The translations under genes were made by a program, and so were the position numbers. From the NCBI GenBank assembly GCA_028289505.1, contig JANQPK010000218.1, forward strand, positions 1-35,048: DNA of 35,048 bases, written 5' to 3'. Origin of the DNA: Cyclobacteriaceae bacterium. Lineage in GTDB: Bacteria > Bacteroidota > Bacteroidia > Cytophagales > Cyclobacteriaceae. Under the pieces are notes generated by a model. It made no database searches. It worked only from the letters and a program-made list of their open reading frames with translations, and was not told where the DNA came from. Below, one piece after another: positions 1 through 35,048 of the stretch; the first letter of the stretch is position 1, and every line of letters starts with the position of its first letter.

Positions 1-190
1 ACTATTCCAGCCTCTGCTATAATAGGCAGCAGTATTATTAAGAATAAGCTATAAAGTCTATAATTGGTCACCGAATACACTTAATTTTATTTAGACAAAA
101 TCTAAATAGGAATGCAAAAATTGTTCAGGGATGGTTTAAATCCAAGAGGGGTAATAGGAAATTACCAGGAACGGAAAAATATACCACCAG

Positions 191-256
191 TTAGGTATTG
201 CAACTGACTCAGTTGATACCTAATAATAGTATAGATATACCTAAAATCAGGTATTG
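191..256. promoter_or_regulatory. Cluster of repeated 8-mers (AGGTATTG x2, ATACCTAA x2) forming two inverted repeats upstream of feoA; candidate operator
   Basis: TTAGGTAT (191-198) pairs with ATACCTAA (216-223), with an inner CAACTG/CAGTTG stem. ATACCT (237-242) pairs with AGGTAT (249-254). An AT-rich tract lies between them. The cluster is about 150-200 nt upstream of the feoA start. Confidence 0.3.
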
Positions 257-404
257 TAAGTCTTGCTACTGTGAAGATCAACCTTAACCATTCTGACTCA
301 CTGTCCTCACAATTGATCCTCCTTGCCTAGAAGAAATTGCGTATCACGTTTGTATTGATCATATTAGAGACTTGATTTAGACTTAGACCAAATTCAGCTT
401 ATCA

Positions 405-629
405 TTGAATACCCTGGATCAGGCCACTCCAAATATGCCCCTTAAAGTAGCGTCCATTGCTTCAGGAGTGCTGAGTGCTAAGCTTGCGGAGATGGGCTTA
501 ATACCTGGGCAGCATATCATGATTTTATACCGTGCCCCGCTAGGGGATCCCATAGCGATCGAGGTAGGTGATTATGTGCTGTCCTTAAGAAATAATGAAG
601 CTAGGTTGATCAGTGTAGTACAGGAATAA
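405..629 (+). CDS. feoA: FeoA-family ferrous iron transport protein A
   Basis: 74-aa ORF with an FeoA-like core (LAEMGLIPGQHIMILYRAPLGDPIAIEVGDYVLSLRNNEA), 10 nt upstream of feoB. The track start is TTG; an in-frame ATG at 435 is an alternative start. Confidence 0.8.
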   Translation: MNTLDQATPNMPLKVASIASGVLSAKLAEMGLIPGQHIMILYRAPLGDPIAIEVGDYVLSLRNNEARLISVVQE

Positions 630-639
630 CCAAAAGGTT

Positions 640-2589
640 TTGAGAAAGATCGCTTTAGTAGGAAATCCAAACTCCGGAAAAACTTCGGTGTTCAACCAAT
701 TAACCGGTTTGAACCAACATGTGGGTAACTATCCTGGAGTTACTGTTGATCGACATGCTGGGAAATTCAAATCTCATAAAGGAGCCGTAATCGATGTGAT
801 TGACCTACCGGGTACTTACAGCATTTTTCCTAAGTCAACCGACGAGCAGGTGGCCACCGAGATTTTGGTCAGTAAAGATCACCAGGATCATCCGGACCTG
901 ACGGTGGTGGTGGTGGATGCCACCAATCTGGAACGAAACCTGCTGCTCTTTACCCAAATTAAAGACCTGGGATTGGCATCCATACTGGTGCTCAACATGG
1001 TTGATCTGGTTTCAAAAGAAGGCATCAAAATTGACAGCCCCAAACTTAGTGAGTTGCTCAGCGGCACCCAGGTGGTGGAAGTGGATGCTAAAAATGGGCA
1101 GGGGATAAGTGATTTGAAGCGCACCATTGTGCAGCATTCACTGGCTGAAGAAAAGCCTTTTCTGGCAGATAGTAGAATTTCTGATAATGGTTCACCAGGT
1201 GATCTGTCAGGAGAGGATCAGGTATTGGACACCAATACCCGATACCGGAAGATCAAACAGATCCTTAGTTTTTGTCAATCGAAATCAGAGACCAATCAAT
1301 CGCGCAAGCAATTGAGCCGCAGGCTTGATCAGGTTGCCACCCACCCCATATGGGGATATGCTATTTTTCTGCTGATCCTGTTCATCATTTTTCAGACCAT
1401 CTATGAACTGGCCAGTGTGCCTATGGACCTGATCGACGAAGTCTTTTTGGTAGCTAGTCAATGGGTATTGGCCAATCTACCACCAGGGATATTGACTGAT
1501 TTAATTGCGGAAGGAATAGTACCCGGGATAGGAGGGGTAGTGATCTTCATTCCTCAAATCGCCTTACTTTTTGCATTTATTGCGATCCTGGAAGAAACAG
1601 GCTACATGTCACGTGTGGTGTTTATTATGGATCGATTGATGCGACCTTTTGGCTTGAGTGGTAAAAGCCTGGTTCCCTTAATGTCTGGTATGGCCTGTGC
1701 TATCCCTGCGGTAATGGCTACCCGGTCGATTGACCAATGGAAAGAGCGATTACTCACCATTCTGGTGGTGCCACTGACCAGCTGCTCAGCCCGATTACCG
1801 GTATATGTGCTGTTGATTGCTTTGGTAGTGCCTGAACAAAAGTTGGGATGGATAAATTTGCAGGGGGCAGCTTTGCTATTTATGTATTTGCTGGGAATCG
1901 CCGGAGTATTACTGGTGTCATTGCTACTGAAATCACTGATAAAAACTAAAAGAAAGGGATTCTTGGTGATGGAAATGCCCACCTACAAGATTCCCAGGCT
2001 ACAAAATGTGTGGTTACTGCTGTATGAAAAGACCAAACTATTCGTATGGGAGGCGGGTAAAATCATCCTGGCGATTTCTATCGTGCTTTGGGTGTTGGCC
2101 AGTTATGGTCCACCGGGACGTATGGAGCAGGCAGTTTCAGGCATAGACCCTGAGCTGGAAGATCAGGTGGCGGCAGCGAAATTAGAGAACTCCTATATTG
2201 GTATCATGGGCAAGGCCATAGAGCCCACTATTGAGCCACTGGGGTATGACTGGAGAATCGGAATTGCATTGATCACTTCATTCGCAGCCAGAGAGGTTTT
2301 TGTGAGCACCATGGCTACAATTTACAGTGTGGGGGAGGACTTTGAAGAAAATGAGACCCTGATGGAACGCATGCGCAATGAGGTGAATCCCACTACTGGT
2401 GAAAAGGTATACACCTTGGCTACCGGATTCTCATTAATGGTATTCTATGCTTTTGCCATGCAATGCATGAGTACTTTAGCAGTGGTGAGAAGAGAAACTA
2501 AAAGTTGGAAGTGGCCCGTGATCCAATTTATTTATATGTTTGTATTGGCTTACGGTGCCTCCTTATTGACTTATAACCTCTTGGCTTGA
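640..2589 (+). CDS. feoB: Ferrous iron transporter FeoB (N-terminal G-domain plus polytopic membrane domain)
   Basis: G1 motif GNPNSGKTS at residues 8-16, DLPGTYS (G3) and NMVD (G4), followed by long hydrophobic segments. TTG start, with no in-frame ATG before the P-loop. Confidence 0.95.
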   Translation: MRKIALVGNPNSGKTSVFNQLTGLNQHVGNYPGVTVDRHAGKFKSHKGAVIDVIDLPGTYSIFPKSTDEQVATEILVSKDHQDHPDLTVVVVDATNLERNLLLFTQIKDLGLASILVLNMVDLVSKEGIKIDSPKLSELLSGTQVVEVDAKNGQGISDLKRTIVQHSLAEEKPFLADSRISDNGSPGDLSGEDQVLDTNTRYRKIKQILSFCQSKSETNQSRKQLSRRLDQVATHPIWGYAIFLLILFIIFQTIYELASVPMDLIDEVFLVASQWVLANLPPGILTDLIAEGIVPGIGGVVIFIPQIALLFAFIAILEETGYMSRVVFIMDRLMRPFGLSGKSLVPLMSGMACAIPAVMATRSIDQWKERLLTILVVPLTSCSARLPVYVLLIALVVPEQKLGWINLQGAALLFMYLLGIAGVLLVSLLLKSLIKTKRKGFLVMEMPTYKIPRLQNVWLLLYEKTKLFVWEAGKIILAISIVLWVLASYGPPGRMEQAVSGIDPELEDQVAAAKLENSYIGIMGKAIEPTIEPLGYDWRIGIALITSFAAREVFVSTMATIYSVGEDFEENETLMERMRNEVNPTTGEKVYTLATGFSLMVFYAFAMQCMSTLAVVRRETKSWKWPVIQFIYMFVLAYGASLLTYNLLA

Positions 2590-2732
2590 TGCAAACCGTC
2601 CTAGTTTTACTCTTAGTGGCCCTCTCAGTGGCTTATTTGGTTCGAAAGCTTCGCCAGGAGTTTTCCGGTAAAGGCTCTTGTGAAAGTTGCGGTATTCACC
2701 AACCGGTAACTAATCACAGAAAAGGAAAGTAG
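2589..2732 (+). CDS. FeoB-associated Cys-rich small membrane protein (47 aa; below the ORF-track size cutoff)
   Basis: My translation is MQTVLVLLLVALSVAYLVRKLRQEFSGKGSCESCGIHQPVTNHRKGK. It has one N-terminal TM helix, a basic stretch and a CxxC. The ATG overlaps the feoB TGA (TGATG), which suggests translational coupling. Confidence 0.65.
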   Translation: MQTVLVLLLVALSVAYLVRKLRQEFSGKGSCESCGIHQPVTNHRKGK

Positions 2733-2832
2733 GGAACACCACTCGGACCAGGTAAAATTTGAAAACAATCCGACTTTCTTAGGGTTTATTGATTAACCCA
2801 TTAACCTAAGTTTAAATTCGTTAAAAGTTGGA

Positions 2833-2856
2833 CCCCGCCTCTGGCGGGGTTTTTTA
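2833..2856. terminator. Rho-independent terminator shared by convergent feo operon and the MscS-like gene
   Basis: CCCCGCC-tct-GGCGGGG is a perfect 7-bp GC stem followed by a T-run (TTTTTTAT) on the plus strand. It directly abuts the stop of the minus-strand gene at 2854. Confidence 0.75.
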
Positions 2857-3375
2857 TTTCGATGAAGGCTGATTAAGCGCTATCATTTTTTGAAGGATCA
2901 AGGTATTGGGGATGGAAACCATGCCTCGATCTTTAGTCTCAATCAGAAAAAAAACCAGGCCAATTTCCTGTACAGTGCCGCTGATTTCAACATCCTTCTC
3001 AAAAATGGTGATATTATTACCACGACGGATATCATTGCTAAAAAAAAGGATCAAGCCGGCGGTTATATTGGATAAAATCGACCACTGGGCGAAGAAACCG
3101 ATTCCAATCACTGTGAGTACTGAAGTCAGGAATAAAAAAATGTCCCCTTGTTTCACTCCCCAGATTGATGCGAAAACAATTCCAAAAAAAATCAGGATTA
3201 GAAACCTTAACACCCGTCGCACCAGAATCATTCGGTCTTGCCCAAATGATCTTGATAGCATTCTTCTCTGAATGGCAAAGTTTATAGCAAATCTCGAAAA
3301 CAAATAAAGTAAAATGACTACCAGGGTTTGTATGGCCTGATTTTGGTAAGTAGAAAGTACGTTAAAAAGGTCCAA
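2854..3375 (-). CDS. Short mechanosensitive (MscS-family) channel-like membrane protein
   Basis: 173 aa with three hydrophobic helices. The MscS pore-helix/beta-domain signature is present: FAQWSILSNITAGLILFF...ISGTVQEIGLVFFLIETKDRGMVSIPNTLI. The usual C-terminal alpha/beta domain is missing. Confidence 0.65.
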   Translation of the reverse strand: MDLFNVLSTYQNQAIQTLVVILLYLFSRFAINFAIQRRMLSRSFGQDRMILVRRVLRFLILIFFGIVFASIWGVKQGDIFLFLTSVLTVIGIGFFAQWSILSNITAGLILFFSNDIRRGNNITIFEKDVEISGTVQEIGLVFFLIETKDRGMVSIPNTLILQKMIALNQPSSK

Positions 3376-3489
3376 TGCTTTGAGGTTTAATCAAAACTAA
3401 TACAAAGCAAGATTACCGCAGTGCATAATGTGGTTGAATATTCAAGAGTTTCCTGTATATTAAGGGTCCAGTGGAATCACTGGGTTGAT

Positions 3490-3523
3490 AAAATAAGCCC
3501 TGCCAACGTGGATTTGGCGGGGC
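3490..3523 (-). terminator. Probable intrinsic terminator after the hydrolase gene
   Basis: GCCCTGCCAA (3497-3506) pairs with TTGGCGGGGC (3514-3523) as a 10-bp stem containing one G-U pair. A U-rich run follows on the minus strand (AAAATAA on the plus strand at 3490-3496). The stem starts at the stop codon of the 3523..4341 gene. Confidence 0.5.
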
Positions 3524-4341
3524 TATTTTTGTAGAAACCCAATCACCGCACCTATAACAGCGTGATTGCTTAGGATTCTGAAGTGTCCGGTCCCCTCTAT
3601 TTCCATCAACTTAGCTGGTGGCCAGTTTTGATGTACATGCTTAGACTGGTATATAGGGATGACTCTATCATGACGGTCATGAATAATTAAGGCCTGCTTT
3701 ACCCTAATTTGTTTTACAAAATCACTGACGTTCAAAGCGTACACATCTTGACCGGTTTCTTTGGTCAATCTGGTGATCAGTCTGTCTTCTACTTTTTTGG
3801 TGATTCCCAGCTTCTCAGATACATCCTGGATTTGATCAATGAAACGATCAGGGGTGGTCAATAAAATATATTTTTCGATCACGATATCTTGATTTGAGAA
3901 AAGGGCATAGGTGGTAGCTACTCCTCCAAAGGAATGGCTCACTAAGTTTTTTACATGGAATTTTTTGATTAAGACCGCTACCAACTCTGTAAACTCAAAC
4001 AAACTGGTCTTACCTTTACTACTGTATCCATGAGATGGGGCATCAAAAGCATATACTTTGAAATCATGCTGCAACAATCTTTCAATTAGATCGGCAAAAT
4101 TCCCGGCTTGCCCTTCCCAACCATGAATGAGTAATACTTCATAGGGTCCCTTTCCCCATTGGTACAATTTGATATCATAACCCTTAAACTTAAAGTTATC
4201 CTGCTTCGCCTTGTCCAATATCCTGGTTTCATACTCTCGAAGCTTCTTCACCTGGGGATTAGTTAATTGTTGGTAGGCAAACGATACTACCAGGTTGGGG
4301 ACAATTTTTGAAAGGGTTTTGACCAAGAATTTCTTCACCAA
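3523..4341 (-). CDS. Alpha/beta-fold hydrolase
   Basis: HGWEGQAGNF (oxyanion-hole HG region), nucleophile elbow SHSFGG (GxSxG-type), and C-terminal DRV...GHF elements. The start is TTG or GTG (4341/4338). The gene lies 9 nt downstream of the preceding gene. Confidence 0.8.
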   Translation of the reverse strand: MVKKFLVKTLSKIVPNLVVSFAYQQLTNPQVKKLREYETRILDKAKQDNFKFKGYDIKLYQWGKGPYEVLLIHGWEGQAGNFADLIERLLQHDFKVYAFDAPSHGYSSKGKTSLFEFTELVAVLIKKFHVKNLVSHSFGGVATTYALFSNQDIVIEKYILLTTPDRFIDQIQDVSEKLGITKKVEDRLITRLTKETGQDVYALNVSDFVKQIRVKQALIIHDRHDRVIPIYQSKHVHQNWPPAKLMEIEGTGHFRILSNHAVIGAVIGFLQK

Positions 4342-4350
4342 AGATTGAGG

Positions 4351-5988
4351 CTACTGCTGCTGCAGATATTTGTGTACTGAAGATATCACTACCGAGCCCT
4401 CTCCAACCGCCGAAGCCACTCTTTTGATTGAGCCTGACCTAATATCCCCGACGGCAAATATCCCGGGCTGAGAGGTTTGAAAATCGGAATTGCCGTCACC
4501 GGTTCCATAACCTGTCAGAATGAACCCGTGCTCATCCAAGGACACTTGCTCATCAAGCCAACGGGTATTCGGCTGAGCTCCAATCATTATAAACAAGGCA
4601 TTGGCCTCAATATGTTGCTGCTCTTGAGTGAGTTTATGGCGTATTGAGATACCTTCAAGTCGGCCTTTTCCATGAAGCTCGCATACTTCGGAGTTGGTAA
4701 TTAGTTTGATCCGTTGATGGGTCATGATTCTATCGGAAAGATAGGAGGACATAGTAGCGCCCAGACCCGCACCACGAACAATCACATAAGTGCATTCCGC
4801 ATATCTAGACAGAAACATAGCCGCCTGCCCTGCAGAATTACCTCCGCCAACTATCACTACTTTACTATCAATACAATGACGTGCTTCTAGATCTGTGGCT
4901 GCATAGTATATACCGTTACCCTCAAATTCGGGGAGTCTGCTCAAATTGAGTTTTCGGTAACGAGCACCATTGGCAAGTATCACAGATTTTCCTTTTACAC
5001 ATCGTTCGTCATCCAGCGCAATATGGAACTGATCATCCTTTAGGAGTAATTTGGTGGCCCTTCTGGGCACTGTTATACGGGCACCAAACTTAATAGCTTG
5101 TACCTCGGCCTTGTAGGCTAAGGAGCTACCGCTGATGCCCTGAGGAAATCCCAGATAATTCTCAATTCTACTGGAAGTACCAGCCTGCCCACCAATGGCG
5201 GTGTCTTCCATGGTCAGCACTGAAAGTCCTTCTGAAGCCCCATAAATTGAAGCTGCCAGGCCTGCAGGGCCTGCTCCTACAATCAGCAGATCGAATACTT
5301 GATTGGTGTCCACTACCAGATCCATTCCCAGCGCCAAGGCCACGTCTTTTGGGGAAGGATTAATAAGTATTTCCGAGTTTCCAACAATAACCACTGTATC
5401 TGAATCGGTTAGTTCACCATAATCTTTTAGCTTCCCTAACATTGCGCTATTAGATCTATCTACCCAGCGGTGGGGTATTCTGCTCCTACTGGCAAACTCT
5501 AATAGTATGGAGGTATTTCTATTATCACTATTGCCCATTATTACCAGCCCTCCTTCGCCCCACTCAATGAGAAGTCGTCTTCTGGCGGCGTAGGCACGAA
5601 CGATTATGTCACCTATTTCTGGCTCTGTAGCCATAAAAATCCTGATGTCTGATTGTGGAATAACCGTTAAAGTGCAGTGGGTTTCTGCCACTCCAGCCAA
5701 GAAAGTCTTTTGCCCCATCAGCATTCCCAACTCACCGAGAAAGTTCCCTGCTTTAATACTGACAATGGTTTTATTTACCGTGCGGTCAACGATGTTAAAG
5801 GTTCCTTTTTCGATTAGAGCAAAATCATAGCCGTCCTGCCCAACCTCAAACAAGACTTCTCCCGGTGATAGATTGCGTGGGGTTCCTTTTTGCCTAACGA
5901 AGTCCAGGAAAAACGGTGGGAGTGAAGGCCAGGCTTCTCGTTCCAGATCATTTTCAGGCAAAGAAGTTCGGGGATTAGGTTGCTGCAT
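4351..5988 (-). CDS. Cyclic-nucleotide-binding-domain protein fused to a thioredoxin-reductase-like FAD/NAD(P) oxidoreductase (no CxxC)
   Basis: The N-terminus has a CNB-like fold (GEVLFEVGQDGYDFALIEKG...GNFLGELGML). It is followed by DLLIVGAGPAGLAASIYGA (FAD GxGxxG), VVIVGGGNSAGQAAMFL (NAD(P)) and FAVGDIR. The start is set at the ATG at 5988; the track's TTG at 6006 adds only 6 aa. Confidence 0.8.
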   Translation of the reverse strand: MQQPNPRTSLPENDLEREAWPSLPPFFLDFVRQKGTPRNLSPGEVLFEVGQDGYDFALIEKGTFNIVDRTVNKTIVSIKAGNFLGELGMLMGQKTFLAGVAETHCTLTVIPQSDIRIFMATEPEIGDIIVRAYAARRRLLIEWGEGGLVIMGNSDNRNTSILLEFASRSRIPHRWVDRSNSAMLGKLKDYGELTDSDTVVIVGNSEILINPSPKDVALALGMDLVVDTNQVFDLLIVGAGPAGLAASIYGASEGLSVLTMEDTAIGGQAGTSSRIENYLGFPQGISGSSLAYKAEVQAIKFGARITVPRRATKLLLKDDQFHIALDDERCVKGKSVILANGARYRKLNLSRLPEFEGNGIYYAATDLEARHCIDSKVVIVGGGNSAGQAAMFLSRYAECTYVIVRGAGLGATMSSYLSDRIMTHQRIKLITNSEVCELHGKGRLEGISIRHKLTQEQQHIEANALFIMIGAQPNTRWLDEQVSLDEHGFILTGYGTGDGNSDFQTSQPGIFAVGDIRSGSIKRVASAVGEGSVVISSVHKYLQQQ

Positions 5989-6058
5989 AGGAAAAGTGGT
6001 TATCAATTCTCACCAATATCCAAATTTCCATTGGCGCAACCTTATTTCCAACTTTCAA

Positions 6059-8497
6059 TCATTCATCTTTCAGGTATTCCACTGGATTTAGCTTAATGGA
6101 GCGGATTAATTGGTGAAGGTTTGAGATAACAATCACCAAGATTAAAATCAACAACCCGATGAGATAATTCACAAACCCAAAATCAGTGGCATAGGCAAAA
6201 TTATCTAGCCATTTTGAGGATAGATAGTATACCAACGGCCATGCGGATATACAAGCTATTGAAACAATTATCAGATATTCCTTTAGTACTTCCAGTGTGA
6301 TATTTCCTGAGGATGCTCCCAGAACTTTCCGAATTCCCATCTCCTTACTTCTCCTTCTAAAAGAGTGAGTGGCCAAGCCAAAAGCGCCGAGAGCAGCAAC
6401 GAAAATCGATAGCACCGTAAACAGTAGCATGATTTTACCACTGGCTAATTCGCGCTGATAAGTGCTTGCTATTTCGTCGTTGATAAAAAGAAGTTCCATA
6501 GGTTTATCGGTGTTGAAGGCTTTATAAACCGATTCGATCGCTTCAATTTGATCAGCCATCGATCCCGGGCTCAACTTGATATTCAAGAAATCCGTAAAGT
6601 TTGGATGTTGATTGATATAAATAACCAAGGGATCAACGGATTGATAGAAAGATTTAAAATGAAAATCTTCCACAATACCAATGATTTTACCTTTCCTGAT
6701 CTCACGTTTTCCGGTATAGATGGATAATTCTATATTCTCACCTAAAAGCTCACCTCCAAGGTGGTCAGCAGCAGATCTATTGATGATAAAGGCTTCTGAT
6801 TGATCGGTTATATAATCTTTACTAAAATCTCTACCACTTGCCAACTTTATATCAAAGGTCTTGAGAAAGTCTTCATCAACTCCCAGGGTAGGCCATTCAA
6901 TGCCCTGGAAATTCGGTCTATCCGGAAATTTAACGTCAAAGCCGTGGAAGCTTTCGCTCAACCCAAGGATGGCACTTGAAGCCGCGGTATTTTGGATGAA
7001 AGACAGTTGGCTTAGCTGTGCCTTAAGTTCCTTAACATGCTGAATATCATGATCATCAGCCATCTTTATTGCTACATGGTAGTCCTTGCTGAATCCTGGG
7101 TTTTTAGAGGTTAGGTAATGGTATTGTTGAATTAGGAGCATGGTAATCAGAATCAAGATCATAGAAATGGAGAACTGAGTAGAGACTAGTGTTTTCCTTT
7201 GGATCCCTTTATTCATATACTTACCAATATTGTTTTTAATGGCGTCAATAGGATTGAATTTAATGGTAACTAGTGTCGGGTAAAATCCAGCAAGTCCGGA
7301 GGTGACTATTAGCCCCAACAATACCCAAATTGTAAGTTGATAATTTACCAGCAGTTCCGAAATGGTATTACCATCTATCAATTTTGAGATCAAAGGGTCC
7401 CAAATGATCAGAAGAATCAGTACTGAAAGCACAAATGATATGGCAATAATCAACCAGGATTCTACAAAGAACTGTTGTATCAGTTGATCCCGCTTTGATC
7501 CCATGGTTTTTTTTAGACCAATCTCTTTCATCCTTTTCTGGTTGTTGGCGGTGGTCAGATTCACATAATTGATAATCGCGATCAATAATATGAACATCCC
7601 TAATAATAAGAATAGATTGATATTAATTTGAGTATTGTTTGGTTTCCATTCGCCTTGCCTGTTGGATTGTAAATGGATATCGGTCAACGGTTGAAAAACG
7701 ATTTCAGGATTACTGTCCAGATATCCTGGTTTTGCATTAGTGTTCAAAACATCCTGTGCAACTTTCTCCAATGAAGATAAATTCGCTTCAGGCTCTAAAC
7801 GAGCATATAAAAAGGCAGTAGGATAGAACCAACTGTAATACCAGGGTGCGAATTGATCCAGGCTTTTAATGGAAGCTATGAAGTCAAAATCTAAATGGGT
7901 GTTAAACGGATTGTCTTCAATTACAGCAGTAACTGTAAAAGAAAGTTCGTCAGAACCTTCATCAAAGCTTAGTGTTTGGCCAATTGGATTTTGCTCTCCG
8001 AAGTATTGCAAGGCTTTGCTTTGGGTAATGATCAGTTGAAATGGTGCTTGTAATGAATTCTCCAGAGATCCTTGTCGAACTTCCATCGGGAATATGTCTA
8101 ATATCTCAGGATCAGCAAATACGAATTGGTTTTCTTTGGACTTTTGGTTGGCCTGATATTTCAAATATCCTGGCCAAGGAATCATCCTGGCTAAAACCAA
8201 TTCACTTCCAACTGCCTCATGGTAGAAATCGAGAAAAGGAATCGGAGATCGTGCAGACTCTTGATAACTGCCATCTTCGGTGGAATTAATGGTAATTCGG
8301 TAGATGTTCTCGGCATTGGGAAAATGATCATCGTAACTGGTTTCTTGTACATAATAAAGCAGTAAAACACTGAATGAGATTATGCCTAAGACCAAGCCGA
8401 TTACATTGATGCCTGAGAATATGGGGTTTTGCCTGAAAATTCTGATCGCTATTTTGAGGCTATGGTTCCATAGACCCCTGTTTAGATTAACCTTCAT
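6059..8497 (-). CDS. ABC transporter permease, double FtsX/MacB-like (paralog a, most divergent N-terminus)
   Basis: 812 aa with an N-terminal TM, a large extracytoplasmic domain, a 4-TM FtsX block, a second extracytoplasmic domain and a second FtsX block (KEMGIRKVLGAS). The C-terminus is NPVEYLKDE. The ATG overlaps the upstream ATPase stop by 11 nt. Confidence 0.9.
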   Translation of the reverse strand: MKVNLNRGLWNHSLKIAIRIFRQNPIFSGINVIGLVLGIISFSVLLLYYVQETSYDDHFPNAENIYRITINSTEDGSYQESARSPIPFLDFYHEAVGSELVLARMIPWPGYLKYQANQKSKENQFVFADPEILDIFPMEVRQGSLENSLQAPFQLIITQSKALQYFGEQNPIGQTLSFDEGSDELSFTVTAVIEDNPFNTHLDFDFIASIKSLDQFAPWYYSWFYPTAFLYARLEPEANLSSLEKVAQDVLNTNAKPGYLDSNPEIVFQPLTDIHLQSNRQGEWKPNNTQININLFLLLGMFILLIAIINYVNLTTANNQKRMKEIGLKKTMGSKRDQLIQQFFVESWLIIAISFVLSVLILLIIWDPLISKLIDGNTISELLVNYQLTIWVLLGLIVTSGLAGFYPTLVTIKFNPIDAIKNNIGKYMNKGIQRKTLVSTQFSISMILILITMLLIQQYHYLTSKNPGFSKDYHVAIKMADDHDIQHVKELKAQLSQLSFIQNTAASSAILGLSESFHGFDVKFPDRPNFQGIEWPTLGVDEDFLKTFDIKLASGRDFSKDYITDQSEAFIINRSAADHLGGELLGENIELSIYTGKREIRKGKIIGIVEDFHFKSFYQSVDPLVIYINQHPNFTDFLNIKLSPGSMADQIEAIESVYKAFNTDKPMELLFINDEIASTYQRELASGKIMLLFTVLSIFVAALGAFGLATHSFRRRSKEMGIRKVLGASSGNITLEVLKEYLIIVSIACISAWPLVYYLSSKWLDNFAYATDFGFVNYLIGLLILILVIVISNLHQLIRSIKLNPVEYLKDE

Positions 8498-9188
8498 GTT
8501 TAGGGTGTGCTGGCAGTACCGCCTGATCCGACCTGATCATGCCATCTACCAATTGTACGATCCGACTACCATACTGGGCATTTTCGTCCGAGTGGGTAAC
8601 TTGAATAATGGTCATGCCCTCAGCATTTAACTCCTTAAACAATTCCATGATCACCTGACCCTGTTTGGAATGAAGATTGCCGGTAGGTTCGTCTGCCAGT
8701 AGTAATTTAGGCTGGCCGACAATCGCCCGGGCCACCCCCACTAGTTGTTGCTGACCACCTGACAACTGCTCAGGAAACAGGTCCTTCTTAGCTACAATGT
8801 TAAAGCGGTCCAGAATCTCCGCCACCATGGCCTTCCTTTGCTTGCCCTTAATCCCTTTGTATAAAAGCGGTGTTTCGATGTTTTCGTAAACCGTAAGTTC
8901 ATCTATCAGGTGGTAGGCCTGAAATACAAACCCGATATGATGTTTGTGCAATTCAGATCGCTTGCGTTCTTTAAAATGATGAACGGGCTCCTCCATAAAC
9001 AGGTATTCCCCGGCAGAAGGTTGGTCTAGCAAGCCGATAATGTTCAACAGGGTAGACTTTCCTGCGCCACTAGGTCCCATAATGGTAACAAACTCACCTG
9101 ACTTTATTTCAAGTTTGATCCCTTTTAGTACAAAGGTACGGGTGAATTTGCTGCTGTAATACTTATCGATATTATTGAGTTGAATCAC
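8487..9188 (-). CDS. ABC transporter ATP-binding protein, MacB/LolD family (ATPase B)
   Basis: Walker A GPSGAGKST, Q-loop FVFQ, signature LSGGQQQ, Walker B LLLADEPT, H-loop VTHS. GTG start. Confidence 0.92.
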   Translation of the reverse strand: MIQLNNIDKYYSSKFTRTFVLKGIKLEIKSGEFVTIMGPSGAGKSTLLNIIGLLDQPSAGEYLFMEEPVHHFKERKRSELHKHHIGFVFQAYHLIDELTVYENIETPLLYKGIKGKQRKAMVAEILDRFNIVAKKDLFPEQLSGGQQQLVGVARAIVGQPKLLLADEPTGNLHSKQGQVIMELFKELNAEGMTIIQVTHSDENAQYGSRIVQLVDGMIRSDQAVLPAHPKHEG

Positions 9189-9214
9189 GATTTTAGTGTT
9201 TAATATTCAAAGTT

Positions 9215-11635
9215 TTATTCGTTTCTAATAGCGTCTACAGGATTGGCTAGGGCAACCATAAATACTTGCGCAATAACGGTTATAAATGCTATTATCAATA
9301 CTAACAAGGCTGGTAAAGCAAACATCCACCAACCTATTTGGATAGAATAGGCAAAATTTTCCAACCACCTAGAAATGAAAATCCAAATGATTGGCATTGC
9401 AATAACTGCCGCAATAAGTACTAATTTGAGCAACCCAGAGGCGAGATTCATGACCACATTAGTAACACTAGCTCCCAAGACCTTCCTTATACCAATTTCT
9501 TTGGTACGTTCAGTGGTGATTAGGATGGCCAGACCTAGCAATCCCAAACAGCTGATAAATATTGTAACACCTGTAACCCAGGATAGCAGTTCTGCGGTAC
9601 GCTTATCTCTTTGGTACCAAGAAGCTATTCTTTGATCATAAAACTCATAACTAAATGGTTCATCTGGATAGACCTGATCCCAAATTACTTTCATTTTATC
9701 AATTGCCATTGACCAGCTATTTTTATGATTTGACAGTGCTTCAAACCTAATATGGAAGTTTGTGTTAATTAGGGCATTCGTTATAGCGGTAGCACTTATT
9801 CCCGAACGGATTGGCCGGGTGTTGAAATCAGCTACTACCCCGACGATTGGGTATTGAACACCCTCACTGGAAAGTGATTCCCCCACAGCTTGATCGGGGT
9901 AGTCAAAGCCTAGCTGCTGTAGAAAAGTTTCATTTATTAATAGTTCTCTTATGGTATCACTGTTTGTGATATTTCTTCCCGCAAGTAGCTGTAATCCATA
10001 TACATCGAGATAATGCTCATCTCCATACTTGAGCATCAAATTTGCCTCTCTTGTTTCTTGCTTGCCGCTATGACCGAAACTGCGAGATTGTACGCTGGTA
10101 GATGCCGGACTTGAGCCACCACGGCTTACAGATTTTATCTCAGGTAATGACTCCAATTTTTGTTGAAGCAAGTTTCCGTGACCTTGTTCATCATTTGGAA
10201 TGAAAAATGTGATGATGCCCACTTTGTCAAAACCCATTTCGTGATTTAGGGCATATCTTAATTGTAAAACGACCATCCAAGTTGAAGCAATAAAAAAAGT
10301 AGCCACCACAAACTGCACCACCGTTAAACTCATTCGAAATATAGATCTACTTGCTTGCGCCTGGCTTTTTTGAACCATGGAGATCGGTCTAAACCGCGAC
10401 AGTACCAAGCCGGGGTAGGTCCCAGAAATAAACCCAATCACTAGGCAGAGTGCCAGCAAGAATAGCAGCAAGTAAAGCTCCCATCTATAGGTAAAGCCTA
10501 AAGGCAAAAAGTCATGAAATAATCTTAAAATCGTTGGAGTAATAAGAACTGTACATAGAGCCGCTGTTATACAAAGCAAAATTGATTCTGCTATAAACTG
10601 AGCCGCTATCGAATACCGACTTCCCCCCAGTGTTTTTCTTATTCCAATCTCAGAAGCACGCTGATTTCCCCGAGCAGTGGTAAGGTTAACATAGTTAATG
10701 GACCCTAATACCACCAAAAAGATAGCTATGGCTATCAAACCCAAAAGTGTCGATCTACTAGCTACTGGTCGAATGAAGGCACCATATTGTGGATTGAAAT
10801 GCAGATCACTTAAAGGCTGTAGTTCATGTACTTGTTCTTCAGGCTCATAACCCTGTTGATAGGTATGACGGAGTACTCTCAGTTGTTTTTCTATTGAGGT
10901 TGGTGAAGTAGATTTGTCTAGTTTGACCATCAGTTGAAAATCAGAGTCTACATTATCCCATCGGTCCAAGTACCATTTGTACTTAAGACCCGATCCGTAA
11001 ACTGTTGATACTGAAATAAACTCCTTAAAATCAAAGTCAGTCAGTTTATCGCTGTCCTTGACAATCCCAGACACCACTAGCTGTATAGAATCCTGATAAA
11101 CTATTTCCCGGCCAACAGCCTCAGAAAGATCATTTAGATTGAAATAATTCCGTGCTTTACTCTCTGTCAATACCACCTTAAAAGGGTCCTTTAAAGCGGA
11201 TTCAGGATCTCCAACCAGCCAATGATGTTTGAATAACCTGAAATACCCCGGATCGGTCAATATTACACCATTTTGATGCTTTAGAACTTTGGCTTCATTT
11301 CCCCGAATTCCAGGCATTCTTACCTGGTAATCGTGTATTCTGAAGAAACCAACTGCTTCCTCAAATCCTGTCATGTTATTTTTAACTACCTCCGCCAATG
11401 GAATTGGTACACCGGGATTAGGATACTCCTCTCCAAGGATGTATGATTTGGTGACAACCCTGTAAATGCGGTCGACATCAGCATGATGCTTGTCATAACT
11501 TAACTCATGCTTTACGATTTGAAATACCACAAATGACACACAGATGCTGACGGTAAGCCCAAGCAGGTTTATAATGGTGAACAGCTTATGCTTCCACAGA
11601 TTCCTCCAGGCAGTTACCAAATAGTTCTTAAGCAC
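9215..11635 (-). CDS. ABC transporter permease, double FtsX/MacB-like (paralog b)
   Basis: 806 aa. N-terminus MLKNYLVTAWRNLWKHK, FtsX loops SEIGIRKTLGGS and KEIGIRKVLGAS, C-terminus NPVDAIRNE. GTG start. Confidence 0.9.
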   Translation of the reverse strand: MLKNYLVTAWRNLWKHKLFTIINLLGLTVSICVSFVVFQIVKHELSYDKHHADVDRIYRVVTKSYILGEEYPNPGVPIPLAEVVKNNMTGFEEAVGFFRIHDYQVRMPGIRGNEAKVLKHQNGVILTDPGYFRLFKHHWLVGDPESALKDPFKVVLTESKARNYFNLNDLSEAVGREIVYQDSIQLVVSGIVKDSDKLTDFDFKEFISVSTVYGSGLKYKWYLDRWDNVDSDFQLMVKLDKSTSPTSIEKQLRVLRHTYQQGYEPEEQVHELQPLSDLHFNPQYGAFIRPVASRSTLLGLIAIAIFLVVLGSINYVNLTTARGNQRASEIGIRKTLGGSRYSIAAQFIAESILLCITAALCTVLITPTILRLFHDFLPLGFTYRWELYLLLFLLALCLVIGFISGTYPGLVLSRFRPISMVQKSQAQASRSIFRMSLTVVQFVVATFFIASTWMVVLQLRYALNHEMGFDKVGIITFFIPNDEQGHGNLLQQKLESLPEIKSVSRGGSSPASTSVQSRSFGHSGKQETREANLMLKYGDEHYLDVYGLQLLAGRNITNSDTIRELLINETFLQQLGFDYPDQAVGESLSSEGVQYPIVGVVADFNTRPIRSGISATAITNALINTNFHIRFEALSNHKNSWSMAIDKMKVIWDQVYPDEPFSYEFYDQRIASWYQRDKRTAELLSWVTGVTIFISCLGLLGLAILITTERTKEIGIRKVLGASVTNVVMNLASGLLKLVLIAAVIAMPIIWIFISRWLENFAYSIQIGWWMFALPALLVLIIAFITVIAQVFMVALANPVDAIRNE

Positions 11636-11685
11636 GGTTTGGGAGATTATTATTTAAAGCTATATTCATTTCCACTCAATGCTCA

Positions 11686-14067
11686 TCATTCGCTTCTCAA
11701 TGATTTCACCGGGTCTGCCATTGCTGCTTTTAGTGACTGTCCCGAAACTGTTAATGCTGCTACTAGGATGGCTGTCAGTCCTGCAATAGCAAACATCCAC
11801 CACTGCAATTCCACCCGATAGACGAAGCCCTGCAACCATTTATTCATCACATACCAAGCACTAGGTGTGGCTATTAGCATAGCGATTAGCACTAGACGAA
11901 TAAAGTCACCTGATAATAAGGTCACTACACTGGTAATCGAAGCTCCAAGAACCTTGCGGATTCCAATTTCTTTGGTACGTTGCTCGGCCAGAAATGCCAC
12001 CAGAGAAACGAGCCCCAGGCATGCTACCAGAATGGCAAGTCCAGTGAATATGCCATAGATCTTTCCTAATCGCATCTCTGATTGATATAGACTCTGATAA
12101 TTTTGATCCAGGAAGGAAAAGTAAAAGGGACTATTTGGCGCAAACTTTTTCCAGGTTTTTTCTAAGAATGCTATGGTTCCTGGCACATCATCCTCACTAA
12201 TGCGTACTTCAATATTATTGTAATCGTAGGCAGAAGTACCTAGTAAAATAAACAAAGGGGCGATCTGGTGGTGTAGTGATTGAAAATGAAAATCTTCCAC
12301 AACGCCAATTACTTGATAGTTTTGGTTGTTCCGTTGAATCTGAGCCTGCAGGGGGGCCTCAATGTTTAGCTTTTTAGTAGCGGCTACATTTAAAATCATT
12401 GCCAAGGTATCGTTAGCAAACTCAGGGGAGAAATTACGACCTAATTTCAAGGGAATATCAAACGTGGGAAGAAACTCATAATCCACCAATAGTCTGTTTA
12501 ATTCAAACAACTCATTCTCTTCTTGACCGCGTACCAATAATCCGCCCTGTGAATTAGTAATTAGATGGGGACTTTGACTGGAAGCAGCTATATTTTTAAC
12601 CTTAGGATAACGTTTTACTTCATTTACAAAAGCCTCATAGTGATTTTTCATAGCATTGTTCAACAACACTACATTTTCATGATTATACCCCAGGTTTTTG
12701 CTTTGTACGAATTGCAGTTGGTAATAGACCACCATGGTACATACAATAAGCGCAATAGAAACGCTAAACTGGAATATCACTAAAGCGTTGCGGAAGTTCT
12801 TTCCTGCTCCACCTGTTTTGAATTTGCCACGTAGTGCCTGTACTGGTCGAAATCGGGTTAAGTAAAAAGCCGGGTATAAGCCAGCCAGGATACCAATCCC
12901 AACACCTGCCATCAATACCAACATACCGGTGATCGGATGCTCCAGTAGATTGAGGGATAGTTGTTTATTAGCTAGTTGATTAAATGGATGTCGGAATAAT
13001 TCAGCCAATCCCAATCCAAGCAAGGCAGCTATTACGCTTACCAGTATTGATTCTGTTAAAAATTGATTGATGAGTAGACCCTGACCCGATCCCATGGTTT
13101 TGCGCACACCCACTTCCCTTGCCCGATTTGATGAGCGCGCTGTAGACATGTTTACATAATTGATGCTGGCTATGATTATTATCAACAAAGCAATAATGGA
13201 AAAGGTGTAGACGTATTTGATATCACTATTGGCCTCCAATTCCATCTCCATTTGAGAATGCAAGTGTATATCCTTCAATGGTTGTGCGAAAAAATCGACG
13301 TCAAATTTTTGTAAATCAATCCACTCTTCAATGTTGGGATTGTACTTCAGACAAACTTCTTTAATCTTCTGCGGTATATCTATTGCTGAGCTGTTATCAG
13401 CTAATAGAAAATATGTAGAAACAGTTCCGTTCACGTCTCCCCAGTTTACTACCTGTCTTGTGCGAGGCTCAAATTGTTTGATAAGTTCGAAATGGAAGTG
13501 GGCATTGGATGGCGGGTTGCCGGCTACACCGGTAACCTGATAAATTATACCATCCATTTCAATGGTTTTTCCAAGAATACCCTCAGTCTTGTTAAACAAG
13601 AGAATTGCCAGCTTCTCAGTCAATACTATAGAATTTGGGTCATCAAGGGCGGTATTTGGATTGCCTTCTATTAGAGGAAAGGTGAAGAAATTAAAGAAAT
13701 TGCTATCTACAGCAATTGTCTCTATTCCAGGAAACAACCGATCATGCTGCCTGATGGTATGGTCCCACATCTTTTGCACTCGGAGAGTGGTTTGGATTTC
13801 TGGGATTTCAACATCAATGACTTCAGCAATATGGTAGTTGGTAGAAGCACATTGACTTATGGTTCCATTAAAATTAAACTTTGTGGTTACCCGATAAATA
13901 CTGTCAGCATTACCATGAAAACGATCATAGCTCAATTCATCTATCACATAAAGGGTAATCAGTAAGCTTGCAGCAAACCCAATAGATAATCCAATGACGT
14001 TAGTAAGAGTATAAAACTTATACTTCCATAAGTTGCGGTAGGCTATGGTAAGATAGCTTTTGATCAT
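11686..14067 (-). CDS. ABC transporter permease, double FtsX/MacB-like (paralog c)
   Basis: 793 aa. N-terminus MIKSYLTIAYRNLWKYK, loops REVGVRKTMGSG and KEIGIRKVLGAS, C-terminus DPVKSLRSE. Confidence 0.9.
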   Translation of the reverse strand: MIKSYLTIAYRNLWKYKFYTLTNVIGLSIGFAASLLITLYVIDELSYDRFHGNADSIYRVTTKFNFNGTISQCASTNYHIAEVIDVEIPEIQTTLRVQKMWDHTIRQHDRLFPGIETIAVDSNFFNFFTFPLIEGNPNTALDDPNSIVLTEKLAILLFNKTEGILGKTIEMDGIIYQVTGVAGNPPSNAHFHFELIKQFEPRTRQVVNWGDVNGTVSTYFLLADNSSAIDIPQKIKEVCLKYNPNIEEWIDLQKFDVDFFAQPLKDIHLHSQMEMELEANSDIKYVYTFSIIALLIIIIASINYVNMSTARSSNRAREVGVRKTMGSGQGLLINQFLTESILVSVIAALLGLGLAELFRHPFNQLANKQLSLNLLEHPITGMLVLMAGVGIGILAGLYPAFYLTRFRPVQALRGKFKTGGAGKNFRNALVIFQFSVSIALIVCTMVVYYQLQFVQSKNLGYNHENVVLLNNAMKNHYEAFVNEVKRYPKVKNIAASSQSPHLITNSQGGLLVRGQEENELFELNRLLVDYEFLPTFDIPLKLGRNFSPEFANDTLAMILNVAATKKLNIEAPLQAQIQRNNQNYQVIGVVEDFHFQSLHHQIAPLFILLGTSAYDYNNIEVRISEDDVPGTIAFLEKTWKKFAPNSPFYFSFLDQNYQSLYQSEMRLGKIYGIFTGLAILVACLGLVSLVAFLAEQRTKEIGIRKVLGASITSVVTLLSGDFIRLVLIAMLIATPSAWYVMNKWLQGFVYRVELQWWMFAIAGLTAILVAALTVSGQSLKAAMADPVKSLRSE

Positions 14068-14125
14068 AGTGGTAAAGTTTAGAGTACCTATGAGGATGTA
14101 TTATACTCAAATTCATAATTCGTAA

Positions 14126-16555
14126 TCATTCATTCCTAAGTGCCTCCACAGGATTAGCCATGCCAGCTCGAACAGCCTTTAAGCCAATGGTAATCAGCGC
14201 CATGACCACCGTCAATATGGCTGCTGCCCCCAATACCCACCATGGAACTTCAATCCGGTAACTAAAATCCTGAAGCCACTGCCTTGAAAGATATAGCCCC
14301 AGGGGAAATGCTACCAAAAATGAAACTCCAATCAATTTCATGAAACTCATGGTCAACATGGAGACAATTTGTGATACAGATGAACCTAATACTTTTCGGA
14401 TGCCTATCTCTTTAACTTTTTGTTCTACTGTGAAGGTCACCAACCCAAATAAGCCAATCAGAGCCACGAAAATGGTCAGCATGGTAAATACCCTAAGTAC
14501 CCCACTCAAGTTGGTTTCTGAGCGGTAGGTTTCTTTATACGATTCGGCAAGCACTGTATAATTAAAAGGTTCTCCGGTGCCAAAATCACTCCATAATTCC
14601 TTCATGGTAGCAATTAGCTCTGACAGCTCGGCATCATGGGCCCGAACGATTAGACCTGAGTTGGGTACATTGATCATACCTAATGGAGCGATTGACTGGT
14701 ACAGGGTTTTGAAATGGAAATCTTTCACTACTCCAATAATTTTCAAGTCTCTTTTACCACCTTCTAAATCAGTACCCATGGAAATTACTTTACCTACCGC
14801 ATCAGCGCCCAACCCAAAGATGCGAGCAGCAGTTTCATTAATGATGGTACTGGATGAATCGTTTGCTTGATTGTTTGAGAAATTGCGACCAGCTACCAAC
14901 TCCATTCCCATAGTTTCTAGATATTGGTCATCTACAAAATATAAATGGGTTCGTCTGAAAGAATCGGAGTTTGCATCCGGGTAAATATTGTACATACTAT
15001 TATTGGTGCTTCCGGAGGGGACATAGCCTGATCGGGTAATACTTGCTACCCTGCTGTCGGCTTCAAGTTGTTGCTTGAACACTATTTCCTTTTCTCCTAA
15101 GATCCAACTTTCCCTAATCACCAGCAGTCGATCTTTATTGTATCCGAGATCCTTATTCAGAATAAAGTTCATCTGAAGATCCGCTATCAAAGTACCAATA
15201 ATCAATATCACTGAAATGGAGAATTGAAGTATCACCAACCCACCACGTACCCATTGGGTATTACTCCGTTGGTAAATTTTGCCTTTTAATGCGGAGATGG
15301 GTTTAAATGATGATAACACTAAAGCTGGGTACAATCCCGCCAAAACGCCGATGGCCAAACCGATTAAGGCCAGAAAAATCAGTATTTTCGGGGTTAACAG
15401 TGAGCTGATTAACAGGGTTTTACCGGATAGTGCATTGAAATAGGGTAATGCTACCACTACAATCAGGATCGAAAGAACCATGGCAAATACCGTAATTACC
15501 GTAGATTCGGTCAGGAACTGCAGAATAAGTTGTCCCTTGTATCCACCAAGAACTTTTTTTACGCCAACTTCCCTGGACCTCTGGGAAGCAATTGCGGTCG
15601 AAAGATTAATAAAATTGATACAGGCGATTACCAGGATAAACAATGCCACGGCACTTAATATGTATATGGTCTTGATGCTGCCTGACTGCTCGATTTCATC
15701 GTTCTGTTCCGTTAATTCTGATGGTAGGTGAATATCAGTTAATGGTTGTAAGAATAGCCCCACGTGGTTGCCGTTGCTGTTGAATTCTGCATATGACATG
15801 CCCAAAGCCTGTTGTATTTGCGGTCCCATGTATTTTTCCACTATGGAAGGAAGCTTGCTTTCAAGATCGGCTAGCTCAGTACCTTCTTGCAGCAACAGGT
15901 AGGAGTAACTATTGGACTGCACCCATTCATAATCCATTTTATCCTCTAATCCTAGGGTAGTAGCAAATAGATCGAAGTGAAAATGAGAGTTTGTTGGGAC
16001 CTCTTCCATCACCCCACTGACTTTATACCGTTTGCCCATATCATGGAAATCCAATACTTTACCAACTGGATTTTCTTCCCCGAAATACTTCCTTGATGTC
16101 TCCTTAGTGATTACTACCGAGTTTGGCTGGTTCAATACCGTGCTTAAGTCTCCGCTGATTAGTGGTAAACTGAATACTTGAAAAAACTCAGGATCCACAA
16201 AAGCGACACGAGTGGTTCTTAATGTTGTTTTGCCGTAGGAAATTTTAGGAGTACCGTAATTCTTAAGTCTAACTCCCAGTTCTACTTCTGGAAACTCATC
16301 CTGTAAAGTTTTTGAAACCGGGGTAGGAGTGGAGAATTCGGTTATCAATTCATCACTGATCTTTCCCTTTAGCACCACCCTGGCAATTCTGTGGGCGTTT
16401 TCGTGGAATCGATCATAGCTGTATTCGTCTGCCACAAAGAGCATGATGAAAATACAGGTAGATATACCCAGAGCAAGACCTCCAATATTAATCATTGAAA
16501 GCATCCTGTTCTTTAATAGGTTTCTCCAGGCGATTAAAAGGTTGTTCTTAAACAT
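14126..16555 (-). CDS. ABC transporter permease, double FtsX/MacB-like (paralog d)
   Basis: 809 aa. N-terminus MFKNNLLIAWRNLLKNR, loops REVGVKKVLGG and KEIGIRKVLGSS, C-terminus NPVEALRNE. Confidence 0.9.
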   Translation of the reverse strand: MFKNNLLIAWRNLLKNRMLSMINIGGLALGISTCIFIMLFVADEYSYDRFHENAHRIARVVLKGKISDELITEFSTPTPVSKTLQDEFPEVELGVRLKNYGTPKISYGKTTLRTTRVAFVDPEFFQVFSLPLISGDLSTVLNQPNSVVITKETSRKYFGEENPVGKVLDFHDMGKRYKVSGVMEEVPTNSHFHFDLFATTLGLEDKMDYEWVQSNSYSYLLLQEGTELADLESKLPSIVEKYMGPQIQQALGMSYAEFNSNGNHVGLFLQPLTDIHLPSELTEQNDEIEQSGSIKTIYILSAVALFILVIACINFINLSTAIASQRSREVGVKKVLGGYKGQLILQFLTESTVITVFAMVLSILIVVVALPYFNALSGKTLLISSLLTPKILIFLALIGLAIGVLAGLYPALVLSSFKPISALKGKIYQRSNTQWVRGGLVILQFSISVILIIGTLIADLQMNFILNKDLGYNKDRLLVIRESWILGEKEIVFKQQLEADSRVASITRSGYVPSGSTNNSMYNIYPDANSDSFRRTHLYFVDDQYLETMGMELVAGRNFSNNQANDSSSTIINETAARIFGLGADAVGKVISMGTDLEGGKRDLKIIGVVKDFHFKTLYQSIAPLGMINVPNSGLIVRAHDAELSELIATMKELWSDFGTGEPFNYTVLAESYKETYRSETNLSGVLRVFTMLTIFVALIGLFGLVTFTVEQKVKEIGIRKVLGSSVSQIVSMLTMSFMKLIGVSFLVAFPLGLYLSRQWLQDFSYRIEVPWWVLGAAAILTVVMALITIGLKAVRAGMANPVEALRNE

Positions 16556-16584
16556 AGTCTTATTGGCTGCATGCTCTTGCTGTC

Positions 16585-18981
16585 CTACTCATATTTCAGT
16601 GCTTTCACAGGGTTGGAATTGGTGGCCTTCACCACATGATAGCTAATGGTAATTAAAGCAATAACCAATGCTACCATTCCTCCAACTATAAAAATCAATG
16701 GATTTATATCTACACGATAGGCGAAATTGGTGAGCCAATTCTTCAGAAATAGAAAAGCCATTGGGGTAGCAAAAACCAGGGAAATTAATACCAGTCTGGC
16801 AAAATTTCGCGAAAGCAGTGCCATCAATCCTAAGGTGGAAGCCCCCAATACTTTCCTGATACCTACTTCTTTTATCCTTCGTTCGGTAGCAATGGAAGCA
16901 AGCCCAAAAAGCCCTAAACATCCAATAAAAATGGACAACACGGCCATGATGGCAATAACATAACCCATCTGCTGGTCGGTTTGGTAGAGATTCTGAAAAT
17001 GATCATCTAGGAACTGGTAGTCAAAAGGGTATTTACTTACAAATTGGCCATATACTCTTTCAAGGTCCAGTAGAGATTGTCCTATGTTGGCACCATTTAA
17101 CTTAACCGACATCTCGCTAAACCCCCAGTCGGTATGGACCACCATTGAAAGTGTATTGACAGGGAAGTGCAAAGAATTGAAGTTAAAGTCCTTGGTTACA
17201 CCGATAATGGTACCTAAAGAATCATCCGGATACCACGAATGTCCTGCATTGACCCCAATTGGCTGATCAAGTCCAAGTTCTCTGGCTAGAGACTCGTTGA
17301 TAATAAATGCCAGGCCATCATCAGTGACATACTCCTTGGAAAAACCACGGCCTTCTAACAGTTCAATACCATACACTTCCAGGTAGTCGTGATCTACAGA
17401 TACATTAGATGTAGTGATTACCTCCGCTTCACTCCCTTCCTTCTTTATTTTAAATCCCCATTGATGAAAATTACTTCCAATCCTTTGACCAGAGGCAGTT
17501 ACCCCCAAAACATTAGATTCTTTAAGCAGTGCCAGCTTCATCTCTGCATAGTTTTCCATGGCCTCTTCATTAAGGCCTACCAAAATGATATGGTCTTTGT
17601 TGAATCCTATATCCTTGTTTTTAAGAAAATTAAGCTGTTGGACTACCACTAGGGTGCTAACAATTATGGCCAGGGCCAGGCTAAACTGAATCACTACCAT
17701 GGAATTGCCCAAAAAAGAATGCTGTCCAAATGCTTTGATCCCTTTAAGTACCGCTATAGGCTTAAATGAGGAGAGATAAAAGGAGGGGTACAATCCAGCT
17801 AAAACGCCAAGTAATATTGTGGTAGCTACTAGAGTTCCAATTAATAATGGATCAGTCAAAATAGGGCTTAGTGAAAGCTGCCGATCAATCAGGGCGTTGA
17901 GCAGGGGTAGAGCAAGCAACGCGATTAGTAAACCCACTATAAAAGCAATAAAGGCTAGAAATGTTGATTCAATGATAAACTGGGTAAACAATTGCTGCTT
18001 TATCGCTCCATTGGTCTTCCTAACCCCGATTTCCTTGGCTCTTCCGCTGGCTCTGGCCACCGTTAAGTTCATAAAATTGAAGCTGGCGATAACAATAATG
18101 AATAGCCCCACCAGGATAAATACCTGGATATAAGTTCCATTGAATTTTCTGTAGTTATTGTAGTCATGCTCTATATCAATAGAATTTAAGTGCACTTGAT
18201 CAAGTGGTTGTAAAAAGAGCTTATAAGCATCATTGATATCCTCTTCGCCGGTGCTTCTAATCAGATAATCGGGGTACAGCTCAGCCATATTAGCCAAATT
18301 GGCATCTGAGCGCAGTACGAAATAGGTAACAAGGTAGTTGCTTCCAAATTCTGAGTCAAAATCAGGATTGTCTGCAATTGACCTAACATTTAACAAGACA
18401 TTGAATTTAAGATGGCTGTTTTCAGGTACATTTGCCATCACCCCCCGGACTATATATTGATCACCACCAATTACCACGCTTTCTCCTACTACATCTATTC
18501 TATTAAACAGAGCCTGAGCGATATCTTCGGAAATTACTGCGTCATATGGACGATCCAATACCAAACCTGGATCGCCATGAATTAACTGGTAATCAAAGAT
18601 TTCCAGGAAACTACTATCGACTGCAGCTATATTTTCTACCAGTATACTATGATCACCATCAGCCATCATTCTTTCCCCAAGCCCCCAGAATCTGGTATAA
18701 GCCTCAATCTCCTGAAACTCGGCGGTCATGGTGGGGCCCATACCCGGCATACTGAGGGCTACATTTTGGGTATTGGTCCCTTCAAAGCTTTGCACTTCGC
18801 ATAAACGGTAGATTTGTTGTTTTTTTTCGTGGAATGAATCAAAGGACAATTCATCGGTCACAAAAAGGAAGATTACCAGGCATGCCGCCATCCCGATTGA
18901 CAAACTCAAAATATTGATGGCGGTTATGCCTTTATGCTTCAACAAGTTCCTGACTGCAATTTTTAGATAGTTTTTAAGCAT
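16585..18981 (-). CDS. ABC transporter permease, double FtsX/MacB-like (paralog e)
   Basis: 798 aa. N-terminus MLKNYLKIAVRNLLKHK, loops KEIGVRKTNGA and KEVGIRKVLGAS, C-terminus NPVKALKYE. Confidence 0.9.
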   Translation of the reverse strand: MLKNYLKIAVRNLLKHKGITAINILSLSIGMAACLVIFLFVTDELSFDSFHEKKQQIYRLCEVQSFEGTNTQNVALSMPGMGPTMTAEFQEIEAYTRFWGLGERMMADGDHSILVENIAAVDSSFLEIFDYQLIHGDPGLVLDRPYDAVISEDIAQALFNRIDVVGESVVIGGDQYIVRGVMANVPENSHLKFNVLLNVRSIADNPDFDSEFGSNYLVTYFVLRSDANLANMAELYPDYLIRSTGEEDINDAYKLFLQPLDQVHLNSIDIEHDYNNYRKFNGTYIQVFILVGLFIIVIASFNFMNLTVARASGRAKEIGVRKTNGAIKQQLFTQFIIESTFLAFIAFIVGLLIALLALPLLNALIDRQLSLSPILTDPLLIGTLVATTILLGVLAGLYPSFYLSSFKPIAVLKGIKAFGQHSFLGNSMVVIQFSLALAIIVSTLVVVQQLNFLKNKDIGFNKDHIILVGLNEEAMENYAEMKLALLKESNVLGVTASGQRIGSNFHQWGFKIKKEGSEAEVITTSNVSVDHDYLEVYGIELLEGRGFSKEYVTDDGLAFIINESLARELGLDQPIGVNAGHSWYPDDSLGTIIGVTKDFNFNSLHFPVNTLSMVVHTDWGFSEMSVKLNGANIGQSLLDLERVYGQFVSKYPFDYQFLDDHFQNLYQTDQQMGYVIAIMAVLSIFIGCLGLFGLASIATERRIKEVGIRKVLGASTLGLMALLSRNFARLVLISLVFATPMAFLFLKNWLTNFAYRVDINPLIFIVGGMVALVIALITISYHVVKATNSNPVKALKYE

Positions 18982-19009
18982 GGAGCGAAGAGCTTAGAGC
19001 ATGGAGTAA

Positions 19010-21430
19010 CTATTCTGCCCGCAGTGAATCCACGGGATTGGTCAATGCTGCTTTTCCGGTTTGGTAGGCAACTGTGATCCAGGCAATTAATAGCGTCAGC
19101 AATCCAGCTAGCAGGAAGACTCCTAATCCCAGCTCAACTTGATAGGCAAAATCAGCTAACCACCCACGCATGATCAACCAGGCCACCGGTGATGCCACGA
19201 TCAAAGCCAGTATTACCAGTATGGTAAACTCCCTAGAAAGCAATACCACCACGTTGGAACTGCTTGCTCCCAGAACCTTTCTGATGCCCACTTCCTTTTT
19301 TCTCCGCTCAGCGGTAAATGATGCTAACCCAATTAAACCCAAACAGGCGATGGAGATCGCAAGGGTTGCGAACACCGCAAATATTTGAGCTTGCCGGTCT
19401 TCATTGGCATACAATTGCTCATAAGTCTCATCAACAAAAACGTAATTGAATGGATCCTCGGGATTAAATTCTTCCCACTTGTCCTGAATAACCTGTAGCG
19501 CAACGGCAGGGTCTCCTGGTGCCACTCTCACCACATAGCTCCATGCCATATAAGGAGCTACAAAGTAAACCGTGGGTACAATTTCACGCTTCAGCGATTC
19601 AAAATGGAAATCCTTTATTACCCCAACAACTTTACCATTTCTCTCCTCCCATTGTCCTGCCTTCCAGTCGGTTAACTCCATACTGCCAAATGTTTTATTG
19701 ACGGCCGACTCATTGGTCCATCCCAGTTCTTTGACAGCGGCTTCGTTAAGGATAAATGCCTCAGTGGCATCTGAGGGAAAGTCCCTGGAGAAACTACGAC
19801 CAGCGACAATTTCAAAGCCCATAGTTTCAATAAAATCAAAGTCGGTCCAAACGGTTTGCATACCTCGACGTTGATCTTCCGGAACTCCTTCAGGACGGGT
19901 GGTTAAAGTGCTACTCAAATTACCTGGTGGCACCCTGGAAGAGGCAGCAGCGTTGACAATTTTGGTACTGTTGAGGAGTTCATCGTGGAATTGCTGGTAC
20001 CTTTCCCTCATGGCTATAGGCGTGCCAGGTAGTTTGATTAGGTGCTCCTTGTCAAAGCCCAGGTTCATATTGCGGCAGTAATCAAGCTGTTTGTACACCG
20101 CGGAGGTGATGATTAACAGTAATATCGACGCAGCAAACTGAAAAGTGACCAAAACCTTTCTTAAACCGGCACCTTTAAGTCCAATTTTGAATTTTCCCGA
20201 CAAGATGCTCACCGGTTTGAACCCGGAAATGAGTAGTGCGGGGTAACTGCCAGCCACTAAACCTACAAATACCGTGACTAGCAGCAGACCTATCAGCATG
20301 GGAATGTCGCTAAATAGATTCCAGGTGATTTCCCTACCTGCCAATTCATTGAATTCTCTAAGAAATAGTTTGGCCAGTAGAGCAGCTACTATCAGACAAA
20401 TCACCGCCAGTAAAGTACTCTCGCTTAAGAACTGACCAACTAGCTGAGACCGCTCGGCTCCCACAACTTTCCTAAGTCCTACCTCCTTGGCTCTTAAACT
20501 CGAGCGGGCAGTAGCAAGATTGATGAAATTGATGCAAGCGATCACTAATATGAACAAGGCAATAAATGAGAATGCGATTACATAAGTCCTATTCCCTCCT
20601 GGCAAAAAGTTGTCATAATCTGCGGAGTCGAGGTATAGATCAGTAAGCGCGTGCATTTTCAGTACCGGAGAGAAATCCTCCCAATTGGACAATTTAGCAG
20701 AAGTGAATTCGGCCAGCCGGAGTTGGTAATCCTTGGGGCTGGTATTTTCAGGAATTTTTACAAATGTCCAGACATAACCCTCACCCCAGTTCTCCAGTAC
20801 TACCTTTGAGAAAGCGTGTTGAGCGCAATTCATGGAAACCAGAACATCGACCTGAAATTGAGATTGCTTTGGAATCTCTTTTAGGATACCGGTGACGTTA
20901 AAATCGAGTTCGCGGATTTTGACAGTGCGTCCTATGGGATCGCTATCGCCAAAGTATTTTTGAGCAATTTTCTCGGTTATTACTATCGAGTAAGGGTCCA
21001 CCAATGCATCTGCTGGATTACCCTTTAACAAAGGAAAAGTAAACACTTCGAATACCTCAGGATCTACAAAAGCCAGTTTTTCTTCTATATAAAGTTCATT
21101 ACCAACCTCTACATATTCCCCACCTCTGGCGGCGATCCTGACTATTTCATCAAAATCGTCAAAATCAATTTTTAATTCGTCAGCCAATCGATATGGGCCT
21201 ATGGCACTATTGCTTCTTTCACCAGTCTGGGGATTGGTAGCCTGCAGGTTAAGCATATACACCTGGTTGCGATATTGGTGAAATCGGTCAAAGCTCAATT
21301 CGGTTTTGACGTATAGCATGATCAAAATCAAGCATGCCATACCCACGGCCAGTCCCAGTATATTAATCAAGGAATGTCCCTTATATCGCCAGAGATTTCG
21401 AAGCGCAGACTTTAAATAGTTTCTAAACAC
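19010..21430 (-). CDS. ABC transporter permease, double FtsX/MacB-like (paralog f)
   Basis: 806 aa. N-terminus MFRNYLKSALRNLWRYK, loops KEVGLRKVVGA and KEVGIRKVLGAS, C-terminus NPVDSLRAE. The GTG start overlaps the upstream ATPase stop by 8 nt. Confidence 0.9.
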   Translation of the reverse strand: MFRNYLKSALRNLWRYKGHSLINILGLAVGMACLILIMLYVKTELSFDRFHQYRNQVYMLNLQATNPQTGERSNSAIGPYRLADELKIDFDDFDEIVRIAARGGEYVEVGNELYIEEKLAFVDPEVFEVFTFPLLKGNPADALVDPYSIVITEKIAQKYFGDSDPIGRTVKIRELDFNVTGILKEIPKQSQFQVDVLVSMNCAQHAFSKVVLENWGEGYVWTFVKIPENTSPKDYQLRLAEFTSAKLSNWEDFSPVLKMHALTDLYLDSADYDNFLPGGNRTYVIAFSFIALFILVIACINFINLATARSSLRAKEVGLRKVVGAERSQLVGQFLSESTLLAVICLIVAALLAKLFLREFNELAGREITWNLFSDIPMLIGLLLVTVFVGLVAGSYPALLISGFKPVSILSGKFKIGLKGAGLRKVLVTFQFAASILLLIITSAVYKQLDYCRNMNLGFDKEHLIKLPGTPIAMRERYQQFHDELLNSTKIVNAAASSRVPPGNLSSTLTTRPEGVPEDQRRGMQTVWTDFDFIETMGFEIVAGRSFSRDFPSDATEAFILNEAAVKELGWTNESAVNKTFGSMELTDWKAGQWEERNGKVVGVIKDFHFESLKREIVPTVYFVAPYMAWSYVVRVAPGDPAVALQVIQDKWEEFNPEDPFNYVFVDETYEQLYANEDRQAQIFAVFATLAISIACLGLIGLASFTAERRKKEVGIRKVLGASSSNVVVLLSREFTILVILALIVASPVAWLIMRGWLADFAYQVELGLGVFLLAGLLTLLIAWITVAYQTGKAALTNPVDSLRAE

Positions 21431-22112
21431 GGAACTGCTCTTTTACATTTTCTGAAACTACCCGTCCATCCAATAACCTAATAATTCGGTGGGCGTAATT
21501 GGCGTCATAGGGAGAATGGGTTACCATCACAATAGTGGTACCTTCACGATTTAGCTCCGCCAACAAGCCCATCACTTCATCACCATTGACAGAATCAAGG
21601 TTACCGGTAGGTTCATCCGCCAGGATCAACTTGGGACCAGCCACTACCGCCCGGGCTATGGCTACCCGCTGTTGCTGACCTCCTGAAAGCTGTTGGGGAA
21701 AGTGATTTCGGCGGTTCATGATATGCATCCTCTTTAGTACCGCCTCTGTCATCTCTTTGCGCTGTTTGCTGGGTATTTTCAGGTATAGAAGGGGCAGCTC
21801 CACGTTTTCATAGACCGTCAGTTCGTCAATTAGATTGAAACTTTGGAATACAAACCCGATGGCACCTTTGCGCAGCTTTCCACGTTTGCTTTCTGAATAA
21901 CCCGCTACTTGGTATTCCATAAAATGGTATTCCCCGCCATCCGGATTGTCCAACAAACCTAGAATGTTGAGCAGGGTCGATTTGCCGCAGCCGGAAGGAC
22001 CCATAATGGCCACAAACTCTCCGTCTTTGATGTTTACATTGACCGAATCCAGGGCAGTGGTTTCCACCTCCTCGGTGGTGTATACTTTACTTAAATTGAC
22101 TGTTTGTATCAC
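21423..22112 (-). CDS. ABC transporter ATP-binding protein, MacB/LolD family (ATPase A, canonical motifs)
   Basis: Walker A GPSGCGKST, signature LSGGQQQRVAIARA, Walker B LILADEPTGNLD, H-loop VTHS. GTG start. Confidence 0.93.
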   Translation of the reverse strand: MIQTVNLSKVYTTEEVETTALDSVNVNIKDGEFVAIMGPSGCGKSTLLNILGLLDNPDGGEYHFMEYQVAGYSESKRGKLRKGAIGFVFQSFNLIDELTVYENVELPLLYLKIPSKQRKEMTEAVLKRMHIMNRRNHFPQQLSGGQQQRVAIARAVVAGPKLILADEPTGNLDSVNGDEVMGLLAELNREGTTIVMVTHSPYDANYAHRIIRLLDGRVVSENVKEQFRV

Positions 22113-22148
22113 GTTTTATGCAGTGTTTAGTGTTTATTTTTAAGCAAG

Positions 22149-22237
22149 AGCAACAGTGTTGAGCATACAGGTTGGTGCGCTGAACTTACCGTATGCTGTT
22201 GCCTGCGCGTCCGGCAGGCGGACTTCGCACCGTTGCT
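22149..22237 (-). other. GC-rich multi-hairpin (three-way-junction-like) intercistronic element between adaptor and ATPase genes
   Basis: The outer stem is AGCAACAGTG (22149-22158) with CACCGTTGCT (22228-22237), with one mismatch. Hairpin 1 is AGCATACAGG (22162-22171) with CCGTATGCT (22189-22197). Hairpin 2 is GCCTGC (22201-22206) with GCAGGC (22214-22219). There is no flanking U-run, so it is not a classical terminator. Confidence 0.45.
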
Positions 22238-22239
22238 GT

Positions 22240-23499
22240 TCATTTCAATAACAGTATTTCATTGTCCCCAAAATTTTCATAACTGGAGGTAATCACTTGC
22301 TCACCTTCAGCCAACCCGTCCAACAGCTCATAGTGCAAACTATTTTTTCGACCAAGCTTGATATCACGTTTGGTAGCTTGCGTACCATCTTCATTCAGCA
22401 CAAACACCCAATTCCCTCCACTGGATTGAAAGAATCCTCCGGTTGGCAGTAACAGGGCTTGGCCTGGGTTTCCTAATTCTACCCGTATGCGCAATGATTG
22501 TCCTCGCTTAATGCCCCGAGGAGTCTGGCCCTGGAATTCCATATCAACCACGAAATTGCCGCTGGTAATGGTAGGATATATTTTGGTCACTTCCATTTTG
22601 AAAACTTGTCCCGCCTGGTTTTCATAGGATGCCAGCTGTCCCACATTGATACGCGGTAGATACAATTCATCGACTTCAACTTGCAGCTTAAAGTCGTCCA
22701 CGATATCAATTTGACCCATACGCTCTCCTTGCTGTACTGACTGACCTATTTCTAATTGCTCAGAAGCAAATTGCCCCTCTTTGGGTGCTTTGATCACCAG
22801 GTTATCCAGTATGTTACCGACTGCCTCCAGACTCTTCCACATGCGGGCTTCAGAATCATTGAGTTGTTTCAGCTGTACAGATTTAAGTTCGAGTTCCTGT
22901 TGGTAGGCCGAGTTTACAATTTTTCGGCGCTTGGTGTTATAGTCATAGCGCTCTTTGGCTTCTTCGAATTCTTTTCTTGATATTACTTTTTCCTGGTACA
23001 GCTCCTGCTGTCGATCATATTCAGGTTTGGCCAACTGCAACTGGTAATCCACCTCGGCCAACTCTTTTTCCAAATTCTGGGTATTTTGATCTAGTAAAAG
23101 CCGAGAGGTTCGTAGATTATTAATCTGTTCATAAAGCTGGGCCTCCCGGTTTAGCACTTCAAGTTGAAGATCAGAGTTTGTCAAAGTGATCAAGGCCTCT
23201 CCTTTGCTGACCATAGTACCAGTCTCTGTGTTCAACTCTTTGACAATACCTCCTTCAATGGCATCCAGGTAGTAGGTTTCAATCGGCTGTACAATACCTG
23301 TTTCGGGGATCCATTCCTGGAAATCACCATGCGCCACCTTGGCAATGGTGATCTTGTCTATATCCACATTCAATTTTGACCGGTGGTCGGCAAAGATTAA
23401 GGTGTAGGCCACTAGTAACGTTAAAAGACCACCACCTGCCCAGGTGAGGATCTTTCTAGTAGTCCATTTCTTTTTCTCAAGCTGCCTGTCCATTCCCAT
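22240..23499 (-). CDS. HlyD-family efflux transporter periplasmic adaptor subunit
   Basis: The N-terminal TM anchor (ILTWAGGGLLTLLVAYTLIF) is followed by a long coiled-coil region rich in E/Q/L, then beta-barrel/lipoyl-like segments. The start is set at the ATG at 23499 (MGMDRQLEKKKW; the ATG at 23493 is equally possible). The track's 23544 start would place the promoter-like element inside the coding sequence. Confidence 0.88.
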   Translation of the reverse strand: MGMDRQLEKKKWTTRKILTWAGGGLLTLLVAYTLIFADHRSKLNVDIDKITIAKVAHGDFQEWIPETGIVQPIETYYLDAIEGGIVKELNTETGTMVSKGEALITLTNSDLQLEVLNREAQLYEQINNLRTSRLLLDQNTQNLEKELAEVDYQLQLAKPEYDRQQELYQEKVISRKEFEEAKERYDYNTKRRKIVNSAYQQELELKSVQLKQLNDSEARMWKSLEAVGNILDNLVIKAPKEGQFASEQLEIGQSVQQGERMGQIDIVDDFKLQVEVDELYLPRINVGQLASYENQAGQVFKMEVTKIYPTITSGNFVVDMEFQGQTPRGIKRGQSLRIRVELGNPGQALLLPTGGFFQSSGGNWVFVLNEDGTQATKRDIKLGRKNSLHYELLDGLAEGEQVITSSYENFGDNEILLLK

Positions 23500-23527
23500 A
23501 GTTGACAATATTTTGCACCAGACCGAG

Positions 23528-23543
23528 GCCAACAAGCATGCCA
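23528..23543 (-). promoter_or_regulatory. Candidate sigma-54 (-24/-12-like) promoter of the adaptor/ATPase/permease operon
   Basis: The minus strand reads TGGCATGCTTGTTGGC, against the consensus TGGCACG-N4-TTGCW. The GG is at the correct 10-nt spacing from TTG, but the -12 C is a G. The element lies 28 nt upstream of the ATG at 23499 and exactly 42 nt downstream of the dyad sites. A sigma-54 activator gene is adjacent. Confidence 0.4.
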
Positions 23544-23585
23544 AACCAAAAAAGTGAGTTTAGCTTGATTTAGGGGTGCTGGATT

Positions 23586-23619
23586 GTTCGTAAACGTGCT
23601 ATTTTGTTCGTAAGCGTAC
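23586..23619. promoter_or_regulatory. Two 14-bp dyad sites (GTTCGTAAACGTGC, GTTCGTAAGCGTAC), 20 bp start-to-start; candidate enhancer (UAS) for the NtrC-type regulator
   Basis: The sites lie in the divergent intergenic region between the adaptor operon and the regulator gene. The same motif pair recurs at 28965-28998 with identical spacing to a promoter-like element. Confidence 0.55.
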
Positions 23620-23719
23620 GCCTTATCCCACTACAAAGCCGATAAAGCGGGATCTACTGAAAGGAACAATTTTTGCAAAATTTGAGCGACAGAAGTTTTA
23701 ATTTGTATCTTTTCCATAA

Positions 23720-25111
23720 ATGAACCTAGCACGCCAAGGTAGAATATTGGTGGTAGATGATGATCAAGATGTACTATCTGCTGCCAGACTGTATCTCAAA
23801 AGGCACTTTGGGCAAGTAGATATACTGGACCGTCCTGACTCGATACCAGACTTGCTCCGCCAAGACACTTATGACGTCATACTACTGGATATGAACTTTA
23901 CCAAGGATGTTAGTAGTGGTAAAGAAGGATTCTTCTGGTTGGATAAAATTCTCAGTATCGATCCATCTGCGGTGGTGGTTATGTTCACAGCTTATGGAGA
24001 TGTAGAGCTGGCAGTTAAAGCCATCAAGGAAGGGGCTACGGATTTTACGGTAAAGCCCTGGGAAAACAAAAAACTGCAAGCCACCATACTGTCTGCCATG
24101 AAATTGAGGGCATCCAGGTTGGAATATGAAAAATTGCGCTCCTGGCAGCGTCAGGTAAGCGCCGACATAGACCACAAATACCAGGACATGATCGGGCAAA
24201 GTGAGCCTATGTTGAAACTATATCAGACCATTCAACAAGTTGCCAAAACTGATGCCAATGTTTTGATTTTGGGAGAGAATGGTACTGGCAAGGAACTAAT
24301 TGCCAGGGCTATACACCGTAACTCAAACCGTTCCCAGGAGGTTTTTGTGAATGTAGACCTGGGAGCACTTAGTGAGACATTATTTGAAAGTGAGCTTTTC
24401 GGTCACGTTAAAGGGGCCTTTACAGATGCCAAGGATGATCGTCCGGGACGTTTTGAAATTGCTTCAGCAGGATCCATATTCCTTGATGAAATCGGCAATT
24501 TATCACTCCCCATGCAAGCCAAACTTTTGACTGTGTTACAGAATAAAGAAGTCATTCGATTGGGGTCCAATAAGGTGATTCCCGTTGATGTAAGACAAAT
24601 ATTTGCCACCAACATGCATCTACATCAGATGGTGGGTGAGCACAAGTTTAGACAGGACCTGCTTTACCGGATCAATACCATTGAAATACAAGTACCTCCG
24701 TTGCGGGAGCGCAAAGAGGATATCCCTTTATTGGCAGAATACTTTTTGCAGCATTACGTAAAGAAGTATCAAAAAAGGATTCGATCCCTCAGTGAGTCAG
24801 CACTGAACAGAATGCAAAAATATCATTGGCCAGGAAACGTACGGGAGCTCCAACATGTAATGGAACGAGCTGTTATCATGAATAAAGGGCTGACCTTGAA
24901 TGCTGAGGACTTATTAATCAATACCAGATCATCTGTGGAGGCTGAAGAAGGCGACGATTTGGTTATTTCAAATTACAATTTGGAGCATATTGAAAGACTG
25001 GTAATCAAAAAGATTCTTAAAAAGTACCATGGCAGTGTTACCAAAGCCGCGAATGAATTAGGGCTTACCCGTACCTCTCTATATCGGCGAATGGAAAAAT
25101 ATGATCTTTAA
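23720..25111 (+). CDS. Sigma-54-dependent Fis-family response regulator (NtrC type)
   Basis: Receiver domain (VVDDDQD...ILLDMNF...KP), AAA+ domain (GENGTGKE Walker A, ESELFGHVKGAFTDA which is a GAFTGA variant, IFLDEIG Walker B), and a C-terminal Fis-type HTH (AANELGLTRTSLYRRMEKY). Confidence 0.93.
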   Translation: MNLARQGRILVVDDDQDVLSAARLYLKRHFGQVDILDRPDSIPDLLRQDTYDVILLDMNFTKDVSSGKEGFFWLDKILSIDPSAVVVMFTAYGDVELAVKAIKEGATDFTVKPWENKKLQATILSAMKLRASRLEYEKLRSWQRQVSADIDHKYQDMIGQSEPMLKLYQTIQQVAKTDANVLILGENGTGKELIARAIHRNSNRSQEVFVNVDLGALSETLFESELFGHVKGAFTDAKDDRPGRFEIASAGSIFLDEIGNLSLPMQAKLLTVLQNKEVIRLGSNKVIPVDVRQIFATNMHLHQMVGEHKFRQDLLYRINTIEIQVPPLRERKEDIPLLAEYFLQHYVKKYQKRIRSLSESALNRMQKYHWPGNVRELQHVMERAVIMNKGLTLNAEDLLINTRSSVEAEEGDDLVISNYNLEHIERLVIKKILKKYHGSVTKAANELGLTRTSLYRRMEKYDL

Positions 25112-26453
25112 AAACTTCAGGTTACAAGTTGTTTGCCGAACGCTGATAATCGGACTGTCAATAGGGGGCAGTATTTACTTTTTCCTGGAACACCAGTTAG
25201 GCTATTCACTACTGCTATTGGTAGTAGCTGTGGTAGGTATCTACAATATTATTTACTACCTGGAATCCATTCATCGAAAGCTGGTCTTTTTTCTGGAATC
25301 AATTGAAAATCTTGATTTTACGGTAAAGTTTAGCAAGGATGACAAACAGGGAAAGGGATTTCGGGAGCTGAACAAGGCGTTCAATCAGGTATTGGATGAA
25401 TTTAAGGAGGTACGAGCTGAGAAAGAGGCCCATTTGCAGTATTTGCACACCGTAGTGCAATACGTTAAGGTCGGTCTGATCTCCTTTGATCAGGATGGAA
25501 GGATTGGATTGATCAACAATGCGGCAGTATTGTTGTTGGATATCGGATACATACGTAACCTATCTGAACTAAAGCAGGATCATCATGATGCATGGACACT
25601 ATTTACTGAAATTCAGCCTGGAGAAAGCAAAATGCTTTCAACATCTTCAGAAGATGGTGATCATCAATTGTCTGTGAATGCTACCGAGCTGAGGTTAAGA
25701 GGTAAGGTGTACCGGTCAATCTCTATCACTAATATTCAATCGGAGTTACAGCAGAAAGAAATCGAGGCCTGGCAGAACCTGGCCAAGATCCTGCGGCACG
25801 AGATTATGAACTCAATCACTCCCATAGTATCCCATGTGGAAACGCTAAACGAGATGCTGGAGGATGATACTTCCTGGACCCAGGATCGAAAGCATTTATC
25901 CGCTAGCTCAACTGACGATTTGACCGAAGCTTTGACCACCATAGAAAAAAGAAGTAAAGGATTGCTTCATTTCGTGGATGCGTACCGAAGCTTTAGCGAA
26001 ATACCAACACCAACCTTTGAAATCATTAGGGTTGCCGACCTTTTCGAGCGACTTACAAGATTGTTTCAGGGAGAAATTAAAAACTCAAGTATTACCGTTA
26101 ATCAGGTTATTTTACCCATTGAACTAAAGGTACAGGCCGACCAGGAGTTGATCGATACCGTGCTGATCAATCTATTCAAGAATGCCATGGAAGCGGTATA
26201 TCAGCAGCAAACTCCAACCATTGATTTAAAGGCCTACTTAAACGACTCTGCCAGAGTCATAATTGAGGTTATTGACAATGGGACTGGCATCATCCCGGAA
26301 GCCCAAAGCAAAATTTTTGTACCCTTTTATACTACCAAAGAGAAAGGCTCTGGAATCGGCCTTGCCTTATCCAGACAAATTATGCAAATGCACCGTGGTA
26401 ATTTAACGGTTGCCTCCCAGCCAGGACATACAGCTTTTAGCTTATTCTTCTAG
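25101..26453 (+). CDS. Sensor histidine kinase with two closely spaced N-terminal TM helices (minimal external loop)
   Basis: TM1 is LIIGLSIGGSIYFFL, the loop is EHQLG and TM2 is YSLLLLVVAVVGIYNIIYYL. These are followed by a PAS-like region, the H-box RHEIMNSITP, the N-box LFKNAMEA, and the G-boxes DNGTGI and GSGIGLALSRQI. The start overlaps the regulator stop by 11 nt. Confidence 0.9.
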   Translation: MIFKNFRLQVVCRTLIIGLSIGGSIYFFLEHQLGYSLLLLVVAVVGIYNIIYYLESIHRKLVFFLESIENLDFTVKFSKDDKQGKGFRELNKAFNQVLDEFKEVRAEKEAHLQYLHTVVQYVKVGLISFDQDGRIGLINNAAVLLLDIGYIRNLSELKQDHHDAWTLFTEIQPGESKMLSTSSEDGDHQLSVNATELRLRGKVYRSISITNIQSELQQKEIEAWQNLAKILRHEIMNSITPIVSHVETLNEMLEDDTSWTQDRKHLSASSTDDLTEALTTIEKRSKGLLHFVDAYRSFSEIPTPTFEIIRVADLFERLTRLFQGEIKNSSITVNQVILPIELKVQADQELIDTVLINLFKNAMEAVYQQQTPTIDLKAYLNDSARVIIEVIDNGTGIIPEAQSKIFVPFYTTKEKGSGIGLALSRQIMQMHRGNLTVASQPGHTAFSLFF

Positions 26454-26462
26454 ACCATTTCT

Positions 26463-28874
26463 TTATTCACTGCGAAGTGAATTCACAGGATTGGTGAGGG
26501 CAACTTTGATGGATTGGTAACCTACTGTCAACAATGCAATCAATACGGCCATCAAACCACCGGCCAAGAAACTAAATCCCTCAATATTCACTTTGTAGGC
26601 AAATCCTTCCAGCCAGTTTGAAATAAAGAAATAGGCGATAGGAGCAGCTAATACGAATGAAATTGCCACTAATTTGGTAACATCTTTAGACATCAGCATC
26701 ATTACCTGTGCTGCACTAGCCCCCAGTACTTTGCGAATGCTGATTTCTTTGGATCGTTGTTCGGCGGCATATGCTGCCAATCCCAATAATCCAAGGCAGG
26801 CGATGACAATAGCCAATGAGGTAAAAATGACAAATATTCTCAATAAGTTCATCTCGCTTCGATACAACTGATCCAGGTTATCCTCCAAAAATGAATAGGT
26901 CAATGGTGTGTCGGGTGCATACTGCTTCCATTTGGATTCAATTAATTGAATTTGCTCCTGTGGGTTTCCGGGTTCCAATCTTACTGAAATCACATTTCCA
27001 CTACCCAGTATAATGGCCATCGGTCGAATTCGGTTCTTTAAACTTTCGAAATGGTAATCTTTTACCACGCCGATTACATCGAGCATACTTCCTTGGGGAC
27101 CATTGGAGAAAGTGATGATCTTTTGATTTTCATGATTTTCCCAACCAATTGACTTCATGGCGGCTTCATTAAGAATGATTGCTGATGAATCACCGGGAAA
27201 ATCCTCTGAAAAGTATCTTCCGGCATTCATCTCAATACCTAATGTGGCCAGATGTTTAAAGTCAGCCCGGTACCATCGCAGCAGATGGTCTTGTTCATTT
27301 TCTCCCGCCGCCTTGAAGACGGTACTATTGTCGAGCCGGGGGGGTAAAGAGCTGCTGTTACTCACCATTTTAATGCCTTGGTACTGCTCTAGTTCATTTT
27401 GAAAGACTTGTTTATTGGTACCCAACGCATAGGTGTTTTCAACGATGAGCACATTCTCCTGATCAAAACCAAGGTTTCTGGTCTGCATCATGTTCAGTTG
27501 TTTAAATACTATCAGAGTGCTCACGATTAAGCTGATGGAAATGGTGAATTGAAATACCACCAGGACGCTTCTTATGGCACTACTCCTAAACCCTGCTCCA
27601 ATTTTACCTTTTAGCACTTGAGCTGGCTTAAAAGAAGAGAGAAATAGAGAGGGATAGCTCCCGGCAAGTAGGCCAATGAATATGCTCAAGCCTGTAAATA
27701 CTAATATTAAACGTCCGTCTAGTAATGACGAGAAAGAGATTTCTTTGCCAGCGATGGTATTAAAAACGGGTAGCAGAATCGAAATCAAAGCCATTGCCAA
27801 CAGCGTGGATATTAAACTCAGCAGCATCGACTCCGTTAGGAACTGATTGATGAGACCAACTCTAGTAGCACCAGCGGTTTTGCGAACCCCCACTTCCTTA
27901 GCGCGATTTGCAGACCTGGCAGTGGACAAATTCATGAAGTTGATACAAGCAATAACCACAATAAAAATGGCGATAACCCCGAAAATATATAAATAGGTGA
28001 TATCCCCGTTAACTGCTATTTCATCATCCAGCTTAGATCTCAAATGAATGTCGGTTAGGGGTTGCAATGAAAATCCATAATCACCTCCTTGCGCTTTGAA
28101 CTCTGCCAAAGACATTCCCAGGTATTGTTGAATTTCAGGGCCGATATACTTTTCAATGAAGATCTCAAACTTGGCTTCCAGCTCCTTCCAGTTCACCAAG
28201 GGGTTAAGAACCAAGTAGGTGTAGTAGTTATTGCTGGTCCATTCCCCTGTCAAGTCTCCCATTGTCTTCAACGATACAATCAAATCGAAGTCAAAATGAG
28301 CGTTTTTGGGTGGATCGGCAACTAAACCCGATACCTCAAAATTGGTATCACCAACTTTTAATGATTTACCCACCGGGGTTTCATCTCCAACTTTGTAGTC
28401 GAAATACTTTTTAGCCAATGATTCTGTTAATACTACTTTATTGGGATCTTTTAATGCGGTGTGTTTATCGCCTTGTAGCAGCTCAAATGAGAAGACACTG
28501 AAAAAGTTGGAGTCAGCAATCAGTGCATGATTCTCGATGAATGAACGATCATCTACAGCAACCGGTAAATCATCTCGAAAATCCAGCCGGGTAGCTTCTT
28601 CGACTTCAGGAAATTCTGTAACTGCAGTTTGGGCAAACGGCAAGCAACTGGTAGCTAAATGGGTGGCTTGGTCTGATATTTTGGCTCTGGTGGTAACCCT
28701 GAAAATATTATCGGCCTTAGCATGGAAGCGATCATAACTTAATTCATCAGCAATGTAAACTACAATTAGTAAACTTGCTGCGATCCCTACAGTCAATCCC
28801 AGTATATTGATGAAGGCGTAAATCCTTTCCTTCTGCAAGTTTCTAAGCGCGATTTTTAAATAGTTTTTCAGCAT
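26463..28874 (-). CDS. ABC transporter permease, double FtsX/MacB-like (paralog g, separate transcription unit)
   Basis: 803 aa. N-terminus MLKNYLKIALRNLQKER, loops KEVGVRKTAGA and KEISIRKVLGAS, C-terminus NPVNSLRSE. It is convergent with the kinase gene, with a 9-nt gap. Confidence 0.9.
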   Translation of the reverse strand: MLKNYLKIALRNLQKERIYAFINILGLTVGIAASLLIVVYIADELSYDRFHAKADNIFRVTTRAKISDQATHLATSCLPFAQTAVTEFPEVEEATRLDFRDDLPVAVDDRSFIENHALIADSNFFSVFSFELLQGDKHTALKDPNKVVLTESLAKKYFDYKVGDETPVGKSLKVGDTNFEVSGLVADPPKNAHFDFDLIVSLKTMGDLTGEWTSNNYYTYLVLNPLVNWKELEAKFEIFIEKYIGPEIQQYLGMSLAEFKAQGGDYGFSLQPLTDIHLRSKLDDEIAVNGDITYLYIFGVIAIFIVVIACINFMNLSTARSANRAKEVGVRKTAGATRVGLINQFLTESMLLSLISTLLAMALISILLPVFNTIAGKEISFSSLLDGRLILVFTGLSIFIGLLAGSYPSLFLSSFKPAQVLKGKIGAGFRSSAIRSVLVVFQFTISISLIVSTLIVFKQLNMMQTRNLGFDQENVLIVENTYALGTNKQVFQNELEQYQGIKMVSNSSSLPPRLDNSTVFKAAGENEQDHLLRWYRADFKHLATLGIEMNAGRYFSEDFPGDSSAIILNEAAMKSIGWENHENQKIITFSNGPQGSMLDVIGVVKDYHFESLKNRIRPMAIILGSGNVISVRLEPGNPQEQIQLIESKWKQYAPDTPLTYSFLEDNLDQLYRSEMNLLRIFVIFTSLAIVIACLGLLGLAAYAAEQRSKEISIRKVLGASAAQVMMLMSKDVTKLVAISFVLAAPIAYFFISNWLEGFAYKVNIEGFSFLAGGLMAVLIALLTVGYQSIKVALTNPVNSLRSE

Positions 28875-28906
28875 GGTCCTGTCACTTGTGGTTTTGGCAG
28901 GTATAG

Positions 28907-28922
28907 ATCAAGAACTATTCCA
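28907..28922 (-). promoter_or_regulatory. Candidate sigma-54 (-24/-12-like) promoter of permease paralog g
   Basis: The minus strand reads TGGAATAGTTCTTGAT (TGG-N9-TTG, with the -12 C replaced by A). It lies 32 nt upstream of the ATG at 28874 and exactly 42 nt downstream of the dyad pair. This is the same geometry as at 23528-23619. Confidence 0.35.
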
Positions 28923-28964
28923 TTGGTAAAAAGCCTGAAATCATGAAGATTAGGGTTGCTCGAT

Positions 28965-28998
28965 GAACGGTAGCGAACGATATGGTTCGCTAGCGTAC
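28965..28998. promoter_or_regulatory. Two 14-bp dyad sites (GAACGGTAGCGAAC, GTTCGCTAGCGTAC), 20 bp start-to-start; second candidate enhancer
   Basis: This is the same GTTCG-N4-CGWAC-type dyad as at 23586-23619. Here the two sites also form a larger palindrome, TAGCGAAC-N6-GTTCGCTA. Confidence 0.5.
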
Positions 28999-29113
28999 AG
29001 CCATTGCCCATCAAGCGAGCTGAACTCTTTGGTGCCGCCATACCATATCTAATGACTAGAGAGGGCTAAACCTAATTGAAATGTACTATGATTAGAAACT
29101 ACTTAAAGATTAG

Positions 29114-29344
29114 TTAGCGTCCTTTCTGAATATGAGACGGCTGATCATCATACCACTTTTCCTCAAAAGTAGCCGTCGATGCTACTCCATCCTTCAACAC
29201 TCGTATCACCATCCAGATCAGTAAAAAATTCATGATCAGAAAAAGATTGAAAACTACTGCCCAGGTGAAACCCAATACAGGAGTCATGGAGTAGATGCAG
29301 AGCATGATGGTAGTGCCGTAAACAGGAATTTGGATGTTTTTCAT
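29114..29344 (-). CDS. Small hypothetical membrane protein (two predicted TM helices)
   Basis: 76 aa with two hydrophobic segments (TTIMLCIYSMTPVLGFTWAVVF and LFLIMNFLLIWMVI) and a polar tail. It lies downstream of the amine oxidase gene on the same strand. No recognisable family. Confidence 0.4.
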   Translation of the reverse strand: MKNIQIPVYGTTIMLCIYSMTPVLGFTWAVVFNLFLIMNFLLIWMVIRVLKDGVASTATFEEKWYDDQPSHIQKGR

Positions 29345-29424
29345 ATTCTTCTAACAGAATCTGAAGGAATTGGTTTTTCATTTTCTGTATTTCTTTTTTA
29401 GGATCTATCCAATATGCGGGGTAA

Positions 29425-30594
29425 CTACCCTTGTATTTCACTTACCGACCTGATGGCAGAACGAGCTGCGGTATGTACACTACCCCAATCATTTCCAATT
29501 GTGTAGGCGGTTCCCGCAAAAAAGAGCTTATTGGCTACTGATTTTCCCAGAGTCCTGATTCTTCTCCAGTTTTCGTGGTCATTGACATAAGCTCCTTGAG
29601 CAAAAGGTTCATTATTCCAATTCTGTGATATATGGTTGATGTAATTTGCGGATGCCTGACCTGCAAATATTCCATCAAGTTCTTCTAACATATATTCAAT
29701 TAATGCTTTGTCCGATAATTGTCGATAGGGAAGGGTTCCTGAACCCACAGTGAATAGACCTAAAACCTGCCGCGTTGAGTTTTGTCCATATGAGGCATCG
29801 TAATATAACTTCTGTCCTGCAGTCTGAGGCTTGATATTAAATCCTACCGCAGCGGGATAAAACTTTTCTGAAAACTCAATAAAAGCTTTAAAGCCATCCC
29901 AAACCGTGACCTTGCTGATGGCATTCAATTTGTCATTAGGCAATGGTGGTGTAAATGAAATAGCACCATTTTGTAATATTTTTACCGGAGCGGTAATGAT
30001 GATTTTGTCAGCTGTAAATGCTTCATCTATGGTATTAACCAAGACTTTATCCTGGGAATAATCGATAGCTTCTACCACCTGATTGAATTTTATTTTAGCC
30101 TGTATAGAGGGGATAATATATTGTTCGAAAAAATCCAACCAGGATGAGTCAATAAACTTCTGGTCAATTTTAAATCCCAATTTTCTTATGGAAACCTTTC
30201 TTCCTTCATACCACCCGAAATCAACATTGGTATGGTAAGATTTGGTTTTAGTAGTGATCTTAATGGCAGGATCGTTCACGATTTCCTTAAAAATATCACG
30301 CTTAACATGTAGCCATTCTGCTCCCAGTGGAACAGGAAAATCCACAAAATCTAAGGTTCTTTTCATTCTGCCTCCGTAGACTGGGGAGGCCTCTATAATT
30401 TGAAAGTCAATACCTTGTTGATTCAGTAAATGTCCTGCGGTCAGTCCAGCAGCACCTGCACCTATGATCAATACATCACCTTTGAAATCAGTGGTATTGC
30501 CATAGTGTGCAGACTTACCAGAAGCCAAGCTTGCTTGAAAGGGAATACTCAATCCCAAAAGACCGCATATCTTGACAAACTCTTTCCTGGTCAT
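29425..30594 (-). CDS. Flavin-containing amine oxidase family NAD(P)/FAD-dependent oxidoreductase with N-terminal signal-like sequence
   Basis: The dinucleotide-binding motif is DVLIIGAGAAGLTAGHLL...IIEASPVYGGRM, and the C-terminal amine-oxidase signature is LFFAGTAY...GSVHTAARSA. The N-terminus MTRKEFVKICGLLGLSIPFQASLASG resembles a Tat/Sec signal. Confidence 0.8.
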   Translation of the reverse strand: MTRKEFVKICGLLGLSIPFQASLASGKSAHYGNTTDFKGDVLIIGAGAAGLTAGHLLNQQGIDFQIIEASPVYGGRMKRTLDFVDFPVPLGAEWLHVKRDIFKEIVNDPAIKITTKTKSYHTNVDFGWYEGRKVSIRKLGFKIDQKFIDSSWLDFFEQYIIPSIQAKIKFNQVVEAIDYSQDKVLVNTIDEAFTADKIIITAPVKILQNGAISFTPPLPNDKLNAISKVTVWDGFKAFIEFSEKFYPAAVGFNIKPQTAGQKLYYDASYGQNSTRQVLGLFTVGSGTLPYRQLSDKALIEYMLEELDGIFAGQASANYINHISQNWNNEPFAQGAYVNDHENWRRIRTLGKSVANKLFFAGTAYTIGNDWGSVHTAARSAIRSVSEIQG

Positions 30595-30677
30595 AATTGG
30601 TAATATACATTTATTTGCCCCATATCCCTTGGATGAGGCACTACACCAGCTCAGATGATATTAATCATCAGTTCTAA

Positions 30678-31808
30678 GTGTTAAGTTCATCACCTTTATC
30701 AACCTATAAAAAGGTTCTATCTGAAGTGATCAATACCAGAAGCATAATAAAGAGATGGGCGTTATTCGTATTGGCCTGGACCCTGATCGTTTATTTTTAT
30801 TGCGCCCTAACCATCTTCGGATTGAAGCCATTCTTTCTTCAAAGTCCACTCACGGAATATTTTTATTCGGGATTCGTTCATTTGGAGGTCTTCCTGACCG
30901 GATTGATTTTCGGGACCCTGTTTGAATTTGTCAATTCCATAACTGATTATTCCGGTTTTAGAAAAAAGCCTTTTGGTTTTATCATTTTAATTAAAAGTGT
31001 GCTTTATTTCGTTTCACTGGTAATATGTTTCGTGATCGTTTTTGCACTTTTCTATTACCTTGAAATCCTTTCACCTGAGCATCTTGCTTTCTTCAGACAG
31101 AAAATGTTGACCTTCCGATTTCTGGTCCCCATTGTGGCCTACTTCTCTTTCTTCATCGTTTTGATATACTTTATTATCGTGGTCAATAAAAAATTTGGGC
31201 CTGGTGTTTTAGTTGACCTTCTCAGAGGAAAATACTATCACCCCCGGGAAGAACAATTGATCCTGCTTTTCATTGATCTTAAGGGCTCCACTACTATTGC
31301 AGAAAGTATGGGTCATGAAAAGTACAGCCAATTCTTAAGAGAGTGTGTCCAGCTGCTAACCCCGGTGCTGATTAAGAACCAGGCCAAGGTTTATCAATAT
31401 GTTGGAGATGAGATCGTGCTTCACTGGAAAATAGAGGAGGGGCTTGAACGATTGAAGTGTCTTGATACTTTCTTTGAATTCAGGAAAAGAATAGACCAAC
31501 GCAAAGAACATTTCCAAAATAAGTATGGAGTGTATCCTGAATTTAAAGCTGGCATGGATACAGGAGAAGTGACCATCACCGAGATCGGAGACATAAAACG
31601 CGAGATTGCTTTTCATGGTGATGTACTGAACACGGCATCTCGGCTTGAAAAGGAATGTAATAAATATGGAAAGTGGCTATTGGTGACTGAGAACCTTATG
31701 GATAAAATCACAACTGACAATGGGTATCAATTTGAATTCTTGGATGATATCCTGTTAAAGGGTAAGCAGAAAAGGGTTAAGTTTTTTGCGGTGAGTCATT
31801 CAAGTTGA
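30678..31808 (+). CDS. Membrane-anchored class III nucleotidyl (adenylate/guanylate-type) cyclase
   Basis: About 170 aa containing about six hydrophobic helices, then the cyclase catalytic domain: LLFIDLKGSTTIAE (metal Asp), YVGDEIVL (second Asp) and FHGDVLNTASRLE (Asn/Arg). The track start is GTG; a GTG 15 codons downstream is an alternative. Confidence 0.85.
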   Translation: MLSSSPLSTYKKVLSEVINTRSIIKRWALFVLAWTLIVYFYCALTIFGLKPFFLQSPLTEYFYSGFVHLEVFLTGLIFGTLFEFVNSITDYSGFRKKPFGFIILIKSVLYFVSLVICFVIVFALFYYLEILSPEHLAFFRQKMLTFRFLVPIVAYFSFFIVLIYFIIVVNKKFGPGVLVDLLRGKYYHPREEQLILLFIDLKGSTTIAESMGHEKYSQFLRECVQLLTPVLIKNQAKVYQYVGDEIVLHWKIEEGLERLKCLDTFFEFRKRIDQRKEHFQNKYGVYPEFKAGMDTGEVTITEIGDIKREIAFHGDVLNTASRLEKECNKYGKWLLVTENLMDKITTDNGYQFEFLDDILLKGKQKRVKFFAVSHSS

Positions 31809-31832
31809 TAACGGGAGATAATACGGTTGCTA

Positions 31833-33077
31833 TTAGAATATTGGATGGTTAGAGAGGTATGTGCTGTAAATCATGATAAAGGCAAATGCCAATACCGCTA
31901 ATGTGATACCGAACATAAAGATGTTATAAGAGACTTTGACCAAATGATATTTCCTTCTTAGCACTAAACCCAGGTTGTAAAGGTCGATCGACATATTTTC
32001 GTACAATAGGTGATTATCTGCTCTTAATAGCTCCATATCAGACAGATATCGTTCCAACGGCAGTTGGGTAAAATTACCAAAGAAAAGGATGCTGCTTTTT
32101 CTTTGAATAAGATCGATATCCGGTGATATATTATGGGTGATATTGGGCTTCGCCGATTGAATAGCAAATATCAAAGAACCCAGGCATGATAGCAGTAAAA
32201 TGGCAATGGGAATACCGAATCTAAAATATTCTATCCCGGAATTGCCTAAAAATGCCAAACCAGAACCTATTATGGCCACGATACTAGATAGAATAATGCT
32301 GTTTAGACTCAACATCATATTAGCTTTATTGTCTGCAATTGCGCTAAGGTTAACGTGATTTCGATAGGTGACGCGATACATGGTTTCTGTACCTCTGCCA
32401 GTTTTTTCAACTAGCGAATCCCTGTTCCTGTTTTTATAAAGCTTCTTCAACCTCGATTGCTGCTTTTCGATGTTTTTGACTCGCCGTGGTCCCAACCAAT
32501 TTTGCGCTGCTGTGGTCAAGAAGTTGGATTTGGTTAAGAAATCGAGCTGCACATGCTCCCATTTTTCATCGGTAAATGATTGATTAAGTACGGCCTGCCA
32601 TTCATTGCGTAACAATTGACCCTGATCAAAGAAGCTTTTCTTTCCAGTATTTAGAATACCAGCATCGTGCAGGATCTTTTTCAGCAGCGTATCTGGTTGG
32701 CTTTCTACCCGGGTAGAAAGAATTAATTCTGATATTATACTTTTTCTGGCATTAGAAACTTCCCTGGTAGACAGGTAGTCTTCAGCCATGCGGACACTTT
32801 CTATTTCATGGCCAGAATAGGTAAAGCAATAGCCGGTGTCTTGAAACCAAGCTGCTATCAATAGATTCTCCAGGTCCTCACCGGTCAGAGAATAGTGCTC
32901 TGCTATTCTGGTACAGGCTGCCGCTAGCTGTGAGGTATGCTGGTAGTTGTGATATGAATAATCTTTCGAAAGCCTGGTGTGAAGCAATTCTTTCACATAG
33001 GAGGCAACCTGATCCAGCAACCCGGGAGTGGTATGCTGCAGATTTACCGTTTTGTTCTGTATTTCTTCACCAGTCAT
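31833..33077 (-). CDS. HD-domain protein fused to a Pycsar-effector-like (DUF5706/PycTM-type) transmembrane domain
   Basis: The N-terminus is HD-like (YHNYQHT...AAWFQDTGY...ILHDAG). From about residue 235 the C-terminal half has the SAIADNKANMML helix, two TM helices, the SSILFFGNF segment and a final TM helix. From memory this is the layout of DUF5706 / Pycsar TM effectors; it was not verified by search. Confidence 0.65.
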   Translation of the reverse strand: MTGEEIQNKTVNLQHTTPGLLDQVASYVKELLHTRLSKDYSYHNYQHTSQLAAACTRIAEHYSLTGEDLENLLIAAWFQDTGYCFTYSGHEIESVRMAEDYLSTREVSNARKSIISELILSTRVESQPDTLLKKILHDAGILNTGKKSFFDQGQLLRNEWQAVLNQSFTDEKWEHVQLDFLTKSNFLTTAAQNWLGPRRVKNIEKQQSRLKKLYKNRNRDSLVEKTGRGTETMYRVTYRNHVNLSAIADNKANMMLSLNSIILSSIVAIIGSGLAFLGNSGIEYFRFGIPIAILLLSCLGSLIFAIQSAKPNITHNISPDIDLIQRKSSILFFGNFTQLPLERYLSDMELLRADNHLLYENMSIDLYNLGLVLRRKYHLVKVSYNIFMFGITLAVLAFAFIMIYSTYLSNHPIF

Positions 33078-33223
33078 AAGCTAATAGGTTCCTAGTAATC
33101 AGTAGGAAGACTGAGAATGTCAATAAAGGTAAATCAGTATCTAATTCCCATGAATTATATCATCCATGAAACATGATTGATGTCATGAAATGTTGCCTAG
33201 CTCCCACATTTTAAATCGGATTT

Positions 33224-34237
33224 TCACTTCCTAAAGATCTTTTTCAGAAATTTGGGAGCATTAAATCTCATGCCACAAAAAAAGTGATAGAAAACTCTGG
33301 TCTCTGTATTCATAGCAGTGGTATTCTCCTGTTGGAATCGGGTACCCGTAATGCTGGTGAAGAGTCCTGAGTAGAATTTGTGTCCGTTGTAACCAATACC
33401 TACTTTACCATCACCTCTTAAAATTAGATTGTCTTGATCGGTTTTAATATCTCCAGATGCGGTGCGAGTGGTCAGTTTGGTGTTCAAATAGCCGATACTT
33501 CCAAATAAACCTATGGAAGCATAAAATCGCTCCTTCATCACAAAGGTGTGCGCGTATCCCGGTCCCATACTGAATTCTATATTATTTGATTTCTGGGTAT
33601 TCAGGGCATTGGATTGGTCATTTATCCGGTAGTAATCCAAGTTAAATACAGGAATAAAACTGCCTGTACTTTTTAATTGTCGCTCCGTTTGGGTAGTAAG
33701 ACTTTTAAAGGAGAACTTTGAGTTATGGATATAACCCGCGGTAATGGATATGTCTTCATGATATAAGTCAGGGAATTGAATATAGGGATTTCCTCTGGTC
33801 CAGTTATTATTAAAATCGATGGTATTTCTAAGATAGTAACCTTTGACCTGGGAGTATGATATATCAGAAAACCAATGCTTAAATAACAATAAAGCACCCA
33901 GTTGTAGTGAACGGGTATTGCCTTTCAAATCGTTATCACCATTACCAGGTAGGAATTCAGGGGCAAATTGAATACCCACTGAAATAAACTCATAATTCAC
34001 ATTTAGGCGTAAATTATTAGGTGTATTAGGATATAGCAGAATTCTGTTAGAAGCGGTTTCAACCTCAAAAGTCTGGTAGGAATTATTAAAGGAAAGATCA
34101 AAAGCCATTTTACCACTCATTCTTTCAATCCACCCGTTTTCTATCAAGCTTCTGGTGGAATCTGGATTCTGGGCTTCAGCTCCCAAGCGTACTAGTATGG
34201 AGGCAACAAGCGCTATGCTCCTGGTGAATGCCTTCAC
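33224..34237 (-). CDS. Putative outer-membrane beta-barrel protein (possibly DUF4421-like)
   Basis: Signal peptide (MKAFTRSIALVASILVRLGAEAQ), then alternating-hydrophobicity strands rich in Y/G/N/F throughout. It starts 3 nt downstream of the metzincin gene on the same strand. Confidence 0.5.
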   Translation of the reverse strand: MKAFTRSIALVASILVRLGAEAQNPDSTRSLIENGWIERMSGKMAFDLSFNNSYQTFEVETASNRILLYPNTPNNLRLNVNYEFISVGIQFAPEFLPGNGDNDLKGNTRSLQLGALLLFKHWFSDISYSQVKGYYLRNTIDFNNNWTRGNPYIQFPDLYHEDISITAGYIHNSKFSFKSLTTQTERQLKSTGSFIPVFNLDYYRINDQSNALNTQKSNNIEFSMGPGYAHTFVMKERFYASIGLFGSIGYLNTKLTTRTASGDIKTDQDNLILRGDGKVGIGYNGHKFYSGLFTSITGTRFQQENTTAMNTETRVFYHFFCGMRFNAPKFLKKIFRK

Positions 34238-34240
34238 TAT

Positions 34241-34954
34241 TTAATTCTCCCCGTATATTTCAATAATTCCTAGAGAATCCCCGGCTTGTAGTTGTTGAAA
34301 ACTGAAATCAAGAAAATCGCTATTCATAACATTTTCAGTTCTAACATGCCCTAGTCCCAATACATGCCCTATTTCATGCAGCGCAAAGAGATAAAAGGAA
34401 TTACAATCGCTTATTCCCAAACCCGATTTAATAATTACATTTCCCGCAATACTATTGCATAAATCGTCTGGATAGTTGGGATAGCCGATGCCACTTTGAA
34501 CAATGTCTGCAGTATAAAACCGAATGTCGGTTTCACTATTTTCGGGTAATTCTTCAAATTCAATGGCAGCGATATCAGACCATGATTTTAATGCATTCTG
34601 TATTTCTGTCTTTGCACAAGGCAAGATATCATCGAATGAATTGCTGGTGAGGTTTACCTGACGATGGGTATTGATAAGCCCATTTTCTTCTTGAAAGCTA
34701 TAAGTTACCAGTCCACCACTGGAAGCTGGGCCTGTTGCATTGAAACCTGCTTGTGCAAAAGTACTGTCTGCTCCCCATTTGAATCCAAACAGACAATAAA
34801 ATCCATTCCCATTAGTACATGCAGCTAATTGTGAATTGCAGAAAGTGTAACTATCTGAAAAGTTGATAGGTTCTGGACTATCATCATCTTCACCACAATT
34901 GACTGTTACCAGGATTACCAATAAATAATAAACACTAATGTAGATTCTTTTCAT
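34241..34954 (-). CDS. Matrixin/metzincin-family zinc metalloprotease, probable lipoprotein
   Basis: The HEIGHVLGLGH motif (HExxHxxGxxH) is followed by a Met-turn candidate (ENVMN). The N-terminal signal ends in the lipobox-like VNC. Confidence 0.85.
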   Translation of the reverse strand: MKRIYISVYYLLVILVTVNCGEDDDSPEPINFSDSYTFCNSQLAACTNGNGFYCLFGFKWGADSTFAQAGFNATGPASSGGLVTYSFQEENGLINTHRQVNLTSNSFDDILPCAKTEIQNALKSWSDIAAIEFEELPENSETDIRFYTADIVQSGIGYPNYPDDLCNSIAGNVIIKSGLGISDCNSFYLFALHEIGHVLGLGHVRTENVMNSDFLDFSFQQLQAGDSLGIIEIYGEN

Positions 34955-34963
34955 TGGATATGG

Positions 34964-35048
34964 CTACTGGTTACTTCCTAGCTGTCGCCTGAGTAGACTC
35001 CTCAGTTCCTGCACTTGTTGCTCAAACTTGGGGTCATTTATCAGGTTG
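34964..35048 (-). CDS. 3' end (27 codons) of a gene truncated by the window edge; tail resembles sulfatase-family C-termini
   Basis: The minus-strand translation is NLINDPKFEQQVQELRSLLRRQLGSNQ*. The N-L-x-x-DP...L-x-x-L pattern is typical of sulfatase tails, but the fragment is too short to be sure. Confidence 0.3.
   Translation of the reverse strand, partial: NLINDPKFEQQVQELRSLLRRQLGSNQ

Follow-up and report, generated by a model that had tools for sequence, protein, structure and literature searches.

In the type VII ABC systems characterised so far (MacAB-TolC, LolCDE, FtsEX, YbbAP and BceAB), each ATPase dimer serves a single permease unit. Tens of thousands of fused 8-TM permeases are also found in Bacteroidota, Acidobacteria and their relatives, where they outnumber the ATPases, and in the curated ADOP family of duplicated permeases a ratio of many permeases per ATPase is a defining trait, the members being described as orphans with no adjacent ABC ATPase gene. 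Clusters of many such paralogs are common in Bacteroidota and already appear in genome papers on Psychroflexus and Dyadobacter, with no function assigned there; those of Psychroflexus torquis hold 8-10 paralogs each (PMC3914696). The locus described here lies in a 35,048-nt stretch of Cyclobacteriaceae DNA (the window) and combines seven fused permeases with two ATPases, one adaptor and a two-component system. It is a compact test case for the sharing of ATPases and an adaptor among permeases.

On the minus strand, a series of closely spaced genes runs from the adaptor, a periplasmic MacA/DarC-like membrane fusion protein (22240-23544 for the ORF as listed; HlyD_D23 and HlyD_3 in Pfam), through ABC ATPase A (21423-22112; ABC_tran, a match in the 1e-33 class) and the head permease f (19010-21430) to the four permeases of a variable tail, e (16585-18981), d (14126-16555), c (11686-14067) and b (9215-11635), and on to ABC ATPase B (8487-9188; ABC_tran) and permease a (6059-8497). 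Divergent from this operon, on the plus strand, are the genes of an NtrC-type sigma-54-dependent response regulator (23720-25111) and a histidine kinase (25101-26453; HATPase_c), and on their far side permease g (26463-28874, minus strand) appears to be transcribed separately, from a promoter of its own that is like that of the operon. The gene order, coordinates and gaps given in the first-pass annotation (127, -8, 28, 29, 58, 50, 26 and -11 nt) are reproduced from the ORF coordinates, and its count of seven permeases to two ATPases to one adaptor agrees with the ORFs and their Pfam domains. Except for the 127 nt 3' of the adaptor, the gaps inside the operon range from -11 to 58 nt, and none of them contains a terminator-like site or a Bacteroidota -7 motif (TAnnTTTG). 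ATPase A overlaps the start of permease f by 8 nt and ATPase B that of permease a by 11 nt, and f is translationally coupled to A and a to B; permeases e, d, c, b and g have no ATPase gene of their own.

Each of the seven permeases is about 800 aa long, with two MacB_PCD and two FtsX domains. The HMM search that had been suggested found both domains in every one of them, FtsX (PF02687) at 54-96 bits against a cut-off of 25.5, in two stretches each, and MacB_PCD (PF12704) at 94-112 bits. Hydropathy and an AlphaFold (AF2) model of permease f (pLDDT 82.8, pTM 0.77) give eight TM helices, two periplasmic domains and two short cytoplasmic coupling helices; in the model, beta-rich domains at residues 46-280 and 455-674 have TM helices on both flanks, and the coupling helices lie at 314-323 and 711-719. 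The two halves of f match each other over TM2-TM3 (35% over 110 aa). Foldseek returns YbbP (9ge6_A) as the top match of the model, as well as MacB, LolCDE and BceAB, and the P. gingivalis periplasmic domain 3is6 and MacB periplasmic domains match it too, all of which supports the earlier view that each permease is a complete pseudo-dimeric unit. By their FtsX scores and the periplasmic domain between TM1 and TM2 these proteins are type VII ABC (MacB/FtsX superfamily) permeases; the modelled TM2-TM3 coupling helix and the presence of MacB/LolD/FtsE-type ATPases belong to the same class, contact between permease and ATPase being predicted only. In NCBIfam, the best match of all seven is the duplicated-permease model ADOP (TIGR03434), with full-length alignments for b, c, e, f and g and a partial listed best stretch for a and d, at scores of 227-319 bits that fall under the curated cut-off of 622.3 bits. 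Two traits of that family, internal duplication and a large paralogous family, are found in the window permeases.

ATPases A and B are 56% identical, with Walker A/B, LSGGQ and H-loop all intact, and their best NCBIfam match is DarD, with matches to MacB-NBD, LolD and FtsE models as well. The adaptor has an N-terminal TM anchor and is of the RND/MacA family, as in MacAB-TolC: it passes RND_mfp (TIGR01730) with 141.9 bits against a cut-off of 94.9, and its best named NCBIfam match is DarC. Its true start is probably the ATG at 23493 (MDRQLEKKKW, ~417 aa) and not the TTG at 23544, because the resulting length is as in relatives and the TTG overlaps a promoter-like element. Pfam scans of all non-shadow ORFs >=100 aa, and phmmer with the outer-membrane factor (OMF) of a relative as query, uphold the statement in the first-pass annotation that the window has no TolC-like gene, and there is no OEP/TolC gene in the loci of the close relatives either (three loci, L048, L052 and L053). 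The suggested survey for a linked outer-membrane factor did find one in five more distant arrays (L015, L032, L033, L039 and L042), in which an OMF-like gene adjoins the adaptor, with Pfam OEP confirmed for L015 and L032. The lack of a linked TolC gene seems to be peculiar to this lineage.

Comparison with the three close relatives divides the locus into a head and a tail. The kinase-regulator pair, the adaptor, ATPase A and permease f are common to all of them and the trailing permeases largely differ, only d and g being represented in the tails of the relatives. The head components are 79-91% conserved, apart from the kinase at 64-74%; orthologs of f (79-85%) and of the response regulator (86-91%) hold the same position in all three loci, and ATPase A is 90% identical in L052 and L053. 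Permease e has no ortholog in the close relatives, its best external matches being 55% (L033) and 50% (L001, a PadR-headed array). Permease d has a 64% ortholog in L052 alone of the three and a 51% ortholog in L001 that carries a perm_prefix_2 domain, and among the fetched loci c has no external match above 43% and b none above 34%. The 76% ortholog of g in L048 lies downstream of ATPase B and has the same upstream elements. ATPase B itself has orthologs in L048 (90%), at the array's tail, and in L026 (73%), there downstream of an A-type ATPase (gene order M A A P P P P). Permease a belongs to a small orthogroup at 52-60%; the two orthologs that were looked up are both PadR-linked orphans without an ATPase, and P0122, from one of these two loci, carries perm_prefix_2. 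A head that is kept, with trailing permeases that differ, is evolutionary evidence that permeases may be interchanged while the chassis stays fixed. Loci of Adhaeribacter, Sphingobacterium, Saprospiraceae, Cyclobacteriaceae, Flammeovirgaceae and Ignavibacteriaceae likewise have 2-6 or more permeases immediately behind an adaptor and ATPase, and the layout of many permeases per ATPase, which had been taken to be unusual, is found across Bacteroidota and in one Ignavibacteriaceae MAG.

We favour, with a probability of roughly 0.55, the reading that the locus encodes an inducible, modular type VII (MacB-superfamily) ABC efflux or extraction system whose permeases share ATPases A and B and the adaptor; the physical sharing, the efflux direction and the substrates are inferred. 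The same comparisons bear on a rather unlikely alternative, an operon of mixed function in which only the adaptor, ATPase A and f would form a MacAB-TolC-like pump. The other permeases would then be adaptor-independent and merely co-regulated. They would either pull lipids, lipoproteins or hydrophobic compounds out of the inner membrane, as LolCDE or YbbAP do, or drive periplasmic partner proteins in the manner of FtsEX, and they would borrow A and B or ATPases encoded elsewhere. It is indeed f alone that stays beside the adaptor and ATPase A in close relatives, orthologs of a, d, e and f elsewhere have no adjacent adaptor or ATPase gene, and YbbP, the closest full-length solved structure to f, works without an adaptor (PMC12646458). 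Orphan orthologs of a, d and e belong to units headed by PadR (with an N-terminal perm_prefix_2 shown for a and d), so such permeases can work without a linked adaptor. On the side of the favoured reading, the orthologs without an adjacent ATPase would make ATPase use in trans the norm for the family. Arrays led by an adaptor and an ATPase also recur, in five cases with a TolC-like gene linked to them, which speaks for the array as a whole being functionally tied to the pump, and Pfam scans found no TesA-, EnvC- or LolA-like periplasmic partner gene at the locus.

The seven paralogs are, judged by sequence, ancient, with pairwise identities of 25-42%, and permease a is the most divergent of them (25-31% to the others). 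In a segment-split alignment the mean identity among paralogs is 52% for the cytoplasmic, ATPase-facing elements (70% for coupling helix 2), 36% for the TM helices and 26% for the periplasmic domains. The extracytoplasmic segments are therefore the most diverged part, as the first-pass annotation had claimed by eye, and its own counter-case, periplasmic domains no more diverged than the TM regions, is not what the alignment gives. Its companion claim of near-identical termini and cytoplasmic loops does not stand, since these are only 47-70% identical and whole membrane regions only ~36-40%. Moreover, we take the helix at the N-terminus, the coupling helix with KEIGIRK and the C-terminal NPVxxLRxE to be generic FtsX-family motifs (MacB, LolC, FtsX), so they say nothing locus-specific, and with cytoplasmic motifs conserved family-wide an identity gradient is expected even without locus-specific sharing. 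The ratio of membrane to periplasmic identity is 1.1 within the f orthogroup, whose periplasmic domains are thus nearly as well conserved as its membrane part, and 1.58 for f against the other window paralogs, but it is 1.15-1.34 for three orthologs at about 48% identity. Because the ratio rises with overall divergence, the difference between paralogs and orthologs is no more than suggestive. The earlier idea of a shared chassis with interchangeable permeases thus keeps the fixed head, the differing tails and the identity gradient in its favour, and loses the motifs, which are family-generic, and the near-identity of the membrane domains.

Could the array be a redundant pile-up of paralogs, a by-product of a huge mobile family with overlapping or little individual function, and the 7:2:1 ratio mechanistically meaningless? 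We consider this very improbable. The family is certainly large, with 21,383 clusters at 50% identity (E<=1e-30) and 28-33 copies per Dyadobacter genome (PMC11573002), and tail composition turns over between relatives. Against this, all seven permease ORFs are intact, with conserved catalytic-interface motifs, and the low identity among the window paralogs goes with no signs of long DNA repeats, recent duplication or gene conversion. Orthogroups such as f are held at 55-85% among the matches listed, periplasmic domains included, which indicates purifying selection on specific functions, and the P. torquis paralogs are highly expressed proteins (PMC3914696).

The putative promoter regions of the locus are conserved as well. 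With Response_reg, Sigma54_activat (220 bits) and HTH_8 domains, the regulator is of the enhancer-binding kind, and an enhancer-like site pair upstream of the operon (23586-23619, minus strand; GTACGCTTACGAAC at 23606-23619 and GCACGTTTACGAAC at 23586-23599) is a proposed candidate for its binding site. A sigma-54-like -24/-12 element, TGGCATGCTTGTTGG (23529-23543, minus strand), lies 36 nt upstream of the probable adaptor start. Permease g is preceded by a similar enhancer-like pair (28965-28998, minus strand; GTACGCTAGCGAAC at 28985-28998 and GTTCGCTACCGTTC at 28965-28978) and by the sigma-54-like element TGGAATAGTTCTTGA (28908-28922, minus strand), 34 nt upstream of its start codon. The motif GTWCGNNNNCGWWC occurs in only two intergenic regions of the window, those upstream of the adaptor operon and of g, against an expectation of 0.1. 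Both TGGCATGCTTGTTGG and TGGAATAGTTCTTGA follow a GTWCG-N4-CGWWC site pair and have imperfect -12 boxes, at which they depart from TGGCAC-N5-TTGC, and a scan of the window for the sigma-54 consensus showed no enrichment (25 matches vs 29 expected). All three close relatives keep the enhancer-like pair of the operon, the block TTTGGCATGCTTGTTGGC with at most a 1-nt change in each where the spacers have otherwise diverged, and a TGGCAT/TGGAAT -24/-12-like element at the orthologous position; in more distant arrays this place is taken by elements of the TGGCAC/GGCAC type. Upstream of the L048 ortholog of g there is an equivalent enhancer-like pair, together with TGGAATAGTTCTTG, the counterpart of the g element, at the end of the printed segment. 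According to the predictions of a 2025 survey (PMC12316311), COG0577 permeases of Bacteroidia are under sigma-54 control.

In the translated kinase, a loop of only ~5 residues separates the two TM helices at the N-terminus, which leaves no periplasmic sensor domain, and a ~280-residue cytoplasmic region lies between the TM pair and the HATPase_c domain. BceAB-type permeases signal to the intramembrane-sensing kinase BceS, and by analogy with such flux sensing the permeases here could be co-sensors that report substrate load to the kinase, their number widening the range of inducing signals besides, or instead of, that of exported substrates. The short loop would fit this, BceAB-type permeases are structural relatives by Foldseek, and in the arrays compared a kinase-regulator pair is invariably adjacent to such permeases. 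We nevertheless regard the idea as improbable: the cytoplasmic region of the kinase could sense alone, the regulator is NtrC-type and not OmpR-type, the permeases have eight TM helices and two periplasmic domains as opposed to ten and one, and the kinase is the least conserved component of the head.

In the shared-component efflux or extraction system that we prefer, the kinase and the NtrC-type regulator would activate two sigma-54-type promoters, one giving a ~17.5 kb transcript (adaptor - ATPase A - f - e - d - c - b - ATPase B - a) and the other expressing permease g. One ATPase dimer should be enough for each permease, as a fused pseudo-dimer, and seven permeases with two ATPase genes between them would have to take turns on A and/or B, which may be active as homodimers or as an A-B heterodimer. 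Permease f at least, and plausibly the others, would be docked under an adaptor hexamer, which would in turn join a TolC-family channel encoded elsewhere in the genome. Divergent periplasmic domains may give each permease a different substrate cavity, and the array would widen the range of periplasmic or membrane-associated compounds that can be expelled, such as peptides, lipopeptides, antibiotics and glycolipids. Over evolutionary time, the tail may have been assembled and exchanged from a genome-wide pool of orphan permeases. It is tempting to go further and imagine a plug-and-play platform in which the adaptor, A and B and the distant channel are time-shared by at least seven permeases, with cassettes that alternate between a PadR-linked orphan state with the prefix domain and a sigma-54-operon state without it, and with a kinase that may read pump load, but we hold this extension to be speculative and on balance doubtful. 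The head-tail pattern offers testable predictions on which components are core and which exchangeable. The locus is also well suited to asking whether periplasmic domains set substrate range, and how the inducing stress is perceived when the kinase of a sigma-54 two-component system is sensor-less; the answers would matter in practice for peptides, lipopeptides and antibiotics, to which environmental and gut Bacteroidota show intrinsic resistance.

Among known systems, MacAB-TolC (E. coli, A. actinomycetemcomitans, A. baumannii) has in common with the locus the FtsX-type 4-TM unit, a Porter/Sabre-like periplasmic domain between TM1 and TM2, the TM2-TM3 coupling helix, a MacA-like adaptor with an N-terminal TM anchor and, in related arrays, a TolC-family partner. 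Here, however, two such units are fused into a permease with eight TM helices and two unlike periplasmic domains, the ATPases are separate proteins and not N-terminal fusions, and seven permeases, two ATPases and one adaptor stand under sigma-54 two-component control with no TolC gene. The 8-TM pseudo-dimers and separate ATPase genes exclude a MacAB-type homodimer of a 4-TM permease with a fused ATPase. DarBCD, the darobactin exporter of Photorhabdus, likewise combines a duplicated permease of ~780 aa with an adaptor and a stand-alone ATPase (PMC8442675), and besides the DarD and DarC matches given above, DarB is the second best NCBIfam match of the permeases. Unlike the window locus, DarBCD has a 1:1:1 gene ratio and lies inside a RiPP gene cluster; Pfam scans, which covered all non-shadow window ORFs >=100 aa, gave no match to RiPP precursor or radical-SAM domains. 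Together with this, scores below the cut-offs of the DarBCD equivalog models (NF038008/NF038010/NF038007; permeases 91-169 bits vs 700, adaptor 214 vs 450, ATPases 250-275 vs 375) set the locus apart from DarBCD.

YbbAP-TesA of E. coli, like the locus here, pairs a single-chain pseudo-dimeric permease that has two periplasmic domains with an ATPase dimer (PMC12646458), and the f model matches YbbP (9ge6_A) at E 1.3e-19, with a TM-score of only 0.47 and 15% sequence identity. YbbP, in contrast, has 10 TM helices including two linker helices, YbbAP has no adaptor, and the window locus has no TesA-like partner; eight TM helices, and NF041854 scores of <=21 bits against a cut-off of 999, exclude identity with YbbAP. 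BceAB-BceRS resembles the locus in its FtsX-family fused permease, separate ATPase and two-component system with a sensor-less kinase, and differs in the 10 TM helices and single extracellular domain of BceB, in its OmpR-type regulator and in having no adaptor. ADOP and the Bacteroidota perm_prefix_2 permeases have the same full-length architecture, form large paralogous families and outnumber their ATPases, whereas the window copies are without the prefix domain and PadR and sit in an operon with an adaptor and ATPases. A parallel to the principle put forward in the first-pass annotation is found among importers of unrelated folds, the group II ECF transporters and the systems with MsiK-type multitask ATPases, in which one ATPase module serves many interchangeable substrate-specific components; such sharing is not known from type VII exporters or from adaptor-TolC ducts. 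If the permeases described here do time-share their ATPases, adaptor and channel, the locus would give the type VII ABC exporters their first system of interchangeable specificities on a shared energiser, analogous to the group II ECF transporters among importers.

Our best reading of the locus is a type VII ABC system, inducible and MacAB-TolC-like. Its conserved head (the kinase and regulator genes, the adaptor, ATPase A and permease f) would carry a tail of exchangeable permeases, each fused and specialised, which would have to share the ATPases; the sharing of the adaptor we infer, as we do the substrates. The ORF map reproduces base for base the gene order, coordinates and gaps of the first-pass annotation: the adaptor (22240-23544), ATPase A (21423-22112), permeases f, e, d, c and b, ATPase B (8487-9188) and permease a (6059-8497) follow one another on the minus strand, separated by 127, -8, 28, 29, 58, 50, 26 and -11 nt. 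Permease g (26463-28874, minus strand) lies past the two-component genes, which are on the plus strand and divergent from the operon: a sigma-54 response regulator (23720-25111; Response_reg, Sigma54_activat and HTH_8) and a histidine kinase (25101-26453; HATPase_c) whose two TM helices are only about five residues apart, so that it lacks a periplasmic sensor. In Pfam, MacB_PCD and two FtsX stretches are present in all seven permeases, ABC_tran in both ATPases and HlyD-type domains in the adaptor. As had been remarked, the window carries no TolC-like gene: neither Pfam scans of its ORFs of at least 100 aa nor a search with the OMF of a relative as query found an outer-membrane efflux protein.

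Three close relatives were found through f (L048, L052 and L053); their identity to the window is 86-91% for the regulator, 80-88% for the adaptor, 85-95% for ATPase A and 79-85% for f. Writing M for the adaptor, the gene order is M A f e d c b B a, with g separate, in the window; M A f X Y B [beta-lactamase] g' in L048; M A [IVP gene] f X d' Y Z ... in L052; and M A f W X V ... in L053. Apart from f, the only orthologs among the permeases and ATPase B are, in L052, that of d (64%) and, in L048, those of g (76%) and ATPase B (90%). For e, c, b and a no ortholog occurs in the three loci, nor does the window hold one of the relatives' permeases X, Y, Z, W and V. On these comparisons, the head is fixed and the tail combinatorial.

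The relatives also differ in smaller ways. In L048, the closest of them, the ATPase A gene (8468-9158) is called as two overlapping 122-aa pieces, reflecting either a frameshift (a pseudogene) or an assembly error, and a beta-lactamase-family gene, oriented the other way, separates ATPase B from the ortholog of g. In L052, a gene for a 23S rRNA intervening-sequence protein (PF05635; 6665-7075) sits between ATPase A and f, disrupting the 8-nt overlap found in the window. Between the adaptor and ATPase A, the window (22113-22239), L052 (5751-5898) and L053 (9163-9318) have a variable insert with many inverted repeats (AGCAACAG...CTGTTGCT, GCATAC/GTATGC units), which is absent from L048 and looks like a REP/MITE-like element; RNA structure in the 127-nt gap of the window was not significant (z = -1.1).

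More broadly, a scan of a genome collection with permease d returned 47 loci, 46 of them from Bacteroidota or an Ignavibacteriaceae MAG, and ORF classification of these revealed a recurrent layout: a kinase-regulator pair divergent from an adaptor, an ATPase and two to six or more permeases, in some cases with an OMF gene ahead of the adaptor. It is found in Adhaeribacter, Sphingobacterium (two loci), Saprospiraceae, Cyclobacteriaceae (two loci), Flammeovirgaceae and Ignavibacteriaceae, and in five loci an OMF-like gene adjoins the adaptor, verified as Pfam OEP in L015 and L032. Because the layout recurs and OMF-like genes are linked to it, the many-permease arrangement is common and the array family is tied to TolC-type ducts; the idea that the arrangement is unusual does not hold, as it is widespread across the scanned loci and had been noticed before.

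The two ATPases are 56% identical, and both have Walker A and B motifs, LSGGQ and an H-loop. B is a separate conserved lineage: it occurs at the tail end of the L048 array and, downstream of the A-type ATPase, in L026 (gene order M A A P P P P). For this reason, an A-B heterodimer serving the asymmetric fused permeases is as plausible as two homodimers.

The same permeases also occur in other company. Orthologs of f at greater distance (59-71%) stand alone, with neither an ATPase nor an adaptor in their neighbourhood; the 126-aa gene upstream of them was considered as a PadR regulator and rejected, having no Pfam match and only a weak, below-cut-off resemblance to SgcJ/EcaC. Permease a belongs to a small orthogroup (52-60% identity), and the two of its orthologs that we looked up sit after a PadR gene with no ATPase nearby. 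On a Cyclobacteriaceae chromosome (L001), a PadR-headed row of four permeases, again without an ATPase, includes orthologs of d and e (50-51% identity). Such PadR-headed, ATPase-less units with orthologs of a, d and e span L055 9681-12646, L056 9480-12445 and L001 5988-21523. The ~70-aa N-terminal perm_prefix_2 domain (NF038404) is present in scanned orthologs of a (P0122, one of the two looked up, above cut-off) and d (in L001), and is not found in the window permeases. This suggests that the same permease orthogroups operate under two regulatory modes. Near one solitary f ortholog, on a related contig (L054 760-2713), a deaminase gene is followed by one for a TIR-STING protein (CAP12-PCTIR_TIR and prok_STING), a CBASS-type defence gene pair.

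The window paralogs are 25-42% identical pairwise, and their mean pairwise identity falls from 52% in the pooled cytoplasmic elements (N-terminal helix, 55%; coupling helix 1, 47%; coupling helix 2, KEIGIRKVLGAS, 70%; C-terminal tail, 53%) to 36% in the TM helices and 26% in the periplasmic domains. The divergence first noticed by eye is thus real as a gradient, and the periplasmic domains are indeed more diverged than the TM regions, although the termini, at 53-55%, are not near-identical as had been claimed. The terminal and coupling-helix motifs are family-wide, occurring in MacB, LolC and FtsX sequences. As a control, f was compared with 75 orthologs of 48-85% identity, for which membrane (64%) and periplasmic (58%) identities are almost equal (ratio 1.1), in contrast to a ratio of 1.58 against the six other window paralogs. 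It would appear that the periplasmic domains are constrained inside an orthogroup and different between paralogs, but the comparison is only suggestive since the ratio also creeps upward as divergence grows. DNA repeats in the window are short coding motifs only (18-107 nt, 60-86% identical) and give no indication of recent duplication or gene conversion.

The operon and g have a shared upstream architecture. Ahead of the adaptor, a pair of putative enhancer sites (GTACGCTTACGAAC and GCACGTTTACGAAC; 23586-23619) precedes a sigma-54-like element (TGGCATGCTTGTTGG; 23529-23543) that lies 36 nt ahead of the probable adaptor start at 23493; ahead of g, the equivalent pair (28965-28998) precedes a sigma-54-like element (TGGAATAGTTCTTGA; 28908-28922) 34 nt from the start codon. 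The motif GTWCGNNNNCGWWC occurs only in these two regions of the window (0.1 expected) and, as it was derived from them, it is its absence elsewhere and its conservation in relatives that are informative. In L048, L052 and L053, whose spacers have otherwise diverged, the site pair is kept, as is the block TTTGGCATGCTTGTTGGC with no more than a 1-nt change; elements like those of g are present again ahead of the L048 g ortholog, and TGGCAC/GGCAC-type elements occupy the equivalent place in more distant arrays. Sigma-54 control of the operon and g is therefore likely rather than proven, because the -12 boxes are imperfect and a consensus scan of the window (up to 2 mismatches; 25 matches, 29 expected) shows no enrichment; the scan is uninformative alone, and the case rests on conservation in relatives. 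Sigma-70 promoter and terminator scans were likewise unenriched, with none in the intra-array gaps, and no array gap holds the Bacteroidota -7 motif, consistent with the array forming one long transcript.

Several neighbouring genes deserve mention. A cNMP-binding domain fused to a pyridine-nucleotide disulphide oxidoreductase is encoded 52 nt downstream of permease a (4351-6006, minus strand), with a GG-N10-GC sigma-54-like match in the gap (TGGAAATAAGGTTGC; 6036-6050, minus strand); the gene may belong to the transcript or regulon as an additional member, or the match may have arisen by chance. Between the amine oxidase gene and the putative enhancer and promoter of g lies an ORF of 76 aa (~29116-29346, minus strand) that is not annotated and has two hydrophobic segments (MKNIQIPVYGTTIMLCIYSMTPVLGFTWAVVFNLFLIMNFLLIWMVIRVL...). 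Farther on is a Pycsar-like pair: a cyclase gene (30678-31808, plus strand; Guanylate_cyc; PADLOC PycC, 6.5e-11) and a 414-aa effector (31833-33077, minus strand) with a C-terminal PycTM domain (Pfam 8.3e-22; PADLOC PycTM/2TM effector) and an N-terminal region of ~240 residues that matched nothing in databases. Unusually for Pycsar, the two converge, with 24 nt between them, instead of sharing an operon. In an unrelated genome (L049 7969-9090), another Guanylate_cyc gene, of ~375 aa, lies ~0.9 kb upstream of a solitary ortholog of f, echoing the cyclase near g, possibly by coincidence.

Related arrays appear in the literature in genomic or proteomic mentions only, and we found no functional study of a multi-permease array. 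Psychroflexus torquis has a highly expressed 42-kb cluster of ten ADOP paralogs and other transporter genes with no assigned function (PMC3914696), Dyadobacter genomes have 28-33 copies (PMC11573002), and sigma-54 promoters were predicted in 2025 upstream of COG0577 permeases in Bacteroidia (PMC12316311). That the arrangement is widespread and was noticed earlier makes it less surprising; what is new is that the head is conserved while the tail varies, that the same orthogroups are organised in two modes and that the promoter architecture is shared. With these details the hypothesis of sharing becomes testable.

With respect to known systems, the family is very large (21,383 50%-identity clusters at E<=1e-30). 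Permease d has no exact match on record, and the best relatives point to a Cyclobacteriaceae-like organism. The closest NCBIfam model for all seven permeases is the ADOP duplicated-permease, at 227-319 bits under a 622-bit cut-off, with full-length alignments in the case of b, c, e, f and g. DarB ranks second, DarD and DarC are the top models for the ATPases and the adaptor, and the adaptor exceeds the RND_mfp cut-off. A darobactin-type biosynthetic cluster is rejected, as no maturase domain is found in ORFs of at least 100 aa and scores are under cut-off; DarBCD itself has been treated as a tripartite exporter whose deletions lower darobactin titre 2-4 fold (PMC8442675). Hydropathy averaged over the alignment indicates eight TM segments, and a confident AlphaFold model of f (82 input sequences; pLDDT 82.8, pTM 0.77) has an N-terminal amphipathic helix, eight long TM helices, two beta-rich periplasmic domains and two short cytoplasmic helices at the site of the MacB coupling helix. 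Its two halves are recognisably alike across TM2-TM3 only, so the internal duplication is far older than the paralog split. The best Foldseek match is E. coli YbbP (9ge6_A, E 1.3e-19, TM 0.47); MacB, a P. gingivalis periplasmic domain, LolCDE and BceAB rank after it. YbbP has 10 TM helices (PMC12646458) and the window permeases eight, a count that rules out membership of either YbbP or BceB; relative to the 4-TM and 10-TM layouts that a 2018 MacB review recognised (PMC5985334), the window permeases represent a direct 8-TM fusion.

Follow-up and report, generated by a model that had tools for sequence, protein, structure and literature searches.

A probable enhancer-dependent sigma-54 control region upstream of a stand-alone permease gene beside a MacB-type exporter operon in Cyclobacteriaceae

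Gene organisation of the locus

The window (the whole stretch of 35,048 nucleotides that was analysed) contains an adaptor operon on the minus strand, a two-component system on the plus strand and, beyond the latter, a separate permease gene (Table 1). Pfam assigns to the operon an HlyD-type adaptor, two ABC ATPases and six permeases, whose genes are separated by short gaps or overlap. The seventh permease gene, referred to here as permease g, is intact and convergent with the kinase gene, and its product is 26-41% identical to the six operon permeases, which is the same range as that found among all seven. The gene order permeases, ATPase and HlyD, with the regulator and kinase genes diverging from HlyD, is conserved in the 80 related loci (L001-L080) that formed our comparison set. 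No Rfam family was detected anywhere in the 35-kb window, and rpoN is absent from it.

The response regulator matches the sigma-54 activation domain over its full length (PF00158, Sigma54_activat, E 1.7e-65) together with AAA_lid_14, and both the receiver domain (PF00072) and the C-terminal Fis-type HTH (PF02954) are present. Its loop reads GAFTDA, and G[AS]FTDA was found in all 78 orthologues read; the canonical form GAFTGA occurs in two neighbouring paralogues. GAFTDA has been listed as a tolerated GAFTGA variant, and a Desulfovibrio regulator carrying it has an assigned regulon (PMC4641369). The best NCBIfam similarities of the regulator include AtoC, NtrC and ZraR, with PrsR scoring highest (405 bits against a cut-off of 503, compared to 381 against 714 for AtoC and 331 against 559 for NtrC). 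As every score is below the curated cut-off, the protein is a member of no named equivalog (NtrC, AtoC, ZraR or PrsR). The nearest orthologues (77-90%) are labelled Bacteroidia, Cyclobacteriaceae, Roseivirgaceae, Cytophagales and Rapidithrix.

When the histidine kinase was inspected by eye, two N-terminal hydrophobic membrane helices were seen to be joined by only about five residues, and for this reason the kinase appears to be without a periplasmic sensor domain. This helix layout recalls the intramembrane-sensing kinases that work with their transporter. In addition, about 45-60 nt separate a GG(T/A)A(Y)(M)AW-TTTG element from the downstream start codon of the regulator gene, and this element is conserved at the same position in most of the loci L001-L080. 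In the window it reads GGAACAATTTTTGC (23663-23676, plus strand) and may serve the regulator-kinase operon as a housekeeping -7 box of the Bacteroidetes type.

Several neighbouring genes were also recorded. The last operon permease gene is followed on the minus strand, after a gap of 52 nt, by a gene (4351-6006) for a thioredoxin-reductase-like flavoprotein with a fused cyclic-nucleotide-binding domain; this gene, which is followed by an alpha/beta hydrolase gene, may be co-transcribed with the exporter operon. Between an amine-oxidase-like gene and the permease g enhancer there is a hydrophobic ORF of 76 aa (29114-29344, minus strand) with no NCBIfam match. Further on, a nucleotide cyclase (30678-31808, plus strand; PycC, E 6.5e-11) and a PycTM effector-domain protein (31833-33077, minus strand; PycTM/2TM effector, E 1e-12) gave weak Pycsar-like matches, and their genes (30678-33077) are convergent and do not form one operon.

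Table 1. Coordinates of the control regions and genes in the window
Feature	Coordinates	Strand	Description
Permease g control element, whole	28907-28998	-	92 bp, upstream of permease g
Distal dyad, permease g enhancer	28985-28998	-	GTACGCTAGCGAAC on transcribed strand; centre about -95.5; perfect match to GTWCG-N4-CGWAC
Proximal dyad, permease g enhancer	28965-28978	-	GTTCGCTACCGTTC; centre about -75.5; one mismatch to GTWCG-N4-CGWAC
Permease g spacer	28923-28964	-	42 nt
A/T tracts of the permease g spacer	28928-28932, 28939-28942, 28949-28952	-	About -10 to -6, -20 to -17 and -30 to -27 from the T of TGG
Core -24/-12-type promoter of permease g	28907-28922	-	TGGAATAGTTCTTGAT; predicted start near 28896
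Permease g	26463-28874	-	803 aa, duplicated MacB_PCD/FtsX permease; PF12704, PF02687
Adaptor-operon control element, whole	23527-23619	-	Upstream of the HlyD-ABC-six-permease operon
Distal dyad, adaptor-operon enhancer	23606-23619	-	GTACGCTTACGAAC; position conserved in related loci
Proximal dyad, adaptor-operon enhancer	23586-23599	-	GCACGTTTACGAAC
Adaptor-operon spacer	23544-23585	-	42 nt; A/T tracts in the same phase
Adaptor-operon core promoter	23527-23543	-	TGGCATGCTTGTTGGCC; predicted start near 23517
Adaptor operon	6059-23499	-	Pfam; short gaps or overlapping genes
HlyD-type adaptor	22240-23499	-	Pfam
ABC ATPase	21423-22112	-	Pfam
Five permeases	9215-21430	-	800-aa MacB_PCD/FtsX; Pfam
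Second ATPase	8487-9188	-	Pfam
Sixth permease	6059-8497	-	Pfam
NtrC-family response regulator	23720-25111	+	REC, sigma-54 AAA+, HTH_8; presumed dyad binder
Histidine kinase	25101-26453	+	Pfam HATPase_c

The two control regions share one geometry

Upstream of the permease g start codon (ATG at 28874) the sequence contains a proximal and a distal dyad (GAACGGTAGCGAAC and GTTCGCTAGCGTAC, respectively, as written), which lie 20 bp apart from start to start with 6 nt between them and are followed by the spacer and the core promoter. The original prediction had described this pair of dyads, a promoter on the minus strand and a spacer of exactly 42 nt both here and at the adaptor operon. All of its coordinates and sequences were correct to the base, i.e. 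the dyads and their 20-bp distance, the spacer length at both units and the 16-base promoter listed in Table 1. At the adaptor operon the two dyads are likewise separated by 6 nt, the minus-strand promoter reads TGGCATGCTTGTTGG at 23543-23529, and the ATG is at 23499 or 23493. The common geometry consists of two 14-bp dyads (GTWCG-N4-CGWAC) 20 bp apart, a 42-nt spacer and TGG-N8-TTG.

The pattern GTWCGNNNNCGWAC, with at most one mismatch allowed, returned only these four dyads in the 35-kb window, where 0.8 would be expected. A dyad pair 20 or 21 bp apart followed by 42 or 43 nt and TGG-N8-YYG, which was observed twice, did not appear in any of 300 first-order Markov simulations, and a relaxed composite scan of the real window returned the two control regions only. 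Thus, the dyad-spacer-promoter arrangement is more than chance would give.

The spacers themselves agree at only 15 of 42 positions, and this does not support the idea that the permease g region is a duplicate of the operon control region. It had also been claimed that both spacers carry an AGCA(C/A)CCCTAA stretch. The 11-mers TTAGGGGTGCT (23570-23580) and TTAGGGTTGCT (28950-28960) are indeed present and differ by one mismatch, but beyond its A/T part the stretch is not conserved in the orthologues of either unit. Relative to the promoter it is offset by 1 nt between the units, its register being 20 bp in the operon spacer and 19 bp in the permease g spacer. A rough hand estimate makes a chance origin of the shared 11-mer in the two window spacers unlikely; it could represent a weak third half-site that only this genome has, or be coincidental.

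Promoters, spacer lengths and A/T phasing in related loci

A relaxed dyad pair together with a -24/-12-type promoter was detected between the HlyD and sigma-54 regulator genes in 58 of the 80 related loci, and about 60 Cytophagales loci combine this dyad pair with a TGGCAY..TTGTTGGC promoter that is strongly conserved. This family promoter is almost invariant (tTGGCAC(A/G)(C/T)TTGTTGGCAa, seen in 61 related loci), and its -12 element is TTGG, not TTGC. In the HlyD promoters of L003, L004, L007 and L048 the two elements are closer by one base (TGGCAYAYTGTTGGC or TGGCACACTATTGGC), which brings the GC to the canonical distance from the GG; in the majority it is one base further.

When the distance from the proximal dyad to TGG was compared across about 70 promoters, only values of 42/43, 52-55 and 63-65 nt were found, with nothing between. 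The shortest class comprises both window units and L001-L008, most loci belong to the 52-55-nt class, and the longest spacers occur in L060, L040 and the second unit of L016. The dyad-to-promoter spacers therefore step by one helical turn.

Anchoring 61 promoters on TGG revealed A/T-rich blocks at -10..-6, -20..-17, -30..-27, -40..-37 and -51..-49, the A/T fraction alternating between about 0.3-0.45 and about 0.9. The amplitude of this periodicity peaks at 10-10.5 bp and was reached by none of 10,000 permutations. At the 13 tract positions of the family, the permease g spacer has A/T at 12 and the operon spacer at 11, and 11-12 of the 13 are A/T in all five 42/43-nt spacers. A/T tracts phased with the helical repeat are the classical signature of intrinsically bent DNA, which suggests that these spacers may be curved.

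The original prediction had pointed to a single T-run near TGG in each spacer (plus-strand A-runs at 23548-23553 and 28928-28932) as a possible bend in place of IHF. Both runs are there, and the idea appears to have been right but understated. Since both window spacers fit the family profile, each run is the promoter-proximal member of a phased set, one of three to five A/T tracts about 10 bp apart. In line with this proposal, the phased tracts occur family-wide, and the IHF consensus WATCARNNNNTTR was not found on either strand of either control region.

The family also contains further units of this kind. In eight relatives (L016, L017, L030, L041, L052, L054, L058 and L061) a second dyad-plus-promoter unit lies just after the kinase gene; this unit begins with an ATPase2-like gene and carries dyads of its own together with a TGGCAT..TTGGCA promoter. 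For seven of the eight, the spacing class is that of the operon in the same genome, and in L016 the second unit is one turn longer (65 vs 54 nt). Multi-unit regulons are thus a recurrent design in this family.

The permease g promoter and its conservation

The two core promoters of the window differ markedly in their resemblance to the family. When scored with a matrix of 48 unique family promoters, the adaptor-operon promoter ranks first in the window (24.6 bits), and the same matrix revealed no second family-type promoter inside the adaptor operon. The permease g core scores -4.7 bits, which ranks it 87th of about 70,000 positions and fifth among 4,402 intergenic positions. It deviates from the family consensus by A instead of C at -23 and by AT instead of GC at -12/-11. 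The GG at -25/-24 is present within TGG at both units (TGGCA at the operon, TGGAA at permease g), and the distance between the elements is TGG-N8-TTG at both units and in the 61 related promoters. A canonical TTGC, with GC at -13/-12 and ten bases after GG, is absent from both window promoters. The operon has TTGG, its GC being displaced by one base, and permease g has TTGA; the TTG with G at -13 is kept. Position -23 varies naturally in promoters of the operon type too, as the adaptor promoter of L008 reads TGGTAT. A sigma-70-type scan gave nothing relevant near the permease g element.

By sequence alone, the permease g core would not be called a promoter. What makes it credible is its exact distance from the dyads, the 42 nt specific to this clade, and its conservation in orthologues. 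Scans of species-level genome and metagenome contigs returned only relatives with 48-50% identity to permease g, and an exact look-up gave no record; the orthologues, at 76, 73 and 78% identity, came only from a large protein search. In all three loci (L241, L244 and L245) a dyad pair 20 bp apart lies just upstream of the permease g orthologue and is followed by a spacer of 43, 42 and 42 nt and by the cores TGGAATAGTTCTTGTT, TGGCATATTTCTTGTT and TGGAATAGTTATTGTT, respectively. The orthologous cores are nearly identical (TGGAATAGTTCTTG; TGG(A/C)ATA(G/T)TT(C/A)TTG), with 14 of 16 bases of the window core retained in L241 and near-identity in L245 and L244, and two of the orthologues keep the A at -23. 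The 42/43-nt spacing is maintained, and a four-way alignment showed that the invariant columns are concentrated in five spots, namely the dyads, the bases AAT at about -28 and TT at about -9, the core and the start codon, whereas the rest of the spacer sequence has drifted. Nevertheless, A/T is found at 11-12 of the 13 tract positions in all four spacers of the permease g type, and so it is the length and the A/T phasing of the spacer, not its primary sequence, that are conserved. The permease g type of core (TGG-M-AT..TT-M-TTG-W-T) seems to be a maintained, weaker variant of the family promoter.

The same data bear on whether the core is used at all. The dyads could bind the regulator without TGGAAT-N5-TTGAT functioning as a sigma-54 promoter; permease g would then depend on read-through or on a housekeeping-type promoter that escaped recognition, and the bound regulator would act as a modulator, decoy or roadblock. 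The poor matrix score of the core would agree with this, and no minus-strand terminator was predicted between 29425 and the dyads, so that read-through into permease g from 29114-30594 is conceivable. However, a core without function would hardly be kept almost base for base at the same distance from the dyads in three orthologous loci while the spacer drifted. Moreover, no nAnnTTTG box (the Bacteroidetes-type housekeeping -7 box) was found in the 246 nt before the permease g ATG, dyads included. We consider this alternative unlikely, and a working, weaker promoter remains the preferred reading of the core.

Another possibility is that the permease g region is a decaying, no longer functional copy of the operon control region that was carried along with a relocated permease gene. 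Besides the degenerate core, the 11-mer that the two spacers share with one mismatch could be seen as a trace of such an origin, and no permease follows the kinase gene in the close relatives L002, L004, L005 and L008. Decay is nevertheless difficult to reconcile with an intact gene, with the low identity of the two spacers (15/42) and with the maintenance of dyads, spacing, A/T phase and core in orthologues whose proteins are 73-78% identical, and we give this explanation hardly any credence.

The main operon of L241 is orthologous to that of the window (permease a 85%, ATPase2 90%), and the permease g orthologue follows it after an opposite-strand beta-lactamase gene instead of lying beyond the two-component system. 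As the gene sits elsewhere in this genome, the private enhancer and promoter travel with it. In L245 the permease g orthologue (210-2622) is split between two gene calls of 227 and 578 aa, probably because of a frameshift or an assembly error, and the enhancer and promoter upstream are intact.

More distant permease g orthologues (56-68%; L242, L243, L246, L247 and L248) are located beside an HslV-like gene and have no dyads. They share TGCAACCTT-N15-17-CATCT(T/A) about 30-70 nt upstream of the start, which looks like a different promoter class. The comparison suggests that the permease g gene was rewired into the sigma-54 regulon in the clade of the window.

A proposed mechanism of co-regulation

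Taken as a whole, 28907-28998 is probably the control region of permease g, comprising an enhancer and an enhancer-dependent sigma-54 promoter, and would be co-regulated with the adaptor operon. The reading of the original prediction, an enhancer-spacer-promoter module that places both units in one regulon, fits the comparative data, i.e. the 58 of 80 loci, the eight second units and the three permease g orthologues. Sigma-54 regulons have been reported for Bacteroidota (PMC12316311).

The presumed assignment of the adjacent regulator to the dyads follows from their co-location, and this leaves room for a different regulator, e.g. a paralogous Fis-type HTH protein encoded elsewhere. Paralogous sigma-54 regulators do occur in related loci, and in L241 no sigma-54-type two-component system was found within 10 kb on either side of the permease g orthologue, the sole two-component pair there being an unrelated His_kinase/LytTR pair. 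On the other hand, the dyad pair is directly upstream of the regulator gene in most of the 80 loci, the second units of relatives adjoin its kinase gene, and the orthologous main operon is present just upstream in L241. Binding by another regulator is consequently quite improbable in our opinion, and the adjacent NtrC-family protein is taken as the dyad binder in what follows.

From the anatomy, conservation, stepped spacing, A/T phasing and domain content observed here we infer a mechanism in which the dyad-binding protein, the RpoN dependence, the start site, the bend and the signal are all putative. Two dimers of the regulator would bind the dyads through their HTH_8 domains, and with centres near -75 and -95 they would occupy the same face of the helix. 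The spacer A/T tracts, repeated every ~10 bp, would pre-bend the DNA, and because of this the regulator could reach the RNA polymerase-sigma-54 complex at TGGAAT-N5-TTGAT across an unusually short distance and without IHF. The membrane-embedded kinase would phosphorylate the regulator, which would then oligomerise and open the promoter by its ATPase activity. The same module, with a stronger core promoter, would drive the 17-kb adaptor-ATPase-six-permease operon, and as one module would control both units, the operon and permease g would answer one signal. The weaker core of permease g may mean that its output is lower or depends more on the activator. If Bce-type modules are a guide, the transporter could itself be involved in sensing, although this is a conjecture.

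The dyad centres are situated only about 63 and 83 bp from -12, and this short distance would explain a tight constraint on helical phase and curvature. It is possible, and we put it forward tentatively, that the family represents a rigid short-loop form of sigma-54 activation, characterised by an enhancer only about 60-85 bp from -12, a pre-bend by phased A/T tracts in place of IHF, spacers that can change by whole helical turns only (42/43, 53/54, 64), a lineage-specific GAFTDA loop, a -12 element without the canonical GC and cores whose strength is tuned to each unit, with TTGG-C as the strong form at the operon and TTG-W-T as the weak form at permease g.

These results provide a putative binding motif, a set of targets and a promoter geometry for a two-component system that is uncharacterised but widespread in marine and soil Cytophagales and appears to control large batteries of MacB-type exporters, and they place a stand-alone permease paralogue in what is probably the same regulon as the operon. 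The approximately 70 natural variants of one enhancer-promoter design, among which only whole-turn spacer changes and A/T phasing survive, are also ready-made data on how enhancer-dependent promoters manage short DNA loops without IHF. The work has no direct medical or applied consequence.

Comparison with known systems

Sigma-54 promoters upstream of FtsX-like (COG0577) permeases, in Bacteroidota among others, have been predicted computationally (PMC12316311, 2025). In the passages retrieved by keyword, that paper deals with promoter enrichment only, and neither a motif for an enhancer, an assigned regulator, a rule for the spacing nor a regulon of several units was seen there. In the literature searched we found no experimental study of the present system, nor any report of the dyad motif, of an assigned regulator, of stepped spacers or phased tracts, or of the separate permease g unit.

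As exporters, the proteins of the window resemble the type VII ABC exporters MacAB, DarBCD and ADOP in having MacB_PCD and FtsX domains, a separate or partner ATPase and an HlyD/RND_mfp adaptor. Unlike these, they score below the curated cut-offs for DarB/C/D, MacB and ADOP (for the duplicated ADOP permease TIGR03434, 295.5 bits against 622.3), and the locus has seven divergent paralogous permeases and two ATPases.

In the BceRS-BceAB modules of Firmicutes, the genes of a two-component system lie next to those of the FtsX-family ABC transporter that it controls. The window is similar in that its two-component system adjoins an FtsX-family transporter and its kinase has two helices with almost no external loop. 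It differs in its regulator, which is of the NtrC type and presumably sigma-54-dependent and not of the OmpR type, and in its transporter, which has an HlyD adaptor and seven duplicated permeases.

The closest parallels for the switch itself are NtrC at glnAp2, ZraR and AtoC, with which the window shares a REC-AAA+-HTH_8 response regulator. As in the glnAp2 enhancer, two strong dyad sites lie on one helical face upstream of a -24/-12 promoter, and activation is proposed to occur at a distance without an IHF site. The differences are nevertheless several. The site consensus GTWCG-N4-CGWAC is not that of NtrC, the loop is GAFTDA, and the -12 element is TTGG, TTGA or TTGT. With dyad centres about 63 and 83 bp away from -12, the enhancer is closer than the usual 100-140 bp (PMC2709558), and the window spacers carry phased A/T tracts, whereas the glnAp2 spacer does not (PMC2709558). 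In contrast to the IHF-assisted sigma-54 promoters of nifH, Pu, pspA and glnHp2, which rely on an IHF site, the bend here is apparently written into the DNA as phased A/T tracts. Despite these differences, the module would work like an NtrC-type enhancer at an IHF-independent promoter and is a well-supported case of a known and ordinary kind of bacterial gene switch.
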